64,000 bases of DNA from an uncultured Candidatus Peribacteria bacterium. GTDB lineage: Bacteria > Patescibacteriota > Gracilibacteria > Absconditabacterales > Absconditicoccaceae. The notes beneath the pieces were generated by a model. That model searched no databases, had not been told where the DNA came from, and saw nothing but the letters and a program-made list of their open reading frames with translations. Position 1 is the first letter of the stretch. Each line of letters starts with the position of its first letter. The stretch is taken from NCBI GenBank assembly GCA_964418415.1, contig CAYQLB010000003.1, forward strand, positions 12,618 through 76,617. Reading direction: 5' to 3'. Both the position numbers and the translations under genes were made by a program. This document shows, piece by piece, positions 1 to 64,000 of this stretch.

Positions 1-2
1 TT

Positions 3-521
3 ATTGAAGATATTCAGTCGCAGTATCCCATGATAACTGATGTTGGTATCGAATATCGTTCATCCAATACCGTCTTTGTAAAATTAGAATTTAGACCTAT
101 AGATATGGTGATCAGAAATCAGGAAGCGAAATTTGCGCTCATCTGAAGTACAATATTGCCGATCTATTCGGGTAATGCTATCTCGAACGGAATAAAAATT
201 TTAGATATGCCATCATATCTTAGCGGTCAAAATGCTATGACATGATTGTTTTATAGACTATCTGCTACAGGATTGATACAACAGATAGAGATGATTTATC
301 AGGGATTCCCATGACTTCATCATATCGAATATCTCGCTTGAGGAGAAAGATCTATTATCTATCTTGATGGTAAAAAATATTATATAAATAATCTTTGAGA
401 TATCCCTACACAGATAAGAAATTATCAGCTACTCAAGAAATACTATAAAGATTTTGCTGCACTATCTGAGGTTGATCTGTGAAGCTTGGAGAAAGACAAA
501 GTAATCGTAAGAAAATTCTAA
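3..521 (+). CDS. FtsQ/DivIB-like cell-division protein, C-terminal part (5' end outside window)
   Basis: Frame 3 is open from the window edge to TAA 519-521 once 5 in-frame TGA are read as Gly. The tail ...SEVDLGSLEKDKVIVRKF and the strand-like hydrophobic pattern resemble the FtsQ C-terminal domain. Similarity is weak. Confidence 0.35.
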
Positions 522-542
522 ATTAAAAAACTAAAAGATGTT

Positions 543-648
543 CCTCCTTTACTGGAAGGAGGGGGACCGGAACGGTGGAGGATTTTGTAACTTAAGTGAA
601 ATCTCCCATCCGTAAATACGGATACCTCCCTCTTTGAAATAAAGAGGG
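543..648 (+). repeat. ~105-nt five-helix structured element, copy A
   Basis: Helices cctcctt/aaggagg, accg/cggt, ggaggattt/aaatctccc, atccgta/tacggat and ccctcttt/aaagaggg. Confidence 0.75.
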
Positions 649-692
649 TACATAATAAAAAATAGACTTTAGACTTTAAGACTTTATAGACT

Positions 693-1886
693 ATGTTTAA
701 AAAAGACTTTCCTATTTTCGATAACAATCCTGGACTAATCTTTCTCGATAATGCTGCTTCGACACAGAAACCGCACTATGTCATAGAGGGTGTCTCTGAA
801 TTTGTTGCTTCATCTTATGCAAACATTCATCGTGGAGTATATTCTTTGTCAGAAAAATCAGAAGAAGCATATCATCATTCCAAAACATTGGTCGGCGAAT
901 TATTAAATGCTAAAGCGAGTGAAATCATCTATAGCTACAATTCTACCTATGCGATAAATCTAATGGCTCAATCGCTGGTGATTTCAGATATACTTAAAGC
1001 CTGAGATGTGATTCTTCTCTGAATTCGAGAGCATCATGCAAACATTCTTCCGTGGCAAGTATTGGCGGAGAGAAAATGATTTACGATAGAATTTTTTAAT
1101 ATTGACGAACAGTTCGAGATAGATCGAAATGACTTCGAAAAGAAATATACTGACAAGGTTAAAGTTGTTTCCGTAGCCCACGTTTCCAATGTCACCGGAA
1201 AGATCTATGATGTCAAAAAAATCAAATCCAAACTTCGTGATGAAACCTTTTTCTTGGTAGACGGATCACAATCAGTTCCGAATTTTCCAGTCGATGTGCA
1301 GGATATTGGATGTGATTGTTTAGTGTTTACGTGACACAAGATGATGGCGTACACGGGAATCTGAGTAATCTATCTTAAAAAAGAATGGATTAAGAAACTG
1401 GATCCTCTCATTCGCGGAGGCGGAACTATCGAGGATGTAGATATTTCAGGACATACATTAGCGACGAATTCCGACAAATTTGAAGCGGGAACTCCAAATA
1501 TCATCTGAGCGGTTTCCTTACTCAAAGCACTCGAATATATCAAATCTATCTGATGAATGAAAATGATCCGAGAGCATGAACAGAAACTTGTGAAACTATG
1601 TTTGGACGGATTCACAAAATTAAAAGGCAAGGTTGAAATTGTAGGACCGATGAATTCAGATAGAGTAGCAGTATTCTCGTTTGTACTTCCAAATAATAAA
1701 AACTTCAACAATATTGGCGAAAAATTTTCTGAATACAATATCGCAGTTCGTTGTGGTGGTCACTGTGCATATCCACTTCACAAACATTTCGATAAACTAT
1801 GAACATGTAGGATGAGCGGGTATATCTATAACGATGAATCCGACATTAAAGCTTTTTTCGATGTTCTCGAAGGACTTGTGAAATAA
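693..1886 (+). CDS. sufS: cysteine desulfurase, SufS/class V aminotransferase
   Basis: ATG 693 to TAA 1884. Motifs LDNAASTQKP, ANIHRGVY, EHHANILPWQ, FTGHKMMAYTGIG (PLP-Lys) and RCGGHCA. About nine in-frame TGA fall on Gly-compatible positions. Confidence 0.9.
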
Positions 1887-2283
1887 CGATGTAATGTGTC
1901 CACTATCAGGAGGAATCCGTTCTCACCCCATCACGTCATTCCCGTGCCAAGTGTTTGAAGAGGGAATCTATAGCGATATAGCTTTTTAGCATGGATTCCG
2001 GCTGCAAAACTTATCGCCGGAATGACGTCCAATAGTTTTGATATGGATTCTCACAGAGTTTATCCCGCAAAATGGGGTTCGTATAATGTATCGTAAACCA
2101 TTACCATCCATTACGGGCGGAAGCCCTCATTACATGAGCATTAGCGAATAAATTATTATTTAAAAGTATTATAGTATATATGTCAAGTCTTCCTAGCCGT
2201 TTAGGAGGGCTTTTTTTGTAAAAAAAGGGCTTTTGGAATATAATCTTTATATAGTACGACCTTTAGATTTTAGATTATATAGC

Positions 2284-4032
2284 ATGACTAATATCGAAAC
2301 ATTAAAAACTGAGGTGGATCAGGTAAAAATCGATCTGGATGCTTGTAAAGCAGAAACCTCTGAAGAAATCAAGAAATCCAAAGCGGAGGCAGCTGTTCTT
2401 AGAACCGAAGTTATAGAAAAGAAAGTAAAAGCCGCCAAAGAAGAGATCATCGCAAAGATTACGGCGCTTGAAGCCAAGACTGATGCGACCTCAAAGGCAG
2501 AAGTTATCGCATACAAGGCTGATCTTGCTACGATTGAAGAACGGTTGACAAGCATAGATGCTTCAAAAACGGAACTTGCTACGCTTCAGGCTACGGTTAC
2601 TACGCCAGAGCCTGCTATAACCGAAACCACAGATAAAAAAGATGAAACAAAAACGGATGATACCGATAAATCATGGATCAGGAAACAGCGGGATGGTGTG
2701 ACGAGCAAAGAAGAATGGAAGACAAATACCTGAGCGAATGTCGCCCGTATAGCATGAGGAATCGGGATAGTAGCATTAGGTGTTCGAGGGATCAAAAAGC
2801 TTTTTGGTATAGGTAAAGATAAAGAAAAGAAAGATAATTCATGAGACGAAAAGAATACAGAAGAAACAAAAGAAAAAAAATGAAATTCGTGGCGGAAATG
2901 GCTACTTGGTGGATGAATATTGGCGGCAGGGTGATATGGTCTCTATAATCTATTGAAATGAAAATGATTGAGTTTCGAAGATTCGCTTATCGCAGCAGAA
3001 GCTGATCTTGGAACTATTTCTGAATCAGATGAAATAAATATCGATAGATGAAAAATCAGCTATGAAGAATCAGTTAAACAAATAAAATCATATGGATTGG
3101 GTACAAAGATAGATAAATGAGGGTTGTTTAGTGCAAAAAAGATAGAAGGATTGGATATAAAATTCTCAGACTATAAACAGCTTATTCACGCTGCAAATCT
3201 TGTAAATTATATCAAACATAAATATACATGAAGATGTGAAACAGATACGCCTTTTTACACCAAATCATCTACATGAGATATTTATATCAAAATTAAAGAT
3301 TGAGAAAATAATACCAAAGAAGAAGAAATTATTAGTGGTGGTATTCGATCTACATTATCAAGTATATGCCCTGATGTTCTTAATGGCATATTTACCGATA
3401 CGAAGAATAAAGATAAATTTCTTGCTTATTTAAACAAACAAGGTGTTTGGAAAGAATGAAATGTAGTTGCTCCTGATGCTAAATGAGACAAGATACAAGA
3501 AAAAATGAATGAGGTTTGGCAAGAAATAGTCGATACACCAACCGAATTTGATCCATTATGAAAAGAAAGAGGACAAATAATTGCTACAGCAAATACTACG
3601 GATAAGACTGAGTATACGATTAAGAGTCGATGAACCCCACAACAGGAAACAGAAGTGAAAATGGAGGCTAATACTGATGGTACAATTACTTCATGAAAGA
3701 TAGATGGTTTGTCGATAACATTCACTACTGTGGAAGAATTATTAAGAACCGCAAATTTGATCAATAAATTAAAATATCAATACCATGTCGTAACACCATT
3801 ATTATTGGGACCAAATGAAGAAGCATTTTATCGAACGAGTTCATTTTGAATAGTATGATGACATCCATGAATATATGTTGATAATTCAACAACGTGGACT
3901 TTGGATGATAGAGTTATCAAAAAAGAGACATTAGAAAATATATTCCCTACGATTCTGAAAAACAAAGAAATATTTATTAAATATTTAAATGGATTGAAAG
4001 ATGAAAATGGTAAGGGATTGCGAGAAAAATAA
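2284..4032 (+). CDS. coiled-coil membrane protein (582 aa), short paralogue of the next gene
   Basis: ATG 2284 to TAA 4030, with more than 20 in-frame TGA. It has a ~110-aa heptad-rich N-terminus. A TM hairpin follows (ANVARIAGGIGIVALGV / Lys-Glu linker / SWWKWLLGGGILAAGGYGLY, with CGA/CGG read as W). The ~400-aa C-terminal domain has no motif I recognise. Confidence 0.7.
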
Positions 4033-4190
4033 TACAAAAAGTAAAAAAACCTTTTAAATACATATAAAGTATATATATCGTAATATGTCAATAAATATTC
4101 GTTATCAGACGGGTATTTTTTTGTTTTAAAAGGCACTTTCGGGTATAATAATTATAGAGTATATGACCTTTAATTTTGAGACCAAAGAGT

Positions 4191-7100
4191 ATGACTCCAA
4201 CAACAACTATTGAGACATTACAGAAAGATGTAGATTTGATAGCTACAGATTTGGCTGATCTCAAAAAATTGACCGATGAAAAACTCAAAGAGACCAAAGC
4301 TGAAGCAGCTGCAGATAAAGTAAAGACCGTTAAAGAAACAATCAATAAAAAGATTGAAGCGCTCAAAGGACTTACTGATGCAACTTCAAAAGCAGATATT
4401 ATTAAGCTCGAAACGATGCTTACGACATTGGAAGCTTCAAATAAAGAGCTTGAAACGCTCAAAACTGCTATTATGACTCCCAAGATAGATATCGATATCC
4501 CGGATACCAAAGTAGAGACGATGGACAATAGTGCAGACCTTGCTACCATCAAAACTAATATCACGGAAATTACCACATTGGCGACTACATTACAATCAGA
4601 GATAGATGCCTACAAACTAGCGAAAGCCAAAATGACGGCAGCAGAAATCACTGCCAAAGACAAAGATATCGTAGACAAAAAAGCAGCTATCGAAACCAAA
4701 AGGAAAGAAACCCAAGCGCTCATAGATAAAATCAAAGCAGCACGGAAAGCGCTCAAGATAAAAGATATGGAAGAAGGTGTACCCAAAACCGCATTAGAAA
4801 AACTTCAGACTGCAGATTTAGCAGTGCTTACTGCAGATCAGACAGCACTCGATAAAATACTGACTCCCGGAAGGACATTGTTTGAAAAAGTAGGTGATTG
4901 AGTTGGTAAAGTTCGAGGGAAAGTCAAAAACTGAGCTGAGAAAACACGAGAATGGGCAAAAGAAAATCCCAAAACCGCAATTGCTGCTACTGCAGGAATC
5001 GGATTTTTAGTTCGATGAATTTCCAGATTATTCAGGAAAAAGAAAAAAAGCGAAACAGGAGACGAGTGAGGAAAGAAAGAGAAGAAAAAAATGTCACGAC
5101 GAAAGAAAGCACTCTTACGATGATGAGGGATCTTGGGATGAATAGTTTTATTTAAAAATCGAGATAGAATAAGTAATCGGTTTAAAGGATTATTTGGTAA
5201 GAAAGAAGAAGATGCCGGAGGTGGTGCTACAGCATCTGAGACTATATCTTCTACCGAAGAAGCTGCAGAAAGCTTTGAAGTCTTAATGAAAGAAAAACCT
5301 GAATATGCAAACAAAATGAATACATTTTGAAATAATGTAAACGACTTTTATGATTCGATCTATAAATTTGATGACTGAACCATGCCTGAATGACTTACAG
5401 AATATACTCTTGGAACAGGGAAAGAAAAATATGTATGAGCAATTCCTCATGTACTCAATAATAGTTGTAAAGATTTAAATGATCTGAATAGCAAAGAATC
5501 TTTATTTAAACTTTGTGCTTATGGTAAAATAGCTGAAGTTCAAAAATGATTTGCTGATTTAATAGCAGGATGAGCTTGGAAAGTTGTAGGTGGTGTTATG
5601 TGAATGTTTGGTCTTTCATGACTTGTATCTGAAGAAAAGGTAAAGGGTGCTGTTTCTGGATTTCTTTGAACCAATGATATACCCGAAATCAATAAGGTCT
5701 TTAGAAAGATGCTTAAAGTTATGTCATATCTAAATTATGCAGAGAATTTAGTTGTAGCTCAACAAATAGAAAAAGCGATTGCCTGATGAGATAAGTTATA
5801 TAAAAAATCAGGTGATACATATGAAGAAATAGAATATCCAGCTGATAAAGAGGATGCTAAAGATCTGATAAATGATATCCAAAATTCTCCTAGTGATTAT
5901 AAACTTGGTGAAAAAGAATGTTCTGGTATAATAAGTGATATCAGAGGTAAAAAAATATATGATTTTGTGGAATATAATATCACTTCAGAGAAAATACGGG
6001 AATATAATCCCGATATCAAAGAGAGTATGAAAGATATCAATAAAGAAAGAGATGAAATAAGGAAAAAATTGGATAAGGATCCTGTTGGTACTTTAGAAAA
6101 AATGAAATGAGAAGCTGAGGATAAGATCGCTAATGGTATGTTTGAATCTATAAGAGACTTTATGCCTGCTTTGCATTTGGCAGAAAATATCGGTATAGGA
6201 CAAGATGCGAGTATCGAGAGAATGATCAAAGAAAGTGCTTGATTTAAAGATAATCTCGCAAAATATAAAGAAAAATTCGATCAATTGAAAACAGAAAAAG
6301 ATTTGAATAAGGTAAAAAAAGAGATAGATAATTACTATGCTACATTGAAAGAACTTCGTACAACCCAGAATGCTATGATAGAGACGTCTGATGAAAACGG
6401 AAATTTTATGCTGACCTTATGAAATTCTGCCAAGGATTTTTTTGTCTGAAGCGGTCAAAACATTACGTATGGGATTTCACTTATCCGGACAGGTAATGTA
6501 TGGAAGATTATTGAATGAACTGGATATGCTGTAACATGAGCGGGACCTTTTGTAATGGGACTGGGTATGTTTTTGAAATCAAAAAACATTATTTGTGCAT
6601 GAGCAAAAATGACTGTTGCTCCTGTCTATTATCCTATAAAATGGTGAGCAAAATTGTTCGGTAAAAATATCGAAGCAGAGTTTACTAATCTTTTGTGATG
6701 ACGTTTTATGAGTAGATTTTATCGTACTACTGATTCTCTTATTGATTGAATAGGAAAATGAATGTCCGTGAAAACTGCATATACTATTTTCAAATCCAAT
6801 GCAAAGGTTACAACATCAGTTGCAGAAAATTTTGCTTTCAAAGTATTATGAGCTACTGAGGATAATGCTAAATCTATTTGATCTCTTATTGAATCATGAA
6901 GATTTGATGTTGTGCAAAAAGCTCTTTCAAAAGATGTCTCTATACTCACGTGAGGTAAACGAATCAAAACTACTATTGGTATAGAGAAAACAACACTTGA
7001 AAATCTGACTGCTATCCAGAATATTTTGAAACAATGAGGAAATGCTTGAACAAACATGGAAAAATTTGGTTATGAACTCCTTGCAAAGTCCAATGTTAAT

Positions 7101-10100
7101 AATCGATCTAAAGTAAAGGATATATTATCAAGGGCTGATATAATGGATGATGTTAAATCTCTATCTTCGGTAGATGATGTAAATTTGCTTGCCAAAAATT
7201 TATGATCTTCTCTCGATAATGTTGAAGTTATTGATGATATTTTTGCTCAAAATTGTAAAAATGTAATTGCTTCTTTGGATGAACTCAAAAAATCATCTGG
7301 TACATGATTTAATGGTGTTATGAACTGATTGTTAGAAAAAATAGGAATTTCAAAAAAAGTGTTGAGTACTACAGAAATTACTGATGAAGCAAAAATAATT
7401 AGTGAACAGATGACTAAAATTTCTGGAGTTGCTGCTTTGGATGATGCAGCAAAAGCTAGTTTAAATATCGAGGTAAATGCAACGGCATATAGTCATCTTC
7501 TAGAAGGTACAGATAATGTAGATGATTTGACAAGAAAAATTATAGAAGAATGTAGTTTTGCAGATCATAAAGATTATTTTATAGATACACAAAAAATAGC
7601 TGAAGCAAAAGCATATGCACAATTTCTTATGGATAGTAGAAAAGTAGGTACAGCAATAGAATATACAAAAGACTTAACGCCGATAAGTAGTGTACTGAAT
7701 ATGGGAGATTATAATAAGTTAGCAAAACTCATCAATAAAGGAAAATCAGATGATATAGTAAAATTCTTAACAAAAAGGTTGGATAAAGAATGAGTAGAAA
7801 ATGCTTGAGAATTAGCACAAAAATTTGCCGATCAGACAAAAGGTATGCAAAATGCAGACAAAACAGAAGTTGCCAAGATAATAGGATTGAGTGAAAAAAA
7901 TACAGAGAAAGCAATCATCGCTATCACCAAGTCTCTTGCACAAGATAAAGTATTTGTTACTAGTATTTTAGCGCTTAATTGAGATGCAAAAGCAATTACT
8001 GAGGCATTAAATAAAAAATGCTGATTGATTTGAACTAATGTTACTATAACAGAAGAGTCTGAAATTGTCCAGAAGCTTGTTAATTGTGAAAAAGCTCAGG
8101 ATGTGGAAAAAACATTAGAATATACTTCCAAGGGATTAAAGCGAAGAATTGGTATTTCAGGTGTAACTGCAGCTCTTGCTATAGCAGGGGCAGTGATGTC
8201 TATCGTAGATACCGTACATGCATTCAATATGATAGAAACCACCAATAATGAAGATCTTAAAGATGTATATAGACAAAGAGGGTATGTAAGTGCATGATTT
8301 GCAGCTTTGGATACTTTAGTGGCAGTAGATGCTACCTGTGAATTGGCTTATTTAGCTTTCAGTGTAGGTCAATGAGCATTTATGTCTACAGGAGTAGGAG
8401 CAGTAATAATTATTGCAATACAAGGAGTTAGATATATGTATGATCAATATTCCTTGTGAGCGGAATTCCAAGCAAAAAATGCAGAAGATCGAAGAAAAGA
8501 ATGACTTTGATTATATTTTATATGGTATTATAGAAGTGGAGGAAAAACATCTTGAGAAAACGTGAAGGATTTTTTTGGTTCAGCTACAGATATGCCATTA
8601 GAAAAAATAGTAGAGTGATTGATAGATCAGACGTTATGAATACAGGAATGAGCAGGGACTCCAGATCAGCAGAGAGTGAAATGATATATGAAAGAATATA
8701 TGACAAAAAAATATGACAATAAATTAGATCATATGGAATCTGCTTTTTCTATGATGTCAGAAGCTTTGGAATATGCAACGTTTGCAGAATATATAAACAA
8801 TATCAAAAATTGAATAGTGAAACAAGATCAGATAACATGAGATATGGCAGATTTTATGTCAAAATATCCAGTAGCAAGCAATCAAGATAATCTTATAGCA
8901 TATTTCAATAAATACAAGGATTTCGTTAACGTACAACAGACACAGAACTTAGAGAAATATAGAGGTAATTTGCAGAAATATTCTGACCAAGAATTGACGT
9001 TTATCTATGAACAATTAGGAAGATATAATGATTATTATATACTTTCAGTAGAGTGAGTTAGTCTATTAACCGCAGTAAGAACACTATTAAAAGAAAAAAA
9101 TATAGATACATCAAAATTACAATTAAATTTTGAAGAACCACCAATCAATAGAGAACAGATAGAAAAATTTATTGCTACGTTAGGAGCAGAAGGAAATCTT
9201 CAAGAATCCATTGGAGATGCTAGTGAAGTGAAAGGAAAAATAGATCAAGTTATCATCAGTGATGAAGATCTTATAGAAAAATATTGAGCGGTACCGACAT
9301 TAGAGATATATACTTTTCTTAAGATAGCGAGAATATTTGGATATGCAGGAGAAGCTGATTTAGATGGAATAAAAATATTTCTCTCTGAAGAGAGTAAAGA
9401 TAAACAAGGGATCTACCGAGATTGAAATGAATGGAGGATAAATAATACGGCATTTTGGTCAGGATTTCGAAATAGATTTGGAAGAGATAGAGCAATATGA
9501 ACATGAGATAATGCAGTAAAAAATCTGAAAGATAATATAGATAAGATGGATTTTGATGATAAATATCTCTGAGCATTTGATTCTGCTGGTATCAAAACAA
9601 AATTAAATCAATTAAGGGAAGATATAGATAAAAAGATAGAAGTAGATAAAATGCAGAGCATTGCGCCTGTAAGCAAAAATGAGATAGTTGAATATCTCAA
9701 AAACAATAATTGAAAATATACCTTATTATCTATACAATTATTAAGCAGACTTTTGCAAAAGAATGCTGTTAAAAATTCAGGACATTATCTTTTTAAATAT
9801 GAAAACAATAAGATAATAGCTCTTCCATTAGATACACATGCAAAAGAAAAATTATTTTTTGTAGATGAAATAGATACATCATCGGAATCAAAATTTAAAT
9901 ATGAAATAATGACTGAATTGGATGCTAAGCCAATGTTCAATCAATTACAAGATCTCAGAAAAATCATTAATCTGGATGATGACGAATTCGATGTAAAACA
10001 AAATCCTGCGATAGAAAAGATTATTGCTGACAAGGAAATGGAAATCCAGATATTCATGAGTAATCTCAATAATTATGATAAACCGAAACAAAAAGAGTTA

Positions 10101-10601
10101 TATTATAAAAAATTAGAAGAGATTGAGGCATTTCATCAATCATTTTTGATTTCATTCTTATCACAATCTGCTGATAATACATTCTCGAACGATGTTGACG
10201 AGGAAAATGCAGATGAAAAAATACTCCAATCAACCAAATACGGTGAGTGGCAGAATTTCAACAGTGTTATTGTTAATAAATACAAAAAAGAATATAATGT
10301 TTTGCAATTATCTGATGAAATTTTAGCTAAATTAAATGGATTAGAATGATGATTTGATTATGTTAATTATTATTATAGAGGCATTTCATTAGCTATGTTT
10401 AAATCATATGTATTATATCAAGAAAATGGTCAATTCCACGCACAAGGAGATCAAAATCTGGAAATAAACGAGTTAGAAAAGAATTTATGAGAGATAAAAT
10501 CCTATAAGGAGTATATGAAACAATTCAAATGAAAAGAAACAACTGACGATATTGCATTAAATTTTAGTGGTAAAATACAACAAATAAAGACAATAGAATA
10601 A
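4191..10601 (+). CDS. giant polytopic membrane protein (2136 aa) with N-terminal coiled coil
   Basis: I checked codon by codon that frame 3 has no TAA/TAG from ATG 4191 to TAA 10599. Five track ORFs (4176, 7329, 8103, 8844, 9753) are all in this frame and are joined only by TGA. The N-terminus is paralogous to gene 2284. There are several hydrophobic helix clusters (about 4950-5150, 5560-5640, 6480-6640, 8150-8440). Confidence 0.75.
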
Positions 10602-10622
10602 TTTTATTCTTTATATTTTATT

Positions 10623-11573
10623 ATGTCCGGAGATCAAGAAACAACGCAAGAAAATTCAGAAGAAACCACACCAGAAGACGAGTCATCAGAGATGACGATT
10701 GAAGATACAAAAGAGCAATTGGCTAGCATGTATCTCAAATTTCTCGATGAGAAAAAATGAGGGATATTGGGTACTACAGCATGATTGGGTGTTAATCTCA
10801 ATCCGCTTCAAAAAGACGCGGTAGAATATTTGACTACGGATAAAACAGTCCCAGATAAAAAAGATTTTTTCTCAAACATAGGGAAAAACATCAAAAAGAA
10901 ATTTGTAGAAAAGTTTACCGGATGAACTATGTTGGAATATAATAAAGCAAGTCTGAATAAAATGAAAGCTCTGATTACTCAATATAAAGATGATCAGACA
11001 AAATTGCAGGAGCTTATGACACAGATAGAAGACGGTATAGATCCTACCATAGCAGCAGTAGCTGCTACTACACCAGTCGTCGCTGATGCTGTTACACCAG
11101 ATACCAAAGTGGAATATGACGACAAAACCAATAGAGAGAAGGTATTAACCCAATTAAATAAGGTAATAGAAGAAGATAAGAAGGACCCTATCAATTATCT
11201 CTGGTGAGGAAAAAAGGATCCCGAAGGCTGATTAGATTGTTCGTGATTGATTTATTATACACTAGATCAGGCATGATTGAAGACGTCACTCGATTCTAGA
11301 TCGATGTTTAATGATTTCGATACCAAGAAATTGGAGCTCAAGGAGTGAACACATGAGGTAACTACCGATGTTTCTGATATCCAGGAAGGCGATATCATCC
11401 GATGGAATAGTACAAATAAGGACTATAGCCGAAGGACATGAGCATTTTATGCAGAGAACGGAATCAATGATGTAGATATTATCGACGATGATACAGTAAA
11501 ATCAAAATTCAGTCGATTATCGTCTGAAGCTAACCAGACAACATTCCTTAATTTCGTAAATGCTATGAAATAA
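10623..11573 (+). CDS. NlpC/P60-like cell-wall peptidase (catalytic His not evident)
   Basis: ATG 10623 to TAA 11571. Motif YLWGGKKDPEGGLDCSGLIYYTLDQAGL is the NlpC/P60 Cys box, with 4 of its Gly encoded by TGA. GDII follows downstream, but I found no HVG-type His. Confidence 0.65.
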
Positions 11574-11604
11574 TATCTTTTATCTTTTTCTCCACTAATC
11601 GTCA

Positions 11605-12687
11605 ATGACAGAGTGAGGCCCAATAGAAAAGAATCTATGATTGGATAATCTCCTTCAGGGTATCACCGGATCAACATCCGAAGAGGTTTTGGCATTGAAA
11701 GAAGAAATAGCTGAAAAATATATCGAAAAACTCAAGACAGAGAAGGGGGAGTGATTATGATCTTTGATTATTGGTGAAGGTAAATCATTGAAAGATTATT
11801 TGGTATCCAAAAATATAGGAGATAAAGTACGAGATAATATAAAAGGAGTGTTCCTCTGAGGACTATTTACCGCGGTTGATCAGAAATCATTCGAAATAGA
11901 TGGAGTAAAATATAATTCTATCTTCGATTATCTCAAACCAATGAAAGAAGAATTGGATGCAGCAAACACCAAGGAAGCTTTGGAAGAGTTAAAAGATAAA
12001 ATACTGAATTGAGTGACAATAGTAGATGATGATAATCAACAAGAACAACCACAAGACACAGAAAACACTACAGATATATTGCCTATATATACAAAGTATA
12101 AATATTTGAAGGTCGGGGGTATTGTTGCTAAAGAAGATATTACATATGTTGAAGCTAATGCTGAGAATATTGTAGAACATTTACAAACAAAGGGATCATT
12201 GAGTAAGATTGAGGAAATAAAGGATGTTGATGGTAATGTTGTATTAGAGTGTAGATGAAAAACTCCATATATTCATTCCAAGGCTGCTTCAGATCTTATT
12301 TGACTCTCTTTGTTATATTACAAAAAAACATGAAAAAAATTTCTTTTGGAAAGTGCATATAGGACAATAGATCATCAAGAAGAGCTTAAAGAAAAAAATG
12401 CGGCTACATGAGTACCTACAGCAGATCCATGATATAGTTGACACAATTTATGATATTCTATAGATCTTAGTCAAGAAACAAGGTATGATGTAAAAATCGG
12501 TGGTGTTGCTTGATTAAAAAAATTAGCCGAAATGTTTGATTTTCATCCAATATCGTCAGAAGATTGGCATTTTGATTATTCAGAATTTGTAGATAAATAT
12601 TATAACGACAAAGAAGCAAGGCTTCCAGAAGCACAGAAGTTAGATGATTTATTTGAAAATGAACAGGAATATCGTCAAGCAGCCTAG
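11605..12687 (+). CDS. peptidase M15 (VanY-type D-Ala-D-Ala / LD-carboxypeptidase) with N-terminal extension
   Basis: ATG 11605 to TAG 12685. C-terminal motifs are SAYRTIDHQEEL, PGYSGHNLGYSIDL (SxHxxGxAxD) and SSEDWHFDY (ExWH). Confidence 0.8.
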
Positions 12688-12713
12688 ATATCTTTAATGA
12701 TTTTCTTTACTAC

Positions 12714-13301
12714 TCAGATCACTTTGGTTTCATCATATTTCGTTATTTCTACATTATCAAAAAATCTGTTCACGGACTCTAGATAGAGTTTACCATCTTG
12801 TTTCACTATTTTTTTCAGTTTAGGTAGATCATTGTGGATGATAAAGACATAATCATTCACATCATAGCTTGGTTGTTGTTTAATCAAGACGAGATCTCCA
12901 TCTTGGATCTTTGGTTCCATACTATTCCCTTTCGCTCTAACGAAAAAACATTTATTGACATCTTTTACTCCCAACATCGCTATCGTTGCGGGAATTTTTT
13001 CCTGGGTGTATTCATCAAGGATATGTTTTCCTTTATTTCCACATTGAGCGAATCCGTAGATAGGAAGCTGGACAATGTCATTTAAACTGTCCGTGATACT
13101 TTCTCTGATTAATCTATATCCTTGTTCATCTTTTACGAAATACCCTTTCAATACTAATTGATTTAATTTATTGAGCACGGTCTGTGGGTGACTTGCTCCG
13201 ATATTGTGGGCGATTTCTCTTAGGGTAATTCACTCCTGGTTCGTATTCTTTTTGAAGAAAGCTATCAATGCCTTTTGTACGTTATCAAGATCTTTTTGCA
13301 T
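12714..13301 (-). CDS. lexA: LexA-like repressor (wHTH + S24 peptidase)
   Basis: ATG at 13301 (MQKDLDNVQKALIAFF..), stop at 12714-12716. C-terminal S24 motifs are AKGNSMEP and LPKLKKIV. It is divergent from recA. There is one in-frame TGA. Confidence 0.8.
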
Positions 13302-13383
13302 TATACTATAATTAAAAGATTAAAAGACAGTAATGTTTTGTAATGTATAGTAATGAATTCGCTACGCTCATGTAATGTATTGT

Positions 13384-13752
13384 TTAATTTTTTGTTAGGA
13401 TTTTTTTGGCTTTAGTTATGAAATTATTGAGTTTAACTGAAAGAATATCTAAATTATGTATAAATTGGGTATATTCATATTCGGATAATAGATTCCTATC
13501 GTGTAACGTTTCTATCCAATGTTTGCTTTCCTGTAAAGATCATCTTGCAGTATAATAGAATTTTATAGAATCTAAATAATGAAACCTTCCAAATCATTCA
13601 GCAATATTTGCTCAAATACTATCAATAGCCCTTACAAATTGACTTCACAGTATCTTTTTGAGATCAAAGTTAAGTCTCTTATAGATATGTCGTGCTTTTT
13701 TTCCTAATGTACGAGCGATACTATAAATTTCCAGATCAGCGATTCATTTCAT
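13384..13752 (-). CDS. four-helix-bundle protein (TIGR02436 / 23S rRNA IVS protein family, Avd-like)
   Basis: MKGIADLEIYSIARTL..SQFVRAIDSIGANIAEGFGRFHY..YTARGSLQESKHWIETL matches the family signature (SxxSNIAEG, ARGSxxE). Five in-frame TGA. Confidence 0.75.
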
Positions 13753-14172
13753 TCTACAATTCATTACACGAAGTAAATTACAATTCATTACATCCGCGTC
13801 AGCGGATACATTACATATCCAATTTCGATGTCAGTATAATGTTTTCCTTGACAGTGTCAAATCATTTTTGACAAAATCAATCATATTTTTGACAAGCATA
13901 GAGAATGTAGTTCTCCATATAACAAAAATCTCTTGATTTTCTAAAATAATTCATTAAAATTGATTTTGTTGATGAGAAAGAACTCAAAAAAACGATTTGC
14001 TTGTCATGTACGATTGATGTCGTAATCGGTGAATCGATAGAGGAATTTGCTCGTAATGCATTGTAATGATTCCTTCGGAATGTAATGATTAGTAATGTTC
14101 ATTACGCCGTAGGCACATTACGCTGCAAGCACATTACCGTAAATTAGTTTTATACTATTATAATAAAATATC

Positions 14173-15261
14173 ATGACAACCAAGAAGCAAGAGTTACAGG
14201 AAGCGTTCAAAAGTATTGAGAAGCAATTTGGAAAAGGTGCTATTATGAGAATGGGAGACAATGCCAACGTAGGATTAGTGAATACATTCCACAGCGGATC
14301 CTATGTATTAGACTTGATTTTGGGAGGATGATATCCTGAAGGAAGAGTCGTAGAAATTTACGGACCGGAATCTTCAGGTAAGACTACTATTGCATTACAC
14401 GCGATTGCAGAGATTCAAAAGAGAGGAGAGACATGTGCATTTATCGATGCAGAGCATGCACTCGATCCACAGTATGCAAGAAAACTCGGTGTGGATGTTG
14501 ATAATTTATTACTTTCACAACCAGATTTCGGAGAACAAGCTTTGCAGATCGCTGAAGAATTAGCAAAGACAGGCGCAATTAGATTGATTGTCATAGATTC
14601 TGTAGCAGCTTTGGTTCCTAGAGCTGAAGTGGAAGGTGATATGGGAGATTCTTATATGTGATTACAAGCAAGGATGATGTCACAATGACTCAGAAAATTA
14701 TCATGAGTATTAGCAAAGACATGAACTACATGTATCTTCATCAATCAGATTCGTATGAAAATTGGTGTGATGTTTGGTAATCCAGAAACGACTCCTGGAG
14801 GTAATGCACTCAAATTCTTTGCATCTCAGAGGGTAGAGATTCGTAGAGGAGATAAATTATTGCAAGACAAAGAACAAATAGGGTATTTAGCTAAAATCAA
14901 GATAGCAAAAAACAAAATATCTGCACCGTTCAAGACAGCAGAATTGCCTGTGAAGTGGGGGATAGGATATGATAAAACCGCAGATATTGTAGAATCAGCG
15001 ACAGCACTTAAGTTGATAGATAAATCATGAGCGTTCTATACCTTTGGTAAACAAAAATTCCAAGGGAAAGAAAAGTTTATAGCTGCTTTGGATTCTGATG
15101 AAAAAACAAGAAGTAGTATCGAAAAAGATATTCAGAATAAAATCAAAGAAATGAGAATGGGTAAAAAAGTTCTCGATGATGAAGCATTGATCGCTGTAGA
15201 AGCAGAAGTAGAAGAAAATGCAGCTGAAGCATTAGCTGAAGCTGGTGAATTAATAGCTTAA
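14173..15261 (+). CDS. recA: recombinase RecA
   Basis: [29 protein letters not shown].., Walker [34 protein letters not shown] 14329-14331 is the third Gly of LGGG-YPEGR. Six in-frame TGA, TAA 15259. Confidence 0.97.
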
Positions 15262-15325
15262 TAAATTTCTTACATAACAATAATATTCTTTGCTACTATG
15301 ATACATATATACCAGCTATAAAAAA

Positions 15326-15351
15326 ACCTCTGCAGCAACCAGAGGTTTTTT
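15326..15351. terminator. rho-independent terminator between convergent recA and CHAP genes
   Basis: Stem acctctg / cagaggt with an A-run upstream and a T-run downstream. Confidence 0.7.
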
Positions 15352-15371
15352 GTTATGTAAATATGTTACTA

Positions 15372-16682
15372 TTATACTTCGAGACTAAATTCACCTATTT
15401 TTGTTTCATCAATAGTGATAATAATGGATGCTTTTCCTGCTTGTTGTGCAAGAATAGCGATATCCATTTTACCGTTATTGATGATCTTTATATTAGAGAT
15501 GTCCGGTTTAAAAGTATCATTTGTTGAAAGTACCGTGAATGCAAATGGTAGTAGTCCTGAATATTTTTCTCATGTTTTTTTATCAGTGACTTCTATAATT
15601 AAAGAAGCCATTTCGCCGAATTTTAGTGGTGAATTAGTGACTAAATGGATAATGAGATTATTTTGTGTGAGAAAATGTTGAGCGATATCACTGAGGTCTT
15701 CCAAATTAAGTATAAGATCTTTATTGATAGATGTCTGGGGTAATATAATCGGTGTAGTTGGTAAAGTTGGTGTTGTTGGTAAAGTTGGTGTGGTTGGTAG
15801 AGTTGGTGTAGTTGGTAGAGTTGGTGTAGTTGGTAGGGTTGGTGTGGTTGGTTGAATTGGTGTAGTTGGTAGGGTTGGTGTGGTTGGTAGGTTTGGTTTA
15901 GTTGATTGAGTTGATGTAGTTCCTGTATTTTGACTACCTGTATTAGTTATTGGATGTATAGTATCTTCATCATCTTCATCAGTAGAGGTGTTTTTATTGT
16001 TATAAATATAGCATTTCACCTGTGCTGTGGTAAGGTCATCTCGACGATCAGACATTTTTCCTCTACCTACCCAAGCCATATCTCTGACAATGATTTTTTT
16101 CATAGATTTGTCGTAGTGAAGAACTTTGCCTACATGTCCGTATACTCAAAATCTACCTCAAGCATCATAGACAATCAATGCTCATTGAACTGGAGTTGTA
16201 CCTATTTTATATCAGGTTTCAGCAGCATTTTTACATCGATCTACAGCATTCCCTCACCATGTTCTTTGTTGGGTATTGTCATCGATAAATGGAAAAAATT
16301 CAGGAGAAATTCTCGCTGCTCCGTAGGTACAATATCATTTGGTGAATGTATTTTCTATATCCATACTCATATCCCATATAGAGATAATATTTCCTTGTTT
16401 GAGTGAGGTGCCTGGGTTTTTCATAGCTTCCACTAATGCTTGTGATACTTCACTACTATTGTTTCTATAGAGTTCTTCACTATATCCGGTAAGATTAGCA
16501 AAAAGTCGAGATCAAGAGATTAAGGTTAATAGTACGACCCCCATAAGTTCACCAACATGTATCAGGTGATGATGGAAATATTGATGGATATGAAAAATCT
16601 TATGCACATGTCTGTGTATGTGTTTTTTGATATGATTATGTATTCTGTGGTGAAGAGCTACGTGCTTCTTTATTTTTTTCAT
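15372..16682 (-). CDS. CHAP-domain peptidoglycan hydrolase with His-rich N-terminus and PT-repeat linker
   Basis: ATG at 16682, TAA at 15372-15374. CHAP Cys box FTKGYCTYGAARI and His box GVYGHVGKVL. Eight TPTLPT repeats. The C-terminal ~110 aa is an unknown domain. Confidence 0.85.
15751..15895 (-). repeat. 8 x 18-bp in-frame tandem repeat encoding (TPTLPT)n
   Basis: ggtgtagttggtaRRgtt units read directly. They translate on the minus strand to PTTPTL repeats. Confidence 0.9.
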
Positions 16683-16808
16683 GGCACGATAAAGGCTAAA
16701 GCGAGTAAACGTTCAAACGCATAAATGATGCAATATTTGTGTATACAGTATCATTTAGTCGCTCTATCGTTTAGTCCTTAAGTAATTATAGTCACAGAAG
16801 TCAGTTTT

Positions 16809-17008
16809 GTCAAATTTCAAACGACTTTTTTAAAGGAATGAATTTGACTCATCATTCAATGAAAAATACTGAAACATATTTTTCAAGAATGAAGTAGTCA
16901 AATTTCAAGGGACTTTTTTAAAGGAATGAATTTGACTCATCATTCAATGAAAAATACTGAAACATATTTTTCAAGAATGAAGCAGTCAAATTTCAAGGGA
17001 CTTTTTTG
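16809..17008 (+). repeat. 88-bp intergenic tandem repeat, 2.3 copies
   Basis: Units start at 16809, 16897 and 16985 (gtcaaatttcaaRSgacttttttaaaggaatgaatttgactcatcattcaatgaaaaatactgaaacatatttttcaagaatgaagYa). Each unit contains the inverted repeat gtcaaatt..aatttgac. Confidence 0.9.
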
Positions 17009-17085
17009 TTTGAATTACTTGGGCAAAAAGTTACAAGTTAAAAGGTTAAAAAGTTAACCTTTCAAACTTTCAAAACGTGTAACCT

Positions 17086-18213
17086 ATGAATAAACATATC
17101 CTCTTCGTCTTGGACTATTATCTTCCTCATAAAGGCTGATCAGAAACAGTGTTTGAAGCTATTATTTCTCGTTTACTAACAAAAGGATATACGGTATCTG
17201 TTTTGACGAGTCACTTCGATTCAGCATTGCCGCGTGAAGAAAAGAAAGAGAATTTTCATATATATAGGATCGGCAAAGGAAGAATCAGTTTTATGGTTGG
17301 GGCGTTGAGTAAAGGAATAAAAATTTTAAGAAAACATAAAGATATTGCACTTATCCATACGAGTACCTATGGAGGAGCAATCCCTGCTTCATTGCTCGGA
17401 AAATTGTTTCATAAGAGAGTGATTTTGACCGTTCATGAGGTGTTTGGGAAACTTTGGAATCAATATAAAGGATGGCGAAAAGCTTGGTTGTATAGGATAT
17501 TCGAACGTGCTGTGTTTCGATTCCCGTATAGCACGTATCATTGTGTATCGTATTATACTATGAATGCACTCAGAATGATGTACGGCATTCCAGACAAGAA
17601 GATCAGGATGATTCACAATGGCGTAGATACGGCATTCCGAAATCCCGATGAAGTTCCTGCTTTTGATGGTAAAACACGAAGAAATGAACATGGTCGAAGT
17701 AATCGTTTCGTGGTAACCTATTATGGTCATGCAGGCAAATCAAAATGACTCGATTATTTGGTTCGTGCCTTACCTGAGTTGGTTACTGTAGATGCTCAGC
17801 TCCTTTTTGTTTTCAATCTCATAGATTCCAAAAGAACACAATATATCAAAGAAAAAATAAGGAAATATCATCTCTGATCTTCTGTTCAGATATTTGATGG
17901 TTTCGAGAAAGAACAGCTCCGCACATTGATTTCAGCTTCTGATATGATCGTGGCGCCATCTATCTCTGAAGGATTCTGATCCGTACATACCGAAAGTGTT
18001 GCGATGAAAAAACCGTTATTGACAACCTATATAGCATCTATTCCAGAAGTTGTACGAGGAAATGTAAGATTTATCTCACCTACATCCAAAAGAGACATAA
18101 TCCAGGCTATCCTTGAACGTGAGGAATGGATTGATAATCCGGACTACTTCATTCCGCACAAGGAATTTTCACGAAATGAAACGGTAAAAGAACTGATTAC
18201 ACTCTATCGTTAA
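17086..18213 (+). CDS. glycosyltransferase family 4 (GT-B, Glycos_transf_1)
   Basis: MNKHILFVLDYYLPHKGG.. N-terminus. C-terminal E-x7-E region is APSISEGFGSVHTESVAMKKPLL. Track ORFs 17149 and 18004 are in one frame, joined by TGA. Confidence 0.85.
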
Positions 18214-18274
18214 AAAAAAAACTAGGTACGAGGCATAAGGAACAAGGTCCAATATGTACGTCCTAGTTTTTTGA

Positions 18275-21200
18275 TTATTTTTTGTTGCTGTTATAAATAA
18301 ACTCTTTTACATCATCTAAACTGCTGAAATATCTTTCACTAGTGAATGTATAAGATGAATATCTACCATTAATATCCTTGAAGAAATAGAAAACCTTTTT
18401 ATTCGGTGCAGTGAATGGTGATGTTTGCCATATTCCATCGATGCGCGCATTTTTCCATCGAGCTAAGATAGGTTTAGCATTCGCATATTGTGATCCTGCA
18501 GGATTATTGATATCGATGATATATTTTAATGTATCCAAGGTAGGGAAATATTTAGGCACTACGAAATTCGTCGAAGTGAACCGTTGTGTTGCGCTATCAT
18601 AGGTGATAGTGTATCTTTTACCATTAGGCGCGGTATAGACACCATTATTGATTCGATCCATAATATCTATTCCTTCTTCGCCGAATTCATCGCTTTCATA
18701 ATATTCGTCAGCGAGATCATAGAGGTATTTCAATGCTTGCCATTCTGTATCATCTTCATCGTCGATATCATCCATTTTCTCTTCGAGCATAAGCATAAGG
18801 GTATTGAAGAATTCTTCTTCTTTGTCTCCTGCATAGAGATCTCTTAATGTTTCGAAGAGATAGACAACAATAAGTTTCTCAGTGTTTGAAAGATCAGTAT
18901 CGATATCGTCATAATCATCATCTACATCATCATCTTCTTCTTTGGTGGTAACTTTGAAAGTATCTGACTTACTATCGATAGTCAGCGTGCTTTCCACGGA
19001 ATCATCATATTCATCGCTTGAGATAAGCTCTATTTTTACTGTCCATCCATTCTGTACATATCACGTAGTTCCTACAGCATTTCCGCTGATGTAGAGCATT
19101 CCTCTATTAATGATTGCAAGTACTTGTGTTCCTGTAGAAAGACCACTGATAGTAATAGTATTAGACATATACGTTTCATCAAGGTCAGCATCATCGATAT
19201 CATTGAATGAAAATGTATTTGGTGTTGTATCCAATATTCCGCTATAGATAAATGATGATGTTGTGGAATATCATGAGTTTCCAAGATTATCTGTCGCTGT
19301 GACATACCGGTAATATACTCAATTGCTGAGAGTAAGGTTAGGTATGGTAGCTTGAGTAGTTGTTGTTGTAGATCACGATCGTCTGATAATAGTGAATCCT
19401 GTAGTATCTGATACATAATATCTATATCAAGAAATTCCCACCGCATCACCAACACCTGATCGGCTGAGAACAACATTTCCACTTACACTAGCTCAACTGA
19501 GTGGACTGCTAAGTGTAGGAGAGATAACCGTAGTGTCTAGATATACAGAGAGAGATGGAAGAGTTACCGTATCTCCAGAAGTATTCTCTAGAGAAAGCTG
19601 TACGGTTTTAAGTCCATCATTTCCCGTAAGTTGTGGATTAACAATAATATGTCAGGAGATAAGTCCTCCAGTAATACTATTTACTATATCAGATCATGTG
19701 ACTAGATATTTGTATGGTTGATTAGCTCGAAGATCTATTGAAGCATATGCTTTGACATATCGGTATGGCGTAACGTAATAACGATTTGTTCCTGTCAGTA
19801 CTGCTTGTCCTGAAAGTGGTGTGGTGATCATAAACGGTAAGATTTGGCTCATACCTGTGTTTCCTGCACGATCTGTGATAATAACATATCGGGTATAATC
19901 CAAAGCATTATTCATAGTATGTATAGTATATCCTGTATTTGTTGTTGTGATAGTGTGTTGATAACTTCAGGTTACATACAAAGTATACCCAGAAATTGCT
20001 GTTTCATCGAAGCCTGTCCATGAAAACGCAATATTGTTAGTTCCGGTGATATTGAGTCCGCTCGTAGGATAATTTGCCGTAACTGATGGATTCGTCATAT
20101 CTATAGTAAAGATCATCCCCGTAGAATTATCAGCAAGATCGTAGACAGTAAATATATAGGTTCATTCTGAACTCACTATTTCCCCATCAGTAAAGTTTCC
20201 ACTATAATAGGAAATATTCATTCCACTAACTATAGCTCCAGAAATATACAAATCATTAAAATTGATAGTAATTCATGTGTTGTAGTAACCTCCACTGATG
20301 ACATTACCGGATATTAATGACCCTAATGTAGTGCCGGTAAATACAGGTTTAATTTTATCTATAGTAAAGGTTATTCCTGTGGTATTTCCTTCATTATCTT
20401 CCAAAACGAAAGTATAGGATCCATCTCAAGTAATGAGGGCATTATTAGTATATGGAGTACTGTTTAATAGAGCTCATGAAATATTAAGTCAGGTGAACGC
20501 TATCCTGATTCCGGTATTATAATATCCACCATTAGTAATAATAGTTCCTGATTGTGTTGTTCCTGTAAAGTATAATCATGGTGTTCAAAATGAGAAGAGT
20601 TTAAGTGTTCCATTGGTAGAGAAAATACATTCAAGAGATGTATTTAATATACATCAAGAATCTATTGTATTTGGTGACCATGTGTTTCCGTCGATTGATT
20701 TTAATATACTAAGATATTGTCCTATAGTTCATGATAAGACTTGATAATATATCGTTCCTGTTCCTTCATTCATAGTAAGATAGGTTGATCCAGAAATTAC
20801 CTCTATAGTATCAAAAAATGTTGTAATCAATTGTGCTGATCATACATCTCATGTTGTTGCTAATTTGATTCCTGTAGTTATTTTTGTCGGTATATATACT
20901 GTACCATCTCGGTTAGCTCCAGAAATAGTAAATGAAGTACTTCAGTGTATTTCAAAATTTGTTGCTAAACGTAGATGATCAAAATAGATAGGGAATGTTC
21001 ATCCTATAGATAAAATGTTTCATGTTAATTTTGCAGAATTTAATCCTTCAATTCGTATATCATTATTTTGTGTGTAAGTGTCATAAGTAGTATATTGAAA
21101 AGATCAGTAGGCATTAGATTCAATAATGCCATTATCTCATGAAAAATAAATTATTCTATTTCACGTGGAATTTTGCATTAATATATTCCATCATCAAATT

Positions 21201-22909
21201 CAATAAACGATAGAATTCATAATGTTGTTATTATTGCTATTATCCAAGAATATTCATTGACCGCCGTTTCATGATAATATGCTTCAAGAGATAATATTTG
21301 CACTTGATCATGTAAAGACTATTCCTTCATTATAATTGCTGTTTATGACAGAATTTATGATTTGGGTATTGTTTGAGGTGTCTAATGTTATTCAATTATC
21401 TTCATTACTTGATAAATTACATGAATCAATAATAGTTCAAGAAGAAAAAGAAAGTAAAATACCATTACCATTAAAACCAATAAGTCCATTATTATTGAAG
21501 GTTGAATACATGATATTATTACTTGTTCATGTTTCAATCACTATTCAGACTCTACTGTTATATGTACTAGTAGAATGAGTGATGGTATTGTAATCACTAT
21601 ATGACATATATACTCCATGTCCCATATTTCCTGAAATTATTGCTCAGCTTATCGTATTATCAGATGAATTGGAAGTGAATACGATTCCATTTTTGGAATT
21701 GTTACTGATGTTTATAGATGTGAAGATATTGTCCATTGAATCATCAAGATATAATCATCCTTCATTGCTGTTTGAGACGATAATCATTCATGTATTGTTG
21801 TTTGAGTTATAGAAATGTACTCATGCATAATAATTTCCGTAGACATAGATTCACATCAAATTATTACTTGAAGAATTGTTGAAATATACTCACATAGCAT
21901 TTGCACTATTATTGGCAGTGATATCAATAAATGTATTATTGTTGGAATTATACGTAGATACATTGTGGTCTGTGTTGTTATAGGAATCTACATTAGTGAA
22001 TGAACTATTACTTATTCATTGTAAGGATACCCCTTTTCATATGTTTGATGAAATATCTATATCAAGAAAATTGTTATAGGATCATGTTAATAGTGATACT
22101 CCATGGGTATTATTGTTGCTATTTATACCACTAAATACGCTGTAGTTTATATTGTTAAATGCAATTCCATATACACTATTTTGATATGTTTGTACATTAT
22201 TCATGAAAATGTTGCTTACATTAAGACCCACTATTCCATTTGAATTATTGTGGAGTTGTGTATTTATAATATCCATATAAGATACTCCAGAAATGAGAAT
22301 GCCATATGCATTATTTGATCATGTCGTATTTTTATACGCTTGGAAATCTCTTACGGTTGTATTCATGCCGCCATCGAGGTAGATTCAGAAATGTCATTCG
22401 TTGTTCCCGTCTACTCTTATTTTTTCAATAATGATATGTTTGTTTCCATTACCTTTGATGATGGCTGGATTGGTCGTATTACCTGAAAGTGTGACTATTC
22501 CCGAACTAATCAATGCTACACAATCGTTGAGTGTAATCGGAGCTGTTACATCATAAATGTCAGAATCTATCACATAGATAGTGTTTGCTACGGTTGAAGT
22601 GGGAATCGTTCATGTGAATTCTACTGTCATTCATCCGTTCAAGCATGAACCAGAATTGTATCCTGTCCAATGCTGTGTATATGCGGTGTTTTCATCACCG
22701 CTTCCATAGAGCGCTCGGATGATATCATCATCAGTCGGTGCATTATCCCAAAATAATCAGCTGAGATAATTGGAATTATCTCGTGTGATAGTTCCTACCG
22801 TCCGTGTTGCTGCATTCGCGAAGAATGCATAGATTCACAAGAAAATCCCCATAGCGATAAAGAGGATGCTCATGAATTTTGAAACGGTTGATTGTTGTGT
22901 GTGTTCCAT
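18275..22909 (-). CDS. giant surface protein (1544 aa): signal peptide, Asn-rich parallel beta-helix repeats, Fn3/Ig-like modules, acidic tract, C-terminal domain
   Basis: ATG at 22909 (MEHTQQSTVSKFMSILFIAMGIFLGIYAFFANA). There are ~20 repeats of the type NNxxNGIxxxxSxNNxI (pectate-lyase/NosD-like). Fn3 signatures are VVLSWSGVGDAVGISGYRYYV and GVYYWYVTATDNLGNSG. An acidic run EEDDDVDDDYDDIDTD is present. Track ORFs 18275, 19694, 22082 and 22835 share the frame. I checked 18995-19500 codon by codon. Confidence 0.8.
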
Positions 22910-22949
22910 GATATGGTTGAAATGATAAATGATAATTTGGGCTACGCCC

Positions 22950-23083
22950 GTAATGAGACTTTGTCGGTAATGTGTCCTATCGGACGTAATGAATTGTAAT
23001 AGACCTTGAGTCGTAATTGGTAATTGATTACGCGACCAAAGGGAGCAAATTACGCGAAGCTCATTACATCGAAGATTTGTTAC
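22950..23083. repeat. GTAATG...CATTAC mini-hairpin array in a divergent promoter region
   Basis: GTAAT(G/A/T) at 22950, 22967, 22986, 22996, 23013 and 23020. Orientation then switches to (C/A)ATTAC at 23027, 23048 and 23062. The spacers are small palindromes (gac ttt gtc, gtcc tatc ggac). Confidence 0.8.
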
Positions 23084-23309
23084 ACGAACGCAGTGAGTCA
23101 TATACTATTATATACGCAGAATTGAAAATTGCGAAATGTGTCCTATTCTGATATATATTCAACTTGCTTTTTTTATAAAAAGTTATGAAATATGTTAACA
23201 TACAAAACCATTGAAACGTCGAGGGAAAAACGTATTTACAATACAATACCATGTATGATGTGAAATACATAGTATAAAATATTTTTTTAGCATATGTAGT
23301 GATATTATT

Positions 23310-25676
23310 ATGGCTGATCAAGTACCGCAGATGCCGCAAACGCCGATGCAGCAAGATCCTCAAATCCCTGTACAAGCGCAACAACAAATCCCTGGGGCAC
23401 CACTCCAGCAGGCTCCTGTCGAACAAGCTCCTCTTCGTCCTCAACAAACGGCTAATGTCACGAAGCCTACATCCAAGATTTCCATGAAGGGAATATTGAT
23501 TTGATGTGGTCTTATCTTTATGTTCGTGGTCTGAGGATTGTCACTTGTGTTCTATAATCTTATGAACAATCCGACGCAGCTTTCGAGCGTAGGATTAGAT
23601 CCAAATACTACAAAGACCTTATTACAGACATTTTCTGTGTTATTTTTTGGTCTTTTGACCTTCCTTGGTATAGGACTCCTCATTGTCAATCTCTATAGAG
23701 TGATTACCGTAAAAAATAAATCGAAAATCTGATATATTTTTGGCGCTTTTCTTGGATTTATCGTATTTATTTTGGCTATCGTTCTCTGATCGAGAATCAT
23801 TACCCTCGTGAGAAATTTTTCTGTAGAAAATATTCTGGATAGTGATAAACTTATCATGCCGTATATTCAGCTCAAAGATAAGCCGACCTATACACGTGGT
23901 GATGTGGCACTGAAACTGATCGCTCCGGCAACGATGCGATATACACTCAATAGCAATTATTTTAATTCTCAAATAGTTCCTCCGCTCTGACAAGTAAATT
24001 TCCAGACCATAGTCTTGGATTGTGGTAATGGTCAAAAACTTAACCTAAATTTCACGACCTTCCAATTTGAAGGGTCATGTATCTACTTCAAAAAATGAGA
24101 ATATCCACTAAATCTCGAGACGAGCTATATCAATATTCCGACTTCGGAGAAAATAGAAAAAACCTTTCCAGCAGGATCTATTGTTTTCGATTCTGAGATC
24201 AATGTCGGACCGACAAAAGGCAAACTTACCTTCAATGATGCTAATACGGAGATGATTCTTGGAAAAACACCGAGCAAAGTAATGTTCGATGCAAGTGCAG
24301 TATTCAAGGATCTAAGTATGACAGATTATAAAATTATCTGGGATTTTAATGGTGATGGTGAGGCAGACAAACAAAATAATGCTTCTACAACCTATGTCTA
24401 CAATGAAGCAAAACTCTACAACGTATATGTAAGATTCCCTACGCTCAATAATTATATTTATACATTCCCTGTCAGAGTAGAACAATCTGATGTCCCTGTA
24501 TGTGAAGTGGTTGTTACTCAGGCGGAAGGAAAAAATTATACAGTCACAACCAATTTCTTCGACAAAACCGTAAATATCACTAATTATCAATTCGATATTC
24601 TTAATAGAAATAATAAAGATAAAGTTATCGAAACGATAAGAAATAATAATGGTAGTTTTACCTATATTTTCCAAAACGCTTGAACGTATGCTATCCAAAA
24701 CACTTTCCTTACAGAAGATGATAAGCAAGGGCAATGTGAAAGTGATGATATCCAAATAGGAGTGACAGATTTTCAAGTAAACTATGATAGCTATTTCAAA
24801 TCACCGAATTCTCCACAATTCAAAAAAGTAGGTAATGAAGGTATAGTATTTTGGAGTGGAGAAGAATTGATACTTACGGAGATCCCTACGGTCATAAAAT
24901 TACAAATCAATCAAATTATTCCAAATTCTACGACTGCAGTCAAAAAAGTGCAGATTGATGGAAAGCAAGTACTTTCTACTGATCCAAATAGTTTCGAATT
25001 CACTATTTCTGATAACGCAGACCATGAAGCAAAACTGCTTATAGAGGATACGCCGAGCGGTGCCAAGACAGAGATACTTATTCCTATCAAGATACATAGA
25101 CCAGATATTATCGGAAAGGTGATTGTTACTCCAGGGACCGTAGGTACAGATCCATTCAATGTCACTTTTGATGTTTCTACGACGGTTCTCAATACTACAG
25201 GAGATGAAATAGTATCCTTTACTTGGGACTTTTGAGATGGTAGTCCTGTGAAGAAAAATTTTTCTGAATCTATCATCACGCATACCTACAGATACGATAT
25301 AAACAACGAGAATGGGACATTCCATCCGCTTATCACCATAAAAACGAAGAAGGGTCGTGAAGTGACCATTACCACGGAAAATGATATTATCGTCAAAAGA
25401 GCTAATCAGACATTAAATATCTTTATAGATTCTCATCCTGCACAAGTAGCGAATATTGGCGATAGAGTAGGATTCTCCTTAGAATTCAACGGCTTGCCTA
25501 CAGAAATAGCACGAGATTTTTGAGATGGTAAAACACTGACATGCAATACTAGGCAAGAATGTGGTACAACGAATCATGTCTATGTATCGCCAGGAACATA
25601 CCTTATCAGAGCATCAGTTTCTTATGAAAATCAACCGACAATTGACGGCACAATTACCTTAAAAGTAAATCCATAA
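23310..25676 (+). CDS. membrane protein with Gln/Pro-rich N-terminus, 3 TM helices and PKD-type repeats (788 aa)
   Basis: ATG 23310 to TAA 25674. Six track ORFs share one frame and are joined by TGA. PKD signatures are IIWDFNGDGEAD, FTWDFGDGSPV and IAWDFGDGKTL..NHVYVSPGTY (the last W is CGA). Confidence 0.85.
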
Positions 25677-25692
25677 AAGAATATATAGAGAT

Positions 25693-25725
25693 CAAAAAAA
25701 ACTTCGCATTTGCGAAGTTTTTTTA
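25693..25725. terminator. bidirectional rho-independent terminator
   Basis: aacttcgca tt tgcgaagtt flanked by an A-run and a T-run. It overlaps the stop of the convergent minus-strand gene. Confidence 0.75.
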
Positions 25726-26463
25726 TTTAACAAGATGAGTTATGGTATACAATCATAGTTCATCAAGCTTTTTCATAATACCCATGACATACCCTCTAAA
25801 TTCTTTGGTTGTCGGGGTATAGGTTGTCATAATGTTGAGTTTTTTTATCGCATTCATATGTTTCGTATATCGGTCAAAAGTAGGAAAGATGTTGATCGGA
25901 ATTCCTGTTGCTATCTGTATGTTCATAAGCGAATGAATAAAAAAATTTTTTACTCTTATCCCAAATCATAATTCTCATGGATGTATGTTGTAGGTATGTC
26001 CAAAAAGGATCCTTGAGAGTATCGTTACTAATTGATCTCTCGTAAGTACATAGTCAGGATTGAAGGTGGAAACAGGGTTTCCATAATAATCACGTCCCAT
26101 GATACCGAGTTGACAAGAAAGGAGTATGTATTTTTGTACTTCTGCGATTTCATTGCCTATATCATTGAAACTGCAGTTTGCATGTTCATCAGGGATAATA
26201 TTAAACACCTTGATGGCAAATACTGACATCATCTTGGCTGCTGATTTTCTGTAAATAGGACCATCCATATTTGCCTTATTGATATCAGGAATAGTTGTTA
26301 TTCCCAAAGAATACGCCCATGTATAGAGAGGAGTCCAATCATTTTTATGTGTGGGTGTTTCATCATAGCTTTGTCTCATAAATACAGAAATCATTACGAA
26401 CATAACTATTGTTATGCAGAAGACGATAAGAAAAATATATATAGGTGAGAAAGTTTTTTTCAT
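25723..26463 (-). CDS. membrane-anchored protein with SLH-like repeats
   Basis: MKKTFSPIYIFLIVFCITIVMFVMISVF anchor. FNDIGNEIAEVQKYILLSCQLGIMGRDYYGNPVSTFNPDYVLTRDQLVTILSRIL resembles an S-layer-homology repeat. It reads through TGA 25975 to TAA 25723. Confidence 0.6.
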
Positions 26464-26652
26464 AGTATGATGTATACTGTTTTAGTAAATAAAATCCATA
26501 TTTTTTTATAGTTTGACTCATAGTTGTACATAAAAAAATACCCGCTCATGTCGGAACAGAGAAATATATCGTAAAAGAAATACATAAGATTTTTTTGTTG
26601 AAAAATCAGCAGGTTTTGATATAATAGGAGAGATTTATATTATTCTTTACCC

Positions 26653-26937
26653 ATGACTGTTTCCGAATCAGAAATCAGACGTCTACAAAAACTTTCTTGT
26701 ATTGCGCTTACCCCGGAAGAAGAAAAAAAACTCTGAAAACAACTTAACGATATCATAGGATTCTTGGGACAACTCCCTCAAATTAAGGGAGATATTTCTT
26801 CCAAATCCAAAGAAAATGCATTGGTTCTTAGGACCTTGAAAGGAGTAAAAATGGATGCAAACATCAAGAAAATCATGGAAAATGTGAAACATCCTGTTAT
26901 TAACAATTCTATCGTGATTAAGTCCGTATTAAATTAA
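26653..26937 (+). CDS. gatC: Asp/Glu-tRNA amidotransferase subunit C
   Basis: 94 aa, MTVSESEIRRLQKLSCIALTPEEEKKLGKQLNDIIGFLGQL.. This is the typical GatC N-terminal pattern. One TGA (Gly). Confidence 0.75.
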
Positions 26938-27222
26938 TATGCTTTTTGTGGATAAATAATTGCCTAACGGTTGTCGAAAGGTAGCTGTTTATTAGTTTTG
27001 GCAATTTTAGGCAACTATTGGTCAATCTTTAGTTTATTTTTGGTCGCGAAGCGTTTGTTTATAAGAAATAGAGTGAATAAAGTAGTTTTTACTTGAAATA
27101 AAGTCGCGATTTCGTATACAAAGTCTCGAAAAGAGATTTTTTTTATTCAACAAAAAAATCGACGCTTAAACTAACATACATTGTTTAATCGTTTTTACCA
27201 TTTTATCATTTTATCAATTAGT

Positions 27223-29328
27223 ATGGCCGAGCGAAAAAGCCTAGACAAAGTGAGAAATATTGGAATTATGGCTCACATCGATGCAGGAAAAACAACCTTT
27301 ACAGAAAGAGTCTTATATTACACAGGGAAAAAGCATAAGATCTGAGAAACTCATGATGGAGAAGCAGATATGGATTGGATGGAACAAGAAAAAGAGAGAG
27401 GAATTACTATTACCTCCGCTGCTACTACCTGTTTTTGGTATGATTGTCAGATCAATATTATCGATACTCCAGGACACGTAGACTTTACGGTTGAAGTAGA
27501 GAGATCTCTTAGAGTGTTAGATGGTGCTGTTGCTCTTTTGGATGGATCTCAGTGAGTAGAACCTCAGACAGAAACCGTTTGGAGACAAGCAGATAAATAT
27601 GGAGTTCCAAGAATCATTTTTGTAAACAAGATGGACAAACTTGGAGCTGATTTTTATATGTCCGTAGATTCTATCAAATCTAGAATTACAGACAAAGGAG
27701 TTGTTCTTCAACTTCCTGTAGGACAAGCCGATGAATTCAAAGCTATCGTAGATTTGATAACCATGAAAATGTATACGTTCTCATGAGAAAAAGGTATCGA
27801 AATACACGAAGAAGAAATGCCAGCCAATATGCTCGAAAAAGCAAAGACATACAGAGAAGAAATGATCGACAAGATATCTATGTTTGATGATGAATTAGCA
27901 GAAAAATTCCTCGCTGGAGAAGAACCATCTATTGAACTTATCAAAAAAGCAATCAGAAATGGAACAATAAATAATAATTTATATCCTGTACTTTGTGGAT
28001 CTGCACATCAAAATATTTGAGTGCAATTATGACTCAATGCAGTCATTGATTTTTTACCAACTCCGTTGGATAGAGGAGCTATGAAGGGAATAGATCCAGA
28101 TGATGAGACAAAAATTCTTGAAAGATTACCAAAAGATAGTGAACCAGTTTCAGCAATTGCATTCAAAATTGCTACTGATCCATTCGTTGGAACCCTTACT
28201 TTCGTAAGAGTGTATTCAGGTATCATAAAGACATGAGACACATTGCTCAATCCACTTACCAGACAAAAAGAAAGAGTAGGAAGATTGTTGCTTATGCATG
28301 CCAACAAGAGAGAAGAAATATCAGAAATACATGCTGGTCATATCTGCGCCTTCCTCGGACTCAAAGATACGAGAACAGGACATACGCTCTGTGATATGAA
28401 AGATCCTATTATTCTTGAAAAAATGACATTTCCTGCACCAGTTATCGATATCGCTATCGAACCAAAATCAAAAGGTGATCAGGAGAGAATGGGTATCGGA
28501 CTTTCCAAACTCGCATACGAAGATCCTTCATTCAAATATTACTCAGATCCAGAAAGTAATCAGACGATCATCGCAGGAATGGGAGAGTTACATCTAGAGA
28601 TTATTGTAGATAGATTGAGAAGAGAGCACAAAGTCGAAGTGAACACAGGAAAACCTCAAGTCGCCTACAGAGAGACTATCCAGCAGGATGCAGATGGAGA
28701 AGGAATATTCAAGAGACAGACAGGAGGTAGAGGACAATTTGGACACGTATTGCTTCACCTACAAAAAAACATGGAGAAAGATTATGAGTTCAAGGATGAG
28801 GTAACAGGAGGTACTATCCCGAAAGAATTCATTCCAGCTATCGATAAGGGAGCGAAGGAAACGGTTGCACAGTGAGTTCTTGCAGGATATCCTATTATCA
28901 ACGTAAGAGTAGTTCCTTACGATGGATCGTATCATGATGTAGATTCCTCTGAAATCGCGTTCAAAATTGCTACCTATAGAGCGTTCAAGGATGCCTTCAT
29001 GAAGGCAGGTCCATGTATCTTGGAACCTATCATGGATGTAGAAGTTGTTACGCCAGAAGATTATGTCGGAGATGTGATGGGAGATCTTTCTTCTAGAAGA
29101 GGAATGATCCAAGGACAAGACAAGAGAGGAAATGCAGCAGTGATCAAAGCTAAAGTTCCATTGTCTGAGATGTTCGGATATACGACTGATTTAAGATCAA
29201 ATACCCAATGAAGAGCGCAGTCATCTATGCACTTCTCATCATACGAAAAGGTGCCAGACAATGTTGCTAAGAAGATCATAGAAGAAAGAGTTGGAGCTGG
29301 AAAGATCAAAGCTATGGATGCTGAATAG
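27223..29328 (+). CDS. fusA: translation elongation factor G
   Basis: [24 protein letters not shown] (TGA 27343-27345 = Gly), [31 protein letters not shown] (TGA 27553-27555). 701 aa, TAG 29326. Confidence 0.97.
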
Positions 29329-29365
29329 TAATTAGATCTTAGAACTTAGTTCTTAGACTTTAGAT

Positions 29366-29397
29366 AAAAAAAGCTTCGCTTTGGTGGAGCTTTTTTG
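29366..29397 (+). terminator. rho-independent terminator after fusA
   Basis: aaaagct..agctttttt hairpin followed by a T-run. Confidence 0.5.
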
Positions 29398-29571
29398 CTT
29401 GCAAACTTTTTGGACATGAATATCAAGATAAAAAGCAATTAGAGATGATAAATGATAGATGTTAGATGAAGGATTTTGTTTGTATATAGACTATAGTAAT
29501 GTTACAATAGTTTATTTTAGTAAGTCATACATTTATCATTTCTAATTTATCATTTATCATTACAATTTATC

Positions 29572-30075
29572 ATGCATAAAAAAGTCGTCGTCAATGACAT
29601 CATGCAGAAAAACTATACCTATTATCTGACTGAACCGATGGGCAGGAGTTTTTCTCCAATGTTTCATCCGGAATTAACACCGCAGGAGATGCTCGAGATG
29701 GGCGTATTTTGAGGAAAATACATGACAGATTGTCAGAAAGAATTTCCTTTATCGCGATTCAAAAAAGCGAAATTATGCTCGATCAAACACGATCCAAAAC
29801 TTAATTTCTTCGGTGTGAATGCTTCGCAATCACTTAAAGTCTGGCAAGAGAAATGACGAATTAATGAAGAAGATCCTCGTGGTCGATTTCAACGATATTG
29901 TAGATATTATATGGGGAGGAGGGGTTCAGATGATGAACGTCAAATTAAACGTTGGAGAGCGATCAAGAGACATATTGTTCAAATAAAGAAATGATGTTAT
30001 CCTCTAGATCGAGACTGTAGAAAAAGACAGAGGCAAGCAGTATTACATCGAGCGTATGATAGCAGGAAATTGTAG
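29572..30075 (+). CDS. conserved hypothetical protein (MGVFGGKYM / GWFQWY-type motifs)
   Basis: ATG 29572 to TAG 30073. With CGA=W it reads ..KGWINEEDPRGWFQWYCRYYMGRRGSDDERQIKRW..LHWAYDSRK. I recall this W-rich pattern from a widespread uncharacterised family, but I cannot name the family. Confidence 0.6.
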
Positions 30076-30079
30076 ATTA

Positions 30080-30952
30080 TTATTTCTTCTCTATGGGTAG
30101 AGAAACTACCGTTCCATCTTTTTTTCATAGTGCAAATAACAAAGAAAAATCGTCATTATCAATTCCTTGTCATAAAATATATTCAACAGCATCATTGGGG
30201 GAGACATATAATCTTCCTAATATTGAACTCTTGAGGGTTAATGTTATTCCTATTTTTTTAAGTGATTCATAGATAAGTTCTGAACAATAGAGAGTACTAG
30301 TATCTTCGGTGATAAGGTCAAAATCATAGTTTTTTCCAAGATTATTGAGTGTATGATGTAAGAATATTTCAAGATTGCCCGTATTGGTGAGTATCCTAAA
30401 AGCGATAATCGATTCTAAGTAAGAATTTTCTTCATTCTTAATGTTTGCTACATCCATGAGATTTCTGATATGAACACCTTTGGATGTACTATCTATTATG
30501 AGCTCTTCTATATCATTGGTAAAATACGGTGCTAATGCTAGATATATATCTCCTGTTTCACTAAATTTTTCGACGAGCTTTGGACGAGTACCGATATAAA
30601 TGATAGAATGTTGTCGTTTCCCCGGTATAAAAAAACTGCTTACATATCTACTATCGGTGAAAAAGATATCGCCAGGCTGTAATTGTGATATAGAATTTTT
30701 TATATCTGTCCGTGTCAGTGATGCTCATGGGTCGGTTACGATATTGTAATCATCATCCAAAGTAAAATCTCTGATGGCTATATGACTAATACTTGCCATG
30801 AGTACCGACTGAATAGGAAGTCTGATGGTGCTATCTATGATAGGAATGGTTTTTGGAAATATCAAGGAAAATACTATAAATACCAAAAAGATTCAACCAA
30901 TGGTGGATAATATCAGTACACAGATGTTTGTTATGATTTTCATTTTTGCCAT
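30080..30952 (-). CDS. YiiX/YaeF-type permuted papain-like (C92) amidase, membrane-anchored
   Basis: N-terminal anchor MAKMKIITNICVLILSTIGGIFLVFIVF. Motifs QPGDIFFTDS and STLYCSELIYESL. It reads through TGA 30170 to TAA 30080. The start could instead be 30943. Confidence 0.6.
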
Positions 30953-30978
30953 ACAGCTTAGTAGGTGGTAAATAAGCT

Positions 30979-32049
30979 CTATTTCATACTTTCTGCCAAT
31001 AATCTCGATTGGTTTTCCATAATGAGCGCATCGATCATATCTTGAATATCGCCGGTCATAAAGACAGGTAGATTGGACCATGATTGATGAATACGATGAT
31101 CAGTAACTCTATCTTGAGGAAAATTATAGGTTCTAATTTTTTCTGATCTATCGCCGTTTCCAATTTGGTCACCCCTAAGTGTTTTTGTCTCTGCGTTTTT
31201 TTTGTCGAGCTCTACTTGATACAATCTTGCTTTGAGAATTGACCAAGCTTTTTCTTTATTATGCATTTGAGATTTACTATCTTGGATATTAACAATTACT
31301 CAACTTGGAATATGACGTAATCTTACTCCCGTTTGATTCTTATTAGCATTTTGTCCTCCTGCTGTCGATCATGCATAAGTATCTATTTCTACATCTTGAG
31401 GATTGATATGAAAATCTATATCTTCGGCTTCAGGCATAATTGCTACGGTTACTGTTGAGGTATGTACTCTTCATTGGCTTTCTGTTGCTGGTATTCTTTG
31501 TACTCTATGAACTCCGCTTTCAAATTTCATGATAGAGTATACACTACTTCCACTGATTTTTACCATCACAAATTTGATGCCTCCGATATCAGAAAGCTGT
31601 TCTTCTACGATTTCTGTTTTTCGTCATTTTTTCACTGCATATCCAAGATACATTTTCAAGAGTTCTGTTGCAAACAATCCCGCTTCATCACCACCAGCTG
31701 CTGGTCTGATTTCTAAAAAAATATTTTTGTCATCATTTGGATCTTTTGGGAGGAGTTCAATCTTAATCTTCTGTTCGAGTGTTTCCAATTGTATTTCTCC
31801 TTCTTTCAATTCTTCTTTGGCCATCTCTACCATCTCTACGTCATTTTCATTGTTCAATAGTTCTTTGGCGCCTTTTACTTGTTCATCATATTTTCTATAT
31901 GTTTGAATAAGATCGTAGATGTCCTGTAAAGATGATATCTCTTTATTGACAGCGATAGATTTTTTAGTATCAGAAATAATTTCAGGATTCATTGATTGTT
32001 CCCTGAGTTCAAGATATCTTTTTTCTATATTTGCTAATTTATCTAACAT
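30979..32049 (-). CDS. prfA: peptide chain release factor 1
   Basis: [14 protein letters not shown] (the RF1 PxT tripeptide context) and [17 protein letters not shown] (GGQ). TAG stop at 30979-30981. Confidence 0.92.
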
Positions 32050-32104
32050 ACTAATGAATGAATAATTAAAAATGAAAAATGAAAAACGATGGTATCATTT
32101 TTAA

Positions 32105-32464
32105 CTAATATCCATCTTTCTTTTTAGATGTTTTTATACTTGCTACAAGTATTTTCAATAATTCTTCTCATAAATGATATAATGATATGTATTCGTTTTT
32201 GTTGATATATTCTGTTTCTAAAAGAATATCTAATCGATATAAGGTTTCATTAGCTTCTTTGAGTGCAATACTCATTTTATTTATAAAGTCAGCTCTGGAT
32301 TGTCCAAATTCAGCTTCACGAACTAAAGCTCAAATACTTGTTCATGATCTTATCAATTGTTTGCTTAGAATAAATTCTTGTTTTTTCTGAGAAAGATGCT
32401 GATAAAGTCTTACGATTTTAATGCTGAATTTATAACTCTTTGTTTTAAGAATATTCTCAGTCAT
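32105..32464 (-). CDS. four-helix-bundle protein (TIGR02436 / Avd-like), second copy
   Basis: SKQLIRSGTSIGALVREAEFGQSRADFINKMSIALKEANETLY[CGA]LDIL matches the family signature, ending in the ETxYWLxLL box. Confidence 0.8.
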
Positions 32465-32525
32465 ATAATTAATAAATAGTAAATTCCTACATTTTTCATT
32501 ATTCGTTATTCGTTTTTCATTATAT

Positions 32526-33161
32526 TTAGTAAAAAACTTGTCCGATGATCGTAAAGAGAAAATTGAAAATTGCGGTGGCGACTTTTACAAAAATAGGACT
32601 TGCGATATACACCAGTGCTATAACGAAAATTATACCGAAACGTGCATTTTGTTCCATCCATGCTGCTGCATCATACCATCGGATTTTGATCAGTCTATAG
32701 CCATCAAGTGGCGCAATGGGGATAAGATTGAAGATAGCAAGTGCTATGTTGAGAAAGCTGAAATTGATCCAGAAACTATTCATAATGTCGATATTATTGA
32801 GAAAAATATCATTGGGAGTTCCTCCGATGAGTTTCGTATAGATGAGGATAACAAGGATACCGATAATTGCTAATATCAAATTCGTAGCTGGTCCTGCGAG
32901 CGCTACCATCAGCTCTCATTTGCGGGGATTTTTATAGTACATAGGGTTGACTTGTACAGGTTTACCTCGTCAGAAATGTGCGACAAATACCATAAGAAAT
33001 CCTATAGGATCGAGATGTTTTAGTGGATTGGGAGTTAGTCTTCATTGTAATTTAGGTGTAGGATCTCCCAGACGATAGGAAACATATGCATGAGCATATT
33101 CATGCATTCCTATAGATACGGCAAGAATAATCGCCAATTGTACAATTTCAAAGATATCCAT
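32526..33161 (-). CDS. site-2 protease family (peptidase M50) membrane metalloprotease
   Basis: HEYAHA zinc motif, HFG[CGA]GKPVQVNP (= FGWxKPV box), NLIPIAPLDGY. Confidence 0.88.
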
Positions 33162-33259
33162 AATTAAAACCAATATATAAAGACAGATTAGATGAAATAG
33201 GCGGATTAGACGTGATAGGACTTAATCTGTCTAATCTATCTCAAAATCAGTCTAATAGT

Positions 33260-35251
33260 TTATTTTATTGCATTAGTGAGAAAGTTCGAGAAGTTATTGA
33301 AGTTCCAAACTCTTTTTCCATCGATATGGATATTGTTGACAAGTTGAAGATTTTTATAAATATACTCCCTCCAGTTGTATTCATCGATCTCTATTGTTCA
33401 GGTGCCGAAAAGTTTTTCCATAAGTGTAGGTTTGATATTGAGATTGAGATATTCTTTTCCGAGAATAACAAATGGCATATCCTTAGAATAGATGCTGTTG
33501 ATTTCAATCAATGGTTTCCTTTTGCCTTTTTCATCAGCAGCGATATATTGCTTCAAAAGCGTAGTAAGTTTTTGGTTTTGATATTGAGATGGATTGATTT
33601 CTGATTTGTCAGTGCTAAAGAGTTTAGTGAGATCTTGTTTGAGTCCCATATCTACAGCACTGATAAGAATATCATAATCACCGACCATGAGTTTGCCTTG
33701 TAATTCTTCAGGGGTTGCTATTTTTTTGAATTCGAAATTTTCTGTAATGTTTGCTTGTTGGAAAATATCTTGCATCCTTGCTACAACAAAATCGTTGATA
33801 TAATTGCTATAGTAAATAACAGTGAGTTTGACAGGTTGACCTTCATAATCTTCGGGTTGTGGTTCTGAGATAACATTATAAATATCGAGTGAAGCAAGTA
33901 AGTTTTTTTTAGCTCCGACATAACCATAGAGAGAATATTTATTTATTCCTGATCAGAAATTTTTTTCTCCGAAACCAAAGGTATACCATCCGGACTTTCC
34001 TCATTTAGTGAAATGTAATGGAGTATAGGTTTTGCCTTTATATTCTATCGTGATTTTATCATAGCCTGGATCGAAGACCAGCTCTACAGGAAATGATGTT
34101 CAGGTATCTACGAAGTAAACGAGTTTTTTGTTTCCTCCTTGAAGAAAAAGCGATTTGGGTAATGATTGAATATTTATGTCGATAAGATCATCTTTGGTTA
34201 TAGCATTTTCACTGTATTCACGATTGAGGAGATTCTTTACATCGAGTCCGGTGGATTGAAACACATCGAAGAGTCCGTCATCATTTTTTTTGAAATATTC
34301 TTCATATCCACTGCTATAAAAATTATGTTTAATGAGTCATCCAAGCACTCTTCTTCCTCTAACGCGGAGTTTTTCAGAGTTAGTATTGAAGAAGGTCATA
34401 ACGAGTTGATTAGTAAGCAATTTTTTTGCTTCATATCCATATAATGTCTCTTCTCCGAGATAAGCGTCAATAATAGATTTGCCTCAATTTTCAATCGATC
34501 TTTTGAAGTTATCAAATGTCGTAGTATTTTTGACTTGATAGAAATTGAGATTACTTTGATTACAATTAACGAGATTGAAGACAAGAGAATATTCATCATT
34601 GGATTGACCGATGAGATTGGCACAATTTGTATAGACTGGCTTAAACGCGAACATAGATTTGTAATCATTTAATTCTGCGTTGATTAATATATGTTTAGGA
34701 AGTATATAGTTGGTGAAAAAGAGAATATTGTCAGATGATGGGGTAGAAAAGGTCACTTTCAAGGTATTGTTGATGTCTTTGGATATAGTGATATCATTGT
34801 ATTGAGTAAGAAGTGTTAACTTCCACATATTATTGCGCAAAATTTCGTCGTAGGTAAAAAAGACATCTTCCAGTGAAACAGGTGTGCCGTCAGATCGTAT
34901 AAATCATTTATTGAGATGTATAGTGTAATTTTGATTGTCTTCAGTGGTTACCGTACATAAATCAGGGATATATGAAACAGTATGGGAATCATATGTCGGC
35001 TTAAGACATCCATTGAAAAGTAATCCTTGATAGAAATTACTCTGAATATCGTTACGGAGATAGGGGAGATATGATGTATTGCCAAATATTCCTTCTACAA
35101 AAGTTCCTCCCTTGGTGCTTATCTGAGTAGAAGAAAATTCTACATATTGATATCCCACATAAATACTTATCAGTATCCGAAAAAATAATGATAAGAAAAA
35201 GACATCTCTCAGAATATCCCTTACGAGTTTAGTCTTGATCGATAAAATCAT
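33260..35251 (-). CDS. ABC transporter substrate-binding protein, family 5 (peptide/nickel type), membrane-anchored
   Basis: 663 aa. Track ORFs 33398, 34484 and 34904 share one frame. I verified codon by codon that the gap 33776-34483 contains only TGA. Family assignment rests on general SBP_bac_5-like length and pattern only. Confidence 0.6.
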
Positions 35252-35254
35252 AGA

Positions 35255-35479
35255 TTATTTGGAATACGGTAAAATAAGCGAAACGAGCAAGAAAATGATA
35301 CCAGTAACGAGAGCAACCTTCTTGAGCTTATTTTCGAGGGTTTTTTTGCTTCCGTATTCGTTCCCTCCTGCCATACCACCGATACCTAAACCGAGACCTC
35401 CTTTTGGAGACATAAGTAGGACAGATCCTATGAAGGCAATTCCTGCGAGGATAAGTACGATAACCAATAATGTATGCAT
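35255..35479 (-). CDS. secG: preprotein translocase subunit SecG
   Basis: 74 aa with two TM helices and a Gly-rich loop: LLMSPKGGLGLGIGGMAGGNEYG. Confidence 0.8.
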   Translation of the reverse strand: MHTLLVIVLILAGIAFIGSVLLMSPKGGLGLGIGGMAGGNEYGSKKTLENKLKKVALVTGIIFLLVSLILPYSK

Positions 35480-35633
35480 TTTTTTATAACAAAAAATAAA
35501 GTGGCATAACTATATATATATAGCTTGGAAATTCAACCACAATTAAAAAAGATGCAAGATACAAGATACGAGACATAAGATGTTTTTTTGTCTAATATCA
35601 TGAATCATGCATCGTGTATTAGGAAACGTATGT

Positions 35634-38276
35634 TTAGTTGATAATCGCGAAGTTGACAATGAGATACCCAGTTCCAAGTACAAGTATTCATAACAACATA
35701 TAAAATAAGCTATTTTTGATGTTTTTGATTTGAGCTGGATCATCTGGCTTGGTAAGTAATTTGACGGTTTGGATAATGATAATTACCAAAATAACCAATG
35801 ATGCTATTCCCAAAGCATAGTTGATGATTTGGTAGAGAATAGGGATATTCTTATCAGCCAATATTCCCGATCAAATCTCTCAGAGATTTGTAATACCATT
35901 TGGATTAATTACATCGCTCTGTTTTCCATATATCGCTTGGACTATTTGTTTTGCTCCGATGATAATAAACATAGAGATAACATTCCGTCCGATCAATGTT
36001 CATGCTTTCTTTTGAGCATCACTATCGCTTCCAAAAAGGAAGGTGATGACGCGACTTACGAGAATGACGAACATCGCACCCAAGACAAGGTAGATAGCAA
36101 ATTTGATAAACGGATAGATAATTCTATCGTAGAGTCAGGTTGCTATATTGGTACCTACAATTTCTCCCGTGGTGAGCATATCGTAGACGTTTTGTCCAAT
36201 AAACTTAGCACTCATGATGACAATGATACCTACGATACCAAATACTATATATCTTGTTCCTTCTTTGACTGCATTTTCATCGCTCGAGAACATGAGTTTA
36301 TAAAATCCGAGGATAGCAGAAAGGATACCTATGATGATGATAAGGGGAACAAGGACGTTCATGATTTTGTTGAAAAGAAAGTTTTGGAGTCCTTGAGTTC
36401 CTATTGCGCCTTCCGCAGCTTCGAGGTTTTGATTAACTCCTTCTATACTCCTACTGAGTGCAAGATCAAATCTCCTTGCTTCTACAATTTCAAAGGTTCC
36501 CGATCGTGTATTATTAGTACCAGTTACATCAGTAATGCCGACACTTCCCGGATTGATACTACATACCATAATTTTGGTACCGAGTGCTTGTGTGAAGATA
36601 GGTTTGATCCTGATGTTTACACCGACTTTTGTTCAAGCATTCAGAATGAATTGTTCAAGGATATTAGAACTATATACATTAATATCTCCTCCTTGAGCTT
36701 TCCATACACACGTTAAGAATCCTGCTGCGAGATTGGTTCCATTTACTGGTGTATCTCCTTTATTCTTAAACAGTATACTAAGTTCTGGGCTCGATCCTTG
36801 AGCAATCAGATATCCACTACGTACAGGAGATTCATTGATAGCGATATCTACACCAGCAACCAATCCTCCGATATCTGTACAACCAGGGTATTTGTAGGTT
36901 TGTCGATTACCATTGAGTATACCTCCACTACAGGATAAAATGGTAGAAAAATCATTACAGCTTTTTGGATATTCTACTCCAGTAGAAGAATAGGCTCATA
37001 TCTGCGTTCCTTCCGCTAATGGTGCTCATCGAGGAAGTACACATCCACCACAACTTGGATAGAGTCCAGCTTGTGAAGTAACGATTCCTCAGGTAGTGTA
37101 TCGTGAACTATTTGTACACGTGAGTTTTATTTTGACACTTTCACATCACAAACTTGCTGTAGGAGTATTGGAAGTATATCCATAGATAAATTGCATATGA
37201 GGGACATATGACCCTCGGATATTAGGACATGATCCCGAAGCAACATTTTGACATCCAGTATATAGGGCACCAATATTTCCTGATCGTGTGCCATTGGTAC
37301 ATTGGAGTAAGTGAGAAAAAGCATTACATGATTCGTTGAGTGCTGCGAAAGCATGTGGTTGTGTATATTTAGTTACATAGGTTCCGTGAGGCAAGGTACC
37401 CGAACCAGAGATGATATTTGTACATGGAGTCTGTCCTACGGGAGTACATCCACTATAGAGGGAAAGTTGATTTCCTCAACTTCGCTGTCCATTGATACAA
37501 GTAAGTGGAGTAAGTAGTCCAGTACATATCCCTGATGGGGCAGTATATGCAGGGAGCTGATATCCATGAGCAGTCATTTGGTTGGTCCATATATTCAAGC
37601 ATCAAGCATATGTTCCTGTTTGGATACATCAACTAACCAGACCAGCTTGTCCAGCGGTACCATTTCCTGATCGCGTGCTATTAGTACAGGTGAGTGTTTT
37701 TTTTAATGTGTTGCAAGTTTGTCATGGTCATGGAGTATTAGCTGTATATCCTATGATCGTTTCTCCATGATCTTTGATCGTATTAGTCCAGACATCCAGA
37801 CATTGCATCCGTGCTTGATCTGTACATTTTCGGTATTGGTAGAGTGATGGAGTAATACCTCACGTAAAAACACCATTCAAACACTGTAAGTTTTGACTGA
37901 GTTGTTGACAGGTCTGGGTATAGGTATTCGTAAGTGATTTGTACAAGATTTTATATTCCAGATGGTTTGCTCCTGTTGGTGTTGTACAATTTGCCCATGT
38001 ATGGGGAATACATGATGGGTATTTGTACGTATTGATATTTGCTATGCTTCAGCTGATGCAAGTAACAAGCGCTTTGGATCAGGTACAGCTCTGGGTATAG
38101 GTAGCTTCAGCTATTGAATAGCCAGTCTTAGATTGTCCATCAGCAAGCATAGAAGGATTCCGTCCCATAGGCAGAATGCAGTTCTGTGCATACGAAATGG
38201 CAGCTAATGAGAAAATCATGATCAAGATGGCTCCGATCCATTTACTTACCGTGATAGAAAGTGTTCTTGTATTCAT
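35634..38276 (-). CDS. fusion protein: signal peptide + 7 Cys-rich ~55-aa repeats + three tandem T4SS-pilin-like TM hairpins
   Basis: I checked codon by codon that the frame is open down to TAA 35634. The start is either ATG 38276 (MNTRTLSITVSKWIGAILIMIFSLAAISYAQ) or ATG 38324. 38276 avoids overlapping the upstream gene's stop at 38281. Repeat and hairpin motifs are given in the finding for this gene. Confidence 0.75.
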
Positions 38277-38280
38277 CGTA

Positions 38281-39309
38281 TTATTGATGTGATAAAACAG
38301 TTTTTTTAGCAAAGAACGATCCAATCGCCTTACCGAGGAGAAGAAGTTCTCTCGCGATAGGGAGATGAGGAAGATGTTTCAGCTGTATCGCCATAATAAG
38401 ATATCTCGTACTTATGAGACCAAGTCATACATAATATGTCCATACGGTGAAATCAGGTTTGAGAAGATAAGAGAGTAAGATAATTATTCCTATCCCAAGT
38501 ATATATTCTATAATGAGTAGAGTATTGTTGTGAATATCTATAATGCGACTATAGACTTCTTTTTCTTTGGCGATATCACCGGATAGCGTATATTCGTCTC
38601 CATTGAAGAAGAGACGACCGATTGTTTTTCCCAAGTACGTAATGAGTCAAGTGATGTATCATCGAAGCTCTTCAGGATTTTTAGTAAATAATATATTGAG
38701 ACGTTGTTTTATGGTTATAGTGAAAACATCAATATCGGACATAAGTGAAGCAACTCTTAAAATAATGATAATGAGAATCGTAGTACAGATCATAATATTA
38801 CCTGACATACATCCTATCATAAATATGATTCGTCGAAGGAGTGACTCTTTGATCCATCGATTTGGGTTCTCGAAACTATGTATGTTATACCAGAGATGAA
38901 TATTATATATGGGGAGATATTTGAGAAGAATATCTTTTTTGTTACCTTCGATAGTGTATTCTTCGGTAGTTCATCCCGTTCATTTCATAAGACTGATATC
39001 TGAAAGAATACTCACTACACTGATAATGAGCAATGTAATGAGGATAAATATACTTACAGTATACGTTACACTCAAGAGTTTAGTAACGAAGAGATAATTT
39101 AATATGCCTGCAGTAACTGTAATAAGACCAAAGAGTAAGGTAATATATCCAAATTTGATGTAACCACGAATAAATGCTTTATCGCTATCAGAAATGTCTC
39201 GATTGTTCTTTTGGAGTATATTTTGCACCAACGGAGAAAAAAATAACGCTGCTGCAAGCGAAAGCTGTGTTTTGGTGTTTGTATCAAATGCTTTCGTTTC
39301 TTCGACCAT
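38281..39309 (-). CDS. polytopic membrane protein in the T4SS-like module (function unknown)
   Basis: 342 aa. Track ORFs 38425 and 38980 share one frame. Hydrophobic helices include GYITLLFGLITVTAGILNYLF, VSIFILITLLIISVVSIL, GNIMICTTILIIIILRV and ILGIGIIILLSYLL. Stop TAA 38281. Confidence 0.65.
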
Positions 39310-39451
39310 CTAAATAAATGAATAGTTAATAATTAAAAGTTAATAATATTGGTAGTATCTCTTGATGAACTGTTGTAAAACATGGTAGAGAATAGTGATA
39401 CAGGTCTTTCATTTTTTATTTTTCATTATTCATTATTAATTTTTCGTTAGG

Positions 39452-41500
39452 TTATTGTACATCCGTTGTAATGAATGCTCTTTCTTCCGGAGATGCTAAT
39501 ATTTTTACTCCGACATGTTGACTTCCTGCAAAGATAAGACCTTCTCCAATTCCTGATGCAACGAGTCTTCTCTGTTCTGCTTCCGACAATCAAAGAAGTT
39601 CATTCAATGCTTTGATGGATGTTGTGGATTGTTTCAAAAGTATCTGTAATGCACAGTTAGAGATAATAGGTTTCCCGTATTTGCTTCTTACGAAATCTTC
39701 GATATCTTGAGATATTACTGTAATACCAAGTCCGTATTTTCTCGCTCTTTTCGTAAGTCCAAAAAGGAATTCTGCAGAGGTGTCGTTTTGGAACATGATC
39801 CATGCTTCATCGCAAGCGAGCATTCTTTTTTTCTTGTGTGATCTGACTTTAGTCCAGATCCGATTCAGGACGTTGAACATCGCAGGAGTCTTTAACGCAT
39901 CTTCCAAATCTCTAATACTAATGACGGTAAGCTTGTTGTTGATGTCGATATTTGTGTAGTTATTAAATACTTTTCCGAAAGTTCCATTTACATATTTACT
40001 CAATCTCAATGCTAATCTATCGCCACCATCCATACCTTCAAGTACATTCATGAGATCGCCCATGATCGGTGGTTGTTTGCCTTCATAAGTGTCATTATCC
40101 AAAGAGAATCATTTGAGTGAATAGGTACTCTGCAATGCTTTATCGAGTAATGCTTCTTCTTCTGGTGTACATCATCAGATAAGAATTTGAATCATTCATA
40201 TGAGACTCATGATATGAGATCTGAGAAGATCTCCCTTACCATATTCTACATCTTCGATTTTTGGTGGAATATCAAACGGATTGAGATATTGCTGTGAATT
40301 AGTTGCGATGTTTACATAGGTACCGCCTACTTTTTCGCAAAGTGCTTTATATTCATTTTCTGGATCGATAATGATGACGTCGATACCATTGATAAGATAT
40401 CTTAAAGTTTCTAATTTTACCGTAAATGATTTTCCAGCTCCGGAGGTAGCCAAAATAACACTATTCATGTTCGGTAACTTTTGATTGTATCTATCGAAGA
40501 TAACTAATCATCCGGTATGGAGATTTACCCCATAGAGTATTCCTGTTTCTTCGACCATATCGTTGGAGATAAAAGGGAATCCACCAGACAGTGATGAGGT
40601 TACCGAGCTTCTACTAATTCATAATTCATCTGAACAGATAGGCAATCCAGAAACGAATCATTCATCCATTCTTTGGATAGCGTTCTTGATTCTGATTCCG
40701 TATCCTGATATTTTTTGTTCCATTTTTTTTCAAGTTTCTTTTAGCTTATCTACATCATCATCATAGATATTGATATAGAAAGAATTTTCGAAATATCTCT
40801 CTTCTCTGGTAGTGAGTTTTTCTCTAATCATCTCTACGTCTCTGTACTGTTGTTCTATCTCAGTATCGAGCGTAATTCCTTTTTGCATAGCATCCTTCAC
40901 TTCCGCTTTCAATTGTGTTGCTCTGTTTTTGAGCATAGATTGAATCGCTGCATCATCCTCAGGATAGATAAACCAACTCATATCTCGCTTTGCGTGAAAT
41001 CCAAAAATATCTCTTGTCCGTAATGCATCGATATAGGATGGATAACTTTGAGCGTAATATGTTTTCCCCATGAGTCAGGAAACGTTATAATGCGTAGGAG
41101 TGAATTCTCGATAGGAAGGTGCAATATGTGTTTTGTAGTCACTCACGACAGTAGTATATTCTTTCTCTACATCAGCGATAAATTGTCTCAATTTGCTAGT
41201 AAGAAGCTTATCGTTGTATTCTTCATCAGGAAGTTCTAAGATATATTTTATCTGATCCCTCAATTCTTTGTCTTTGATTTCTCCATTTTCTGGCAAAACA
41301 TCTTTCGCTTTGTTTCCCAAGAGCGTTCATGATGTAGGAGTTCATTTTTTTTCAAAGAGACTAGGAAAGATTCCTGCGAGTAATTTATCAAAAAATCACA
41401 TCTTTTGATGTTTTGGTGTTTGAAATTCAGGAAATCCACCATCAGCAACATATCCGCTGTAGTTCGTATCATAGACGACATTCGAGATTATTTCGTTCAT
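39452..41500 (-). CDS. virB4: VirB4/TrbE-family type IV secretion ATPase
   Basis: 682 aa. Walker A NSVILATSGAGKSFTVK, IIIDPENEY, Walker B-like RMLACDEAWIMF, ITVISQDIEDF. Four track ORFs share one frame and are joined by TGA. TAA 39452. Confidence 0.88.
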
Positions 41501-41631
41501 TGTGCTAACAAAGCGATACTAAAAGGCGTTCTTTTCACCTTCTAAGTATACTCGGCAAACCACCAGAAGCAAAAAAAGAACCTTTTCTTCTACTATTTAA
41601 GGTTGACAAATAAAAAAATATCTATTAGTTG

Positions 41632-41660
41632 TTGACTTATATGTTTAATTTTATATAAGA
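41632..41660 (+). promoter_or_regulatory. sigma70-like promoter (TTGACT .. TATAAG)
   Basis: ttgacttatatgtttaattttatataaga lies ~20 nt upstream of ATG 41679. Confidence 0.45.
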
Positions 41661-41678
41661 ATAAAAAAAATACACCCC

Positions 41679-42188
41679 ATGAAAACAAAAGAAGAAATAC
41701 ATGTGTACCTACAAAAATTCGAAGCCAACAGGAAACGATTGATGCGGGCATTCCTTACTGTGATAACTATCGCGATCGGTTGTGGAGTACTCTTATGCTT
41801 TGCTCCGAATTGGATAGTGATATCCTTGTGTGTATGTTATGCCACTTTCAGTTTAGGTTTCGGGATATTTCCTGCTATAGAACATCTGAATATGGAGTGG
41901 GAAGCAACGAAAAATAGAAATACTCGTTTGAATAAACGGCATGCGTTGGAGTATTTCGAAAAGCAGTATCGCAATAAGGAATACGATTTTTCCTCGTTTC
42001 AGTCCATACCTTCGGAACTGCAGGATATCTCACACCTTCTGATCAACAATCCTAAAAAATCATTCCAGGAGATGGTTGAGATAATCACCACATCCATGGA
42101 AGAGGATGAAATATATGCTACCATCTGTACAGAGGCAAAAGAGCGGACCTTATGGCAATATTTCAGAAGTGGTAAGTGGATCAGATAA
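41679..42188 (+). CDS. small membrane protein, TGA-free, higher G+C
   Basis: 169 aa intact in both codes, with a TAA stop. It has a two-helix hydrophobic core, its own promoter and a hairpin-rich 3' region. Confidence 0.6.
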   Translation: MKTKEEIHVYLQKFEANRKRLMRAFLTVITIAIGCGVLLCFAPNWIVISLCVCYATFSLGFGIFPAIEHLNMEWEATKNRNTRLNKRHALEYFEKQYRNKEYDFSSFQSIPSELQDISHLLINNPKKSFQEMVEIITTSMEEDEIYATICTEAKERTLWQYFRSGKWIR

Positions 42189-42245
42189 CATCCCTCTTAT
42201 CAATCTTCGATCCTTCGGTATTCCGGAGGATTTTTTTAAACTATA

Positions 42246-42275
42246 TTGACTTTATAAAGTAAATATATATAAAAG
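42246..42275 (+). promoter_or_regulatory. conserved promoter cassette TTGACTTTATAAAGTAAATATATATAAAAG
   Basis: Nearly identical to 43904-43933 and related to 49693-49722. It lies ~25 nt upstream of ATG 42298. Confidence 0.5.
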
Positions 42276-42297
42276 TAAAAATTAAAAAAAAAGAAAA

Positions 42298-42648
42298 ATG
42301 AAAAAATTTGTAGTTTTATGTATTGTAGTAATGATGATTGCTATTGTTGGATGTGTAAACAATACATCCAAGTCAGCTGTTCAAAATGAGCAAACCGTAA
42401 AGACGGCCGATGGTATAAAAAATTACGGTAATGGTGTGTATTATTTCGACTATACCAAAAGTAATTTTGGAGAACAATTATCTTTATTTATCGGACAACA
42501 TCCAGAATTACGTATGGTGTCTTTTGCTCCTTATAACGCTGGGTCAATTGCACTTCCAAGCGGTGGAACAGATGGTTACTTTGTAAAATTTGAAAAAACA
42601 ACCTCTTGTCCTTGTGACACTATCAAAAAATGAAAAAACAATATCTAA
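42298..42648 (+). CDS. lipoprotein (lipobox IVGC)
   Basis: MKKFVVLCIVVMMIAIVGC. No internal TGA. The standard-code stop TGA 42631 becomes Gly, which adds 5 codons up to TAA 42646. Confidence 0.6.
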
Positions 42649-42732
42649 TATTTCCCTGGGTTTTCCCTGGGTTTTTTTAATTGAGACCCAATAAAAATCC
42701 GAGATGAAATAAGGTTTTTTATAAGGTCGAAA

Positions 42733-43848
42733 TTATACAATACTTTGAGCCATCCGATCGATTTTGAATCCTTTTTTTGCAAGGTTCAATTTGGTGAAAA
42801 CGATATCCATAAATTGTCTGACATTCGGTCATTTCAAAATAATATTGTATCTATATTTTCCAAACATTTTATAAATCAACGGAGGAGTGGAGTAAATTTC
42901 TATATCTTTCAACTGATATTTTTCTTTCAAATAGAGAAGATCTTTATGTAAGGTATCGACCTTCGTATACAAACTTTCTTCAATCTCATTCTTATATAAA
43001 ATTACACATAATTCCCCAAAGGGCGGATATCCATTCGTTTTTCTGAAGATATTATCTTCTTCGTAAAATTTTTCTTTACTCATTCTGCACGCATTACGAA
43101 TACTATAGTGATCGGGGTTAAACGATTGTACAATAAAACTTCCCGTTTGGTGTTTTATAAATGTTTCATACAGAAAATAGAAATTTCTTTCTGCTGATGT
43201 GTAATCGGGAATATTTAATCACAAATCTGCATTCAAAAAAATAACAAGGTCGAAATCATATCATTGTATAGGTGTGGCGAGTAATGATGTTCAAATAATT
43301 ATAGGGTTGCTCTGTAAAGTCTTAAAGTCCAAGGTCTGTAAGGTCGAATCTTCTGACTTTATGGGCTTTTGACATGATAGACTTTCGACTAATCTTTTGA
43401 TTTTATTAGGAGAATTTACAGTTTCAGACTCGATAATCAGCGAGTCTTTTCCGTATTCATTTTTCAAAAATTCAGCGACCTTTTGTGTTCAAAGTCAAAA
43501 TTCTTTGATTTTTTTTCCATGACAAGCAGGGCAGTTCATTGGTACTGAATATTGCGTTTTACAAATATGACAGAGTCCGATAGTCTCTCAGGATGGTATT
43601 TTATGATAACTAATACTGACATCGCAGTTCTTGCATTTTGGGATATGTCCGCAGTCGTGGCAGATGATTCATCAGGAGTAGCCTTTCTTGTTGACAAGGA
43701 TTCAGATTTTTTTTCCTTGCTTGAGATATTTTTCTATTCATTGTAAGGCTAATTGGGAAAAGTGCGGAGTGAGCTCCTTGGTCATATTTACCAGGAAGAT
43801 GGACTTCTTGGTACCTTGTATGTCGTGATCAAAACGTTCGTAATTCAT
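42733..43848 (-). CDS. priA: PriA-like protein, C-terminal half only (Zn-finger insert, helicase C-lobe, CTD); no Walker A/DEAH lobe
   Basis: ICHDCGHIPKCKNCDVSISYH..CHICKTQYSVPMNCPACHG (Cys-rich region), GTQKVAEFL, IIIGTSLLATPIQGYDFDLVIFLNADLGLNIPDY, GYPPF, MFGKYRYNIILKG. Upstream there is an in-frame TAA at 43912-43914 and no room for the N-terminal ~400 aa. Confidence 0.7.
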
Positions 43849-43903
43849 ACATAATATGGTACGTATTGGAAAAGCGGAAAAAAGTCTAAGTCATAAGGTG
43901 AGA

Positions 43904-43933
43904 TTGACTTTTTATAGTAAATATATATAAGAA
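43904..43933 (+). promoter_or_regulatory. conserved promoter cassette TTGACTTTTTATAGTAAATATATATAAGA
   Basis: Lies ~25 nt upstream of ATG 43957 and is near-identical to the cassette at 42246. Confidence 0.5.
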
Positions 43934-43956
43934 TGGTATTTATTTTTCATATTTTC

Positions 43957-45444
43957 ATGGGAGAATCATTCAATAAAACATTTGAAAGACATATGAAAAA
44001 ATTAGAAAAAAAAGCTCAAGCATATTGTCTCGAATGACCATACGCTCATTTTATCGTAACGCCGGAATGTATCAAAACATACAAGAAAGAATTGATGAAT
44101 ATTTTTCAGATGCCAAAGCATACTATCCAAGGACTACAATCCGAAAACTTTTATCATATCATAGCTGATACCGATGACTATCCAATCATAGATAGACCGT
44201 ATTCCAACATTGTGAATCAAATTATCAAAGGAGAAGATAAAGATAATCCCTATTCGGTACTTACAGAAGTTGCTCCATTCTATAAAAAACTGGCGGGATT
44301 GCTCCAATATGGTGTAGATATTCAACCGATAGATAAGCATACCATCTATGTTCATCATCATAATCGTTTAGTACATAGTTTCGATACAGCGTGCAATATC
44401 GAACTCATTATGAGAAATAATGGATTCTCTGAAGAAGATATTAAAAAAGCAGTAATTGCTTGATGTTTGCATGATGTTGCTACACCATCTTTCGGTGATT
44501 TGACGATGAAAGCTTTTCCTCAATTAAAAGAAGAACAATGATTTTCCGTATATATGGCTCATTATCCAGAAATATCTGAGTATATAGAAAAACATTTTAC
44601 TGTTTCATTAGAAGATCTACAATCTTGGATCAAAAATGAAGGCATAGTAGGCAAAATTATTGATATAGCGGATAGATTAGCATACACCGCAAGGGATGTA
44701 TCTGCTATCGGCAATGGTATGTTTCTTGGAGATGATGATTCAAAATTGATGTATGGGAAAGCTGCACAAAAAATCATCAAAAAAGATCCTACGGTATTCG
44801 ATATTATTATGGAGATTACTGTCAAAGATGGTCAGATAGTATTCGAAAATCCAGAAAGATTGGAAAATGTCATGACCGTAAGAGCTAATATGCATAATTT
44901 TATTTATCTCAATCCATATTTACGAACGAGAGAGGAATATTTCGGTTTGATGCTTCAATATCTCGTAGAAGAAGAATATTTGACCTTGGAACAATTACAA
45001 AAATGAGCGACCGATCAATGATTACCTATCAACGAATTCGTTATCGAAGCATATTGTAATAAAGGTATTCTCGATTACAATCCTGTGACGACATATGAAT
45101 TTTTTGATACGCATATGTATGATACTAAAGAAGAGGCGATATCGGATATAGAGACACTTAAACAACAATTTGGTCCTCATGTTCCTGTACATTATCTCAA
45201 GACACCACCATTCAAACCGGGAACACATTATCTCACGAGACATGAAGGACAGGTGAAGCCGTTAGCAGAGGTTATGGATTCCAAAGCATTACAAGAACTA
45301 CAAAAACTTTCTAAAGCGACTGATAAATATCTGGTACTCTATCCCAAAAAAGAGTTTCACGAAAGATATAAGAAATATCCAAAATTATATGCATTCTTGT
45401 GTAGAAAAGCAGATGAAGCGTATCAGGATTTATTAAAAATATAA
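43957..45444 (+). CDS. HD-domain phosphohydrolase, dNTP triphosphohydrolase (Dgt/SAMHD1)-like
   Basis: HHHNRLVHSFDTA.., AGCLHDVATPSFGD (HD motif; the G before C is TGA), IADRLAYTARDVS. Track ORFs 44092, 44554 and 45085 share one frame. Confidence 0.7.
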
Positions 45445-45806
45445 TGATGGAACAGCAGAGTATTAGAGAAATATCTATCAAAAAATTTAATGGCAGAATC
45501 CCTATTACGAGTGATCTTTTTGAGGTATTAAAAAACGAAGATGTGGTGTTTCTATATCACAGAAAAAACGAAGTGCATATTATGAATAAAATAAGATATG
45601 TCGAACTTTTGCAAGATACTAAGAAAAAAAGCTGACATCCAGATGGATGGTTCGATTGGACAACAGAAGGTAGAGATTATATGCGCAAATTATGTGCTTG
45701 CGCTTGTTCGATAGCGGTCAACAAAAGGTATATGGCTCTGGAATGAGGCGATAGATTGAAAAAAAAATTACTCTGACAAGAACTGAAGATAAAGATATTT
45801 TCCTAA
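45444..45806 (+). CDS. small hypothetical protein, start overlaps the upstream stop (TAATG)
   Basis: 63 aa up to TGA 45633. Under TGA=Gly it runs through two hairpins to TAA 45804 and abuts the dus stop. Confidence 0.4.
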
Positions 45807-46817
45807 TTACGTAAAAAACTCCTGAATCGCTTTGACGAGCGGTGTGTATTCTATGATACTGCTCAATTTCTGCTTCAGATCCTTGGATCATGGGATTCAT
45901 TTGAGATATTGAAATAAGTGTTTTCTGAATTCTACGACGACCATCTGCGGTACATTTTTTTTTGACATTCTCGGCGTATTCGGCATTTCCAATATACCAT
46001 TAAATATTTTTTTTTGTTTTTGAAAAAACTGTTCATAAGCGACAGTATAGTTTAGATGTTTCAGTATCGTTTCTTTGATTTCTTCTCTATTTGGTATATG
46101 TGGGGTAAAGATTCGTGGGTTTCCGATAGCAGCTTGTCCGATCATGATTCCGTCAAGATTTCACTTTACTGTTTCGATATCTTCGTACTGCTTAATTCCC
46201 CCATTTCCGATAATGATACATTTTTTGTTCGCTTGTTTTTTTAATTCGTAAATGAATTTCCAATCCACATCGCCTGAATAGATTTGTTTGGTTGATCTGC
46301 CGTGCACGGAGATCATATCCACATAATTGCTCGCTTCGATAAGGAATTTCATTTGTTCGTTTCTGTCTTTTTCATGAAGTCCTATTCTTGTCTTGATGCT
46401 AAATGGCATTTTCACTGCTTTGTGTAATACTTTCAATATTTCCAAAGATTTTTTTCTGTCCTTCATCAACGCGCTTCCTCATCAGGTGTTCATCACATTC
46501 CTCGCCGGACAACCCATATTCAATTCGATATACGAAAAGACTTTCTTATACTTTTTTTCTATATCCTTGAAGCATTTGGTCAGCATCTTTTCATCCGATC
46601 AGAAAATCTGCATCGTTACATTCTTTTGATCTTTGTCCGTCAAAAGGTGTTTCGCGACGCCGATGGGATTGATGACGTAACCGTCTGCATTCATAAATTC
46701 GGTCCGAAGTCATAATTCATATATGTTCTTTTCTCAATATTTGTCAAAAACTTCTTTCACGATCTGGCGGAAAGCACAATCCGTATATCCATCCATAGGA
46801 GCGAGACCCAATAACAT
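45807..46817 (-). CDS. dus: tRNA-dihydrouridine synthase
   Basis: LAPMDGYTDCAFRQI, IELNMGCPA, SIKTRIG, ISVHGRS, IIGNGGI, DGIMIGQAAIGNP. Confidence 0.9.
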
Positions 46818-46838
46818 AATTAAGAATTAAGAATTAAG

Positions 46839-46869
46839 TTCCGGCTGCAAGACTTAACGCCGGAATGAC
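46839..46869 (+). repeat. 31-bp REP-like hairpin element (copy 2 of 3)
   Basis: ttccggctgcaagacttaacgccggaatgac. The same element occurs at 1996-2026 and 63643-63673. Confidence 0.85.
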
Positions 46870-46971
46870 GAAAATTAGAATGTAGGATTAAGAATTAATG
46901 TAATGAAAGTATAGAAAATTTCCAGCCGGAAAAAACATTGTTTTTGTGTTTATAAAGTGTATAGGTCTGAT

Positions 46972-47715
46972 ATGTCTAAATTACGTCGAAAGATTAACAA
47001 TTTTTTTTGGAAGCTGGAAGGACGATTAAGATCGTCACTGTTTTTTCTATTCATTTTTTCTCTATTTCTTTTATTTCAATATAAATGGCAGAATCCTGGA
47101 ATGACCCCACTCATGCCGATTAGATTTGTAGATCAAATCATAGATAAAAGGCAGATAGTACTCAAACACACCCGGGTGCCAATCGAACAGATTTCCAATA
47201 ATATGATTTACGGTGTCATTGCTTGAGAGGATCAGAGGTATCTTGAACATCGAGGGATAGATATGGAGGCACTACGAGCTGCTTTGAAAAAAAATATCAA
47301 ACATCAGTCATTGAGTATTGGTGGGAGTACTATCACCCAACAGACAGCGAAGAATCTCTTTCTCCGGCCAGATCGTTCACTCTTCAGAAAAGCCATAGAG
47401 TTCTATTTCGCTATTATGATGGAGCTTTTATGGAGTAAAGAAAGAATTATGGAAATCTATCTCAATATTATAGAATTCTGAGATTGAATATATGGAGTCG
47501 AACAAGCTGCACAATATTACTTCGACAAACACGCAGCAGATCTTACACAGAGCCAAGCGAGTTTCCTTGTTGCTATTATGCCGAATCCGAGATATTACCA
47601 GCTCCACAAATATAATGGATGGATATCTTTCAGAAAAGGAGTCATTAATAGAGCTATCTCTAGTATGAAAAGGAATAAGGAAATGAAAATATTTGTAGAA
47701 GCAACAAAAGAATAA
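46972..47715 (+). CDS. mtgA: monofunctional biosynthetic peptidoglycan transglycosylase
   Basis: [28 protein letters not shown][CGG], [39 protein letters not shown] 46972 (a GTG at 46957 is also possible), TAA 47713. Confidence 0.9.
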
Positions 47716-47775
47716 GTTGATAACGGATTCAGTATTCCTATAGTTTTTGTATTTTATTTTTTGTAAATTTCGTAT

Positions 47776-48396
47776 ATGTTCGAATTTTTGCATCCGCTTA
47801 TAGACCGATATATGGTTCATGTTAACTATCGAAGCATAGCTGCATTAATGACGATAGAAAGTTCCTTTATACCTTTTCCTTCAGAAGTGATAGTTCCTCC
47901 GGCATGATGGAAAGTCGCTCAAGGATTGCTCAATGGATGGTTAGTGATGCTATCTGCAACCATAGGAGCATTATTGGGGGCTTTGGTTAACTATTATTTG
48001 GCTCTACGATTGGGAAGAAAAATTATCTACAGACTTGCAAACACGCGTCGAGCACATATGATTTTTATTACCAATGAATCTATAGAAAAATCTGAAACAT
48101 ATTTTCGTAAACATGGTAAAATCTCCACTTTTATTGGACGTTTGATTCCAGCTATTCGCCAATTGATCTCTATTCCAGCAGGATTAGCGAAGATGAATAT
48201 GAAACAATTTATTCTCTATACTTGTTTGTGAGCATGAGTATGGAATCTCGTACTTTTTGTAGCTGGATACTTGCTTGGGCAACATCGAGATAAGGTAATC
48301 GAATATAATCATATTTTCAAAATCATTATATACGCAATTATAGCAGCTGTGATTGTGTATTTCATCCTTCGTTACGTTTTTCGCAGAAGGAAATAA
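47776..48396 (+). CDS. dedA: DedA family membrane protein
   Basis: IAALMTIESSFIPFPSEVIVPPAG, YFRKHGKISTFIGRLIPAIRQLISIPAG, LLGQH[CGA]DKV. Confidence 0.85.
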
Positions 48397-48434
48397 CTAT
48401 ATATATCATGCTGTTTTATCTTTAAGAGAATGTT

Positions 48435-49172
48435 ATGGACAAGAAAGATTCCTTGAAGAAATTATATGAGAAGAAATATTTCGATACGACCCCTCATGCG
48501 AGAAATAGTAGGGTGGCACCACAAACACCAGGGACAAAAGTTCTGGAGATTTTTGGTTTTAAAAAAGAATGAAACATCTATCCGGAATTCGAGAACAAGA
48601 ATGTGACGGATATCTGATGAGGTTTGAGTAATTTTGCTTTCGAGCTAGCGCCGAGCGTCAAGAAGATTATTGTGGTGGATCCTACCTATCAGTATGATCT
48701 CAAGCAATGTATGGAAGATCAACACCAGAAAGCAGAGAGAAGATTAGCAAAAACAGCGGAATTACAGACAACTTGCGAAAAAGATCTTACCGAGATATTG
48801 AGTCTCGAAAAAGAAGTAGCTGAATGAATAAAGAGATGGAAAAATAATCTTCTCAATCCAGATGCCAAAATAGAACTCAATGATTCGTTTGCCCAGAATA
48901 TAGTTGGTATACCTGACAACAGCCAGGATGCGGTATTCTTTAATTTTGTCTTACATACGCTTAATGATGATGGTCCTTTGGAAGAGGATGTGCTAGTTGC
49001 AGTGAAGAATGCATATCGCATCACAAAACTAGGAGGGAAGATTTATGGTATTCACGATTCCATTTCCAAAGAAGATGAAATTATCAATGCATTGAGCAAG
49101 ACGGACTATAAACGAGATGCATGGCACAAGGATAATAAGAAATACACAGTTTTTATTATAGATAAAGAATAA
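48435..49172 (+). CDS. class I SAM-dependent methyltransferase-like protein
   Basis: VTDIGGGLSNFAFELA (motif I), IIVVDP, AVFFNFVLHTL, KLGGKIYGI. Track ORFs 48624 and 48978 are in frame. Confidence 0.55.
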
Positions 49173-49175
49173 TCT

Positions 49176-49622
49176 ATGAATATCGTTATTCTCGAAAATA
49201 TCCGTTCCGCCTACAATGTGGGAAACATTATTCGTACTGCAGATGCACTTGGATGGCAGGTCCGATTGACGTGATATACACCATCTCCGGAAGATACACA
49301 GAAAGTTGTAAAGACATCATTGTGAGCTGAAAAGAATGTATGATTGAAACAATTTGATCATACGCCAGAGGCGATCAAATTTGCAAAGAAAGAGTGAATG
49401 ATTGTCATCGCTGCAGAAATCACTCAAAATTCAATTTCTTTGGATACTTTCAAAAAAACGACTTCTAATATCGCTATCATATTTGGTAACGAAGTCGATG
49501 GGGTACTCGATTCTACCTTAAAACTCGTTGATCATATAGTTCATATTCCGATGCAATGAGTGAAAGAATCACTCAATGTTGGCCAAACATCAGCTATTTT
49601 TATGCGAGAATTAAATAACTAA
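49176..49622 (+). CDS. SpoU/TrmH-family RNA 2'-O-methyltransferase
   Basis: ENIRSAYNVGNIIRTADALG, IIFGNEVDGV, IPMQGVKESLNVGQTSAI. Confidence 0.8.
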
Positions 49623-49692
49623 AAGACAGATTGGATGAGAGAGATGTAAGAGAATCTTATTTGTCTTTATTATCTCATCTATCTTTTTAATG

Positions 49693-49722
49693 TTGCTATT
49701 TTATAGGAAATATATATAGTAT
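49693..49722 (+). promoter_or_regulatory. promoter cassette variant TTGCTATTTTATAGGAAATATATATAGTAT
   Basis: Related to the cassettes at 42246 and 43904. It lies ~40 nt upstream of ATG 49759. Confidence 0.4.
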
Positions 49723-49758
49723 AAAAACAAAAAAACAAAATCTCTAATTAAAAATTTT

Positions 49759-50625
49759 ATGGAAGAAAAAAATGTGAAGTATCCAATTATTTTGGAAAAA
49801 CCAACCACGAGAGTGGTTGTAGAGTTCTTACTGAAGCAGTTTGGCATAAGAATTTCAGGAAGCACAAAAGTGTTTCTCTGTCAAAAAGAAACCTGCGAAG
49901 TGGACTTAGATGTCCCTGTGACCAATTACGGTGCAAATGCCGCATCAGAGCATTTTATCTGTGTTTTTTCTTTGGATAAGCAAAAAGGTATCGTACCTTT
50001 GCTGCCATTCAAGGAGATGTCAGAGAAACTTGTCTCCGGAAGCTGGCCCGAAGCAGACCAGACCATCAGAGATGTAGTGAAAGAATGTACCATTAAACCG
50101 GACTTCATAATCACCTATGGGAGATTACAGATGCCGAGCGGTATCAGTGAAATGTGTTGGTGTATCCATGAGGTTTTGCAAGACAACGAAAGTGGTATTT
50201 TCGACAGTAAAGCAACGGTCCCGGAAGTAGTCCAATTGTTCACGGAATATTTGTGGACATTAGCCAATTTGTCGAAGCTATCGCCTGAGACCGCAAAGAA
50301 ATCTTGCGATGAAATTGTGGATGAAAATGCCGAACCCGCAGAAATTGCTGATGTATTCAGAGTTGAGGATGTAGTTCTCTATGTTCTGAATCAGGTACCG
50401 TTTGAAAAGCAAAAGAAATTGTGTAAATGCTTTTGCCAAAAAAAGCCGGAGTTCGAAGAATATGCAGCCAAAATCGATGATTGGGACTCGAAAACATTGA
50501 GAACGTTTATACTTCAGCATGATGTGCTCAATCATTTTGAAAGCTATCGCGAAATGATTGTTGAAGCAATGCAGCAAATGATGCCCGATGAGGGGTTAAT
50601 AGACCCCATTGGCGACGAAGTATAA
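49759..50625 (+). CDS. hypothetical cytoplasmic protein (288 aa), TGA/CGA/CGG-free, higher G+C
   Basis: Uninterrupted in both codes, with its own promoter and a strong terminator. I recognise no motif. Confidence 0.6.
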   Translation: MEEKNVKYPIILEKPTTRVVVEFLLKQFGIRISGSTKVFLCQKETCEVDLDVPVTNYGANAASEHFICVFSLDKQKGIVPLLPFKEMSEKLVSGSWPEADQTIRDVVKECTIKPDFIITYGRLQMPSGISEMCWCIHEVLQDNESGIFDSKATVPEVVQLFTEYLWTLANLSKLSPETAKKSCDEIVDENAEPAEIADVFRVEDVVLYVLNQVPFEKQKKLCKCFCQKKPEFEEYAAKIDDWDSKTLRTFILQHDVLNHFESYREMIVEAMQQMMPDEGLIDPIGDEV

Positions 50626-50643
50626 TCAGAAGTATTTTACAAA

Positions 50644-50672
50644 AGTCCCGGTTGTTTGCCGGGATTTTTTTT
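50644..50672 (+). terminator. rho-independent terminator
   Basis: tcccgg ttgtttg ccggga followed by T8. Confidence 0.8.
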
Positions 50673-50708
50673 ATCATAGAAAAAGAGAACTATTATGGCG
50701 TATAAGAT

Positions 50709-51290
50709 TTATTGTATTTCGAAGGTTGAAATCATCTCATCTATGGTCTGTGCAAATTCATCAAAAGTAGATTGTAGTGCTGTATATGTTATAATATAGA
50801 CTATCTTATCTTTGATGATATAGATTGTTTCTTGCTGAAGTTTTGTGTCACCTTGGGTTAATGTATAGATAATCTTTTTTGCTTCGATGTTATTGATGGT
50901 GATAGTTTCATTACTCACTTCGGTATAATCAGGAAATATCTTGATAATATTTTGCTGATGATGTAGTGTAGAATAATCATCCAATGAATAGGATCTTTCT
51001 AGTTCTTTTTTTGCGATACCGACATTTTCTTTGAGAGTATCACCTTCGCCAAGGGGAGAGAGAAACATAACCAAAGATCCATAGACATTTTCTTCAAATG
51101 TCCGGGTATCAGGATATTGGAGAGTGAATTTATGAGAAGTGGCTTCGTAAGTCTGCCATGTAATAGTATCTTGTACATCTGTAGTGGTTACTTCCGTTAG
51201 AGATTGATTTTTTGTACATCCAAACATCACGAGGAGTGACGTAAATAAGACTAATGAGATGATTTTTTTCATGTATTTCTGTTTAAACAA
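50709..51290 (-). CDS. lipoprotein (lipobox MFGC)
   Basis: MFKQKYMKKIISLVLFTSLLVMFGCTKNQ. 193 aa, TAA stop at 50709. Confidence 0.65.
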   Translation of the reverse strand: MFKQKYMKKIISLVLFTSLLVMFGCTKNQSLTEVTTTDVQDTITWQTYEATSHKFTLQYPDTRTFEENVYGSLVMFLSPLGEGDTLKENVGIAKKELERSYSLDDYSTLHHQQNIIKIFPDYTEVSNETITINNIEAKKIIYTLTQGDTKLQQETIYIIKDKIVYIITYTALQSTFDEFAQTIDEMISTFEIQ

Positions 51291-51308
51291 TAAAAAGTAA
51301 ACGAGGTA

Positions 51309-52106
51309 TTATAGAGATGATAATCAATCCGTTTCGTTTTTCAAGAAAACGCTCTTACTAGCTATGAGAAGAGAATTTTGTGATGTTTTCCATCATGTGA
51401 TTTTTTTTCACTTAGCTACATAACCGATATGCTGTAGAGTAAATCCACTGAGTGAAAGTAATTTTTGTAATTCAGATAGAGTAAATATATGGTAAAATCT
51501 CCATGCTATGGTTTTGCCGTTTTTTCGTGGGATCATAAGATCGTTTCGTTTGTACTTACCAAAAGAACTAATAAATCTTCGGCATGAACGTAAGAGATCT
51601 ATTTTGAATTTTTTTAGAAATCGTCGAGAAAAGGATCGATTGTTCATCATAAATTTTCCGTCATATTTCAATATTCTATAGATGTTTTTGATCAGAAAAA
51701 ATCTTTCTTTGATAGTTGGTAGATGTTGAAAACTCGCTATACCGACAACAAAATCAAAGGATTCTTGTTTCAATGTTTGTATATAATGAACGATGTCGTC
51801 GTGTACGAATTCTGCAGAAATATATTTCGGAATATTTTTCCCGCTTACCTGTTTCTTCGCGAACTTTAATAATTCCTTGGAAAGATCGACCCCGATGTAG
51901 TGGATATTCATTCCTTTGAGCTCTGTAAGGTGAGTAAGAAATCTACCGCTTCCGCAGCCAAATTCTAATATTTTGATTATTTTCTTATTGCAATTTTGTA
52001 GTTCGTCGAGAAAAATATCTGCATCAGCTCGATGTTTGTTTCTTGTATGATAGTACTTTTCAGCTTCTGTATCGTAGAAGCGAGTTAAGGATTTCTTGAT
52101 ATCCAT
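51309..52106 (-). CDS. class I SAM-dependent methyltransferase
   Basis: ILEFGCGSGRFL (motif I), IGVDLS, DFVVGIASFQHL. The standard-code stop TGA 51408 is read through for 33 codons to TAA 51309. Confidence 0.75.
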
Positions 52107-52159
52107 ACTAAAAAACTATAATTTTAAATTTCTAATTTTTAATTTCTAAAACCTAAAAG

Positions 52160-53161
52160 CTAAGAACTAAAGTCTAGTTGTTGTCAGACCATGCGTTCGG
52201 TTTCCTTAATCTCTTTACAAGATTTCTCTATCAGTTCGTCTAGAGTGAAAGTGATTTCTTCTCCCTCGATGAAAAGTTTTTTGAAATGCATGAGATAGAG
52301 AAAAATAAGCATCGTCATTCTAACATCATTCTTACAATATTTTTTGAATTCTTCCAGTGCATCGAGATCGTTTTCTTCCAGATATTTTTTGTAGAGAATT
52401 TCTCATTCTGCTCATGAACTCAGTGTTTTACTGATATTGACAAGCGCTTCAGCAATTTTATTTAATCATAGCCTTTTACCGGTCATAGCTCGGACAAAGA
52501 GAAAGAGGTCGATGCTTTTTTCATTGATTTTTTTGATATCATCTTCATTGCCTCAGATGTTATATACAGAGACGATATTGTCGAACGCTATGCTGTTGAA
52601 TCCTACAATATATCAGTCGAAGTCCAGCATCTTTTGTACAAATGTTCTAAGTTCTTCTTGATCAATATATTCATAGGTCATCCTGTTGCCATCAGTAGGG
52701 TGCATCGCATATGCTAAAAGGAATTTTGTTTCTTTGAGATTTTCGATGTTGGTATCTGTTTCTATATCGTAGACCATATATTTTTTTCCTCAGATGGTAG
52801 AATATTTTCCTGTATGGAATTCGTCGAGAAGAATCTGTTCGATGGATTTCTGTCCAGTAACTCTTTCTTTTTTTATGAAAAAGTTTTTGACCATAGTTTG
52901 GAACTCTCTTTTACCTTGATCGTCGAGAATGAGTTGTATTTTTTCTCTTTCGTCCATGAGGATATATTCGTTACCGGTATCTTGGAATCTGAAGGTAAAA
53001 TCTCACCTATTCATATAGTAAATTTCTTTCCCTTCCTTGAATATCTTTTTGAATAAATCACTTGCTATCATACAATGCTCCTTTTTGAGAATACCATAAA
53101 AGTTTACAAGAAAATTGTTCTGTACTGTCTTGAGTTCGTTGATAGTGAATCTTTTGTACAT
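52160..53161 (-). CDS. DEDD-type 3'-5' exonuclease (RNase H-like fold, YprB/PolB-exo-like)
   Basis: Exo I MVYDIETD, Exo II IVGFNSIAFD, Exo III YCKNDVRM. I checked the 5' part codon by codon. TAG stop at 52160. Confidence 0.65.
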
Positions 53162-53169
53162 ACTTTCAA

Positions 53170-53247
53170 AACAATTTTAAATTTTCAATTTCTAATTTCT
53201 AAACATAAGAATATGTTTGAAAATTGAAAATTAGAAATTAGAAATTA
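53170..53247. repeat. AT-rich imperfect inverted repeat built from aattttMaattt / agaaatt units
   Basis: caattttaaattttcaatttctaatttctaaacata agaa tatgtttgaaaattgaaaattagaaattagaaatt, between two minus-strand genes. Confidence 0.8.
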
Positions 53248-55416
53248 CTCCTTTTTGAGTCGTTCCTGGTAATTCTGCCATGCCGTGAGATCCGAATTTT
53301 TGATTGTTGCTAACGGATCTATGACAAAAGAATTTATAGTGTTTTGGTGTTCATCATCAAGCGGTAAATTGAGATTCTGTATGATATATGGAGTAGTGTT
53401 AGCCAGAATATCTTTGAAATATAAAGGTCAAAGAGTGTTTGTACTTAGCGTATAGTTTGCTATAAAATTGATAGTACCGATACTAAAATCAACGAAGATT
53501 TTACCCTCTTGATCAGCAATATCATTTGCTTTGATTCCGAGATATTGCTGTATTTTTTCAAAAACAACAATAGCATTGGTTGTTCCTTCATGGGTTTGAG
53601 TAGGTTTCTTATATTTAAGGATAGCTTTGATGATGTCTTCCAATGAAGAACTATTGGCAACAATTTCGCTGTAAGAAGTTTTGATTGAATTTTCCAATGC
53701 TGTATCAGAAGAAGTGATATTCTCAAGTCAACCATCTTTAAACGTAAAGGTGTAACGGATAGATTTTTGTTCTATGGTAGTACCTGTATTGGTGCAAGAA
53801 TGAATGATAAGTGTTTTTATTTCATTCAATGATGGACAAAGATCGCTGGATGCAGAGACAGGTGCGTTTTCTTGCTCATAGAAAACAAGATTTTTGGAAA
53901 TATAACTATAGAGCTCTCCTATAGAAAAGTCTTTGATGAGGAGAAGATTCTTGATGACATCATTGATTTCCGCTCTATTCTGGAGATTGATGCTTTTGAT
54001 CAAAAGCATATCATTCGTATAGGTCATGATGATGTGTGTTTTGATAGTTTCATTACTTTCTGGCGAAAAGAACTTAAGATAACCAATAATATCAATGGTA
54101 TCTATAGATATACTCTTTTTTTCGATAGTGAGATAAGATAGTGCTTTAAGTTTTTTATTGATTTTATCTTCCATACTCATGATTGCAGTAGTTCCTGTAC
54201 TATTGTTTTTTTGTGTAAGCAATGCTGTATTGTGTATCTCGCTATTTAGTCACGAAAAACCAAGCATAGGTTCTCATTCATTGATCGTTTTGATAGCAGT
54301 GAGTAATCATGCTATTTTACTACTTCCCAAATTTTGGGTAAAGATTGTGGTTTGGTAAGCTGCCTTTTCAAGTGATAGAGAAAGATATTTGTTATTATAT
54401 CGATAGATTTCATCTTTGTAGAATGGAGCAATACTATCTTTCTGGAGAATTTCTCTTACAAAATCTAAATATATGTTTATTTTGTAGGTATCAATTTTGT
54501 TGATGAGGAAATCCTGATAAAGTTGTTGTTGATAAGAAAGGAGTTTGTATTCATTGAGTAGGGGATCCTTATAGCTGAGTTTTTCAAATGATTGATTTTC
54601 TAATCCACGTTGAATCTCCATAAAAAGCGTTGTTCTTTTGAAAATATCAAAATATTGATCTCAGCAAAGGGTAAATAAGTTTTCTATGATAGTACTTTGA
54701 TCGTTGGAATAGAGAAGATATTTAGATAATCCATCACAGAATTGAGTTTTATTTGTTGTATTGTTTTTGATGGCACCGAAAACATTTTGAAGTCCAGTAT
54801 AGTCCTTGGAAATCATATAAACGAAAAAGCTGTCTAAGAAATTGTCTAGATAATAGTCGCAAGTTTTTTTGGAGAGTTTGCTTTCGAAAATACAGGAAAG
54901 ATTGAAACTCTCTATTATATCTTTTGTAAGTGGTAATTGTACACGAGTAAATGGCTTATTAATAGTGATTTTTTTGGTGAAAATGAATGTATTGATAAAA
55001 TTTTCTAGTTCTTCTATATCATATTCGCTTCCAGAAAAATAGGTTATATGCTTGATAGGAAGTGTACTATAGAAGTAAAAATATCTCGGTATGACAAATC
55101 ATTTATAACTAATGAGATTATTGACGGATTTTATAAATCATTCTTCGGTCTGAAAATCTCATTGAAGGATATGGATATCTATGTCGTTATTCTTGATATT
55201 TTGTTTCATGAATTTACTGAATTCTGCAATGAGTTTCGTCTTTTCAATTAATAAAGAATCATCTCCTTGAAATACGACTACGCGTGTTGATTTGGAGAGA
55301 ATACTTTGAAAAAGGAAAAATCCTACGATGATGGCAACGAAAAAAATAAGATAGTGAAAGAAAAATCTAGATATACCTTTGTAGGTGGTTATGATTTTTG
55401 TTTTTTGTTCTTCCAT
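53245..55416 (-). CDS. hypothetical membrane-anchored protein (723 aa)
   Basis: N-terminal anchor FFFHYLIFFVAIIVGFFLF. Track ORFs 53428, 53728, 54307 and 55159 share one frame. I checked the gap 54900-55160 codon by codon. No motif recognised. Confidence 0.65.
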
Positions 55417-55653
55417 ATATAAGAATCTTTGGATAAAGGGGTATTTATAGGAGTAAGTATACTGTTTTTGGCTTCATTTGTCAACGTTAATGCGAAGATA
55501 GAGAACGAATACCACTATGTCTTGAAGTACCTAAATATTCAGAACAATAAGTTTTTATGTGAAAATTGTCAATAATGCCCTTGCAATTAGTGCGTTTTTT
55601 TTTATACAGCGGGTGCGTTAATCGTATTTTTTATATAATAAAGCTATAGTACT

Positions 55654-55860
55654 ATGAAGAAATTACTTACTCTAGCAGCTCTTGTAGCTGGTGTAGCTCT
55701 TTTCGCTGGATGCATGAATAAACCAGTAGAAGAAGAAACTATCGTAGAAGAGACACCAGTAGTAGAAGAAGTTACAACTGAAGAAGTAACTCCTGCAGTA
55801 GAAGAAACTACTACAGAAACTACTACAGAAGAAGCAGCTCCAGAAGCTACAGCAGAATAA
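55654..55860 (+). CDS. small acidic lipoprotein (lipobox FAGC, E/T/V-rich tail)
   Basis: MKKLLTLAALVAGVALFAGCMNKP followed by EETxVEE low-complexity sequence. TAA stop, then a terminator. Confidence 0.6.
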   Translation: MKKLLTLAALVAGVALFAGCMNKPVEEETIVEETPVVEEVTTEEVTPAVEETTTETTTEEAAPEATAE

Positions 55861-55902
55861 TTCCCTACATAGATAGGTTGAAATCCTCTGTAAAACAACT
55901 AA

Positions 55903-55927
55903 AAAGAGTCGAAAGACTCTTTTTTTA
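55903..55927 (+). terminator. rho-independent terminator
   Basis: aagagtc gaaa gactctt followed by a T-run. Confidence 0.75.
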
Positions 55928-55941
55928 TATACATAATAAAC

Positions 55942-56625
55942 ATGCGTTTAACTGCTTACATCCAAAGTAACCATCAGATATCCCGTAGAGCTTTTGTTGA
56001 TATGATCAAACACGGCTATGTTTTGGTGAATACCAAAAAAGTAGAATCATATGCAGAGGAGGTCAAATCAGGTGATATTGTTGAAATTACCGCACCCAAT
56101 TTTAAACTCAAGGATACAGTAAAAGGAGAAAAAACAAGTTCGACTATCATCCTGTTTAATAAACCAAAAGGATATGTTACTTCCAAATCTGATCCACACA
56201 ATGAAACAATTTACGATATTTTACCACCGGAATTTAAAAAATATTATTATATCTGAAGACTGGACAAAGATTCTCATTGACTACTTCTTTTGACCGATGA
56301 TCCAGGATTGGTCAATTCTTATGAGCATCCCAAAAACGGTATCGAAAAAGAGTACGACATCGAGTTAGACAAAGACCTTGCTCCAAGAGATCGTATTCAG
56401 GCAATCCAGGGAGTGAAGGATGGAGAAGATATGTTGAAAGCACTCAAAATTATCCAGATAAAAAGATATCACTTTAGAGTGTTATTGAACGAAGGAAAAA
56501 AGCGCCACATTCGCAGATTATTTCAAGTGTTATGATATCATGTCTTGGATTTACAGAGGATACGTGAAGGACAATATAGATTAGATAATATCAGGATCGG
56601 AGAACGGAGAATTGTAGGAAAATAA
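55942..56625 (+). CDS. RsuA/RluB-family rRNA pseudouridine synthase (S4 domain + catalytic domain)
   Basis: YYIGRLDKDSHGLLLLTDD (catalytic Asp box; two of its Gly are TGA), EKEYDIE, EGKKRHIRRLF, IGE[CGG]RIV. Confidence 0.85.
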
Positions 56626-56630
56626 AAAAA

Positions 56631-56651
56631 ACTGCTGGAAAATCCAGCAGT
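56631..56651. terminator. hairpin terminator shared by convergent genes
   Basis: ctgctgga aaa tccagcag with an A8 run on the plus side, which is a T-run for the minus-strand gene. Confidence 0.7.
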
Positions 56652-56670
56652 AATAATGAAGATAATAATA

Positions 56671-57159
56671 TTATTTCCTTGTTTTCAGGTGTTCACTAAC
56701 AGCATGCATCAATGTATTTAACTCACTCGTTTCTGAGCAGAGTCTCTTGGGGATGCTGAGAGGACGAGTTCCTCCCATAAATGACCAAGTACCCTGATAT
56801 TCGAGTGTGCTTTGACCTTCGATATGGATACAGGATCCTTTGGGGATTCCTTTGTAGTCCTCAGTCGTCCAGACTTCTTTGGGTAAAGAAGCAGTAGAAT
56901 TATTATCTTGATGTTTTAGAACTTCTGCTTGGAATCTTTCATAAAATTCCGTCAGGATATTGGCCTCATTTTTTCCTTGTGCCCGATTGGAAATCGTAGT
57001 TATCCTATTGGATAGCGTATGGTACGATGGATCAGATTCCGCGAGCTTTTGCATCATTTTTTTGAGACTAAGGAGCTCTGATTTACTGATATAGGTCTGC
57101 TTCATGATCTTTGCGAGAAACGTAGCAGCATTATCAAAAAAAGAATTGTTCGTTTTCAT
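56671..57159 (-). CDS. hypothetical protein (162 aa), TGA-free, higher G+C
   Basis: Intact in both codes, TAA stop, own terminator. No motif recognised. Confidence 0.55.
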   Translation of the reverse strand: MKTNNSFFDNAATFLAKIMKQTYISKSELLSLKKMMQKLAESDPSYHTLSNRITTISNRAQGKNEANILTEFYERFQAEVLKHQDNNSTASLPKEVWTTEDYKGIPKGSCIHIEGQSTLEYQGTWSFMGGTRPLSIPKRLCSETSELNTLMHAVSEHLKTRK

Positions 57160-57201
57160 ACTATTTTGTTTTTGGATGAGTATATGAGATTTTTATTTTG
57201 C

Positions 57202-59877
57202 TTATTTTAGTTCGTCTTTGATTTTGTCTAAAATTTGTAATGCTTGCAGAGGAGTGATATTGTTGAGATCGTAGGTGTCGAGCAGTGATTTCAATTTCTC
57301 GTATTTTATTCAATATTCGGGATTTGGTGAAAGGTCGAAGGTCGAAGGTAGAAGATTCTTATTTTTGTTGCCTTGTCCCTTGTCCCTTGTCCCTTTTTCC
57401 TGTTCAAGTTCATTTAAATGCCCTTTTGCTCTTTCTACTATTGTAGCAGGAATACCCGCTAATTTAGCGACATCGAGACCATAGCTTTTATTGGCTCATC
57501 ATTTCACTATTTTTTTCATGAAGATAACTTCTTTATCGGTTTCATAGACACTTACGGAATAGTTTTTCACACCCGGGTGTGTTTCTTCCAACTGAATCAA
57601 CTCATGATAATGAGTTGCTATCAATGTTTTCGCTTTGATAGTGATGACGAGATATTCTAAGATTGCTTTGGTCAATGCGAGACCATCATAGGTCGCTGTT
57701 CCACGACCTAATTCGTCGAAAATAATGAAACTATTTTTCGTCGCATTATTCAAAATATTTGCAACTTCAATCATTTCTGTCATGAAGGTAGATTGATTTT
57801 TTGCAATATTATCTCCGCTTCCTATACGCGCAAATAATGCATCCATCAGCGGAAGCTGACATTCCTTCGCCGGTACGAATAATCCACAATGCGCCATCAA
57901 GACGATCAATGCATTCTGTCTGAGATAGGTCGATTTACCTCACATATTCGGTCCTGTAATTATATGGAGAAATCAGTTGTCTGTAGTGGTTCATCATGTA
58001 TCATGTATCATATATCATGCATCAAGCTGTAAGTCATTTGGTATAAACTGCTGATCGCGTGGTAAAAATTCTTCGATAACCGGATGTCTTCCTTCGATGA
58101 TATGTAGTGTATCGTTTTTCACAAACAGTGGTTTGATATATTTCTTTTCCTGTGCTAATATCGCTTGCGAAACGAAAAGATCCAATTGTGAAATCTTCTC
58201 AGCAAATTCGTGCAATTGTTTCATATTATCGTGTATCTTTGTTTTTGCTTGCTCGAGGAATTCGTATTCCATCTTACTCAAAATATCTTTTGCTTCCAAT
58301 ATCTTTCATTCCAAATTCTCAAGATACGGAGAAGAATATCTCTGACCTCACTTCAGCGTATTCCTACGAACTATTTCAAACTTTCCATCTCATTCTCCAT
58401 TCTCAATTTTAAATTTTCAATTAATATTTTTTTCGAAATTTTCTATGTCTTTATTCGTTACTTCCAAAAAATATCCTTGATTTAGTACATACTTTACTTT
58501 GACGGTCGGTATGCCTGCGGCTTGTGCCAATTCTTGCTGGTATTGTAAAAGTAGTTCATCACTATGATAAGCAATTTTTCTGAGTTCATCTATTTTTTCA
58601 TGGTATCCATCACGGATATAGTCGATATCGTTTTTGTATTCTTCATCGTTTTTCAAAAGCTGTTCCAAATAATTATACAGATGCTGGAGATAATTATTAC
58701 TTACTTCAGTCAATCATAATATTTTCAATTCATCGAGCAAAAATGTATTTTCGAAGAAAATTCTCAGGGTTGATCTAAGTTTGATAAAGGTATTTGGTAA
58801 TAGTTTTTTGTATAATATCGTTGTTACGAGTTTTGGTATATCGCGTACATTACATAGAAAATGGTGAATGTTTTTGCTTTTTTCTTGGTCAGAAAAATAT
58901 TTCTCTATCATATCCAATCTTCGCTGTAACTGCTCAAGATTTTTGATAGGATTCGTAAGTGTATGGTGGAGAAGTCTAGAACCACCAGCTGTTTGTGTAG
59001 TATTCAAAATATGGAAGAGACTATATTTTTCACTTCATTCATAACTTGAAGATAATAATTCCAGATTTTTAATCGTGACTTCATCCAGGATGAGATACGT
59101 ATCCTGTGAATGAAAGGAGATTTTCGTAATATTGGTCAGTGAAGATTTTTGGGTATGGTTCAGATAGGAAAATAATAGGGCTATCGTTGCTAATCTACCG
59201 TTCTCGAGCGCTTTTCCATAGCTTGAAATCTGTTGAACTCCCGTTATTCATGAGATAAATTTTTCTGGATCTGGTGGAATATCCCATATCGAAATCAATG
59301 CTTTCATAGCTTGTTGTACGGGTACGGAGATACTTTCTTTTTCAGGAAAATCGATGTCAAAGACTAATTCAACAGGTTTAACCGCGATGATAAATTTCTG
59401 TAGTTCTTGGATATCTGAAAAGCTTTTGGTTCGGTATTCACCGACACTAAAATCTCATCGAGCAAGATGATAACTATTTCCGTTGGTATACGGGATAAAG
59501 GTCATTGCCATCGTATAAGTATACGATTTTTTTGCTTCTTGGATATAGGTTCATGGAGTGATGATACGTACGACTTCTCTTTCCACTATTTTTCCGGGGA
59601 TAGGTTCGCTCGTCTGTTCGGCGATAGCGACTTTATAGCCATTATTGATTAATTTCGTAATATATTTGTCGGCACTATGGTAGGGAATGCCAGCCATGGG
59701 GACGGAATTCTCTGAATTTTTATTCTTGCTCGTGAGGACAATATCGAGCACTTTACTGCAGATTTTTGCGTCTTCAAAGAAGGTTTCATAAAAATCTCCC
59801 ATACGAAAAAATAAGATACAATCTTCATGTTCTTTTTTGATATCAAGATACTGGATAATCGCTGGAGTAAATGCCAA
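57202..59877 (-). CDS. mutS: DNA mismatch repair protein MutS
   Basis: [49 protein letters not shown] (TGA 57940-57942 = Gly), [35 protein letters not shown]. Five track ORFs share one frame. I checked the tail codon by codon to TAA 57202. Confidence 0.95.
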
Positions 59878-59907
59878 AACTAAGAATCAAAATGACTAAA
59901 ATTCTGA

Positions 59908-60011
59908 CTCCCTTTGTAAAAGGGAGAAACCCGAAGGGGAGAAGGATTTAAGTCGTAGACACGAAATCCTCCATCCGCATCGGCGGATACCTCCTCCTTT
60001 TATAAAGGAGG
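59908..60011 (+). repeat. ~105-nt five-helix structured element, copy B
   Basis: Same architecture as copy A with different stem sequences: ctccctt/aagggag, ccc/ggg, gaaggattt/aaatcctcc, atccgc/gcggat and cctccttt/aaaggagg. Confidence 0.75.
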
Positions 60012-60168
60012 ACAATAGCTATCTCTAATATTTGTATAAATTAGTTTTTAAAATTCAACTATAAATAAAAATTACAATTTGTCTGTTAATTCTATATAAA
60101 GTATTGAAAATGTAAAGTATTTGAGTATAAGTAAGCAAAATAAAAATATAAACGTAAAATTAATAATT

Positions 60169-60540
60169 ATGAAAGAAATAGATATTTTAAAAAAAATTTG
60201 CGAAAGATTTGATTCTAATGATAAAAACTCTTTTGAATCATGTAATGTGGATGATTTATTGAATTTTATTTTGGAAGATGAGTCCATTGAAATACAATCA
60301 ATAAATGAACTTCCAAAAAAATGTAGATTACTCGTACACAGGCGATTATCTTGTGAGTCATATCTTACGATAACAAACCAACCTGCCTATACTACTGGTG
60401 AAAATGGTAAAGAATATTTATATATTCGTATAAATCCAAAAAACCAAACTACAGAATATTATTATGTATATAAAAAATTTCACAAAGAAGACTGATTATC
60501 TATTCCCAAGAGCTGCCTTGCATTAAGGCGGCTTTTTTAA
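60169..60540 (+). CDS. small hypothetical protein
   Basis: ATG 60169. The standard-code stop TGA 60493 sits directly before a terminator hairpin. Under TGA=Gly it reads through the hairpin to TAA 60538. Confidence 0.45.
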
Positions 60541-60582
60541 AAATTCTACAATACTTTAAGTTTTTTCCCCATCTCAATTAAA

Positions 60583-60612
60583 AAAAACTCCGGATATACC
60601 GGAGATTTTTTT
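60583..60612. terminator. bidirectional rho-independent terminator
   Basis: A7 ctccgg atata ccggag a T8. Confidence 0.8.
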
Positions 60613-60624
60613 TGTAACAAATAA

Positions 60625-61452
60625 TTAGCTGAAGGTACCATACCTTCCTGTTTCTTTTGTTTTGGTTAGGATTACTGGTTGAGCGTAAGTATCTATACTC
60701 AACAATGTTTCGATATTCTGTTTGACAACACTGGGAATTTTTCCCGGATCGACTTCGATGACAAGAGCATCAGCATTTTTCGCTGAATACTTACAAAAAT
60801 GTTTTGCAAAATTTTTTGTTTTTCTGGCAGTTTCTATAGTATAGTTAATACCATATTTCTGCAGGTGTTTGGTCGTATTGTCTTTGACCTTGTAGATAAT
60901 AAATTGTTCATCCGTGTTTTTGGTTTCAGCATTTTCGACGAAGATATGTATCGTTGCATCAAATGCTTTGGCAAGCATATACACGGTATTGAGTTTTTGT
61001 ACTTTTCTTTCGCCGTCCACAGCAATGGTGATGCGTTTTAACGGAGTAAATACTGCGTTATTCGGCAGAAGAATCGTAGGAATGGTCATATTCTGCGGAG
61101 TAGTCCAAGCGGTTTTTCCAAAAAAGAGGAGAGATGATCTATCCAAGGTCATGACAATAAATGCTGCACGTTCTTGTTCAGCAATATCTTGGATGGATGA
61201 GAAGATACTGAGAGGATTAATCTTGAGTTTAGAGATACGGACCTCTGTAGTAGAAATCTTCCTTGCGGCATTGATGACTCTACGAAAGGGGAGAGCACTC
61301 ATTTTGCCATCTCTTTTGGGATAGAGTACGACGGGCATTCCTAAATGATTTGCCAAGTTTGTAGCATATTTCGCTACAGTTTTTTGTTGAGTGTAGGTGT
61401 TTGCAAGATCGATTATCGCAAACAAGGTTTTTTGTGAATAGGTTTTCGTCAT
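60625..61452 (-). CDS. tandem universal stress protein (UspA-like) domains, TGA-free, higher G+C
   Basis: MTKTYSQKTLFAIIDL.., a second module ITIAVDGERKV..ADALVIEVD. TAA stop at 60625. The in-frame upstream ATG 61536 seems less likely. Confidence 0.65.
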   Translation of the reverse strand: MTKTYSQKTLFAIIDLANTYTQQKTVAKYATNLANHLGMPVVLYPKRDGKMSALPFRRVINAARKISTTEVRISKLKINPLSIFSSIQDIAEQERAAFIVMTLDRSSLLFFGKTAWTTPQNMTIPTILLPNNAVFTPLKRITIAVDGERKVQKLNTVYMLAKAFDATIHIFVENAETKNTDEQFIIYKVKDNTTKHLQKYGINYTIETARKTKNFAKHFCKYSAKNADALVIEVDPGKIPSVVKQNIETLLSIDTYAQPVILTKTKETGRYGTFS

Positions 61453-61611
61453 TTTTGTTATATATTTTGGTTTGGAGGAAGACCATAAGTATTTCATAAA
61501 TAAAGTCAAGTCCAAAATATCAGGAAGAGTCATCAAAACTTTGAAAAATCAGCATTCCGGGATATACTTATATTGTGGTGCGAGGATTTACTTCAGAATT
61601 ATGAAGAATAT

Positions 61612-63195
61612 ATGCCAAACGAAATCACTAAAAGTATTTTGGAAATCGATGATTTGCAGGGCATAAGCCCCAATTTTGAGCAACTCAAGATTCTTCCTCA
61701 AGAAACGGCTGAAAAGATTGAGACGCTAATTTTCTCCAAAGAAAAAAATACCTTGAAAATACTTACGACAAATAATTTTTCCGACGGACTCGCACAATTA
61801 CTCAAAAGCTTAGAGGAAAAGTGATATACATACGAAGTATTTTATACATCTCCAACAGGATTTCATTATGCATTGAGTCGATATACTGATATGGAAGGTA
61901 TCGCTGAACAAAAAAGAAAATCCGAAACAGAACAGAAACAGGCCGCAGGCAAGTGAGCTATTGCTATGATACAGAAAATTTTTGAAACGAGAGATGCTAT
62001 GGAACCGGGAGATTTTATTATGGAGCTTATTAGATTAGCATTCCAGACATGAGCATCTGATCTCCACTTTCAACCACAGGAAGATGGAGTAATTGTGAGA
62101 ATCAGAATTGATGGTGTGTTACAGGAATTGCTTGAATTTACTCATCAAGACTTCATAAAATATCTTCAGAAGATGAAGTTTATCTCAGGGACTAAGATGA
62201 ATATCGACTACTTACCGCAGGATGGAAGATTCTCTTTCGAGGCGACGGATGTTCATGGAGAAAAGAGAAAGGTTGATGTGAGAATTAATTTTATGCCGGG
62301 GGTAGAATCTGAAAGTACCGTCATTAGATTCTTGGATCCGACCAAGGGTATCTCTACGTTTGAAAATATCGGATTTACAGAAAGAACTTATGAAATATTA
62401 AAAAGGAATCTCGAAAAAAATACGGGAATTACTATTTTTACCGGACCTACAGGTTCGTGAAAGACAACAACGCTCTATACAATCCTAAATACCTTGAATG
62501 ATGGAAAAAGAAAAATCATCACCCTTGAAGACCCCATCGAATATGAAGTGAACGGTATCCAGCAATCACAGATCAATTATAGTAAATGATATACTTACGA
62601 GATCTGACTCAAAGCTATTTTGAGACACGATCCAGATATTATTCTAATCTGAGAAACGAGATCACAGGAAACCGCAGAGATTGCAATCAATGCAGCGTTG
62701 ACCTGACATTTGGTATTTACTACTTTACATACGAATTCTGCTATAGAATCTATCCCAAGACTTACAAGTATGGATGTCAAACCATATATGTTGGCGCCAT
62801 CCTTGAATCTAATTGTAGCACAGAGGTTGGTCAGAAAAGTATGTCCTCATTGTGGAACTAAGAGGGATGCAAATTATAGTGAACAAGCTGAAATCAAGGA
62901 GGCACTCAAAAAAATGAAGGATCTCGACCCAAAATTGGATATTCCATTTGATGGAAAAATTCCTGAGGTGGTAGGGTGTGATCAGTGTAATGGTAGCGGA
63001 TATCAATGAAGAATAGCAATCATCGAAACATTCGAGATTACTGATGATATTAAGAAAATGATTGTGGATAATAAAATCGGTATTGATCTTTATGCCAAAG
63101 CAAGAGAGGAGTGATTTTTGACACTCCAAGAAGATGGTATTATCAAAATGCTCAAATGAATTACCACGTTGGATGAATTGAGAAGGGTTTTATAA
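61612..63195 (+). CDS. GspE/PilB-family type II/IV secretion (type IV pilus assembly) ATPase
   Basis: [16 protein letters not shown], Walker A FTGPTGSGKTTT (TGA 62458-62460 = Gly), [26 protein letters not shown], tetracysteine [16 protein letters not shown]. The start is ATG 61612 or TTG 61573. Confidence 0.9.
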
Positions 63196-63206
63196 ATTAT
63201 GTGTAT

Positions 63207-63623
63207 ATGCATATGACATGACAAATAAAATGAGTTATTCCAACTACCTGAGAGGCTGTTCTGAAAACGAACACTGTCGTTAGTACAGAAGAAATTATAA
63301 CGGTAACCAACGATCAGGTCGGTGATGTATTGTATATTTCAGAAAAAATACATATGCCAGAAACAAAAGATATCAAGCGTGTTTATCGATCTGATTTTGA
63401 ACTAAAATCTAGGAAAGATGCTGAAGAATTAGTAAAACAGAAAAAAGCAATATTTTATCACAAGGACAAAGAAAGTGATTTTTTCGTCTACAATGAAAAG
63501 GCAGGAGAATTGATTGCATTCAAAAAAAATGATTATCTGATCTACCCTCAAGGATATCTTACATTCGATGGAAGGGATTATATTTCTTATGATGATCTCG
63601 GAGATGAAATCGGAAGATTTTAA
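63207..63623 (+). CDS. hypothetical protein
   Basis: The track ORF 63330-63623 extends upstream through three TGA to ATG 63207. TAA stop at 63621. The start is uncertain. Confidence 0.4.
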
Positions 63624-63804
63624 TGGAGAGATAGAAATTTAGTTACGGCTGCAATACTTAACGCCGGAATGAGAAACAGAAGAATAGAGAAATAAGAATG
63701 TTCGTTGCTTCGGTAGCGGATTTTTTTATTTGATTTTTTCTCTACTAAGCATAGTATTGCAAAAGACTTTACAGACTTTCGATTTTATAGATTTTACAGA
63801 CCTT

Positions 63805-64000
63805 ATGGACCGTTTGATTATCTATATAGATGAAGCAGGAAGATGACCGCTCGCATGACCAGTCTATGTATGACTCGTTGCTTTGAAAAAAAGAATAGTC
63901 CTCAAAGCATACAAAGATTCCAAAATTTGTAGTCCAAAATTGAGAGAAGAATTATATCACAAAGCAACAACCCACAAGCATATCTATTGGACGACAGCGA
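63805..64000 (+). CDS. rnhB: ribonuclease HII, N-terminal part (3' end outside window)
   Basis: MDRLIIYIDEAGRGPLAGPVYVG. Both Gly of GRG-PLAG-P at 63844 and 63859 are TGA. Confidence 0.85.

Follow-up and report, generated by a model that had tools for sequence, protein, structure and literature searches.

The question raised by this locus is whether a ~105-nt element of five helices, which occurs twice within 64 kb of a Candidatus Peribacteria contig, is a structured RNA gene or a dispersed repeat. An earlier note had offered both readings for the window, as we call the whole 64,000-nt stretch that was analyzed, in which UGA is read as Gly (code 25). Both copies, A and B, lie on the plus strand where that note had placed them. 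Among the genes named as their neighbors, the sufS-like gene encodes a class-V aminotransferase (E 1e-105) and mutS was confirmed; the label "ftsQ-like" is without Pfam support. Each element is a doublet in which two related units of ~50 nt, left (L; H1-H2-head) and right (R; head-H4-H5), lie in inverted orientation; H3 is formed by their facing heads, paired around a hypervariable spacer. The CTAAAA seen ahead of both copies is real and belongs to the left unit as its tail. The coordinates of all parts are listed here.

531-585, plus strand: left unit of copy A, tail CTAAAAGATGTT + H1 + H2 + head GGAGGATTT
531-536, plus strand: CTAAAA of copy A
543-549/556-562, plus strand: H1 of copy A
566-569/573-576, plus strand: H2 of copy A
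577-585, plus strand: left head of copy A, GGAGGATTT
586-598, plus strand: hypervariable spacer of copy A (the "H3 loop")
599-651, plus strand: right unit of copy A, head AAATCTCCC + H4 + ACCT + H5 + tail TAC
599-607, plus strand: right head of copy A, AAATCTCCC
608-613/618-623, plus strand: H4 of copy A
624-627, plus strand: ACCT of copy A
628-635/641-648, plus strand: H5 of copy A
13792-13807, plus strand: lone H4-type hairpin, ATCCGC-gtca-GCGGAT (pattern match)
59896-59949, plus strand: left unit of copy B, tail CTAAAATTCTGA + H1 + H2 + head GAAGGATTT
59896-59901, plus strand: CTAAAA of copy B
59908-59915/59919-59926, plus strand: H1 of copy B
59930-59932/59936-59938, plus strand: H2 of copy B
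59941-59949, plus strand: left head of copy B, GAAGGATTT
59950-59963, plus strand: spacer of copy B, aagtcgtagacacg, enclosing a small GTC/GAC stem
59964-60018, plus strand: right unit of copy B, head AAATCCTCC + H4 + ACCT + H5 + tail ACAATAG
59964-59972, plus strand: right head of copy B, AAATCCTCC
59973-59978/59983-59988, plus strand: H4 of copy B
59993-60000/60004-60011, plus strand: H5 of copy B

The resemblance between the copies is not fortuitous. Their common core of 18 bases, CCATCCG-N6-CGGATACCTCC, matched twice in the window against 0.02 matches expected, and ATCCG-N6-CGGAT matched three times against 0.03 expected, the third match being the isolated H4 module already noticed at 13792-13807. 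Folding z-scores on the plus strand were -2.8 for copy A and -4.3 for copy B, with similar values on the minus strand. A covariance model run with filters off on the 64-kb window returned copies A and B as its sole matches, and it also matched their reverse strand because the element is pseudo-palindromic. When the differences between the copies were checked by hand, the compensatory changes that had been claimed proved true for H1 and H5 (two double changes each) and for H4 (one pair, T-A vs. C-G, closing the loop), and H2 was found to be a stem of 4 bp in copy A vs. 3 bp in copy B around a GAA loop. The claim was overstated for H3, where an A.C mismatch is retained in both copies at different positions and copy A also has a G.T pair; the H3 differences are not clean compensations. 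Moreover, the argument that covariation favors selection on structure over repeat spread does not discriminate. Compensatory, hairpin-preserving changes are common in REPINs, which are REP doublets that form hairpins and are associated with RAYT transposases (Bertels and Rainey, 2011; PMC3116915), and in the present case such changes alone could not tell an RNA gene and a DNA-hairpin repeat apart.

Beyond the window, further copies were found. A pattern scan of genome contigs gave 51 loci, ~31 of them in low-GC MAGs of Absconditabacterales, SR1, Gracilibacteria, or "Peribacteria", with as many as 11 copies in one MAG; a metagenome scan added 37 loci, and an nhmmer census counted 81 elements, which lie at 66 low-GC loci in assemblies of Absconditabacterales, SR1, and Gracilibacteria. 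In every unit, the head AAATCCNCC is followed by a small hairpin that varies (H2 or H4); a joint of 4 nt then leads to a polypyrimidine/polypurine hairpin (H1 or H5), and the tail has TTAG or ATAG at its end. The spacer between heads ranges from 0 to 28 nt and is unrelated in sequence across 15 full copies. The right-unit HMM also recognizes the left half of a doublet when the opposite strand is read, such that the L unit of copy A read on the minus strand has R-unit architecture, and the full HMM and the covariance model match every copy on both strands. L units and R units are each also found alone. Among 56 distinct copies anchored on H4 plus ACCT, there are four H4 variants and five H5 variants, each perfectly complementary, and a perfect 7-bp H5 occurs in 52 of the 56 as opposed to ~50% when the arms are shuffled. 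The type A sequence is strongly conserved from MAG to MAG, and one MAG carries three type A copies.

Doublets are intergenic (~27/27) and span the whole spacer, ending 0-20 nt from the flanking gene on either side. In co-directional spacers five are sense and seven antisense; three more lie in convergent and two in divergent spacers. Their sites are non-syntenic, as genes flanking the doublets at loci L003 and L006 have window orthologues with no doublet, and at L005 none follows the orthologue of the window gene at 30-521. A direct repeat that might represent a target-site duplication flanks 1/17 singlets only (L029, 17 nt). No recurrent transposase was found among the neighbors of repeat loci, and a search of 488 ORFs, drawn from ~500 kb of loci in partial genomes, gave no HUH/Y-motif ORF (Y1/RAYT).

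A different protein is linked to the family. Composites in which an L unit, a DUF559 ORF, and an R unit follow one another were found at L007, L016, L026 (partial), L089-92, L093-95, L096, and L110. The gene, which encodes a Vsr-like PD-(D/E)XK endonuclease of 123-135 aa, occupies the spacer position in at least seven assemblies, with its start codon ~17 nt past the head and its stop codon overlapping the opposite head. The nested protein matches PF04480 (E 3.5e-24) and PDB 3hrl (E 1.7e-17), and the D..E.D..H motif columns of its nuclease fold are intact. One such protein, P0162, occurs in identical copies beside at least two different downstream neighbors. The gene-less doublet L023, with a zero-length spacer, lies in the same MAG as the gene-bearing L007 and matches it in subtype, so that this MAG holds both states of a presence/absence polymorphism at the junction; similarly, a gene-less doublet of L015 (5914-6060) matches the L093 type. 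Units also adjoin more distant DUF559 genes in a varying layout, on one side only at L104 and L109 and reversed at L111. The window itself has no DUF559 homologue, and the scans found no gene-bearing element with exactly the type A or type B ends of the window. Since the nuclease gene sits exactly in the spacer of the larger form, the five-helix doublet stands to the composite as MITEs and REPINs do to the partners that encode their proteins. DUF559 has no demonstrated case as a transposase, and its role here is putative. Considering the evidence together, the window elements are probably gene-less doublets of a dispersed, GC-rich, REPIN/MITE-like palindromic repeat family specific to code-25 CPR bacteria (Absconditabacterales/SR1/Gracilibacteria), likely served or targeted by a DUF559 nuclease.

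Another feature of the family is the presence of single units inside genes. Approximately 22 R-unit singlets lie within long, Pfam-supported ORFs, with in-frame units in UvrC (three sites), YidD-Fmt, GT4, ComEC, an SNase protein, a PD-(D/E)XK nuclease, and the C-terminus of DUF559. They occur in both orientations, with one reading frame per orientation, and measure 54-60 nt (18-20 codons). Every in-gene copy keeps the frame open throughout, which implies that these units are probably translated. The R-unit peptide is present in only 10 of 120 UvrC homologues, and in a neighbor-joining tree of UvrC, close relatives with an R unit, a variant unit, a short unit, or an empty site are intermixed. 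Site 3 of uvrC is a recurrent hot spot at which close relatives carry differing unit types or none. Within the uvrC copy, third-codon positions are nearly invariant (1/18 variable vs. 71/98 in the flanks), and none of the stem columns varies (0/26 vs. 102/240). Orthologous copies share an H5 subtype, and paralogues within one MAG have different ones.

A structured non-coding RNA gene or cis-regulatory leader, with the five helices selected as RNA in a plus-strand transcript, would be consistent with the folding scores, with the compensatory changes in H1, H2, H4, and H5, and with the high conservation of type A between MAGs. It would also accommodate a property of type A that counts against a REPIN/MITE-like family, in that several G.T pairs of the H3 extension function on the plus strand only, being A.C on the other, and show one-sided changes from G.T to A-T or C-G. 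However, the reverse strand folds equally well, the sites are non-syntenic with three type A copies in a single MAG, half-units occur alone and in coding sequences in both orientations, and the H3 loop can hold a protein gene. In addition, orientation relative to genes is unbiased, there is no room for a promoter because doublets fill their spacers, and the window gave no gathering-level Rfam match, the best permissive hits (E 0.14-0.31) falling far under the cut-offs. Compensatory changes are, for their part, equally expected of REPIN-type DNA hairpins (PMC3116915). We consider an RNA gene or leader very improbable, and "unique two-copy structured RNA gene" is the wrong label for these elements. 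Of the two readings in the earlier note, it is the REP cluster that gains support, from a family that is multi-copy in the clade, built of inverted units that also occur singly, non-syntenic, and found in either orientation, even within coding sequences.

It is also conceivable that the element is a host-domesticated DNA or RNA module kept by purifying selection, as proposed for E. coli REP/BIME sequences, acting as a bidirectional terminator, an mRNA 3′-end stabilizer, or a site for DNA-structuring proteins; a selfish origin would be compatible with this. Most doublets abut at least one gene 3′ end, and T-rich tails follow H5 in 11/26 doublets and the reverse of H1 in 13/26, although such tails are expected anyway in a genome of 35% GC. 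A terminator-like call was obtained for copy A on the minus strand only (reverse of H1) and for copy B on neither strand. Termination cannot be the role of mid-ORF copies or of those in divergent spacers, for example copy B by the mutS start. The invariant third codons in uvrC and the retention of subtype by orthologues could reflect host-level selection on nucleotide sequence as opposed to selfish spread, but since units at this hot spot are rapidly replaced or lost in close relatives, the conservation may reflect recency. Overall, domestication appears unlikely. A free-standing homing endonuclease would reverse the roles: the center of a pre-existing doublet would be the target, and the DUF559 gene, whose product would cut the pseudo-palindromic head-to-head junction, would have inserted itself there without being the engine of spread. 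The position of the gene exactly between the heads, the intact junction GGGAGATTT|AAAATCCCCC of L023, which shares its MAG with L007, and the occurrence of one protein in different contexts are all in keeping with homing, and one member of the VSR/DUF559 clade is a homing endonuclease of a group I intron (PMC3424549). Homing nevertheless leaves unexplained the spread of units, including single R units, and their entry into coding sequences, and most spacers are 12-28 nt of unrelated sequence, leaving no single conserved junction. We regard it as very improbable.

Returning to the REPIN/MITE-like family, it is tempting to speculate on how it spreads. Hairpins extruded in single-stranded or cruciform DNA could be what the nuclease recognizes, units might then move by cleavage followed by copying repair or by a transposition-like transfer, and insertions would persist only where harmless, i.e., in spacers and, in two benign reading frames, in protein surface linkers. 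A tentative possibility is that DUF559 is the dedicated enzyme of this palindromic repeat class, a PD-(D/E)XK counterpart of the RAYT-REPIN system that recognizes two-hairpin units and spreads gene-less doublets in spacers and 18-20-codon half-units in surface linkers of essential proteins, with some copies, such as the uvrC insert, kept by nucleotide-level selection.

Resemblance to known systems is partial in each case. As in REPINs, a long hairpin is predicted for two short inverted palindromic units with a poorly conserved spacer, doublets coexist with singlets, compensatory changes are frequent, units flank a single protein gene, and inheritance is clade-restricted and largely vertical. 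Unlike in REPIN-RAYT systems, that gene encodes a DUF559 nuclease in place of a Y1 HUH transposase, the unit has a head in addition to its two hairpins, the units joined in a doublet differ from each other (H2 vs. H4), singlets are also intragenic, and copy number is low (two in the 64-kb window). Rickettsia palindromic elements (RPEs; Ogata et al., 2000, as summarized in PMC10969869) are likewise palindromic repeats in the small AT-rich genome of a host-dependent bacterium; they lack a known transposase and insert in frame in unrelated housekeeping genes, to be read through as an additional peptide, as seems probable here. The likeness is functional only, for the sequences are unrelated and the present units are shorter than RPEs (~100-150 bp), use both orientations with one tolerated frame each, recur at a hot spot (uvrC site 3), and are accompanied by intergenic doublets and a link to a nuclease gene. 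Short non-coding elements sharing inverted ends with a larger gene-carrying one (L007/L023 and L093/L015) recall MITEs, and L023 resembles a precise internal deletion of L007; in contrast to MITEs, target-site duplications were not found, the encoded protein is not a recognized transposase, and the ends are complex hairpin modules as opposed to simple terminal inverted repeats. The way in which hairpin modules and variable linkers combine into mosaics is reminiscent of E. coli BIMEs, mosaics of REP units that are extragenic. Mitochondrial GC clusters and "byp" elements similarly scatter GC-rich hairpins across an AT-rich genome, some in coding regions; byp elements are skipped by ribosomes, whereas the open frame of the in-gene copies here implies probable translation.

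The genomes of CPR/Patescibacteria are seen as streamlined, with little mobile DNA. The family described here is clade-wide and apparently undescribed, our literature search having found no paper that links DUF559, or phyla of the SR1/Gracilibacteria type, to such repeats. It joins REPIN-like doublets with RPE-like in-frame insertions in essential genes (uvrC, fmt, and comEC). The nested gene suggests a concrete, testable role for DUF559, a large, uncharacterized, and very widespread nuclease family, and also a second route to REP-like elements, one that does not involve Y1. Such repeats would be expected to break MAG assemblies and inflate protein-length variation, and they mimic structured RNAs in covariation screens. 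In the window, the lone hairpin at 13792-13807 has no recognizable head or H5 alongside and is by itself below significance (HMM E 0.23; CM E 4.2); it may be the relic of a unit. Copy B belongs to a subtype, type B, that was also found in other MAGs at L034 and L051.

Alignment of 13–15 full copies resolves the five-helix element into an inverted doublet of palindromic repeat units. The R unit runs from a head, AAATC(C/T)NCC, through helix H4, ACCT and helix H5 to a tail ending in TAC or ..TTAG, and the L unit, when read on the other strand, has the head AAATCCTCC, H2, CCCC, H1 and the tail AACATCTTTTAG, the last being the 'CTAAAA' that the earlier note had seen before both window copies. H3 is formed by the two facing heads across a spacer of 0–28 nt, whose sequence is unrelated among copies; the spacer is absent from the doublet of L023 (L numbers denote loci from the genome and metagenome collections). 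On the opposite strand, the left halves are matched by an HMM of the R unit; every copy is matched on both strands by the full HMM and covariance model (CM), and L and R units are each also found singly. The two window copies, their neighbouring genes and a lone hairpin lie as follows.

531-651, plus strand: copy A, doublet with helices H1-H5, no gene inside
59896-60018, plus strand: copy B, doublet with helices H1-H5, no gene inside
13792-13807: lone H4-type hairpin, ATCCGC-gtca-GCGGAT
30-521: ORF on one side of copy A
693-1886: SufS-type class-V aminotransferase, on the other side of copy A
57202-59877, strand opposite to copy B: mutS, whose start is 30 nt from copy B

Copies A and B are present on the plus strand where they had been placed by eye, and folding and a hairpin scan both recover their five hairpins. 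They have in common 18 specified bases, CCATCCG-N6-CGGATACCTCC, a pattern with exactly two occurrences in the window, where 0.02 would be expected. When the copies were compared by hand, compensatory double changes were found at two pairs of H1, one of H4 and two of H5. In H2 the GAA loop is common to both, on a stem of 4 bp in copy A and 3 bp in copy B. The covariation claimed for H3 was oversold: since an A.C mismatch is kept in each copy, at differing positions, and copy A has a G.T pair, the differences are not clean compensations. The lone hairpin is real and improbable by chance, and profile and CM searches found it free of any other part of the element. A hairpin scan, nhmmer and a CM search with filters off gave no further copies in the window; a hairpin at 26773 lies within a small ORF that we take, by eye, to be gatC-like. 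The aminotransferase bears out the sufS side of copy A's spacer, while the 'ftsQ-like' label of the ORF at 30-521 is unconfirmed because that ORF has no Pfam hit. Precise empty-site boundaries were not obtained for either copy, as the flanking spacers are too diverged for alignment.

The GC content of the window is 34.6%, and ORFs called with table 11 are short and fragmented. Coding content is tripled when UGA is read through, and UGA occupies invariant glycines in MutS (GPNM[G]GKST, Walker A) and in the SufS-type protein (FT[G]HK); the genetic code of the window is therefore code 25, with UGA as a glycine sense codon. The source organism is of the SR1/Absconditabacterales/Gracilibacteria type.

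Extending the scan beyond the window, as the earlier note had proposed, yielded further copies in related MAGs and thus a family rather than a pair. When one genome per species was scanned for the exact pattern, 51 loci were obtained. Some 31 of these were in low-GC MAGs carrying the labels Absconditabacterales, SR1, Gracilibacteria or 'Peribacteria', the maximum for a single MAG being 11 copies; the rest were high-GC chance matches. A stricter pattern gave 37 further loci in metagenomes, all low-GC, and viral contigs gave 0 matches. With HMMs built from the pattern-scan loci, 81 elements were retrieved from 66 loci, among them copies whose cores have diverged. Helices were counted one by one for covariation, because CM re-alignment had put H1 and H5 of type B (the subtype of copy B) in a shifted register. 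H4 occurs as ATCCGC/GCGGAT, ATCCGT/ACGGAT, ATCCGA/TCGGAT and GTCCGC/GCGGAC, and H1 and H5 occur as CCTCC, CCCTC, CCCCC, CCTCCC and CTCCC. As the many variants are all internally consistent, and as a perfect 7-bp H5 is found in 52 of 56 distinct copies (~50% when 3′ arms were dealt among copies), hairpin potential is preserved across the family.

The two unit types analyzed here do not exhaust the repeat repertoire. Extra GC-rich hairpins are nested within H2 (CCCCGCAatgcTGCGGGG) or the loop of H1 in units that are otherwise normal (L060 6747-6923, L063 3453-3629, L110 ~470-600), suggesting that hairpin modules were inserted into one another. Other GC-rich modules (e.g., GGGGACCCGGcggtCCGGGGTAGAGGTTT) follow R units of the AAACCCT subtype and adjoin comM and DUF559 genes (L030 ~3500-3620, L038 520-640, L109 ~1000-1150).

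The earlier note had taken the covariation as a sign of selection on structure as opposed to simple repeat spread. Preserved hairpins do not single out RNA, since mobile-repeat DNA hairpins (REPINs) likewise keep their hairpin potential (PMC3116915). Folding z-scores of copies A and B range from -2.8 to -4.3 and are about equal on the plus and minus strands, and no known RNA was matched by Rfam, at gathering or permissive thresholds, or by ARAGORN. The ~27 doublets are all intergenic and fill nearly the whole spacer, with flanking genes 0–20 nt from the HMM match; they lie sense (5) or antisense (7) in co-directional spacers and also in convergent (3) and divergent (2) ones. Their sites are non-syntenic: the genes flanking the doublets of L003 and L006 have window orthologues with no adjoining element, and in L005 the orthologue of the window gene at 30-521 is followed by none. 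Such placement matches dispersed repeats, not an RNA gene or leader tied to one strand. Some copies may possibly have been domesticated as terminators or mRNA ends, roles that cannot be general; evidence for a terminator was inconsistent, and -35-like TTGACA/TTGAAA motifs occur in some H5 loops in scan counts not above those of shuffles. Mimicry of the 16S 3′ end, through a presumed resemblance between GGAUACCUCC and GGAUCACCUCC, was set aside.

Half-units also occur inside genes, with about 22 single R units found in long ORFs whose identities are supported by Pfam, namely UvrC, a YidD-Fmt fusion, a GT4 glycosyltransferase, ComEC, an SNase-domain protein, a PD-(D/E)XK nuclease and DUF559 proteins (C-terminus). 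The frame is open through every one of them, encoding ..NPPSASADTS(P/S)F.K.. in sense and ..SL(S/I)KEEVSADADGGF.. in antisense; by a partly by-eye reading, each orientation uses a single frame, despite others being open. The presence of copies in uvrC, comEC and nuclease genes prompted the idea of a DNA-uptake sequence, which was dropped because of a density of ~1 per 30 kb and a unit length of 50+ nt. In the YidD-Fmt proteins of L055 (1041-2879) and L084 (2916-4754), a complete serine-hydrolase domain (PF06821) lies in the formyltransferase N domain directly after the in-frame R unit, and the orthologues of L049 and L074 have the R unit without that domain; the unit may mark a recombination junction.

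In UvrC, the units of L004 and L029 are at different positions, so that each protein provides the other's empty site, and a third site is found in L086. Five uvrC lineages have an insert in common at site 3, and its conservation is given below.

Variable positions at uvrC site 3, element and flanks
All columns: element 5/54; flanks 102/240
Stem columns: element 0/26; flanks n/a
Third-codon positions: element 1/18; flanks 71/98

Taken alone, this invariance suggests selection on the nucleotide sequence. The R-unit peptide is present in 10 of 120 UvrC homologues in an unbiased set, and at site 3 (after LGKGEARKKSNI) close relatives (P0001-P0062, retrieved homologues) have either the R unit, or a variant (..SLIKEVANEGEPEDL..) built like the R unit but with its middle hairpin degenerate, or a short unit of H5 alone (PLDKGGKQKGGF), or none; at least four distinct inserted peptides of hairpin origin occur among them. 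On an NJ tree the states intermingle, making the site 3 linker a hot spot of gain, replacement and loss; two further UvrC sites also receive units. Because the tree shows such turnover, recency can explain the invariant insert more simply, leaving host-level selection as a minority possibility. Concerted evolution is argued against, since orthologues have the same subtype and paralogues differ.

Neighbor clustering revealed one recurrent small gene, DUF559 (PF04480, E 3.5e-24), and no transposase. In L007, a 372-nt DUF559 gene lies exactly in the doublet spacer, in the order L unit, 18 nt, ATG, gene and a TAA stop overlapping the R-unit head; L023, of the same MAG and subtype, has an uninterrupted doublet junction. 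When further homologues were retrieved with a profile and their contigs inspected, the same L unit-DUF559-R unit composite was found in L089-92, L093-95, L096, L110 and L016, and partially in L026. H2 and H4 covary in these composites (ACCAC/GTGGT, ACCC/GGGT; ATCCC/GGGAT, GTCC/GGAC). L093-95 come from the MAG (JBAYUS01) of the type A (copy A subtype) doublet L003, the doublet of L015 represents the L093 type without its gene, and the genes downstream of the identical DUF559 protein P0162 differ between its occurrences. Of the more distant DUF559 genes, nearly all have one or more units no further than ~100 nt away, variously arranged. There is no DUF559 homologue in the window, and none of the gene-bearing elements examined has exactly type A or type B ends.

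The DUF559 protein keeps the D..E.D..H motif columns, and its closest solved relative is the uncharacterized endonuclease-like 3hrl. We propose that the nuclease would recognize the hairpin units where DNA is single-stranded or cruciform and would drive the copying of doublets and half-units, and that purifying selection would then spare only those copies that lie in spacers or in frames tolerated in protein linkers. Alternatively, the gene could be that of a homing endonuclease and have done no more than invade the doublet center; a superfamily survey places a group I intron homing endonuclease together with VSR and DUF559 (PMC3424549). Most of the interest of the family lies in the putative partnership with DUF559. 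The family works like REPINs in the architecture of the element and like Rickettsia RPEs (PMC10969869) in its in-gene copies, and is a member of neither. In contrast to the REPIN-RAYT system, its units are not solely extragenic, its associated gene encodes a PD-(D/E)XK nuclease, and a motif scan of locus ORFs for RAYT/Y1 transposases was negative, RuvB alone matching loosely. It is further set apart from known kinds by the lack of target-site duplications, none being found except at L029. In the literature searched, repeats of this kind were not described from these phyla, nor was DUF559 linked to palindromic repeats.

Many spacers of the window contain 3–6 tandem copies of a 7–8 nt unit that varies by spacer (e.g., TAGACTT before the sufS-like gene, TTAGATC, CATTTAT, TTTTATCA), and similar runs (TTATCAGTT) occur in L005. 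They may represent a promoter or regulator architecture peculiar to the clade, or slippage-prone spacers.

Window spacers with short tandem units
663-692, 27193-27216, 29332-29365, 29530-29573, 32057-32086, 32490-32523
35549-35581, 39317-39445, 46818-46838, 52119-52171, 53173-53247, 63764-63805

An 88-nt unit is repeated 2.3 times with 97% identity at 16809-17007, between ORFs 15372-16754 (minus) and 17086-18213 (plus). Downstream of copy B, a small ORF (60170-60540, MKEIDILKK...) with no Pfam hit precedes a perfect hairpin, CTCCGGatataCCGGAG, at 60588-60604, which resembles a bidirectional terminator and is flanked by A and T runs. Two giant code-25 ORFs span 4176-10601 (2141 aa) and 18275-23101 (1608 aa); the former and the adjacent ORF at 2233-4032 cluster with uvrC-neighbor proteins of L004 and L044 and with an L031 ORF. 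Finally, two adjacent period-7 repeats (AAGGTCG x3.4 and CCTTGTC x3.6) lie at 57331-57395, in the C-terminal coding part of mutS.

Follow-up and report, generated by a model that had tools for sequence, protein, structure and literature searches.

The genome of an uncultured SR1 (Absconditabacteria) bacterium carries about 28 arrays (counted with a 5-mer core) of a modular repeat, apparently not described before, in which the hexamer CATTAC is combined with mini-hairpins and two half arrays stand back to back between genes. We propose, with a probability of about 0.4, that this repeat is a strand-polar module which lies on the 5' side of genes and acts in single-stranded form. SR1 belongs to the Candidate Phyla Radiation, whose members have very small genomes with few recognisable regulators. 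In this genome, the element marks the start side of about 28 operons.

In the 64-kb window, i.e. the whole stretch of DNA that was analysed, GTAATG/CATTAC occurs 68 times, compared with 33.7 ± 5.65 in 100 dinucleotide shuffles (shuffle maximum 56), so base composition does not account for its frequency. Throughout the genome, 18 strict clusters of at least three hexamers were found versus 0–1 in 20 shuffles, in agreement with the original prediction of a dispersed and non-random repeat family. The whole hexamer excess is confined to arrays, which hold 131 exact copies spread over 28 loci. Outside arrays, 653 copies were observed against about 744 expected, i.e. at or below expectation. These numbers bear on the idea that arrays are clustered sites of a mobile restriction-modification or methylation system and serve as epigenetic promoter marks. 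It is favoured by the head-to-head arrangement of an asymmetric hexamer and by a distribution in the genus that is patchy, like that of restriction-modification systems. However, the hexamer is neither depleted nor enriched outside arrays, the hairpins are left unexplained, and full-length N6/N4 methyltransferases (PF01555) do not track the CATTAC genomes, being present in G000 and G010 but likewise in G007, G009, G020, G021, and G043, and absent from G022, G041, G011, and G014. We consider this explanation very improbable.

The true repeat unit exceeds the hexamer and comes in two forms: the decamer CATTAC-n-A-T-n, and CATTAC with an immediate mini-hairpin and exactly one further base. Decamer spacers (n = 46) are characterized by A at spacer position 2 (52/54, 96%) and T at position 3 (38/54, 70%). 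Hairpins make up 86 of 154 spacers, beginning directly after ATTAC and stopping 2 nt short of the next ATTAC, which bears out the alternation of hexamers and mini-hairpins suggested earlier. Within half arrays, decamers are central and hairpin units outer (48 ordered pairs vs 8), and many halves are composed of hairpin units alone. Spacing of hexamers is irregular (8–24 bp), and there is therefore no helical phasing. Tandem blocks of identical units, considered with regard to phase-variable simple sequence repeats (contingency loci), comprise four of 16 bp at C2:17918, three of 20 bp at C3:4938, and five of 14 bp in L175. Assembly gaps occur at arrays.

Orientation switches read GTAATG…CATTAC in 20 of 23 cases and have the opposite polarity in three, so the switch at the array centre, first described in the window, is a regular feature. 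The switch point is often GTAATG-NN-CATTAC, a centre present in exact form at 8 loci here vs 0–1 in each of 24 sister genomes. The dyad is intrinsic to the array and not a mere by-product of divergent genes, because full dyads are also found in 10 of 13 co-directional spacers.

All five arrays reported in the window were recovered at their positions, and their features are:

1891..1896, minus strand: lone GTAATG, the remaining unit of a left dyad half, with an insertion between the two halves
1897..2098, no strand: insertion of ~200 bp in the dyad centre, an unrelated, CCGGA-rich dispersed repeat
2099..2155, plus strand: right dyad half, CATTAC x3 at 2099, 2109, and 2128
13330..13377, minus strand: half array toward lexA, CATTAC x4 (GTAATG at 13330, 13340, 13350, and 13372)
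13387..13752, minus strand: Avd-like four-helix-bundle gene (Pfam 23S_rRNA_IVP, PF05635; E-value 3e-23)
13762..13814, plus strand: right-pointing half array, CATTAC 13762, AATTAC 13776, CATTAC 13786, CATTAC 13809
14053..14137, no strand: complete dyad upstream of recA, GTAATG x4 (14053, 14063, 14082, 14092) and CATTAC x3
22950..23098, no strand: degenerate dyad between a beta-helix gene (minus strand) and a PKD gene (plus strand), left and right halves with four hairpins

The core of the insertion at 1897..2098 has BLAST matches at no fewer than 8 other loci in the genome. It is missing from the orthologous spacer of MAG nzgw385 (L175, 5611–5735), which contains an unbroken dyad of six GTAATG and at least four CATTAC. 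The right half that follows the insertion contains a single decamer spacer (catc) and a single hairpin of the GGAA type, gggcGGAAgccc, and ends in a degenerate GA-clamped hairpin, atgagcattagcgaat, followed by AAATTAT. The half array toward lexA begins 6 nt past the stop of the Avd-like gene and ends 29 nt from the lexA ATG, with two decamer spacers and one GA-clamped hairpin, atGAgcGTAgcGAat, in between. A block proposed to be shared by the loci at 2128 and 13355 is indeed present at both, although the copies (atgagcATTagcgaat vs atgagcGTagcgaat) are also distinguished by a 1-nt indel and not by substitution only.

Hairpins of the half array at 13762..13814 are acGAAgt and atccgcGTCAgcggat; it folds at -6.4 kcal/mol (z = -4.9), and at the orthologous site of G005 the array is retained, one stem having changed in a compensatory manner (atcccg...cgggat). 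The recA dyad is centred on the palindrome GTAATGttCATTAC (14092–14105), and its CATTAC copies at 14100, 14116, and 14132 follow one another in exact 16-bp steps, as first read. It incorporates the hairpins attccTTCggaat in the left half, gccGTAggc, and gctGCAagc, the latter two being replaced by gcGAAgc and gccACAggc in the orthologous dyad of G010. In the degenerate dyad, the left half is comprised of three GTAATG (22950, 22967, 22986) followed by GTAATA and two GTAATT, the centre is GTAATTGATTAC (23020–23031), and the right half reads GATTAC 23026, AATTAC 23048, CATTAC 23062, and TGTTAC 23078. Its hairpins are gcGAccAAAggGAgc, gcGAAgc, atcGAAgat, and acGAacGCAgtGAgt (23084–23098); the last unit and its hairpin make TTGTTA-18-TATACT. 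An array does lie between lexA and recA, but these genes are not direct neighbours as first read, since the Avd-like gene and a conserved 230-bp block intervene.

The 86 exact hairpins comprise 55 distinct sequences. Every spacer palindrome listed in the original prediction was found, with loops GTA, GCA, GGAA, GTCA, GATA, and GAA in CATTAC orientation. GNA loops account for 58 of the 69 triloops and TNC loops for none, and 76 of the 86 hairpins are closed by a C-G pair. Pairing within the 11-nt class extends to 94% of stem positions, compared with 62% when arms are permuted, and all four Watson-Crick types are present; in the 15-nt class, a tandem G.A is conserved and pairs on its flanks covary. 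Compensatory stem changes were also found between orthologs. The density of GNA mini-hairpins in arrays is ~20 times that of other intergenic DNA. On the outward strand, G is almost absent from non-hairpin positions: linkers (301 bases) contain 10 G vs 36 C (p = 1.6e-4), and one of 160 units has a hexamer beginning with G; the G content of hairpins is 32%. Nearest-neighbour folding gives -2 to -6 kcal/mol and no strand difference, the special stability of GNA loops being outside that generic model.

Arrays are located in divergent (12) or co-directional (13) spacers and essentially never in convergent ones (1 locus), the background being 113, 359, and 87, respectively. The proposed placement of switching arrays in promoter-bearing spacers is supported. 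Genes flanking arrays include recA, lexA, clpP, tig, frr, infB, lepA, deaD, and rnj, and pilin genes and large surface-protein genes are also among the ~28 operons. Several co-directional spacers are fully occupied by the array, from the stop codon to the next start. The last array unit abuts TTTAGT, and arrays end 0–9 nt before the TTTAGT/-10-like region preceding the start codon. No canonical promoter was found between arrays and genes, array-linked genes are devoid of the TTGAnn -35 found at tRNA promoters, and half arrays of contiguous dyads have no obvious promoter on their upstream side. The organism does not use Shine-Dalgarno sequences, and its leaders are G-poor.

The element is a genus-specific modular intergenic repeat built of two outward half arrays around GTAATG-NN-CATTAC, each of which reads outward as 5'-(CATTAC-n-A-T-n)n followed by (CATTAC + mini-hairpin + 1 nt)n; its anatomy, strand polarity, covariation, location relative to genes, and persistence with turnover of units are observed. 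From these features, together with non-randomness, G exclusion, irregular spacing, and the translation context, we infer that the outward, gene-sense strand may act in single-stranded form on the expression of flanking gene(s), either as the first part of the mRNA leader or, where negatively supercoiled promoter DNA is unwound, as its non-template strand. G-free hexamers and linkers would stay unpaired and serve as a periodic platform on which a hexamer-specific factor, or else the ribosome with S1, could land in this organism that dispenses with Shine-Dalgarno sequences, while all G would be held in compact C-G-closed GNA hairpins that stabilise and space the units. Arrays would evolve through unit duplication and loss by slippage. 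Because contiguous dyads have no obvious upstream promoter, the leader version needs promoters inside the array.

Several points speak against action as a single strand. The model assigns no role to the half that faces inward in co-directional spacers. A strong canonical promoter stands upstream of the array at 13762–13814, but with respect to the neighbouring Avd-like gene this array has the opposite (GUAAUG) orientation. Triloops of the GNA kind are typical of DNA, not of RNA, and fold energies are weak and equal on both strands. The recA array is accessory, because close relatives such as G007 lack it yet keep the conserved core promoter/leader block. Finally, exact reuse of one hexamer at 28 loci demands a sequence-specific partner, for which no candidate was found.

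Arrays could also be tandem -10-like promoters, with non-hairpin units that contain TAC-n-A-T or TAC-n-n-T matching the minimal -10 element TAnnnT. The dyad centre would then provide weak bidirectional promoters without a -35, and distal hairpins would be leader hairpins that stabilise the 5' end. Decamers do read CAT-TACnAT-n, with the A and T preferences given above, nnT follows ~12 of 16 terminal units (counted from the sequences), and in recA and clpP a TACCGT lies 6–9 nt upstream of the A/G of (A/T)TTAGT. The central position of decamers, the distal one of hairpins, and the array-to-gene interval devoid of a canonical promoter fit as well. Nevertheless, the equivalent of T-7 is less conserved than that of A-8, the reverse of true -10 elements, TAnnnT is frequent by chance at 34% G+C, and many halves have only hairpin units. 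In addition, hexamers between hairpins are conserved without any promoter role, and the recA core block, TTTTATACT, is conserved in array-less species. Tandem promoters are quite unlikely.

Comparison among related genomes revealed that arrays persist at orthologous sites in species with 70–79% coding identity, where hexamers remain intact and spacers change. Unit number differs between species, and at the same site either the presence of an array or its motif can vary. The CATTAC family was detected in 7 of 30 genomes in a patchy distribution that does not follow RecA identity. A sister family, TTTATC with the same hairpins, is present in 26 of 30 genomes of the genus, and the sister heptads TTTAGAA/TTCTAAA, which also form dyads, occur in the genome studied here. 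Periods of sister families are 7 and 8 bp, and several families coexist in each genome.

Arrays could alternatively be operator arrays in duplex DNA. A sequence-specific dimeric protein would nucleate on the 6-2-6 site GTAATG-NN-CATTAC and add protomers head-to-tail on 10-bp decamers, and this symmetric complex would replace the -35/UP region of -10-only promoters, with hairpins as a separate structural add-on. Enrichment of the exact centre palindrome over sister genomes, constancy of dyad polarity, and the 10-bp period of centre-adjoining decamers with their two extra conserved positions are all in line with such a complex. So are full dyads in co-directional spacers, as well as arrays that stop at the -10/TTTAGT region of genes lacking TTGAnn. 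Comparable sites are known, e.g. NarL 7-2-7 heptamers, omega heptad arrays of pSM19035, Bacillus PhoP TTAACA hexamers, and Fur GATAAT hexamers; in such operators, phasing is fixed, hairpins do not separate the sites, the cognate factor is known, and the regulon is defined. Arrays share with them short direct and inverted half-sites upstream of or overlapping promoters, including the inverted pair with a 2-bp gap, but here the flanking genes are diverse housekeeping genes. Moreover, hairpin units place hexamers at 14–24 bp, so that phasing is lost, sister families have other periods, and linker G-vs-C asymmetry and the strict polarity of GNA loops are unexplained. A motif that varies among species and is patchily distributed would require repeated co-replacement of the factor and all its sites, and no candidate factor was found. 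We regard duplex operators as rather unlikely.

Patchiness, presence or absence at the same site, and the coexistence of multiple families side by side point to a further explanation, a selfish or neutral mosaic repeat, which we hold to be possible, if doubtful. Dyads would be inverted arms of intervening-sequence-like elements, with or without an Avd-like ORF, or mosaics resembling BIME/NIME. They would colonise permissive intergenic DNA, grow by slippage, and keep palindromes through template-switch correction, while effects on genes would be incidental. The Avd-like gene at 13387..13752 resides between the halves 13330–13377 and 13762–13814, an arrangement that resembles a split dyad, and a second paralog, at C15:18533–18859, is likewise flanked, by GATAAA and TTTATC arrays. 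Across the genus, ~12 of 27 Avd-like loci are centred in inverted k-mer arrays of several motif families, with the gene on either strand. The second repeat inserted into another dyad centre, the tandem blocks of identical multi-unit repeats, and the assembly gaps at arrays favour a mosaic too. Against it, the expected transposases (Y1/RAYT, TnpB) are absent, conserved termini or target duplications were not seen, and arrays avoid convergent spacers and abut gene starts, unlike REP/BIME. The polarity of loops and the exclusion of G speak for selection acting on a single strand, arrays exist also in genomes without a detectable Avd-like gene, and selection on the hexamer itself is indicated by its 131 exact copies (28 loci), which are maintained between species despite diverging spacers.

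The intervening sequences of 23S rRNA that carry an S23p/Avd-like ORF (PF05635) reside within helices of the rRNA, where RNase III cleaves the single long stem made by their arms. The same ORF family stands between inverted-repeat arms in the window copy, at C15:18533, and at the ~12 genus loci, and ORF-less versions exist in both systems, most dyads here being without an ORF. Arms of CATTAC elements differ in being unequally spaced hexamer arrays beside protein-coding genes, with arm pairing limited to the centre. The Avd-like gene is only a lead for the partner protein of arrays. It is unlikely, but conceivable, that arrays and Avd-like genes make up one system, in which a small oligomeric protein recognises the periodic hexamers exposed between mini-hairpins on a single strand and either regulates the ~28 operons or mobilises and maintains the arrays. 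A bacterium with few regulators and without use of Shine-Dalgarno sequences would then have recruited ORF-less copies similar to intervening sequences as single-strand expression modules. If true, this would be the first function of the widespread PF05635 family outside retroelements and the first genome-wide cellular use of GNA mini-hairpins.

The grammar of the element is strict and strand-specific, and mini-hairpins like those it is built from are known elsewhere from the origins of phages and from promoters of phage N4. Should the element control transcription or translation, it would constitute a new cis-regulatory logic; a selfish repeat would instead be a new type of interspersed repeat in prokaryotes, tied to the enigmatic Avd/S23p family.

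The repeat type had not been recognised at first, and the search for known families likewise disclosed none that fits. The RAYT profile (PF01797) has no match in this 93%-complete genome while control genomes matched, TnpB (PF07282) has no match in the genome, and Rfam has none at any array in positions 1–26000 of the window at E-values up to 1. REP/BIME (REPIN) sequences are similar in being intergenic mosaics, dispersed over the genome, whose short palindromic modules alternate in orientation; they too are species-specific in sequence, often at orthologous sites, and variable in copy number. REPs, however, are RAYT-dependent units of 20–40 bp with a GTAG head, mostly at 3' ends or in convergent spacers. 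CATTAC arrays have no RAYT, a 6-nt core with 7–16 nt hairpins unrelated in sequence (the 55 sequences above), and a position on the 5' side of genes with only one convergent locus; REP/BIME was therefore rejected. MITEs/PATEs derived from IS200/IS605 are characterized by TnpA(Y1)/TnpB, defined ends, and subterminal hairpins at a set distance from a TTAC-like cleavage site. These were set aside as well, because PF01797 and PF07282 are missing, hairpins directly abut TTAC, unit number is variable, and conserved termini were not seen.

TAACTGA repeats of Beggiatoaceae are short tandem heptamers upstream of start codons (PMC4679880). They and cyanobacterial STRRs, for which post-transcriptional roles were proposed, share with CATTAC arrays a short motif repeated immediately before many unrelated genes, in lineages where canonical ribosome-binding sites are few. 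Their direct repeats are contiguous, with neither hairpin spacers nor a fixed dyad of back-to-back halves, whereas CATTAC recurs with a period of 10 or 14–24 bp with hairpins in a dyad layout, and it was not classified with them. The sister heptads TTTAGAA/TTCTAAA are nearer to STRR/TAACTGA than CATTAC arrays are, TTTAGAA alone having the contiguous-heptamer feature. The Omega leader of tobacco mosaic virus, a translational enhancer, is G-poor with AAUUAC-type repeats (PMC9502800), which likewise stand right before the start codon, and it offers an analogy in favour of the single-strand reading. It is a viral RNA of ~70 nt in eukaryotic hosts, without hairpins or a dyad, and the resemblance may be coincidental.

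The closest likeness of the hairpins themselves is to the extraordinarily stable DNA mini-hairpins of the d(GCGNAGC)/d(GCGNNAGC) type, whose stability depends on the C-G closing pair (PMC13037366, PMC3201870). Array hairpins have the C-G closing pair and GNA/GNNA loops of this class on one strand, with stems of 2–6 bp, and literal gcGAAgc, gcGTAgc, and gcGCAgc are all present. Hairpins shaped like the phage N4 promoter (5–7 bp stem, 3-nt loop), which is read by a single-subunit virion RNA polymerase, also exist in arrays; the profile of single-subunit RNA polymerase (PF00940) has no match in this genome and none in control genomes either. Known natural cases of this class are single hairpins, at priming sites of phage G4 and RSF1010 and at early promoters of phage N4, in contrast to 86 copies here in ~28 chromosomal arrays, each hairpin tied to a hexamer.

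The studied assembly is a 34% G+C MAG of 1.04 Mb in 48 contigs, with the window at C3:12618-76617. The hexamer GTAATG/CATTAC was confirmed at all positions named in the original prediction, and its non-random occurrence was evident at two scales: 68 copies in the window against 33.7 ± 5.65 in shuffles, and 18 clusters of at least three hexamers genome-wide against 0-1 in 20 shuffles. Outside arrays there is no excess (653 copies, ~744 expected). The 5-mer core GTAAT/ATTAC forms 65 clusters (~32 in shuffles), of which ~28 are clear arrays. Together these four counts rule out base composition or chance as the cause. None of the 18 hexamer clusters lies in a credible gene: in each of the three cases that seem to do so, the ORF called there is spurious or extends too far. 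Several arrays adjoin N runs (C2:17918, C3:12156, C6:18893), suggesting that these repeats break assemblies.

The switch of orientation predicted for the array centre was also observed, with 20 transitions from GTAATG to CATTAC and 3 in reverse; the exact centre GTAATG-NN-CATTAC is present at eight loci in the genome. Read outward, as CATTAC, half arrays are composed of two kinds of unit. Decamers CATTAC-n-A-T-n account for 46 spacers, and in the decamer spacer A occupies position 2 in 52/54 and T position 3 in 38/54. Hairpin spacers (86) start directly after one ATTAC, with exactly 2 nt between their end and the next, and only 22 spacers fall outside these classes. Decamers adjoin the centre and hairpin units are placed outside them (48 ordered pairs vs. 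8). Decamers could be read as TACnAT, that is, as a tandem array of -10 elements, a reading that we consider very unlikely and that suits this kind of unit only. An array of operators bound as duplex DNA would account for the intrinsic dyad and for the 10-bp decamers, but leaves the hairpins and the strand asymmetry unaccounted for, and is unlikely.

The 86 hairpins comprise 55 distinct sequences with stems of 2-6 bp. GNA is seen in 58/69 triloops, purine-N-A in 68/69 and TNC in none, and the closing pair is C-G in 76/86 hairpins. Classes include literal gcGAAgc, gcGTAgc and gcGCAgc, together with 9-, 11- and 13-nt forms, and a 15-nt class, gcGAac-GNA-gtGAgc, in which the tandem G.A is conserved (14-15/16) between covarying pairs on either side. 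In the 11-nt class, stem positions are paired in 94%, compared to 62% (maximum 75%) when arms are permuted. C-GNA-G hairpins of at least 3 bp number 44 in ~5 kb of arrays; the remaining intergenic DNA (146 kb) contains 64 and coding DNA (878 kb) 324. The array hairpins match the GCGNAGC class of mini-hairpins. Such DNA mini-hairpins have been described as "extraordinarily stable", and this stability hinges on closure by C-G (PMC13037366, PMC3201870). Energies from a generic folding model gave weak and non-significant support for 3-bp stems, equal on both strands, so the case for hairpins is built on geometry and covariation, not on energy.

Composition differs between the strands. Linker bases on the outward strand, the one that reads CATTAC towards the flanking gene (n = 301), include 10 G and 36 C (p = 1.6e-4). 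Hexamers start with G in only 1/160 units, compared to 32% G in hairpins. The most economical reading of GNA polarity, C-G closure, covariation and exclusion of G from unpaired positions is selection on one strand.

We have also addressed the position of arrays with regard to genes. Translation with table 11 breaks recA and every large gene in the window, while table 25, with TGA as a sense codon, yields long ORFs. The conserved ClpP N-terminus (clpP, C8:4128-4703) reads MTLIPSVIEKVKGGER, with two TGA codons in a row at sites fitting Gly, which supports a probable assignment of TGA to Gly. The 27 loci occupy 12 divergent and 13 co-directional spacers, one "convergent" spacer beside a doubtful 132-aa ORF, and one unclassed contig end; the genome background is 113 divergent, 359 co-directional and 87 convergent. 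Most co-directional spacers with arrays hold full dyads, in which the inward half can start 8-11 nt past the upstream stop codon. Outward halves of arrays stop 24-86 nt ahead of the next ATG and 0-9 nt ahead of TTTAGT. Flanking genes are mostly housekeeping and comprise recA, lexA, clpP, tig, frr, infB, lepA, deaD, rnj, POR, rubrerythrin, DHFR, cmk, ybaB, endonuclease III, pilins and large surface proteins. A paralogous gene family as the driver of the repeat was rejected, since the flanking proteins are without mutual similarity and diverse in function.

Genome-wide, TTTAGT is found at -14 to -26 from ATG in 43/55 of its occurrences upstream of genes, often with TATAAT 1-3 nt ahead of it, and is not present in tRNA promoters, which read TTGAnn-17-TATAnA. 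Shine-Dalgarno sequences are not used in this genome: GGAG-like motifs at -20 to -4 occur in 16/563 upstream regions compared to 27 in a control window, giving no enrichment before start codons, and G drops to 8.6% at -20 to -11. The anti-Shine-Dalgarno tail is unreadable because the 16S rRNA gene was not found in the MAG. TTTAGT could mark transcription starts, or be a ribosome-binding signal in place of Shine-Dalgarno pairing.

Selection on one strand, outward orientation and position at gene starts together favour an element acting in single-stranded form, to which we assign a probability of about 0.4. The active form would be either RNA of the leader or non-template DNA in its unwound state. 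The inward half, which is left without explanation, speaks against such an element, and so does one array that follows a strong promoter but is oriented the other way.

Two array-bearing sites in the window showed further features. For the beta-helix protein, the longest ORF (18275-23101, minus strand) extends into the repeat array; an in-frame ATG at 22909 or 22873 is the more likely true start. Past the array at 2099-2133, the segment 2172-2225 contains tattatagtatat followed by atgtcaagtcttcctagccgtttaggagggcttttttt, resembling a promoter and then a stem with a T-run, and could specify a short terminated leader or a small RNA; the stretch atgtcaagtcttcctagc is conserved in the MAG nzgw385.

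The gene at 13387-13752, between lexA and recA, is Avd-like (Pfam 23S_rRNA_IVP) and has four GTAATG on one side and four CATTAC on the other. Its paralog at C15:18533 is bordered by four GATAAA and three to four TTTATC, with mini-hairpins. In the genus, ~12/27 homologous Avd-like loci are flanked by inverted k-mer arrays; at least five types of motif are represented, always with the purine-rich form on the left, whichever strand bears the gene. A match between Avd-like protein clade and motif family was not substantiated: the clade flanked by GTAAT corresponds to a single syntenic lexA-recA locus, to be counted only once, and provides no independent support. The array-gene-array segment is an insertion relative to four related genomes (G007, G001, G015, G012), and the 1891/2099 dyad is itself split by another dispersed repeat. 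Arrays were also found in genomes without a detectable Avd-like gene.

Between the Avd-like gene and recA, a ~230-bp block (13815-14050) is conserved across the genus. It contains three copies of TTGACA and the palindrome TTGACAgTGTCAA, as well as divergent promoters that overlap each other, minus-strand TTGACA-16-TATACT (13860-13833) and plus-strand TATAAT (13835-13840). The block has no Rfam match. It could act as the SOS operator region, or encode either a long leader of recA or a small RNA.

Among 40 relatives, the exact centre motif is almost confined to the genome of the window. The triple-CATTAC pattern occurs in 7/30 genus genomes (38 matches in G000, 33 in G022, 24 in G010), the family being strong in these three and weak in G041, G011 and G014, and its distribution does not track RecA identity; a reversed-pattern control carries no information for this count, CATTAC being identical read backwards. 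Orthologous arrays were located in other species: in nzgw385 for 1891/2099, in the relative L147 for C6:16326, in G001 for C3:4862, and in G010, G005 and G014 for recA. In them hexamers are intact, unit number and spacers vary, and stems change by compensatory pairs, e.g. gcTgcaAgc vs. gcCacaGgc. At the same place upstream of recA, other species either have no array or carry different short motifs in tandem, and the core block ATTnGTTTTATAMT is kept there in every species compared. With arrays missing from this site in most sister species and a different block conserved, a LexA box was rejected. Exact-protein look-ups found no strain variants. A selfish mosaic repeat, which would explain patchiness, insertions and the Avd-like cargo, does not account for hexamer conservation, avoidance of convergent spacers or strand-specific composition, and we regard it as doubtful.

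Two further repeat families were recognized in the genome. TTTATC(An), a sister family whose hairpins belong to the same classes (GNA mini-hairpins), is present in 26/30 genus genomes and was not seen in other genera. TTTAGAA/TTCTAAA heptads share the dyad polarity of the CATTAC arrays (n x TTTAGAA, then n x TTCTAAA) and are without hairpin spacers.

Arrays of the two further families
Window 29532-29571, TTTATC(An) octamers with GNA mini-hairpins
C12:3416-3455, TTTATC(An) octamers with GNA mini-hairpins
C14:2756-2795, TTTATC(An) octamers with GNA mini-hairpins
C7:25173-25194, TTTATC(An) octamers with GNA mini-hairpins
C3:12156-12272, TTTAGAA/TTCTAAA heptads, just upstream of the window
C6:3531-3657, TTTAGAA/TTCTAAA heptads
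C12:28537-28696, TTTAGAA/TTCTAAA heptads

When collections of genomes and metagenomes were scanned with GTAATG-N4-10-GTAATGNNCATTAC, most matches were due to chance, and L147 and nzgw385 (L175) were the only true relatives. A few further matches (L152 1197-1366; L131; L189 6267-6322, Nostoc; L144) come from organisms that are not related, among them a Nostoc MAG and metagenome contigs of high G+C. These have back-to-back arrays of their own, built from 7- or 13-bp units in which GTAATG happens to occur, so the layout of n motifs followed by n reverse complements is widespread.

Several known systems were rejected as the source of the arrays. The genome is without REP/RAYT and IS200/IS605/TnpB genes, and the defining tests for such an origin failed; the arrays at window positions 1-26000 have no Rfam match at E-values up to 1, and methyltransferases do not correlate with array family. 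No T7/N4-like RNA polymerase was found, but control genomes likewise gave no match. Literature searches revealed no description of dyads combining a hexamer with mini-hairpins. The element differs from contiguous heptamer repeats in failing their defining test. In general nature it is akin to REP/BIME, NIME and heptamer repeats.

Follow-up and report, generated by a model that had tools for sequence, protein, structure and literature searches.

The genes at positions 2284 to 12687 of the window, by which we mean the whole 64,000-nucleotide stretch of DNA that was analysed, raise the question of what a giant membrane protein encoded directly ahead of peptidoglycan peptidases might be for, and on whose cell wall those enzymes might act. 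Translation of this region with table 11 gave fragments only, and reading TGA as sense gave long open reading frames at exactly the positions put forward in an earlier note on this DNA, which had also called for a corrected code. Since conserved RecA glycines are encoded by TGA, the code is code 25 (TGA = glycine, SR1-type), and the cassette genes are real and readable under this code only. There are four of them, g1 to g4 (Table 1), separated by gaps of 158 nt (g1-g2), 21 nt (g2-g3) and 31 nt (g3-g4); the title of the earlier note had announced five, while its own text also spoke of four. The convergent lexA gene, identified by its Pfam domains, marks the downstream boundary; the stop codons of lexA and g4 overlap in the sequence CTAG.

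Table 1. Features of the cassette and its boundaries, in positions of the window.
Feature	Position	Strand	Description
Structured non-coding stretch	1890..2215	+	3' of sufS; upstream boundary of cluster
g1 promoter-like site	2216..2244	+	TTGTAA-17-TATAAT, then ~40-nt leader
g1, 582 aa	2284..4032	+	Head domain, two hydrophobic segments, tandem C-terminal domains
Duplicated g1 promoter/leader before g2	4085..4152	+	T-run plus TATAAT; alignment
g2, giant, 2136 aa	4191..10601	+	68 TGA-Gly codons
g2 head domain, aa 1-95	4191..4475	+	Paralogous to g1 head (hhalign, BLAST)
g2 Gly-rich hydrophobic hairpin	4974..5153	+	Segments aa 262-274 (within conserved hydrophobic stretch 261-281) and 307-321
g2 three-segment hydrophobic cluster	8148..8429	+	aa 1320-1339, 1370-1390, 1395-1413 (overall 1318-1414)
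g3, 316 aa	10623..11573	+	NlpC/P60 match, E = 1.3e-7, above Pfam cut-off
g3 type-A adaptor, aa 1-143	10623..11051	+	Acidic N-terminus, TIEDTK, GLGVNLNP; alignments
Window-specific segment	11073..12132	+	P60 fragment, g3 stop, spacer, type-B adaptor
g3 truncated NlpC/P60 domain	11148..11447	+	Pfam; tblastn
g4, 360 aa	11605..12687	+	VanY match, E = 2.5e-7
g4 type-B adaptor, aa 1-140	11605..12024	+	Alignment with type A
g4 VanY/M15 (LAS-type) catalytic domain	12271..12594	+	Pfam VanY, 31 bits (cut-off 25)
g4 C-terminal tail	12667..12687	+	EYRQAA + stop; Ala-ending tail
lexA	12684..13301	-	Convergent downstream boundary; Pfam Peptidase_S24 + LexA_DNA_bind

The region upstream of g1 (1887-2283) had been described as repeat-rich, which it is not. 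It consists of a non-coding stretch of approximately 330 nt that folds with a z-score of -3.27, matches no Rfam family and is closed by an intrinsic terminator at 2185-2212 (terminator scan), followed by the promoter-like site. Local alignment of the g1 and g2 leaders gave a score of 47, compared with 17.3 +/- 2.7 (maximum 35) for shuffled sequences, and scores with other intergenic regions did not exceed 27. Because g2 carries its own copy of the g1 promoter and leader, the cassette is probably transcribed as two units, g1 alone and g2-g3-g4 together, rather than as the single operon suggested previously.

The head domain of g1 (aa 1 to approximately 95) is followed by Gly-rich hydrophobic segments at aa 154-167 and aa 206-224 and by two tandem domains of approximately 150 aa, with KIEGLDIKF at aa 286 and KIDGLSITF at aa 472 (internal repeat E = 1e-10). 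The protein occurs in some relatives only and is an accessory component; library searches matched it to no known family. BLAST aligned g1 and g2 with 39% identity across 140 aa, and hhalign aligned their heads with a probability of 99.7% over 94 columns (E = 2.6e-27, 52% identity between profiles). Together with the leader comparison, these alignments indicate that g1 and g2 have in common the N-terminal head of approximately 95 aa and the duplicated promoter/leader and nothing else, and the proposal that the two are paralogues holds for the head and not for the remainder of the protein.

In g2 the head leads into a hydrophobic hairpin, a helical middle of approximately 1000 aa, the three-segment transmembrane cluster and a C-terminal region of approximately 720 aa. 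The first hairpin segment is hydrophobic in nine of ten homologues and the second is weak, and the three-segment cluster is hydrophobic in 7-9 of ten correctly translated homologues, in agreement with the earlier description of a membrane protein; the Lys-rich loop between the hairpin segments and the shortness of the hydrophobic segments leave the in/out assignment ambiguous. The giants are 1700-2150 residues long across the family, with large conserved soluble regions, and form 189 representatives at 50% identity (E <= 1e-3), for which the only source names seen were 'hypothetical protein' of SR1 and Candidatus Gracilibacteria. No relatives of the giant were found in Pfam, NCBIfam, PHROGs or the PDB, none among BFVD structures (best E = 0.037, TM-score 0.09) and none by tblastn in 50,697 phage records and 72,556 plasmids, and IMG/VR contigs likewise yielded nothing. 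All library searches therefore bore out the statement that the two large proteins belong to no known secretion, phage or conjugation family, and profile and structure searches gave no placement of the giant in a housekeeping family, the outcome named beforehand as grounds for abandoning the idea of a dedicated machine. AlphaFold models of the homologue P0004 were mostly helical, with pLDDT of 60-62 and pTM of 0.34-0.41, and this moderate confidence makes the negative fold searches weaker than they appear.

Both downstream genes had been taken for murein peptidases, and this was sustained for one of them. Although g3 retains the catalytic Cys (GGLDCSGL, aa 202-209), its homology to full-length orthologues stops at aa 275 (nt 11447; tblastn end 11441), it is 72% identical to the L015 protein as far as RRTG and unrelated beyond, and the His-bearing half (HIHHVAF...ESNG) was absent from all frames searched. 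As judged from its sequence, g3 is an NlpC/P60 remnant and not an intact peptidase. The nearest sequence matches of its P60 part in the PDB and NCBIfam were RipC. In g4 the motifs SGHNLGYSID (aa 278-287, H-x6-D) and EDWH (aa 319-322) are present, and it is predicted to be an intact VanY/M15 peptidase, with a catalytic domain orthologous to the VanY domain of L012 and an adaptor that shares 56% identity with the N-terminal part of the L002 M23 peptidase. A window-specific segment of 1060 nt, which includes the type-B adaptor, stands where L012, the closest relative, has a linker of approximately 93 nt: BLASTN of the window against L012 matched 10402-11072 at 89% and 12133-12890 at 78%, with no match between them, and the ends of this replacement fall in adaptor-catalytic linkers.

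Approximately 20 related loci were found to read sufS, (g1), giant, one peptidase, convergent lexA and recA, and this order is kept in the window as well as in L001, L002, L004-L008, L012, L013, L015-L017, L019 and L020. Synteny in relatives had been proposed as a check on the cassette, and the adjacency of giant and peptidase is indeed conserved: the gap between them is always 21-35 nt, and their order is fixed across deep divergence, even in L008 with its different downstream genes. The cassette is present as a single copy, has been inherited vertically and lies among core genes. On the tree of the giants, the catalytic type of the peptidase has changed at least six times, and it differs between giants that share 55-88% identity.

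The peptidases share one plan, in which an N-terminal adaptor of approximately 140 aa, common to M23, NlpC/P60, VanY and M15_4 enzymes, leads through a linker to a catalytic domain of one of four folds. No signal peptide was found in any of 17 peptidases; in all 17 the net charge of the first 30 residues lies between -3 and -12, and hydrophobicity within the first 45 residues peaks at no more than 0.65, compared with at least 2.3 for the membrane and secreted proteins of the window. In approximately half of them the linker is hydrophobic and rich in Ala, Val and Gly (KD15 up to 2.5). Where the giant is split (L016, L019 and L020), its second ORF opens with an adaptor that shares 30-40% identity with the g4 adaptor (E as low as 4e-7), and hhalign did not find the adaptor inside fused giants (probability 0.3%). 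From this distribution, docking is the most likely role of the adaptor module.

Our tentative reading is that the locus encodes a membrane platform, specific to SR1 and closely related lineages, which serves to dock and deliver a single interchangeable peptidoglycan peptidase. The adaptor would bind the giant from the cytoplasmic side, in its N-terminal or middle part, in place of the covalent link present in fused giants, and the three-segment cluster and C-terminal region would then pass the catalytic domain to the wall or present it there. It is possible that g1 pairs with the giant through the common head, its tandem C-terminal domains forming an accessory and probably external part. In the window, g4 would be the working enzyme and g3 a catalytically dead leftover of cassette exchange. 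Type VIIb LXG toxins likewise combine a signal-less, constant helical N-terminal trafficking domain with a recombining C-terminal enzyme domain, and exchange at their domain boundaries leaves fragments behind, but no LXG/WXG100 domain, EssC/FtsK-type ATPase or immunity gene is present here, each locus has a single peptidase instead of an array, and the payloads are wall peptidases only. No ATPase, other energy source or known translocon component was found in the cassette, and a hydrophobic linker might serve as a normal internal signal-anchor, in which case no special route of export would be needed; g4 has no such linker. Signal-less peptidases with a common adaptor, in a conserved cassette whose enzyme head is swapped repeatedly, point to an undescribed delivery of a wall-cutting enzyme. 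As for its target, we lean towards the wall of prey or host at the contact site, because the enzyme head turns over fast between close relatives and because cultured members of the lineage are epibiotic predators; epibiotic predation, together with many giant membrane proteins, is described for Vampirococcus and Absconditicoccus (PMC8080830, PMC12428579). Of the dedicated envelope machine for prey contact proposed in the earlier note, the linkage of giant and peptidases stands, through the related loci and the adaptor, but remodelling of the cell's own wall would be almost as good a fit as prey contact.

In that second role, which we consider less probable though still a serious candidate, the giant and g1 would be a scaffold that positions and activates the cell's own wall endopeptidase in growth or daughter separation, analogous in function to FtsEX with PcsB, CwlO, RipC or EnvC, and the docking logic would be the same as in the platform. 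The single-copy, vertical, core-gene setting, syntenic in all relatives with sufS, lexA, recA and a nearby Mur ligase, suits such a role equally well, as do the one peptidase at each locus, the absence of an immunity gene after it and the matches of g3 to RipC. All four folds cleave wall peptide bonds, like growth and separation hydrolases, and in the FtsEX systems (PcsB, CwlO, RipC, EnvC-amidase) a membrane partner also governs one dedicated wall hydrolase, whose helical, non-catalytic N-terminal docking region is paired with a catalytic fold that differs by lineage (CHAP, NlpC/P60, M23-like). Division of SR1 predators yields stacks or pairs of cells, whose separation must be controlled (PMC12428579). 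However, such hydrolases normally have signal peptides, dock outside the membrane and keep a fold that is stable over short distances, whereas the peptidases here are signal-less, would dock in the cytoplasm and switch fold between closely related giants. The cassette has no ABC ATPase, no FtsE/FtsX-like domain was found, the partner is a protein of giant length with no detectable fold relative, and the genome's other wall hydrolases, such as the CHAP protein at 15372-16754, carry N-terminal anchors.

A signal-less wall peptidase encoded beside a membrane protein that has Gly-rich hairpins and loops of high charge also recalls holin-endolysin and type 10 systems, in which the membrane protein is required for the peptidase to reach the wall; in Serratia ChiW/ChiX, this peptidase (ChiX) is M15-type and has no signal peptide. 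By analogy, an adaptor-held cytoplasmic peptidase would be freed when the hairpins of the giant and g1 permeabilise the membrane, giving controlled lysis or cargo release. The proximity of lexA and recA suits this idea, but the sequences upstream of g1 and g2 showed no SOS box, holins are small (under 150 aa) and the giant has large conserved soluble domains, phage context is absent, and altruistic lysis would be unlikely as a fixed core gene of a reduced genome. Holin-endolysin and type 10 systems are not known to have an adaptor domain. We regard this explanation as improbable. Even less probable is that there is no machine at all, the peptidases being ordinary type-II membrane-anchored or cytoplasmic muropeptide-recycling enzymes beside an unrelated giant in a merely conserved neighbourhood. 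The hydrophobic linker of about half of them could be an internal anchor, but g4, L012, L001 and L015 have no such linker, and both the invariably tight gap and an adaptor present on split giants and absent from fused ones are hard to explain without physical coupling. Close to refuted is a degenerate prophage, tailocin or conjugative-element remnant: tape-measure proteins are likewise very long and helical, with hydrophobic Gly-rich segments, tail lysins use M23, P60 and M15 domains, and the catalytic domains of g3 and g4 weakly match PHROG minor tail, tape-measure and endolysin families, but neither the giant nor g1 has a PHROG match, the giant lacks sequence and structural similarity to phage or plasmid proteins in all the collections listed above, the peptidase is a separate protein, and the locus is a core one at a constant chromosomal position, with no virion, phage or conjugation genes nearby.

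The folds exchanged on the platform also serve growth of a cell's own wall in E. coli, where MepS (P60), MepM (M23) and MepK (M15) represent three peptidase superfamilies interchangeable on peptide cross-links. Those enzymes, unlike the ones described here, are Sec-/Lol-exported lipoproteins or periplasmic and have neither adaptor nor giant partner. Under NlpI-Prc control, the level of such a dangerous enzyme is set via its C-terminus; the Ala-ending tail of g4, found in 13 of the 17 adaptor-peptidases, resembles an apolar C-terminal degron and may act as one.

Under translation table 11 the region 2284-12687 yielded only fragments, the longest of 241 aa. When TGA was read as a sense codon, the long-ORF content of the window rose from 42 kb to 108 kb, and an open frame of 2148 codons appeared at 4158-10601. 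Code 4 (TGA = Trp) was ruled out, as TGA codons stand at invariant glycines of RecA. This, together with the TGA usage of the large ORFs of the window (242 TGA against 48 TGG codons), indicates that the organism uses code 25, which is also used by SR1/Absconditabacteria and Gracilibacteria. Gene models under this code gave four genes, g1 to g4, rather than the five named in the title of an earlier note on this DNA, with intergenic gaps of 158, 21 and 31 nt. They are flanked by core genes: a class-V aminotransferase (SufS-like) lies upstream, and downstream are a convergently oriented lexA, a 23S-IVP-like gene, recA, and genes for a CHAP protein and a GT4 glycosyltransferase.

Features of the g1-g4 cluster, its surroundings and related loci (window positions unless a locus is named)
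Feature	Position	Strand	Size, sequence or remark
GC-richer non-coding stretch between sufS and g1 promoter	1890-2215	+	~330 nt
Strong intrinsic terminator	2185-2212		end of non-coding stretch
g1	2284-4032	+	582 aa
g2 (giant)	4191-10601	+	2136 aa
g3	10623-11573	+	316 aa
g4	11605-12687	+	360 aa
Ala tail of g4	12667-12684		EYRQAA
Overlapping g4/lexA stop codons	12684-12687		4-nt palindrome
IVP-like gene	13384-13899	-
CHAP-domain protein	15372-16754	-
Second giant ORF	18275-23101	-	1608 aa (code 25)
GTAATG/CATTAC cluster, 5' region of g1	2099-2133
GTAATG/CATTAC cluster, 5' region of lexA	13330-13377
GTAATG/CATTAC cluster, 5' region of IVP-like gene	13762-13814
GTAATG/CATTAC cluster, 5' region of recA	14053-14137
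GTAATG/CATTAC cluster, 5' region of second giant ORF	22950-22991
Split giant, L016	751-8925		two ORFs (L016, L019, L020: ~1050-1270 and 1400-1440 aa)
Split giant, L019	1544-8922		two ORFs
Split giant, L020	1025-8973		two ORFs
Distant variant, L023	99-17584
Heptad-repeat ORF, L008	18058-18288	-	76 aa

Most public copies of g2 homologues (database proteins P0001-P0003 and P0005-P0010) are translated with TGA as Trp; Trp makes up 2.6-4.6% of their residues but 0.9% of those in P0004, which is translated correctly. P0001 is listed as 97% identical to g2, a shortfall that probably comes only from this mistranslation (68 TGA in 2136 codons, 3.2%). Because TGA is rendered as Trp or as stop in the majority of database entries for these proteins, the family is hidden from routine searches, and the false Trp residues in public homologues will mislead profile and structure work.

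Ten clusters of g2 homologues, of which one carries the name SR1, came from a word-index search; searching exhaustively by HMMER with a profile built on the C-terminal region of the giant gave 189 representatives at 50% identity, 58 of them with E <= 1e-30. In length these giants fall into a class of ~1700-2050 aa and another of ~1360-1500 aa, and where they are named it is solely as 'hypothetical protein' from SR1 or Candidatus Gracilibacteria. In all related loci with enough flank the order was sufS, (g1), giant, one peptidase, convergent lexA and recA; the distant locus L008 keeps sufS-g1-giant-M23, with different genes downstream. The earlier note had staked its operon on synteny among relatives, and gene order was clearly kept, in L008 in part. 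One very distant relative, L022, uses the standard code and has no peptidase, and was placed outside the cassette, that is, the giant with its adaptor-peptidase and, in some loci, g1. The supported core of our reading is that the cassette is lineage-specific and vertically inherited, and that the giant is functionally tied to one signal-less peptidoglycan peptidase through an N-terminal module, the adaptor, with free exchange of the enzyme head.

The peptidase domains of g3 and g4 are ordinary members of known families. The g3 product matched Pfam NLPC_P60 (E = 1.3e-7, 32 bits against a cut-off of 23) and has kept the catalytic Cys in a D-C-S-G type motif (GGLDCSGL, aa 202-209). Its similarity to full-length orthologues stops at aa 275, just before the HIHHVAF...ESNG segment, which the P60 orthologues of L001, L015 and L019 carry as (R/H/C)IHH(I/V)AF...(E/Q)S(N/S)G. 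No His follows aa 275, so g3 lacks the catalytic His of NlpC/P60 enzymes, and a search of all frames for a remnant that a frameshift might rescue found none bearing it. Because this His-bearing segment is lost and absent from every frame, g3 is, judging by its sequence, almost certainly catalytically dead. The g4 product matched Pfam VanY (E = 2.5e-7, 31 bits against a cut-off of 25) and has both zinc motifs of LAS/M15 peptidases: H-x6-D (SGHNLGYSID, aa 278-287) and, with the second zinc-binding His, E-x-x-H (EDWH, aa 319-322), the latter conserved in L007 and L020 and present as EDRH in L012. Against PDB sequences g4 had no relative at E <= 0.1.

An alignment of 17 of the peptidases showed a common layout of acidic N-terminus, conserved adaptor of ~140 aa, linker and catalytic domain. 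The adaptor occurs in two related subtypes, A (TIEDTK...GLGVNLNP...EYLTT) and B (LKxEIAxKYI...LKDYLVS); it had no Pfam match, and a word-index search with it returned three fragments only. The catalytic domain is M23, NlpC/P60, VanY or M15_4, in the combinations A-M23, A-P60, A-VanY, A-M15_4, B-VanY and B-M23, and its type changes at least six times on the tree of giants. This is the layout of polymorphic toxins, a constant N-terminal adaptor with a recombining C-terminal enzyme, here of four folds. None of the 17 peptidases has a signal peptide; the net charge of their first 30 residues is -3 to -12, and the maximum hydrophobicity of the first 45 residues is <=0.65, against >=2.3 in membrane and secreted control proteins encoded in the window. 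Thirteen of the 17, from all four folds, end in Ala (QAA, LAA, MAA, MVA, TMA, ALA etc.), with a naive binomial P of ~1e-12 that ignores relatedness; such a tail may act as a degron (ssrA/Prc-like) or in targeting. The C-terminus of the truncated g3, FLNFVNAMK, is similar to these tails. About half of the peptidases (L004/L013, L005, L014, L016, L017, L019 and L020) have an Ala/Val/Gly-rich hydrophobic linker between adaptor and catalytic domain (KD over 15 residues up to 2.5), and in g4, L012, L001 and L015 the linker has no such stretch. The hydrophobic linker might anchor the protein internally in the membrane or thread through the partner.

The closest relative with available DNA, L012, has a giant 88% identical to g2 and a single A-VanY gene. 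Window positions 10402-11072 and 12133-12890 match L012 at 89% and 78% of DNA positions, respectively, while the 1060 nt between them (11073-12132) stand where L012 has a linker of ~93 nt. Within this segment, a P60 fragment that shares 72% identity with the P60 of L015, a locus from another clade, is followed by a stop codon, a spacer and an adaptor of type B. The flanking matches and the 1060-nt replacement therefore place the breakpoints in the adaptor-catalytic linkers. At the level of sequence we read this as direct evidence of cassette exchange by recombination, which would be the reason why g3 is a stump.

The earlier note described the giant as a paralogue of g1, and this was borne out for the N-terminal helical head of ~95 aa, to which the paralogy is confined (BLAST, 39% identity over 140 aa; hhalign of the family profiles, 99.7% probability, E = 2.6e-27); the remainder of the two proteins is not paralogous. 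Beyond the head, g1 has two Gly-rich hydrophobic segments and two tandem domains of ~150 aa (internal repeat E = 1e-10). The conserved hydrophobic segments of g2 lie at aa 261-281, at aa 307-321 (weak) and, as a cluster of three, at aa 1318-1414. Pfam gave no match to g1 or g2, and a profile of ten giant homologues none in PDB sequences or Pfam. For the giant and g1, NCBIfam returned only PspA (16 bits against a cut-off of 243), PADLOC only a 21-bit LeoBC match on a hydrophobic hairpin, and PHROGs nothing. A DUF883_C (glycine-zipper) match in P0008 was rejected, its ENPW-like motif being an artefact of translating TGA as Trp. AlphaFold models of the giant, made on P0004, were mostly helical and of moderate confidence (N-terminal half, pLDDT 60, pTM 0.41; C-terminal half, pLDDT 62, pTM 0.34), and Foldseek searches, with both halves against PDB and also against BFVD, gave nothing below E = 0.01. 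Searches by tblastn in phage and plasmid collections found no match to the giant, and IMG/VR contigs had none either. With these profile, fold, phage and plasmid searches empty or sub-threshold, the giant stays, as proposed earlier, outside known secretion, phage and conjugation families; no translocon or ATPase homologous to it is known. No known kind accommodates the giant, g1, the adaptor or their combination, and no description of the cassette was found in the searchable literature.

In L016, L019 and L020 the giant is encoded as two ORFs, the first with head, hairpin and middle region and the second with the membrane cluster and C-terminal region. The second ORF opens with a stretch that shares 30-40% identity with the g4 adaptor (E as low as 4e-7) and has a g1-like domain (E = 1e-9) at its C-terminus. 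These three loci have no separate g1 gene, and the g1 domain is therefore a movable accessory. Fused giants were searched for both modules; the adaptor reached an hhalign probability of 0.3%, and no g1-like domain was present at their end. By Rosetta-stone reasoning we infer from this arrangement that the adaptor tethers a protein non-covalently to the giant's first half, as fusion does covalently. Since the peptidases carry the same module, they most likely dock on the same platform through it. By comparison, that giant and peptidase work without any coupling seems distinctly improbable.

To our knowledge, no means of wall breaching or remodelling has been described for SR1/Absconditabacteria or other ultra-small epibionts; such organisms are barely cultivable, and genome-derived hypotheses are the main route to them. 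The cassette is a concrete and conserved candidate, with a defined docking module, a defined partner and a natural series of enzyme-head swaps. It resembles several known systems in part. FtsEX-hydrolase pairs also combine a docking region with a variable catalytic fold, but their hydrolases are exported by signal peptides and dock through extracellular coiled coils, whereas all 17 N-termini here are acidic and non-hydrophobic, and ABC_tran and FtsX domains are absent from g1, g2 and their families. LXG polymorphic toxins share the signal-less, constant N-terminal region and the recombining C-terminal domain; Pfam found no LXG/WXG100 domain in the adaptor, no EssC-type ATPase occurs among the neighbours in ~20 loci, and no immunity gene follows the peptidase, whose stop codon is directly followed or overlapped by the convergent lexA. 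A signal-less wall peptidase beside a membrane partner is likewise found in holin-endolysin and type-10 systems, but these feature a small holin (1-4 TM, <~150 aa), whereas the membrane partners here have 582 and 2136 aa, with no small TM ORF between them; holin-like release appears improbable. Likeness to a phage tape-measure protein or tail lysin was absent in PHROGs (g1 and giant), BFVD, phages, plasmids and IMG/VR, and a phage remnant is extremely improbable. The cassette thus fails the defining features of FtsEX, LXG and holin/type-10 systems, and a virion context is absent as well.

In the mechanism that we propose, the adaptor would dock in the cytoplasm on the N-terminal or middle part of the giant, the membrane cluster and C-terminal region would pass or present the catalytic domain, and g1 would be an accessory partner via the common head. 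Tentatively, we take the target to be the prey wall, because the enzyme head turns over fast between close relatives, because other hydrolases of the genome carry ordinary anchors, and because cultured relatives live as epibiotic predators and have many giant membrane proteins (PMC8080830; PMC12428579). A housekeeping role, in which the cassette would control the cell's own autolysin as FtsEX does with CwlO, PcsB or RipC, is nearly as good an explanation, although somewhat unlikely in itself. It is favoured by the core, single-copy locus, by the lack of an immunity gene and by the enzymes themselves, since M23, P60 and M15 are classic interchangeable growth endopeptidases; it would show autolysin control in this lineage possibly without the usual regulators. 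If instead the adaptor-giant interaction and export are true, a folded-enzyme payload would cross the membrane without a recognisable translocon, and the adaptor would be a portable targeting tag. A more speculative and rather unlikely extension of the prey-wall reading is that the cassette represents, in code-25 candidate-phyla bacteria, a protein-delivery kind outside those known, a minimal 'one-effector secretion system' behind epibiotic predation, in which the giant docks a signal-less effector in the cytoplasm and places it in the prey envelope, the enzyme head being swapped as prey or its defences change.

The 130-nt regions preceding g1 and g2 are homologous, with a T-run, TATAAT, the leader GACCTTTA and ATGAC in both; their local alignment scored 47, against 17.3 +/- 2.7 for shuffles and <=27 for other intergenic regions. 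The promoter was therefore copied along in the duplication that gave rise to the paralogues, and the cluster probably consists, as these upstream sequences suggest, of two co-regulated units, g1 and g2-g3-g4. The 'repeat-rich promoter region' of the earlier note turned out to be a structured non-coding stretch and a strong terminator, followed by a promoter-like site. The non-coding stretch folds better than all shuffles (z = -3.27) and has no Rfam family match; it may represent a small RNA so far unannotated, or a structured 3' UTR of sufS. SOS regulation was considered and rejected, as the sequences upstream of g1 and g2 lack a canonical LexA box. The hexamer GTAATG/CATTAC has 68 copies against ~44 expected and forms five clusters, of which that of lexA is phased at ~10-11 nt and that of recA includes the palindrome GTAATGTTCATTAC. 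Because they are missing from the related loci, these clusters are a genome-specific repeat or regulator array and not a conserved SOS box. The stop codons of peptidase and lexA overlap in a palindrome (CTAG or TTAA) in the window and in L012, L017, L019 and L020; this leaves no space for terminators, and convergent transcription must therefore collide.

Among the neighbouring genes, the IVP-like gene between lexA and recA belongs to the '23S rRNA intervening sequence protein' family (four-helix bundle) and has an equivalent place in L004, L012, L013 and L015. The CHAP-domain wall hydrolase, whose position is kept in related loci, is unusually rich in His at its N-terminus (HHRIHNHIKKHIHRHVHKIFHIHQYFHHH) and also has a membrane anchor and a tract of tandem PTTPTL repeats. 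The second giant ORF has Asn/Ser/Gly-rich repeat units and is unrelated to g2; its product is likely a surface beta-helix protein, because the syntenic genes of L001 and L002 carry Pfam Beta_helix domains. In the distant variant L023 a 1439-aa protein that includes a g1-like stretch stands before the 2044-aa giant. The giant is followed by a 404-aa signal-less protein, which ends in FTMA and has no recognisable catalytic domain, and by further large unassigned ORFs; this locus may represent an enlarged form of the system that carries another payload. Directly 3' of the M23 peptidase of L008 is a short ORF that consists almost entirely of the heptad MSYELG(V/I), in about nine repeats.

Follow-up and report, generated by a model that had tools for sequence, protein, structure and literature searches.

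Which amino acid do CGA and CGG specify in this stretch of DNA? The window, by which we mean the whole 64000-nt stretch that was analysed (1..64000), is an Absconditabacterales (SR1) genomic segment with a GC content of 0.346, and the related loci available for comparison carry SR1 or Absconditabacterales labels. Its 47 ORFs (80 aa or longer) contain 139 CGA/CGG codons (112 CGA and 27 CGG), alongside 104 TGG and 385 in-frame TGA codons. Reading through TGA extends the longest ORF from 307 aa to 2147 aa, TGA exchanges with GGN at orthologous positions in relatives, and Gly is returned as its meaning from 203 sites by Codetta-style inference; these observations confirm TGA as a sense codon in the window, on a code-25 background. 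The first-pass annotation had proposed a second reassignment, of CGA and CGG from Arg to Trp. We consider it very probable that the window belongs to an Absconditabacterales (SR1) genome using the published variant code, in which UGA specifies Gly, both CGA and CGG specify Trp, and Arg keeps AGA, AGG, CGU and CGC.

The eleven codons originally cited are all CGA or CGG at the positions given for them, in frame and within long TGA-containing ORFs, and the accompanying examples of Arg encoded by other codons (FF[CGT]MGDFYE in MutS, V[AGA]NIG in EF-G) are equally real. The Trp reading itself is backed by codon exchange with relatives, by Codetta-style inference and by outgroups that use the standard code.

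Codon exchange was assessed by comparing the window ORFs with 57 related loci at the codon level, which provided orthologous positions for 94 of the 139 CGA/CGG codons. At least one relative carries TGG at 64 of these 94 sites and CGA or CGG at 84, while an Arg-class codon occurs in any relative at just four, among them EF-G aa4 and MtgA aa6, both in basic N-terminal contexts. At the AGA, AGG, CGT and CGC sites of the window the pattern is reversed: 304 of 354 have Arg-class codons in relatives, five have CGA/CGG and three have TGG. Site-level Fisher tests of CGA/CGG against these true Arg codons gave P = 3.6e-50 and 2.7e-52, although the bulk of this statistical weight comes from code-sharing relatives, and the argument therefore assumes that TGG is Trp in those relatives. 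Window CGA pairs with CGA (47%), TGG (21%) and CGG (10%); window CGG pairs with TGG (56%), CGA (23%) and CGG (17%); and window TGG pairs with CGA (37%), TGG (33%) and CGG (13%). Opposite the four true Arg codons, 70% of cells hold an Arg-class codon, 15% a Lys codon and 0.4% a Trp-class codon. Conservation of the Trp class is the same whichever codon the window uses, at 82% of cells for CGA/CGG sites vs 83% for TGG sites. Thus, CGA, CGG and TGG behave as one synonymous class on Trp columns, and AGA, AGG, CGT and CGC as a separate class on Arg columns.

A Codetta-style likelihood inference, of the type that the first-pass annotation had proposed for the whole genome, was run on the window and its relatives with the relatives' own CGA, CGG and TGA codons ignored. 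Of 62 codons, 59 came out with their standard meaning; the exceptions were TGA, assigned to Gly, and CGA and CGG, both assigned to Trp. For CGA, Trp leads Tyr by 93 nats and Arg by 156; for CGG the corresponding leads are 36 and 55 nats.

More distant homologues allow several sites to be judged outside the recoded lineage:

29572..30075 (+): gene 29572, encoding 167 aa; its protein family is highly conserved and without a Pfam match
29755-29757, 29857-29859, 29884-29886, 29893-29895, 30010-30012 and 30049-30051 (+): the six CGA codons of gene 29572
31621..31623 (-): CGA at aa143 of RF1 (gene 30979-32049, -); Trp in the RF1 proteins of S. mutans and E. coli
32234..32236 (-): CGA at aa77 of a 23S_rRNA_IVP four-helix-bundle protein (gene 32105-32464); Trp in PDB 2rld (ANETEYWLELL); relatives CGA 1, TGG 1
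47173..47175 (+): CGG at aa68 of an MtgA-like transglycosylase (gene 46972-47715); Trp in E. coli MtgA, Y/H in PBP1A/PBP2; relatives CGA 7, CGG 3, TGG 2
47251..47253 (+): CGA at aa94 of MtgA (EH[CGA]GID); Trp in E. coli MtgA (PEHWGFD); a site missing from the first-pass list
47365..47367 (+): CGG at aa132 of MtgA (NLFL[CGG]); E. coli MtgA has Trp here, PBP structures have T/S; relatives CGA 4, CGG 4, TGG 4
56605..56607 (+): CGG at aa222 of a pseudouridine synthase of the RsuA/RluF type (gene 55942-56625); E. coli RluF has Trp (GEWR), RsuA has Tyr; relatives TGG 4, CGA/CGG 3

Five of the six CGA codons of gene 29572 occupy columns where 107 of 107 outgroup homologues have Trp, and at the protein's invariant Arg positions the codon is CGT, AGA or AGG; in relatives, aa105 is CGA in five and TGG in one, and aa108 is CGA in six. 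The assertion that such columns are Trp in every homologue goes too far for the GT4 glycosyltransferase, where several CGA positions fall on variable columns and the aa324 column is not Trp at long range, and for MtgA. In MtgA, aa68 and aa132 are Trp in E. coli MtgA but differ in PBP1A/PBP2, making the Trp subfamily-specific, and at aa102 the column is not Trp at long range.

The other sites, most of them compared with relatives, are the following:

5097..5120 (+): S[CGA][CGA]KKALL[CGA]GGGILGG, with three CGA codons, in a 2136-aa giant protein (gene 4191-10601), directly preceding a hydrophobic segment; outside the 94 sites with orthologous positions
17638..17640 (+): CGA at aa185 of the glycosyltransferase GT4 (gene 17086-18213); the three GT4 crystal structures aligned here show F, W and Y
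18172..18174 (+): CGA at aa363 of GT4 (EFS[CGA]NE), beyond the PDB alignments; relatives CGA 3, CGG 3
19307..19309 (-): CGG at aa1265 of a 1608-aa surface protein (Fn3); relatives CGA 5, TGG 1, TTC 1, TGA 1
19460..19462 (-): CGA at aa1214, also in the 1608-aa surface protein (gene 18275-23101); relatives TGG 5, CGA 1, TAT 1
25512..25514 (+): CGA at aa735 of a PKD-repeat protein (IA[CGA]DFGDG; gene 23310-25676); relatives CGA 12, CGG 5, TGG 3
32967..32969 (-): CGA at aa65 of an M50 site-2 protease (HFG[CGA]GKPV; gene 32526-33161); relatives CGA 11, TGG 1
48286..48288 (+): CGA at aa171 of a DedA/VTT-domain protein (gene 47776-48396); relatives CGA 11, TGG 2
51309..52106 (-): class I methyltransferase gene with seven CGA codons

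Wherever a cited site has orthologues, the relatives carry CGA, CGG or TGG, with otherwise an occasional aromatic codon and the one TGA at Fn3 aa1265. In the PKD protein, two sister repeats read WDFNGDG and WDFGDG, both with TGG. At five of the methyltransferase CGA columns, database homologues form W/R mosaics because they are themselves recoded relatives that have been mistranslated.

The giant-protein motif had been offered as an example of clustering at membrane interfaces. The motif is real, but the generalization was not borne out: 5.0% of CGA/CGG codons occupy such positions vs 4.4% of true Arg codons, and no specific clustering is evident. As a separate observation, hydrophobic cores contain 6.5% of CGA/CGG codons and 2.2% of true Arg codons, a threefold difference.

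It is conceivable, if improbable, that decoding is ambiguous, CGA/CGG being read mostly as Trp and partly as Arg, through a tRNA that ArgRS as well as TrpRS would charge, or through competing tRNAs, to give a mixed proteome. The AGA codons found opposite CGA at EF-G aa4 (three of nine relatives) and MtgA aa6 (two of ten) would fit such a state, and Shulgina & Eddy point out that ambiguous translation is excludable solely by experiment (PMC8629427). Nevertheless, CGA occupies invariant Trp columns in essential or highly conserved proteins (RF1 and the five columns of gene 29572), it is used as often as TGG, so that sizeable misreading as Arg would be costly, and CGA/CGG sites are kept Trp-class just as TGG sites are.

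Standard decoding, with CGA/CGG as Arg and the Trp-column matches ascribed to real substitutions, misalignment or chance, retains almost no probability. The column of MtgA aa132 is indeed Arg in 46 of 60 PBP1A-type transglycosylases, and public databases give Arg at CGA/CGG positions in relatives; those database residues, however, are wrong-table translations of recoded relatives, and in the gene 29572 family Arg is listed also at columns where the window has TGG. CGA/CGG hardly ever swap with AGA, AGG, CGT and CGC, which swap freely with one another and with Lys codons, and the commonest non-identical pairing of CGA is with TGG, two nucleotide changes away. Under standard decoding, moreover, Trp would make up an abnormally low 0.54% of residues with TGG alone, vs 1.27% when CGA and CGG are included. 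Likelihood inference, the gene 29572 outgroups and codon exchange have effectively refuted standard decoding.

C-to-U editing of CGG and CGA in mRNA before translation is just as remote. CGG at conserved Trp columns of plant mitochondria, as in the window, was initially read as a deviant code and later traced to such editing, which supplies a historical precedent; none of the results obtained for the window speaks for it. Here, however, CGA dominates at Trp columns, and its edited form would be UGA, that is Gly, which the likelihoods place 157 nats below Trp; two different edits would be needed to turn CGA into UGG. We know of no mRNA editing system of the C-to-U kind in bacteria. Published genomes of the clade, furthermore, carry tRNA(UCG) and tRNA(CCG) with Trp-type features (PMC8629427).

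Those tRNAs suggest how reassigned CGA and CGG may be read. From the literature, tRNA(UCG) and tRNA(CCG) would decode the two codons as Trp and, being without the ArgRS identity element A20 and possessing G73, would be charged by TrpRS; CGU and CGC would be read by tRNA-Arg(GCG), the tRNA(ACG)/inosine system being absent. Relatives of the window do carry a tRNA-Arg(GCG) with A20. No tRNA gene and no RNA gene detectable with Rfam lies within the 64000-nt window, and neither tRNA(UCG) nor tRNA(CCG) was found in the window or in the 890 kb covered by relatives' loci, so that for the mechanism of decoding we rely on the literature.

The code change is not new. CGA and CGG as Trp were predicted computationally for Absconditabacteria by Shulgina & Eddy (eLife 2021; PMC8629427), with ten species tabulated, and the same code was re-detected by KACI (bioRxiv 10.64898/2026.04.02.715157). 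The first-pass annotation had rightly stated that the evidence was computational, and we found no experimental confirmation or peptide evidence in the literature up to mid-2026; the prediction covers Absconditabacteria as a group (10/10 species), and not one clade as had been supposed. The tRNA and codon-usage tables for the ten Absconditabacterales species fit the picture in the window (PMC8629427), with which they have in common the order (going by the labels of the relatives), the three reassigned codons, low GC, tRNA-Arg(GCG) in relatives and the dominance of AGA, here 64% of true Arg codons. The window's species is absent among GTDB representatives, the best Dus identity being 76-77%. NCBI translation table 25 (UGA to Gly, SR1/Gracilibacteria) agrees fully for UGA, at 203 sites, and the window carries an RF1 gene, but the table keeps CGA/CGG as Arg, and would thereby place Arg at 139 inferred-Trp codons, 57% of all Trp. 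Other low-GC bacteria have likewise had an Arg CGN-box codon captured for another amino acid, CGG being Trp in Anaerococcus and RFN20 Bacilli (Onthovivens) and Gln in Peptacetobacter (PMC8629427); these reassign only CGG, are without tRNA(UCG) and retain CGA as Arg via tRNA(ICG), whereas CGA is the main reassigned codon in the window.

In the published set, CGA accounts for 13-37 and UGG for 35-76 per 10,000 Pfam-aligned codons, CGA+CGG contribute 17-61% of Trp codons, and the reassignment was described as early stage, the codon not having rebounded (PMC8629427). The window has 59 CGA, 14 CGG and 54 TGG per 10,000, on a different denominator (all codons of the 47 ORFs); CGA/CGG form 57% of its Trp codons, and 72-83% in some close relatives. 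The CGA/CGG ratio of 4.1 matches other pairs of A-ending and G-ending codons and is close to that of AGA/AGG. The reassigned codons are thus no longer rare in this lineage (112 CGA, 104 TGG). That CGA has drawn level with TGG is a small new point on a code whose 2021 prediction already took in the entire group. Such parity, with a CGA/CGG ratio of 4.1, is the pattern to be expected if Trp has become a three-codon family, fully established and in mutational equilibrium.

All 11 CGA and CGG codons that the first-pass annotation had placed at tryptophan positions lie in frame at the coordinates assigned to them, and the arginine codons it had offered as counter-examples are real (CGT in FF[R]MGDFYE of MutS, AGA in EF-G). 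The observation is confirmed, and its interpretation as a reassignment of CGA and CGG from arginine to tryptophan is supported by orthologue codon pairing, by Codetta-style code inference and by outgroups that use the standard code.

Sense-to-sense codon reassignments are very rare in bacteria. This one is already known in Absconditabacterales, so far on computational grounds. Exactly this code was predicted for Absconditabacteria by Shulgina & Eddy (eLife 2021; PMC8629427), with CGA inferred as Trp in 10 of 10 tabulated species, and the same code was re-detected by a different algorithm in a 2026 preprint (bioRxiv 10.64898/2026.04.02.715157). A 2026 NAR paper handles the Absconditabacteria code as known, another 2026 preprint still terms prokaryotic sense reassignments 'computationally predicted', and we found no proteomic or biochemical confirmation of CGA/CGG to Trp in the literature. 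The window provides an independent, unusually clean confirmation by codon-level orthologue comparison.

The window has a GC content of 0.346, and neither tRNA genes (ARAGORN) nor Rfam-detectable RNAs were found within its 64 kb. With TGA treated as a sense codon, its longest ORF grows from 307 aa (standard bacterial code) to 2147 aa, and 90% of the sequence falls within 47 ORFs of at least 80 aa. Pfam matches include GT4, PKD, EF-G, RF1, 23S_rRNA_IVP, M50, Dus, monofunctional transglycosylase, DedA/VTT, SpoU, methyltransferases and an RsuA/RluF-type pseudouridine synthase. Codons opposite the window's TGA in relatives are TGA and GGN, and TGA was inferred as Gly from 203 sites, +246 nats above the next amino acid. 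Thus, ORF lengths, orthologue pairing and likelihood establish UGA as a sense codon for glycine in the window. Code 4, in which UGA encodes Trp, was rejected on the same assignment, and would moreover raise Trp to ~2.6% of residues.

Across the 47 ORFs there are 385 TGA, 112 CGA, 27 CGG and 104 TGG codons, together with 319 AGA, 72 AGG, 79 CGT and 26 CGC, so that AGA dominates the true Arg codons (319 of 496). TGG alone gives a Trp content of 0.54% of residues, which becomes 1.27% when CGA and CGG are added. The ORF list is empty at about 30080-30940 on the minus strand. On the same-species contig L052, RF1 is followed at the matching place by a 287-aa Peptidase_C92 gene; the first-ATG, non-overlapping ORF selection has therefore probably overlooked a gene in the window. 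Positions 33260-41500 on the same strand hold a gene block that is conserved across Absconditabacterales, with identical order in four of the relatives' loci (L051, L063, L066 and L069).

Genes of the conserved block (window coordinates, strand, product)
33260-35251, minus, SBP_bac_5 protein
about 35428-35691, minus, SecG
35634-38276, minus, 880-aa protein, faintly matching T4SS_pilin, with repeats rich in Cys and CGA, C-x-N-G/S-x-[CGA]-S-G
38281-39309, minus, 342-aa membrane protein
39452-41500, minus, VirB4/TraG-like ATPase

Relatives were gathered by three routes. Searching one genome per GTDB species with the window's Dus protein gave 30 loci, labelled in their records as candidate division SR1 or Candidatus Absconditabacterales, with many carrying a likely wrong 'Peribacteria' label. 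The top Dus identity among these species representatives was only 76-77%, hence the window's species is not among them. The PKD protein, searched against metagenomes, brought in 18 more loci (70-80% identity), and contig look-ups supplied additional relatives' loci plus short same-species Logan contigs from several sequencing runs. Runs containing the species are SRR11845627, SRR11845628, SRR30949875, SRR30949878, SRR29243436, SRR31914703 and ERR14064716. Searches for contigs beyond the window ends found same-species genes on short Logan contigs only. The resulting comparison set comprises 57 related loci (890 kb) with ORFs called stop-to-stop. Judged by the labels of the nearest loci and proteins, the organism is a member of Absconditabacterales. 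Eleven loci (L002-L006, L011, L014, L016, L022, L028 and L030) are titled 'uncultured Candidatus Peribacteria bacterium', yet have synteny, TGA=Gly and CGA/CGG=Trp in common with SR1 genomes; these labels look wrong.

For homology searches CGA and CGG were masked as X, favouring neither Arg nor Trp; relatives' ORFs were then aligned to the masked proteins and the codon opposite every window codon was tabulated. Opposite window CGA stand CGA (47%), TGG (21%) and CGG (10%); opposite CGG, TGG (56%), CGA (23%) and CGG (17%); and opposite TGG, CGA (37%), TGG (33%) and CGG (13%). For the four Arg-class codons (AGA, AGG, CGT and CGC), 70% of the opposing cells are again Arg-class, 15% are Lys codons and 0.4% belong to the CGA/CGG/TGG class. 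Counting sites instead of cells takes out most of the non-independence among relatives. Orthologues cover 94 of the 139 CGA/CGG sites; among these, TGG occurs in one or more relatives at 64, CGA or CGG at 84 and an Arg-class codon at 4. Conversely, the 354 Arg-class sites show an Arg-class codon in relatives at 304, CGA or CGG at 5 and TGG at 3 (Fisher P = 3.6e-50 and 2.7e-52). As CGA and TGG differ by two nucleotides, their common pairing is not accounted for by simple mutation between Arg and Trp neighbours. CGA/CGG codons show no preference for the more conserved Trp sites, Trp-class cells making up 82% at CGA/CGG sites and 83% at TGG sites, and within-window paralogues gave no informative CGA/CGG-to-Trp pairs except the PKD repeats. 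At a few variable positions, window CGA is opposite TGA (Gly) in relatives: 17476-17478 and 17518-17520 on the plus strand (GT4 aa131 and aa145) and 13690-13692 on the minus strand (aa70 of gene 13384-13899). CGA and TGA are separated by a single C/T transition, making a one-step Trp/Gly exchange possible under this code.

The first-pass annotation had proposed a Codetta-type inference, and such an inference on the window returned W for both codons. BLOSUM62-based log-likelihoods of the relatives' residues were summed per window codon with sites equally weighted, and the relatives' own CGA, CGG and TGA codons were left out in order to avoid circularity. The standard meaning was recovered for 59 of 62 codons, AGA, AGG, CGU and CGC each being inferred as R; the exceptions are CGA, CGG and TGA. 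For CGA, W scores 93 nats above Tyr and 156 above Arg (64 informative sites); for CGG, it leads Tyr by 36 nats and Arg by 55 (15 sites).

Standard-code homologues allow the same question to be asked outside the recoded lineage. The cleanest outgroup case is gene 29572-30075 on the plus strand, encoding a 167-aa protein of no Pfam family with more than 8000 homologues (~70% identical) in Chloroflexota, Patescibacteria and archaea. The best 120 of these were aligned, 107 from non-recoded lineages and 13 of SR1 type. Seven columns, five written CGA in the window (aa62, 96, 105, 108 and 160) and two written TGG, are Trp in 107 of 107 outgroup homologues. A sixth CGA column, aa147, is L, W or F in homologues. 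The many invariant Arg columns are written CGT, AGA or AGG in the window. Among the best 120 homologues, 'R' in the five CGA columns is restricted to the 13 SR1-type database proteins, and since these have 'R' at the window's two TGG columns too, their R represents mistranslated CGA or CGG. The genomic position of this gene varies among SR1 relatives.

Other proteins bear on the earlier claim that these columns are Trp in every homologue. In RF1, aa143 (CGA) is opposite Trp in both S. mutans and E. coli, and in the 23S_rRNA_IVP four-helix-bundle protein, aa77 (CGA) is opposite Trp in PDB 2rld. Column aa222 (CGG) of the pseudouridine synthase is Trp in RluF and Tyr in RsuA. In the GT4 protein (17086-18213, plus strand) aa185 (CGA) is opposite F, W and Y in three structures, and several further CGA codons occupy variable columns. 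For the MtgA-like transglycosylase (46972-47715, plus strand), the E. coli MtgA sequence (NC_000913.3) shows Trp at aa68 (CGG in the window), aa94 (CGA) and aa132 (CGG), and Glu at aa102; bifunctional PBPs have Y/H at aa68, F/G at aa94 and T/S at aa132. Arg occupies the aa132 column in 46 of 60 PBP1A-type proteins, a set obtained with one query of eight X-masked proteins joined, all matches being long PBP1A-type proteins on the transglycosylase segment. Hence these columns are Trp only inside the MtgA subfamily, and at aa68 and aa132 the claim does not extend beyond it.

Aa65 of the M50 protease (32526-33161, minus strand) is CGA in 11 relatives and TGG in one, and mistranslated database entries are split between W and R. 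The homologue search for this column returned recoded relatives only, giving no standard-code homologue, and a PDB search with the protein gave a single distant match with aa65 outside it. A TGA-free segment of the methyltransferase was tried as an outgroup test and rejected: nearly all of its best 150 matches, with high Trp, low Gly and W/R mosaics, are recoded relatives whose genes had been called with code 4, and hence they provide no independent outgroup.

It could be argued that decoding is ambiguous, with CGA and CGG partly still specifying arginine. CGA at EF-G aa4 (27232-27234, plus strand; MAE[CGA]K) and at MtgA aa6 (46987-46989, plus strand; MSKLR[CGA]K) is opposite AGA in several relatives, in a basic N-terminal context at each site. 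These codons may have been left over from an ancestral Arg where the position is under no constraint, or may point to some remaining ambiguity. Nevertheless, RF1 and the gene 29572 family have CGA on invariant Trp columns, and CGA is as frequent as TGG, which speaks against a substantial Arg fraction; we consider ambiguous decoding very unlikely. In plant mitochondria, CGG at Trp columns was historically explained by C-to-U RNA editing. Organelle-type editing of mRNA at CGA and CGG predicts CGG alone on Trp columns, through a single C-to-U step, yet CGA is the main codon there; an edited CGA would turn into UGA, which is Gly here, and for CGA the log-likelihood of W exceeds that of G by 157 nats. 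We regard editing as exceedingly improbable. Standard Arg decoding of CGA and CGG is excluded by orthologue pairing, code inference and the Trp columns of the outgroups. The reading of both codons as tryptophan is retained.

The first-pass annotation had further described these codons as clustering at membrane interfaces. The codon positions lend this no specific support, the predicted-interface share being 5.0% for CGA/CGG and 4.4% for true Arg codons. Hydrophobic cores hold 6.5% of CGA/CGG codons versus 2.2% of true Arg codons, a threefold difference.

According to published work (PMC8629427), CPR bacteria are without tRNA(ACG) and read CGU/CGC with tRNA(GCG) and CGA/CGG with tRNA(UCG) and tRNA(CCG); in Absconditabacteria the latter two have Trp-type identity, with G73 and no A20. 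From this literature, tRNA(UCG) and tRNA(CCG) of Trp identity would read CGA and CGG in the window's organism. The supplements of two relevant papers give tRNAs as presence/absence, without sequences, and the tRNAs of a published SR1 phage are limited to Met, Arg(TCT), Leu and Gly(TCA). We searched the window with ARAGORN, along with the 57 relatives' loci that the genome scan, metagenome scan and seven contig look-ups had yielded, same-species loci included. The matches were confined to tRNAs for Cys, Arg(GCG), Thr, Ser and Lys, and neither tRNA(UCG) nor tRNA(CCG) was found in the window or in these 890 kb of fragments. The sole Arg-box tRNAs in this sequence are tRNA-Arg(GCG) in two relatives; their D-loop reads GGATAG, with A20 present, and their anticodon loop CTGCGAA, which would fit the published decoding picture.

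tRNA-Arg(GCG) loci in relatives (locus coordinates, strand, neighbour)
L013 4524-4677, minus, tRNA-Arg(GCG) beside tRNA-Cys(GCA)
L019 1984-2153, plus, tRNA-Arg(GCG) beside tRNA-Ser(GGA)

The practical consequences are considerable. Table 25 places Arg at 139 window codons inferred as Trp, and because current pipelines use table 25, 4 or 11, over half of the organism's Trp residues are recorded as Arg in public databases. Database entry P0181 is the window's M50 protease gene translated with code 4, with three TGA as Trp and two CGA as Arg, such that 5 of 211 residues are wrong; the species' gene calls in the Logan, JGI and NCBI collection are thus affected by both error types. Similar W/R mosaics occurred in many database entries retrieved with the methyltransferase and gene 29572. 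Studies from 2024-2026 of cultured or enriched Absconditicoccaceae and of Gracilibacteria, one of them metaproteomic, still use plain code 25. Such mistranslation harms homology searches, structure prediction and peptide identification across the whole group.

Slightly new is that the reassigned codons reach parity with the canonical Trp codon in the window. The 2021 paper (PMC8629427) described them as rare and not rebounded yet; per 10,000 Pfam-aligned codons it gives CGA 13-37, CGG 0.9-24 and UGG 35-76, with CGA and CGG together at 17-61% of Trp codons. Taking every codon of the 47 ORFs, where the published figures cover Pfam-aligned codons only, the window has 59 CGA, 14 CGG and 54 TGG per 10,000. 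CGA and TGG (112 versus 104) do not differ (P = 0.63), and the CGA/CGG ratio of 4.1 resembles those of AGA/AGG (4.4), GAA/GAG (4.2) and AAA/AAG (3.7). This is how a long-established three-codon Trp family would be expected to look at mutational equilibrium. Reassigned codons can thus rise to the frequency of the canonical Trp codon.

In the relatives, CGA and CGG together account for 20% to 83% of Trp codons. The share is 72-83% in seven loci, the close relatives L002, L003, L004, L005, L022 and L069 plus L064, and so lies above the maximum of the 2021 table (61%). Pooled, these loci have 202 CGA versus 89 TGG (P = 3e-11, for phylogenetically non-independent loci) despite equal GC content, which hints that UGG may be disfavoured in some sublineages. 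It is tempting to speculate, although we consider it rather unlikely, that Trp coding is shifting away from the UGN box in part of the lineage. The idea is our own, Shulgina & Eddy mentioning merely a possible UGA/UGG ambiguity. UGA, heavily used for Gly, is presumably read by tRNA-Gly(UCA), which could wobble onto UGG as well, so that Trp sites would receive Gly. Through the second reassignment Trp would be able to escape to CGR codons, and the eventual loss or capture of UGG would then be possible.

Follow-up and report, generated by a model that had tools for sequence, protein, structure and literature searches.

An exchangeable head on a candidate adhesin-like surface protein of an Absconditabacterales (SR1) bacterium, encoded divergently from a conserved PKD membrane protein

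Our data show that the exported surface protein encoded by gene A, located in the 64,000-nucleotide stretch of DNA analysed here (hereafter the window), carries a head that is an exchangeable cassette, replaced by recombination between strains and swapped across scaffolds over longer times. The reading we favour, at a probability of roughly 0.6, takes A to be an adhesin-like surface protein of modular build whose specificity head can be exchanged, and holds that its divergent neighbour B is a constant component of the envelope, and that the sequence array lying between the two genes is generic. Apart from type IV pili, few molecular candidates are known to us for host choice by the ultrasmall episymbionts among the CPR/Patescibacteria. 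This locus provides a concrete one: A is single copy in its own genome, its head is completely different between otherwise identical strains, and the same slot holds different binding scaffolds in related genera. Two conserved and as yet uncharacterised parts, the C-terminal APNGK domain of A and the PKD membrane protein B, might in addition offer a means of localisation or enrichment.

The DNA is chromosomal and comes from a bacterium of the Absconditabacterales (SR1) with genetic code 25. Read with table 11 the region is split into open reading frames of at most 240 aa, and long frames appear once TGA is freed from its role as a stop. In an alignment of gene B orthologues TGA faces Gly in 45% of cases, versus a background of 4.9%, and almost never faces Trp, and table 25 therefore applies. 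Under this table (TGA = Gly) both A, with 53 TGA codons, and B are real genes. A phage origin of the locus was rejected, as a PHROGs search gave no match and the setting is chromosomal, with recA, EF-G and RF1 among the neighbours.

Gene A (18275..22909, minus strand, table 25) encodes a protein of 1544 aa, and the preliminary description of it, as a secreted protein with about 20 Asn-rich beta-helix coils, several Fn3/Ig-like modules, a poly-acidic tract and a distinct C-terminal domain, is borne out by our results. A Sec-type signal peptide spans residues 1-33 (22811..22909, minus), overlapping the single N-terminal hydrophobic segment (residues 7-35), and consists of K11, a 19-residue hydrophobic core and then ANA|AT, where cleavage is predicted from the -3/-1 rule; it is identical in a sister strain. 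Residues ~140-690 (20840..22492, minus) form a right-handed parallel beta-helix with an Asn ladder. The Pfam Beta_helix family (PF13229) scores 65.3 bits on the whole protein and 94 bits on its N-terminal piece (cut-off 25.9), NosD (PF05048) scores 61-81 bits, also above its cut-off, and Asn makes up 14-16% of residues 46-700. The AF2 model, which covers residues 345-1544 at a pLDDT of 78, shows stacked three-stranded coils with a period of ~23 at residues 345-690 (pLDDT mostly 90-97), giving a helix of roughly 20 coils in which the count for residues 140-345 is an extrapolation. G, N, I and S are the only conserved residues of these coils. The preliminary description had named a match to a housekeeping enzyme as evidence against its proposal, and for the beta-helix none was found in Pfam, the PDB or PHROGs.

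Beyond the helix the AF2 model shows a stalk of seven Ig-like beta-sandwich domains (residues ~695-1322; 18944..20827, minus), the last of which is a widespread repeat. The Fn3/Ig label is tentatively given to these domains from sub-threshold Pfam matches (Big_13, Big_7 and fn3) together with the model, for which the Foldseek matches were likewise strings of Ig-like domains. An acidic tract follows (residues ~1323-1420; 18650..18943, minus; D 22%, E 14%), which is modelled as three helices, and the model ends in two beta-beta-beta-alpha repeats. These correspond to a conserved C-terminal tandem domain of 2 x ~45 aa (18278..18649, minus) that we refer to as APNGK, and in which A-P-N is invariant in both repeats. 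Among 775 library matches the full module is always C-terminal, many of these matches covering only the sandwich domain that adjoins it. The last 344 residues of A matched no Pfam family at E<=1, a PDB search with the APNGK domain was without match, and the domain is 98-100% identical in the sister strain. No recognised surface anchor (LPXTG/sortase, SLH, LysM, WxL or choline-binding) was found in A by Pfam, nor was a C-terminal TM segment found. Because the APNGK domain is C-terminal, conserved and built as a tandem repeat, we propose that it may act as a non-covalent anchor. PDB sequence and profile searches with A gave no matches, and fold searches with the models of A and B against the PDB and BFVD gave only generic Ig-string matches (TM 0.1-0.2), these searches being uninformative on the helix and C-terminal domain of A because the sandwiches dominate whole-model searches.

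The strain-variable cassette comprises the N-cap, the beta-helix and the first sandwich (A residues ~44-794; 20529..22779, minus). A sister strain from a second assembly (contig L018) is 99-100% identical to the window at the nucleotide level over 17829-20500 and 22780-26777, versus 40-75% over 20529-22779, and a contig from a third run (L021) carries the same head allele as L018. In protein terms residues ~44-794 are about 50% identical between the strains and residues 51-700 are 24-66% identical, whereas most 50-residue bins of residues 801-1544 show an identity of 96-100% (range 88-100%). The divergence spans 2.2 kb and includes indels. For this species we obtained no more than two head alleles (cluster look-ups gave one further allele), and a metagenome scan for close A tails yielded two loci only, both distant. 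The rate order over 14 loci was B > A tail > A head. Genes with an A-like tail were found in 15 of 61 family genomes. Seven genomes encode, in the slot transcribed away from B, proteins with a common tail and differing heads (beta-helix, LRR, ConA-like lectin or DUF4215), and in a genome of the same genus (G145, = P0021) an LRR and SigLec-like head sits on an A-type tail. Further heads on such tails are a Laminin_G_3 lectin, DUF4215 plus PKD, or a head with no recognised domain. These data support the view that the head of A behaves as a specificity module.

Gene B (23310..25676, plus strand) encodes a membrane protein of 788 aa whose parts agree with those first described, namely a disordered P/Q-rich head (residues 1-54; 23310-23474), three TM helices (residues 59-86, 98-133 and 140-168; 23475-23819) and PKD repeats, which we find among six PKD/Ig-like sandwiches (23820-25673). 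Two stretches match Pfam PKD (PF00801) significantly, the score being 69.7 bits against a cut-off of 23.5, and PKD_4 is matched at 53.6 bits; a third WDFNGDG motif is present in the sequence. B is a single-copy core gene found in 59 of the 61 family genomes; its ectodomains are evenly conserved at 45-61% identity throughout, and the protein is 98-100% identical in the sister strain. We read B as a lineage-wide, purifying-selected and constant envelope component rather than a specificity determinant. The earlier expectation that B would be a diversifying host-range determinant is not supported, since such uniform conservation is the opposite of what a diversifying determinant displays. The host-recognition role suggested for the pair remains a plausible one for A, which is exported and has a swappable head, but is not supported for A and B as one apparatus, B being a uniformly conserved core gene.

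The spacer between the two genes is exactly 400 bp long (22910..23309), as first described, and holds an array of GTAAT(G)/ATTAC motifs, six forward and three reverse (22950..23067), 41-158 bp upstream of A's ATG. The statement that this is the largest GTAATG/CATTAC array holds for the GTAAT core, with 9 copies versus 8 upstream of recA, but not for exact hexamers, of which there are 4 versus 7, the largest array of the genome having 13 copies and lying outside the window. Nor does the array fit the role of a control element for the A-B pair, as it sits on A's side of the spacer only, is absent from the spacers of relatives, and has counterparts throughout the genome, upstream of various unrelated genes of the housekeeping type (clpP-, frr-, DHFR-, kinase- and rubrerythrin-like). 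In the sister strain the spacer is shorter by 36 bp, equal to two array copies. We regard it as one copy of a generic element that recurs between genes of this genome, close to promoters, and that lies ahead of A by chance. A LexA/SOS-box reading was rejected, as such arrays flank lexA and recA yet also precede unrelated housekeeping genes. A hairpin in the RNA leader was also rejected: the arrays of A and recA fold well (z -5.0 and -3.3) but one-armed arrays do not. Promoter-like hexamers occur at 23135-23107 (minus) and 23122-23149 (plus), with sigma-70-like matches in the spacer being no more frequent than chance.

In the arrangement we favour, the tandem APNGK domain and the acidic helices would hold A at the cell surface, the seven Ig-like sandwiches would form its stalk, and the beta-helix head of about 750 residues would be presented distally as a ligand-binding specificity module. 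This orientation is presumed; if the N-terminal hydrophobic segment stayed uncleaved as an anchor, the head would sit close to the membrane and it would be the conserved C-terminus that is presented distally. Recombination replaces the head between strains, and over longer periods LRR, ConA-like lectin or DUF4215 heads take its place on the same stalk and tail. Cultured members of the Absconditabacterales have an epibiotic or predatory lifestyle, and the likely ligand of the head would therefore be a structure exposed on the host or prey. It is tempting, if speculative, to go further and regard the slot divergent from B as a host-range locus that works like a phage tailspike cassette, with recombination among strains and genera swapping the head (beta-helix, LRR, lectin) and retargeting the cell to other host surfaces, and with a constant stalk and APNGK anchor, possibly docked on B, presenting the swapped head; this we regard as possible and hold tentatively.

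Other explanations for A place the function elsewhere. Its head might be enzymatic and, in the manner of tailspikes, degrade polysaccharides of the host (capsule, LPS or EPS) as a depolymerase or lyase whose substrate specificity changes with each swap. Pectate lyases and phage depolymerases typically have the right-handed beta-helix to which PF13229 matches, the genes around the locus include the wall-active CHAP, GT4, NlpC/P60 and VanY, and a conserved anchor with a swapped helix resembles what is established for phage tailspikes. However, searches of pectate-lyase, GH28 and other catalytic Pfam families (E<=1 on pieces), PHROGs and PDB sequences gave no match, and the alternative heads found in the slot, LRR and lectin, are binding scaffolds rather than catalytic ones. 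Across 22 homologues no D, E, K, R or H is conserved at >=85% in the coils of residues 140-600, in a repetitive coil alignment that is unreliable, and allele-specific catalytic sites could therefore still be present. On balance we consider an enzymatic head unlikely. We find it similarly unlikely that A and B form one apparatus, in which the PKD string of B would dock the C-terminal module of A and the spacer would co-regulate both genes. In its favour, A lacks a TM or LPXTG anchor at its C-terminus, B is invariant, as expected of a dock, and the divergent adjacency is kept in seven genomes of six genera, in the order EF-G / gatC-like / B <-> slot / GT4 / CHAP. Against this, 59 of 61 genomes have B but only 15 of 61 the A tail; most genera have B without any A-like gene, other genes lie between the two in G170 and G011, distant genera have B beside unrelated genes (e.g. 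an M23 peptidase), and the spacer array is not conserved. The divergent placement of A and B is synteny within a sub-clade.

Two further accounts concern why the head varies. A could be a coat or decoy protein of the SR1 cell whose head changes so as to evade phages, or other antagonists, that attack this cell rather than to select hosts, and replacement of an exposed domain at strain level in otherwise identical DNA is indeed like phage-receptor variation. Patescibacterial phages are known (PMC13059738). Active recognition is favoured, however, by the fact that the heads are scaffolds that bind ligands, and we judge escape to be an improbable driver. Even if the head reflected only phage escape, or were an enzyme, the locus would still be a useful strain marker. 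The second account, diversification by a diversity-generating retroelement (DGR), would draw on two Avd-like PF05635 genes in the window (13384-13899 and 32105-32464). It was rejected: a reverse transcriptase (PF00078) is absent from the genome (~7% of which is missing), control genomes being positive, and so the system is not a DGR; a search for template/variable repeats found none touching A, and the divergence extends over 2.2 kb with indels and without an adenine-specific substitution pattern. We consider this account to be virtually dismissed.

Phage tailspikes of the P22, Sf6 and HK620 type combine a conserved attachment module with a right-handed beta-helix, and close relatives exchange this helix through recombination, an organisation that A shares. 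A differs in having no sequence relation to them (PHROGs; the Foldseek matches in BFVD carried generic Ig/fn3-type annotations only), in having its conserved module at the C-terminus, and in being cellular and monomeric, with a stalk of seven domains and no catalytic residues found. Fibrillar adhesins of monoderm bacteria consist of a signal peptide, an adhesive head, a repeat stalk and a wall anchor. A resembles them in the order of its parts and its Ig-like stalk, and has both an export signal (hydrophobic N-terminus and ANA|AT) and a tandem-repeat stalk (seven sandwiches), but possesses the unclassified tandem APNGK domain in place of an LPXTG/sortase, SLH, LysM, WxL or choline-binding anchor. 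With NosD (PF05048), a copper-binding periplasmic protein of ~400 aa from the nos N2O reductase cluster, A shares PbH1-type repeats above the Pfam cut-off. The repeat unit alone matches, however; A at 1544 aa is four times longer, its head is strain-variable, and no nos genes were seen among its annotated neighbours (GT4, CHAP, the PKD protein and EF-G included). The top Foldseek match for both A and B was the grappling-hook protein GhpA of Aureispira (PDB 9flp, 9flw), which belongs to a contact-dependent predator and also has long strings of Ig-like domains, but TM-scores of 0.10-0.21 and identities of 10-14% denote a generic tandem-sandwich likeness rather than homology. In the literature we found no description of the A family, the APNGK tail, head swapping between strains, or the core-gene status of B across the family. 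That Absconditabacteria have large proteins for attachment is, as a general idea, already published: in Vampirococcus lugosii large surface proteins were suggested to serve in recognising the host and fixing it, and domains were listed for the ten longest proteins (Moreira et al. 2021, PMC8080830). A and B are like these proteins of the same order in being large and exported and in carrying PKD, fibronectin or other interaction domains (PMC8080830).

The key result of this analysis is that the head of A, the exported protein encoded on the minus strand, is replaced wholesale between strains. A contig from another sample (L018, the sister strain) is 99-100% identical to the window in nucleotide sequence at 17829-20500 and 22780-26777, versus 40-75% identity, with indels, at 20529-22779. 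Its A protein is mostly 96-100% identical to ours per 50-residue bin over residues 801-1544 (range 88-100%) and 24-66% identical over residues 51-700, and its B, the divergently transcribed membrane protein, is 98% identical, or 100% after W/G miscalls were normalised. The variable block begins right after the signal peptide and stops past the first beta-sandwich. A third contig (L021) carries the same allele as L018, and the other contigs of the species span B only; the known head alleles are two.

Across 14 loci, a rate comparison gave the order B > A tail > A head, and identity of the A head stayed flat at 30-56% irrespective of organismal distance, as predicted by replacement from an allele pool and not by gradual drift. 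We also considered that a diversity-generating retroelement diversifies the head. Two genes for PF05635 (23S rRNA IVP / Avd-like) four-helix bundles lie in the window at 13384-13899 and 32105-32464, both on the minus strand, although no reverse transcriptase is present anywhere in the genome; a template repeat was likewise lacking, and this candidate was rejected.

The coordinates, lengths and orientation given in the preliminary description are right: A occupies 18275-22909 (minus strand, 1544 aa), B occupies 23310-25676 (plus strand, 788 aa), and the spacer is 400 bp. Under table 11 this interval yields fragments of at most 240 aa, whereas with TGA counted as a sense codon the long-ORF content goes up about fourfold, and single frames of 1608 codons (minus strand) and 821 codons (plus strand) open. 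The 53 TGA codons in the large frame of A are too many for Trp, and when 15 B orthologues were aligned with their TGA codons masked, Gly stood opposite TGA in 45% of cases versus a 4.9% background and Trp essentially never; the genetic code is therefore table 25. The source is a CPR bacterium and not a phage: named homologues derive from SR1/Absconditabacterales MAGs, and the genome comprises 1.04 Mb in 48 contigs (~93% complete). Phage origin of the locus was ruled out by its chromosomal neighbours (cysteine desulfurase, LexA-like, RecA, EF-G and RF1) and by the lack of any PHROG match.

A begins with a single hydrophobic segment, after which comes ANA|AT; it has no C-terminal TM segment. Pfam returned significant Beta_helix and NosD repeat matches and sub-threshold Ig-like ones; Asn makes up 14-16% of the head, and a D/E-rich tract is present. 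An AF2 model of residues 345-1544 (pLDDT 78, 32-sequence alignment) contains beta-helix coils up to ~residue 690, seven beta-sandwiches (~695-1322), three helices (1342-1406) and two beta-beta-beta-alpha repeats (1424-1468 and 1498-1541). The most plausible reading of A is a putative adhesin-like fibril comprising a signal peptide, an exchangeable head, an Ig stalk and a conserved C-terminal retention module.

In the B model (pLDDT 83), residues 1-54 form a disordered, P/Q-rich segment, after which come three TM helices and six sandwiches. Pfam PKD is passed by two of the sandwiches, and a third has a WDFNGDG motif. B is single-copy in its own genome and occurs in 59 of the 61 genomes in its GTDB family. 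Its full-length homologues number over 150, at identities from 98% to 33%; beyond the family, matches are partial and at PKD level only. All of its domains are similarly conserved (45-61%), the cytoplasmic head alone being variable, and within the family B is best read as a constant component of the envelope. A-like sequence, by comparison, was found in 15 of the 61 genomes, with 40 matches in total (69% identity for the top match, ~50% for the second). BLAST ranges place the conserved parts of A in its C-terminal half (residues 857-1544, 50-58% identity) and its first ~310 residues (33-40%), and the beta-helix varies in both length and sequence among homologues; in one of them (P0021) LRRs take its place.

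In seven genomes (our own, G145, G065, G170, G011, G191 and G196) the order EF-G, gatC-like gene and B is followed by one to three large divergent genes, and then in four of the seven by GT4 and CHAP genes. The proteins in this slot share the A tail and differ in their heads, which are a beta-helix (our own, G170), LRR plus SigLec-like domains (G145, same genus), a Laminin_G_3 lectin (G065, G011), DUF4215 plus PKD (G191) or a region with no recognised domain (G196). More distant genera retain B beside unrelated neighbours. Between B and the gatC-like gene, a 246-aa ORF without a Pfam match (25723-26463, minus strand) is inserted; the sister strain has it too, and the six syntenic relatives lack it at this position. 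In four genomes (contigs L006, L009, L010 and L014) B adjoins a family of 347-488-aa proteins, whose member in G105 (L006, 10616-11989) is an M23 peptidase; this family may have adjoined B for longer than the A slot has.

When A residues 1238-1544 were searched with phmmer in a library of 1.84 billion representative sequences, 775 matches came back. Wherever the full tail module occurs it is C-terminal, and the proteins that carry it span 264-1782 aa and have diverse heads. Its acidic/APNGK portion (the acidic tract and the tandem domain that follows) occurs in A alone in its own genome and has no Pfam or PDB match. The first ~95 residues of the query also repeat 5-26 times in many giant proteins of this library; this last sandwich (residues 1238-1330, window 18920-19198, TPNTFSF...TLTI..SDTFKVTT) has no Pfam model and is an unclassified, widespread repeat domain.

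The A head may be a binding module or an enzyme. Searches of Pfam, PHROGs and PDB turned up no catalytic family and, in the latter two, no relative, and the residues conserved over coils 140-600 in 22 homologues are G, N, I and S only. The LRR- and lectin-type alternative heads are classic binding scaffolds. Together these points favour a putative binding module as the A head, which may nonetheless have allele-specific depolymerase activity.

The A/B spacer had been described as a shared control region carrying the largest GTAATG/CATTAC array. In the window, the hexamer GTAATG shows about twofold over-representation, and genome-wide 19 clusters contain at least three exact hexamers (window 2099-2133, 13330-13377, 13762-13814, 14022-14137 and 22950-23067, genome C3:4879-5033, and 14 further clusters), typically laid out ++++---- with 10- or 16-bp spacing around a central GTAATGnnCATTAC. 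Most precede an unrelated housekeeping gene, ending ~25-50 bp before its start codon, which rules out an SOS-specific operator. The spacer array, 41-158 bp upstream of the A ATG, has 9 core copies (4 exact) versus 8 core and 7 exact at recA, and the genome's largest has 13, so the claim of size does not hold. Copy number varies between strains, the sister strain lacking two copies here, and the array is absent altogether from relatives' A/B spacers. The element is generic and specific to the species rather than a conserved control region of the A/B pair, and such arrays may be bound by a global regulator or nucleoid protein. Elsewhere in the window, a ~50-nt TTGACTTTATAAAGTAAATATATATAA-like motif precedes three genes (42243-42292, 43901-43950 and 49690-49739) and is probably the strong promoter consensus of the organism, and a 79-nt repeat with a CCGGC...GCCGG hairpin (46817-46895 and 63621-63699, 77% identical) lies directly after gene ends and is a terminator- or REP-like element.

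The literature searched gave no account of head swapping between strains, of the slot with its several scaffolds, of the APNGK domain or of B as a core gene. The general idea is already covered in print, where large surface proteins are proposed to mediate host attachment in Absconditabacteria (PMC8080830).
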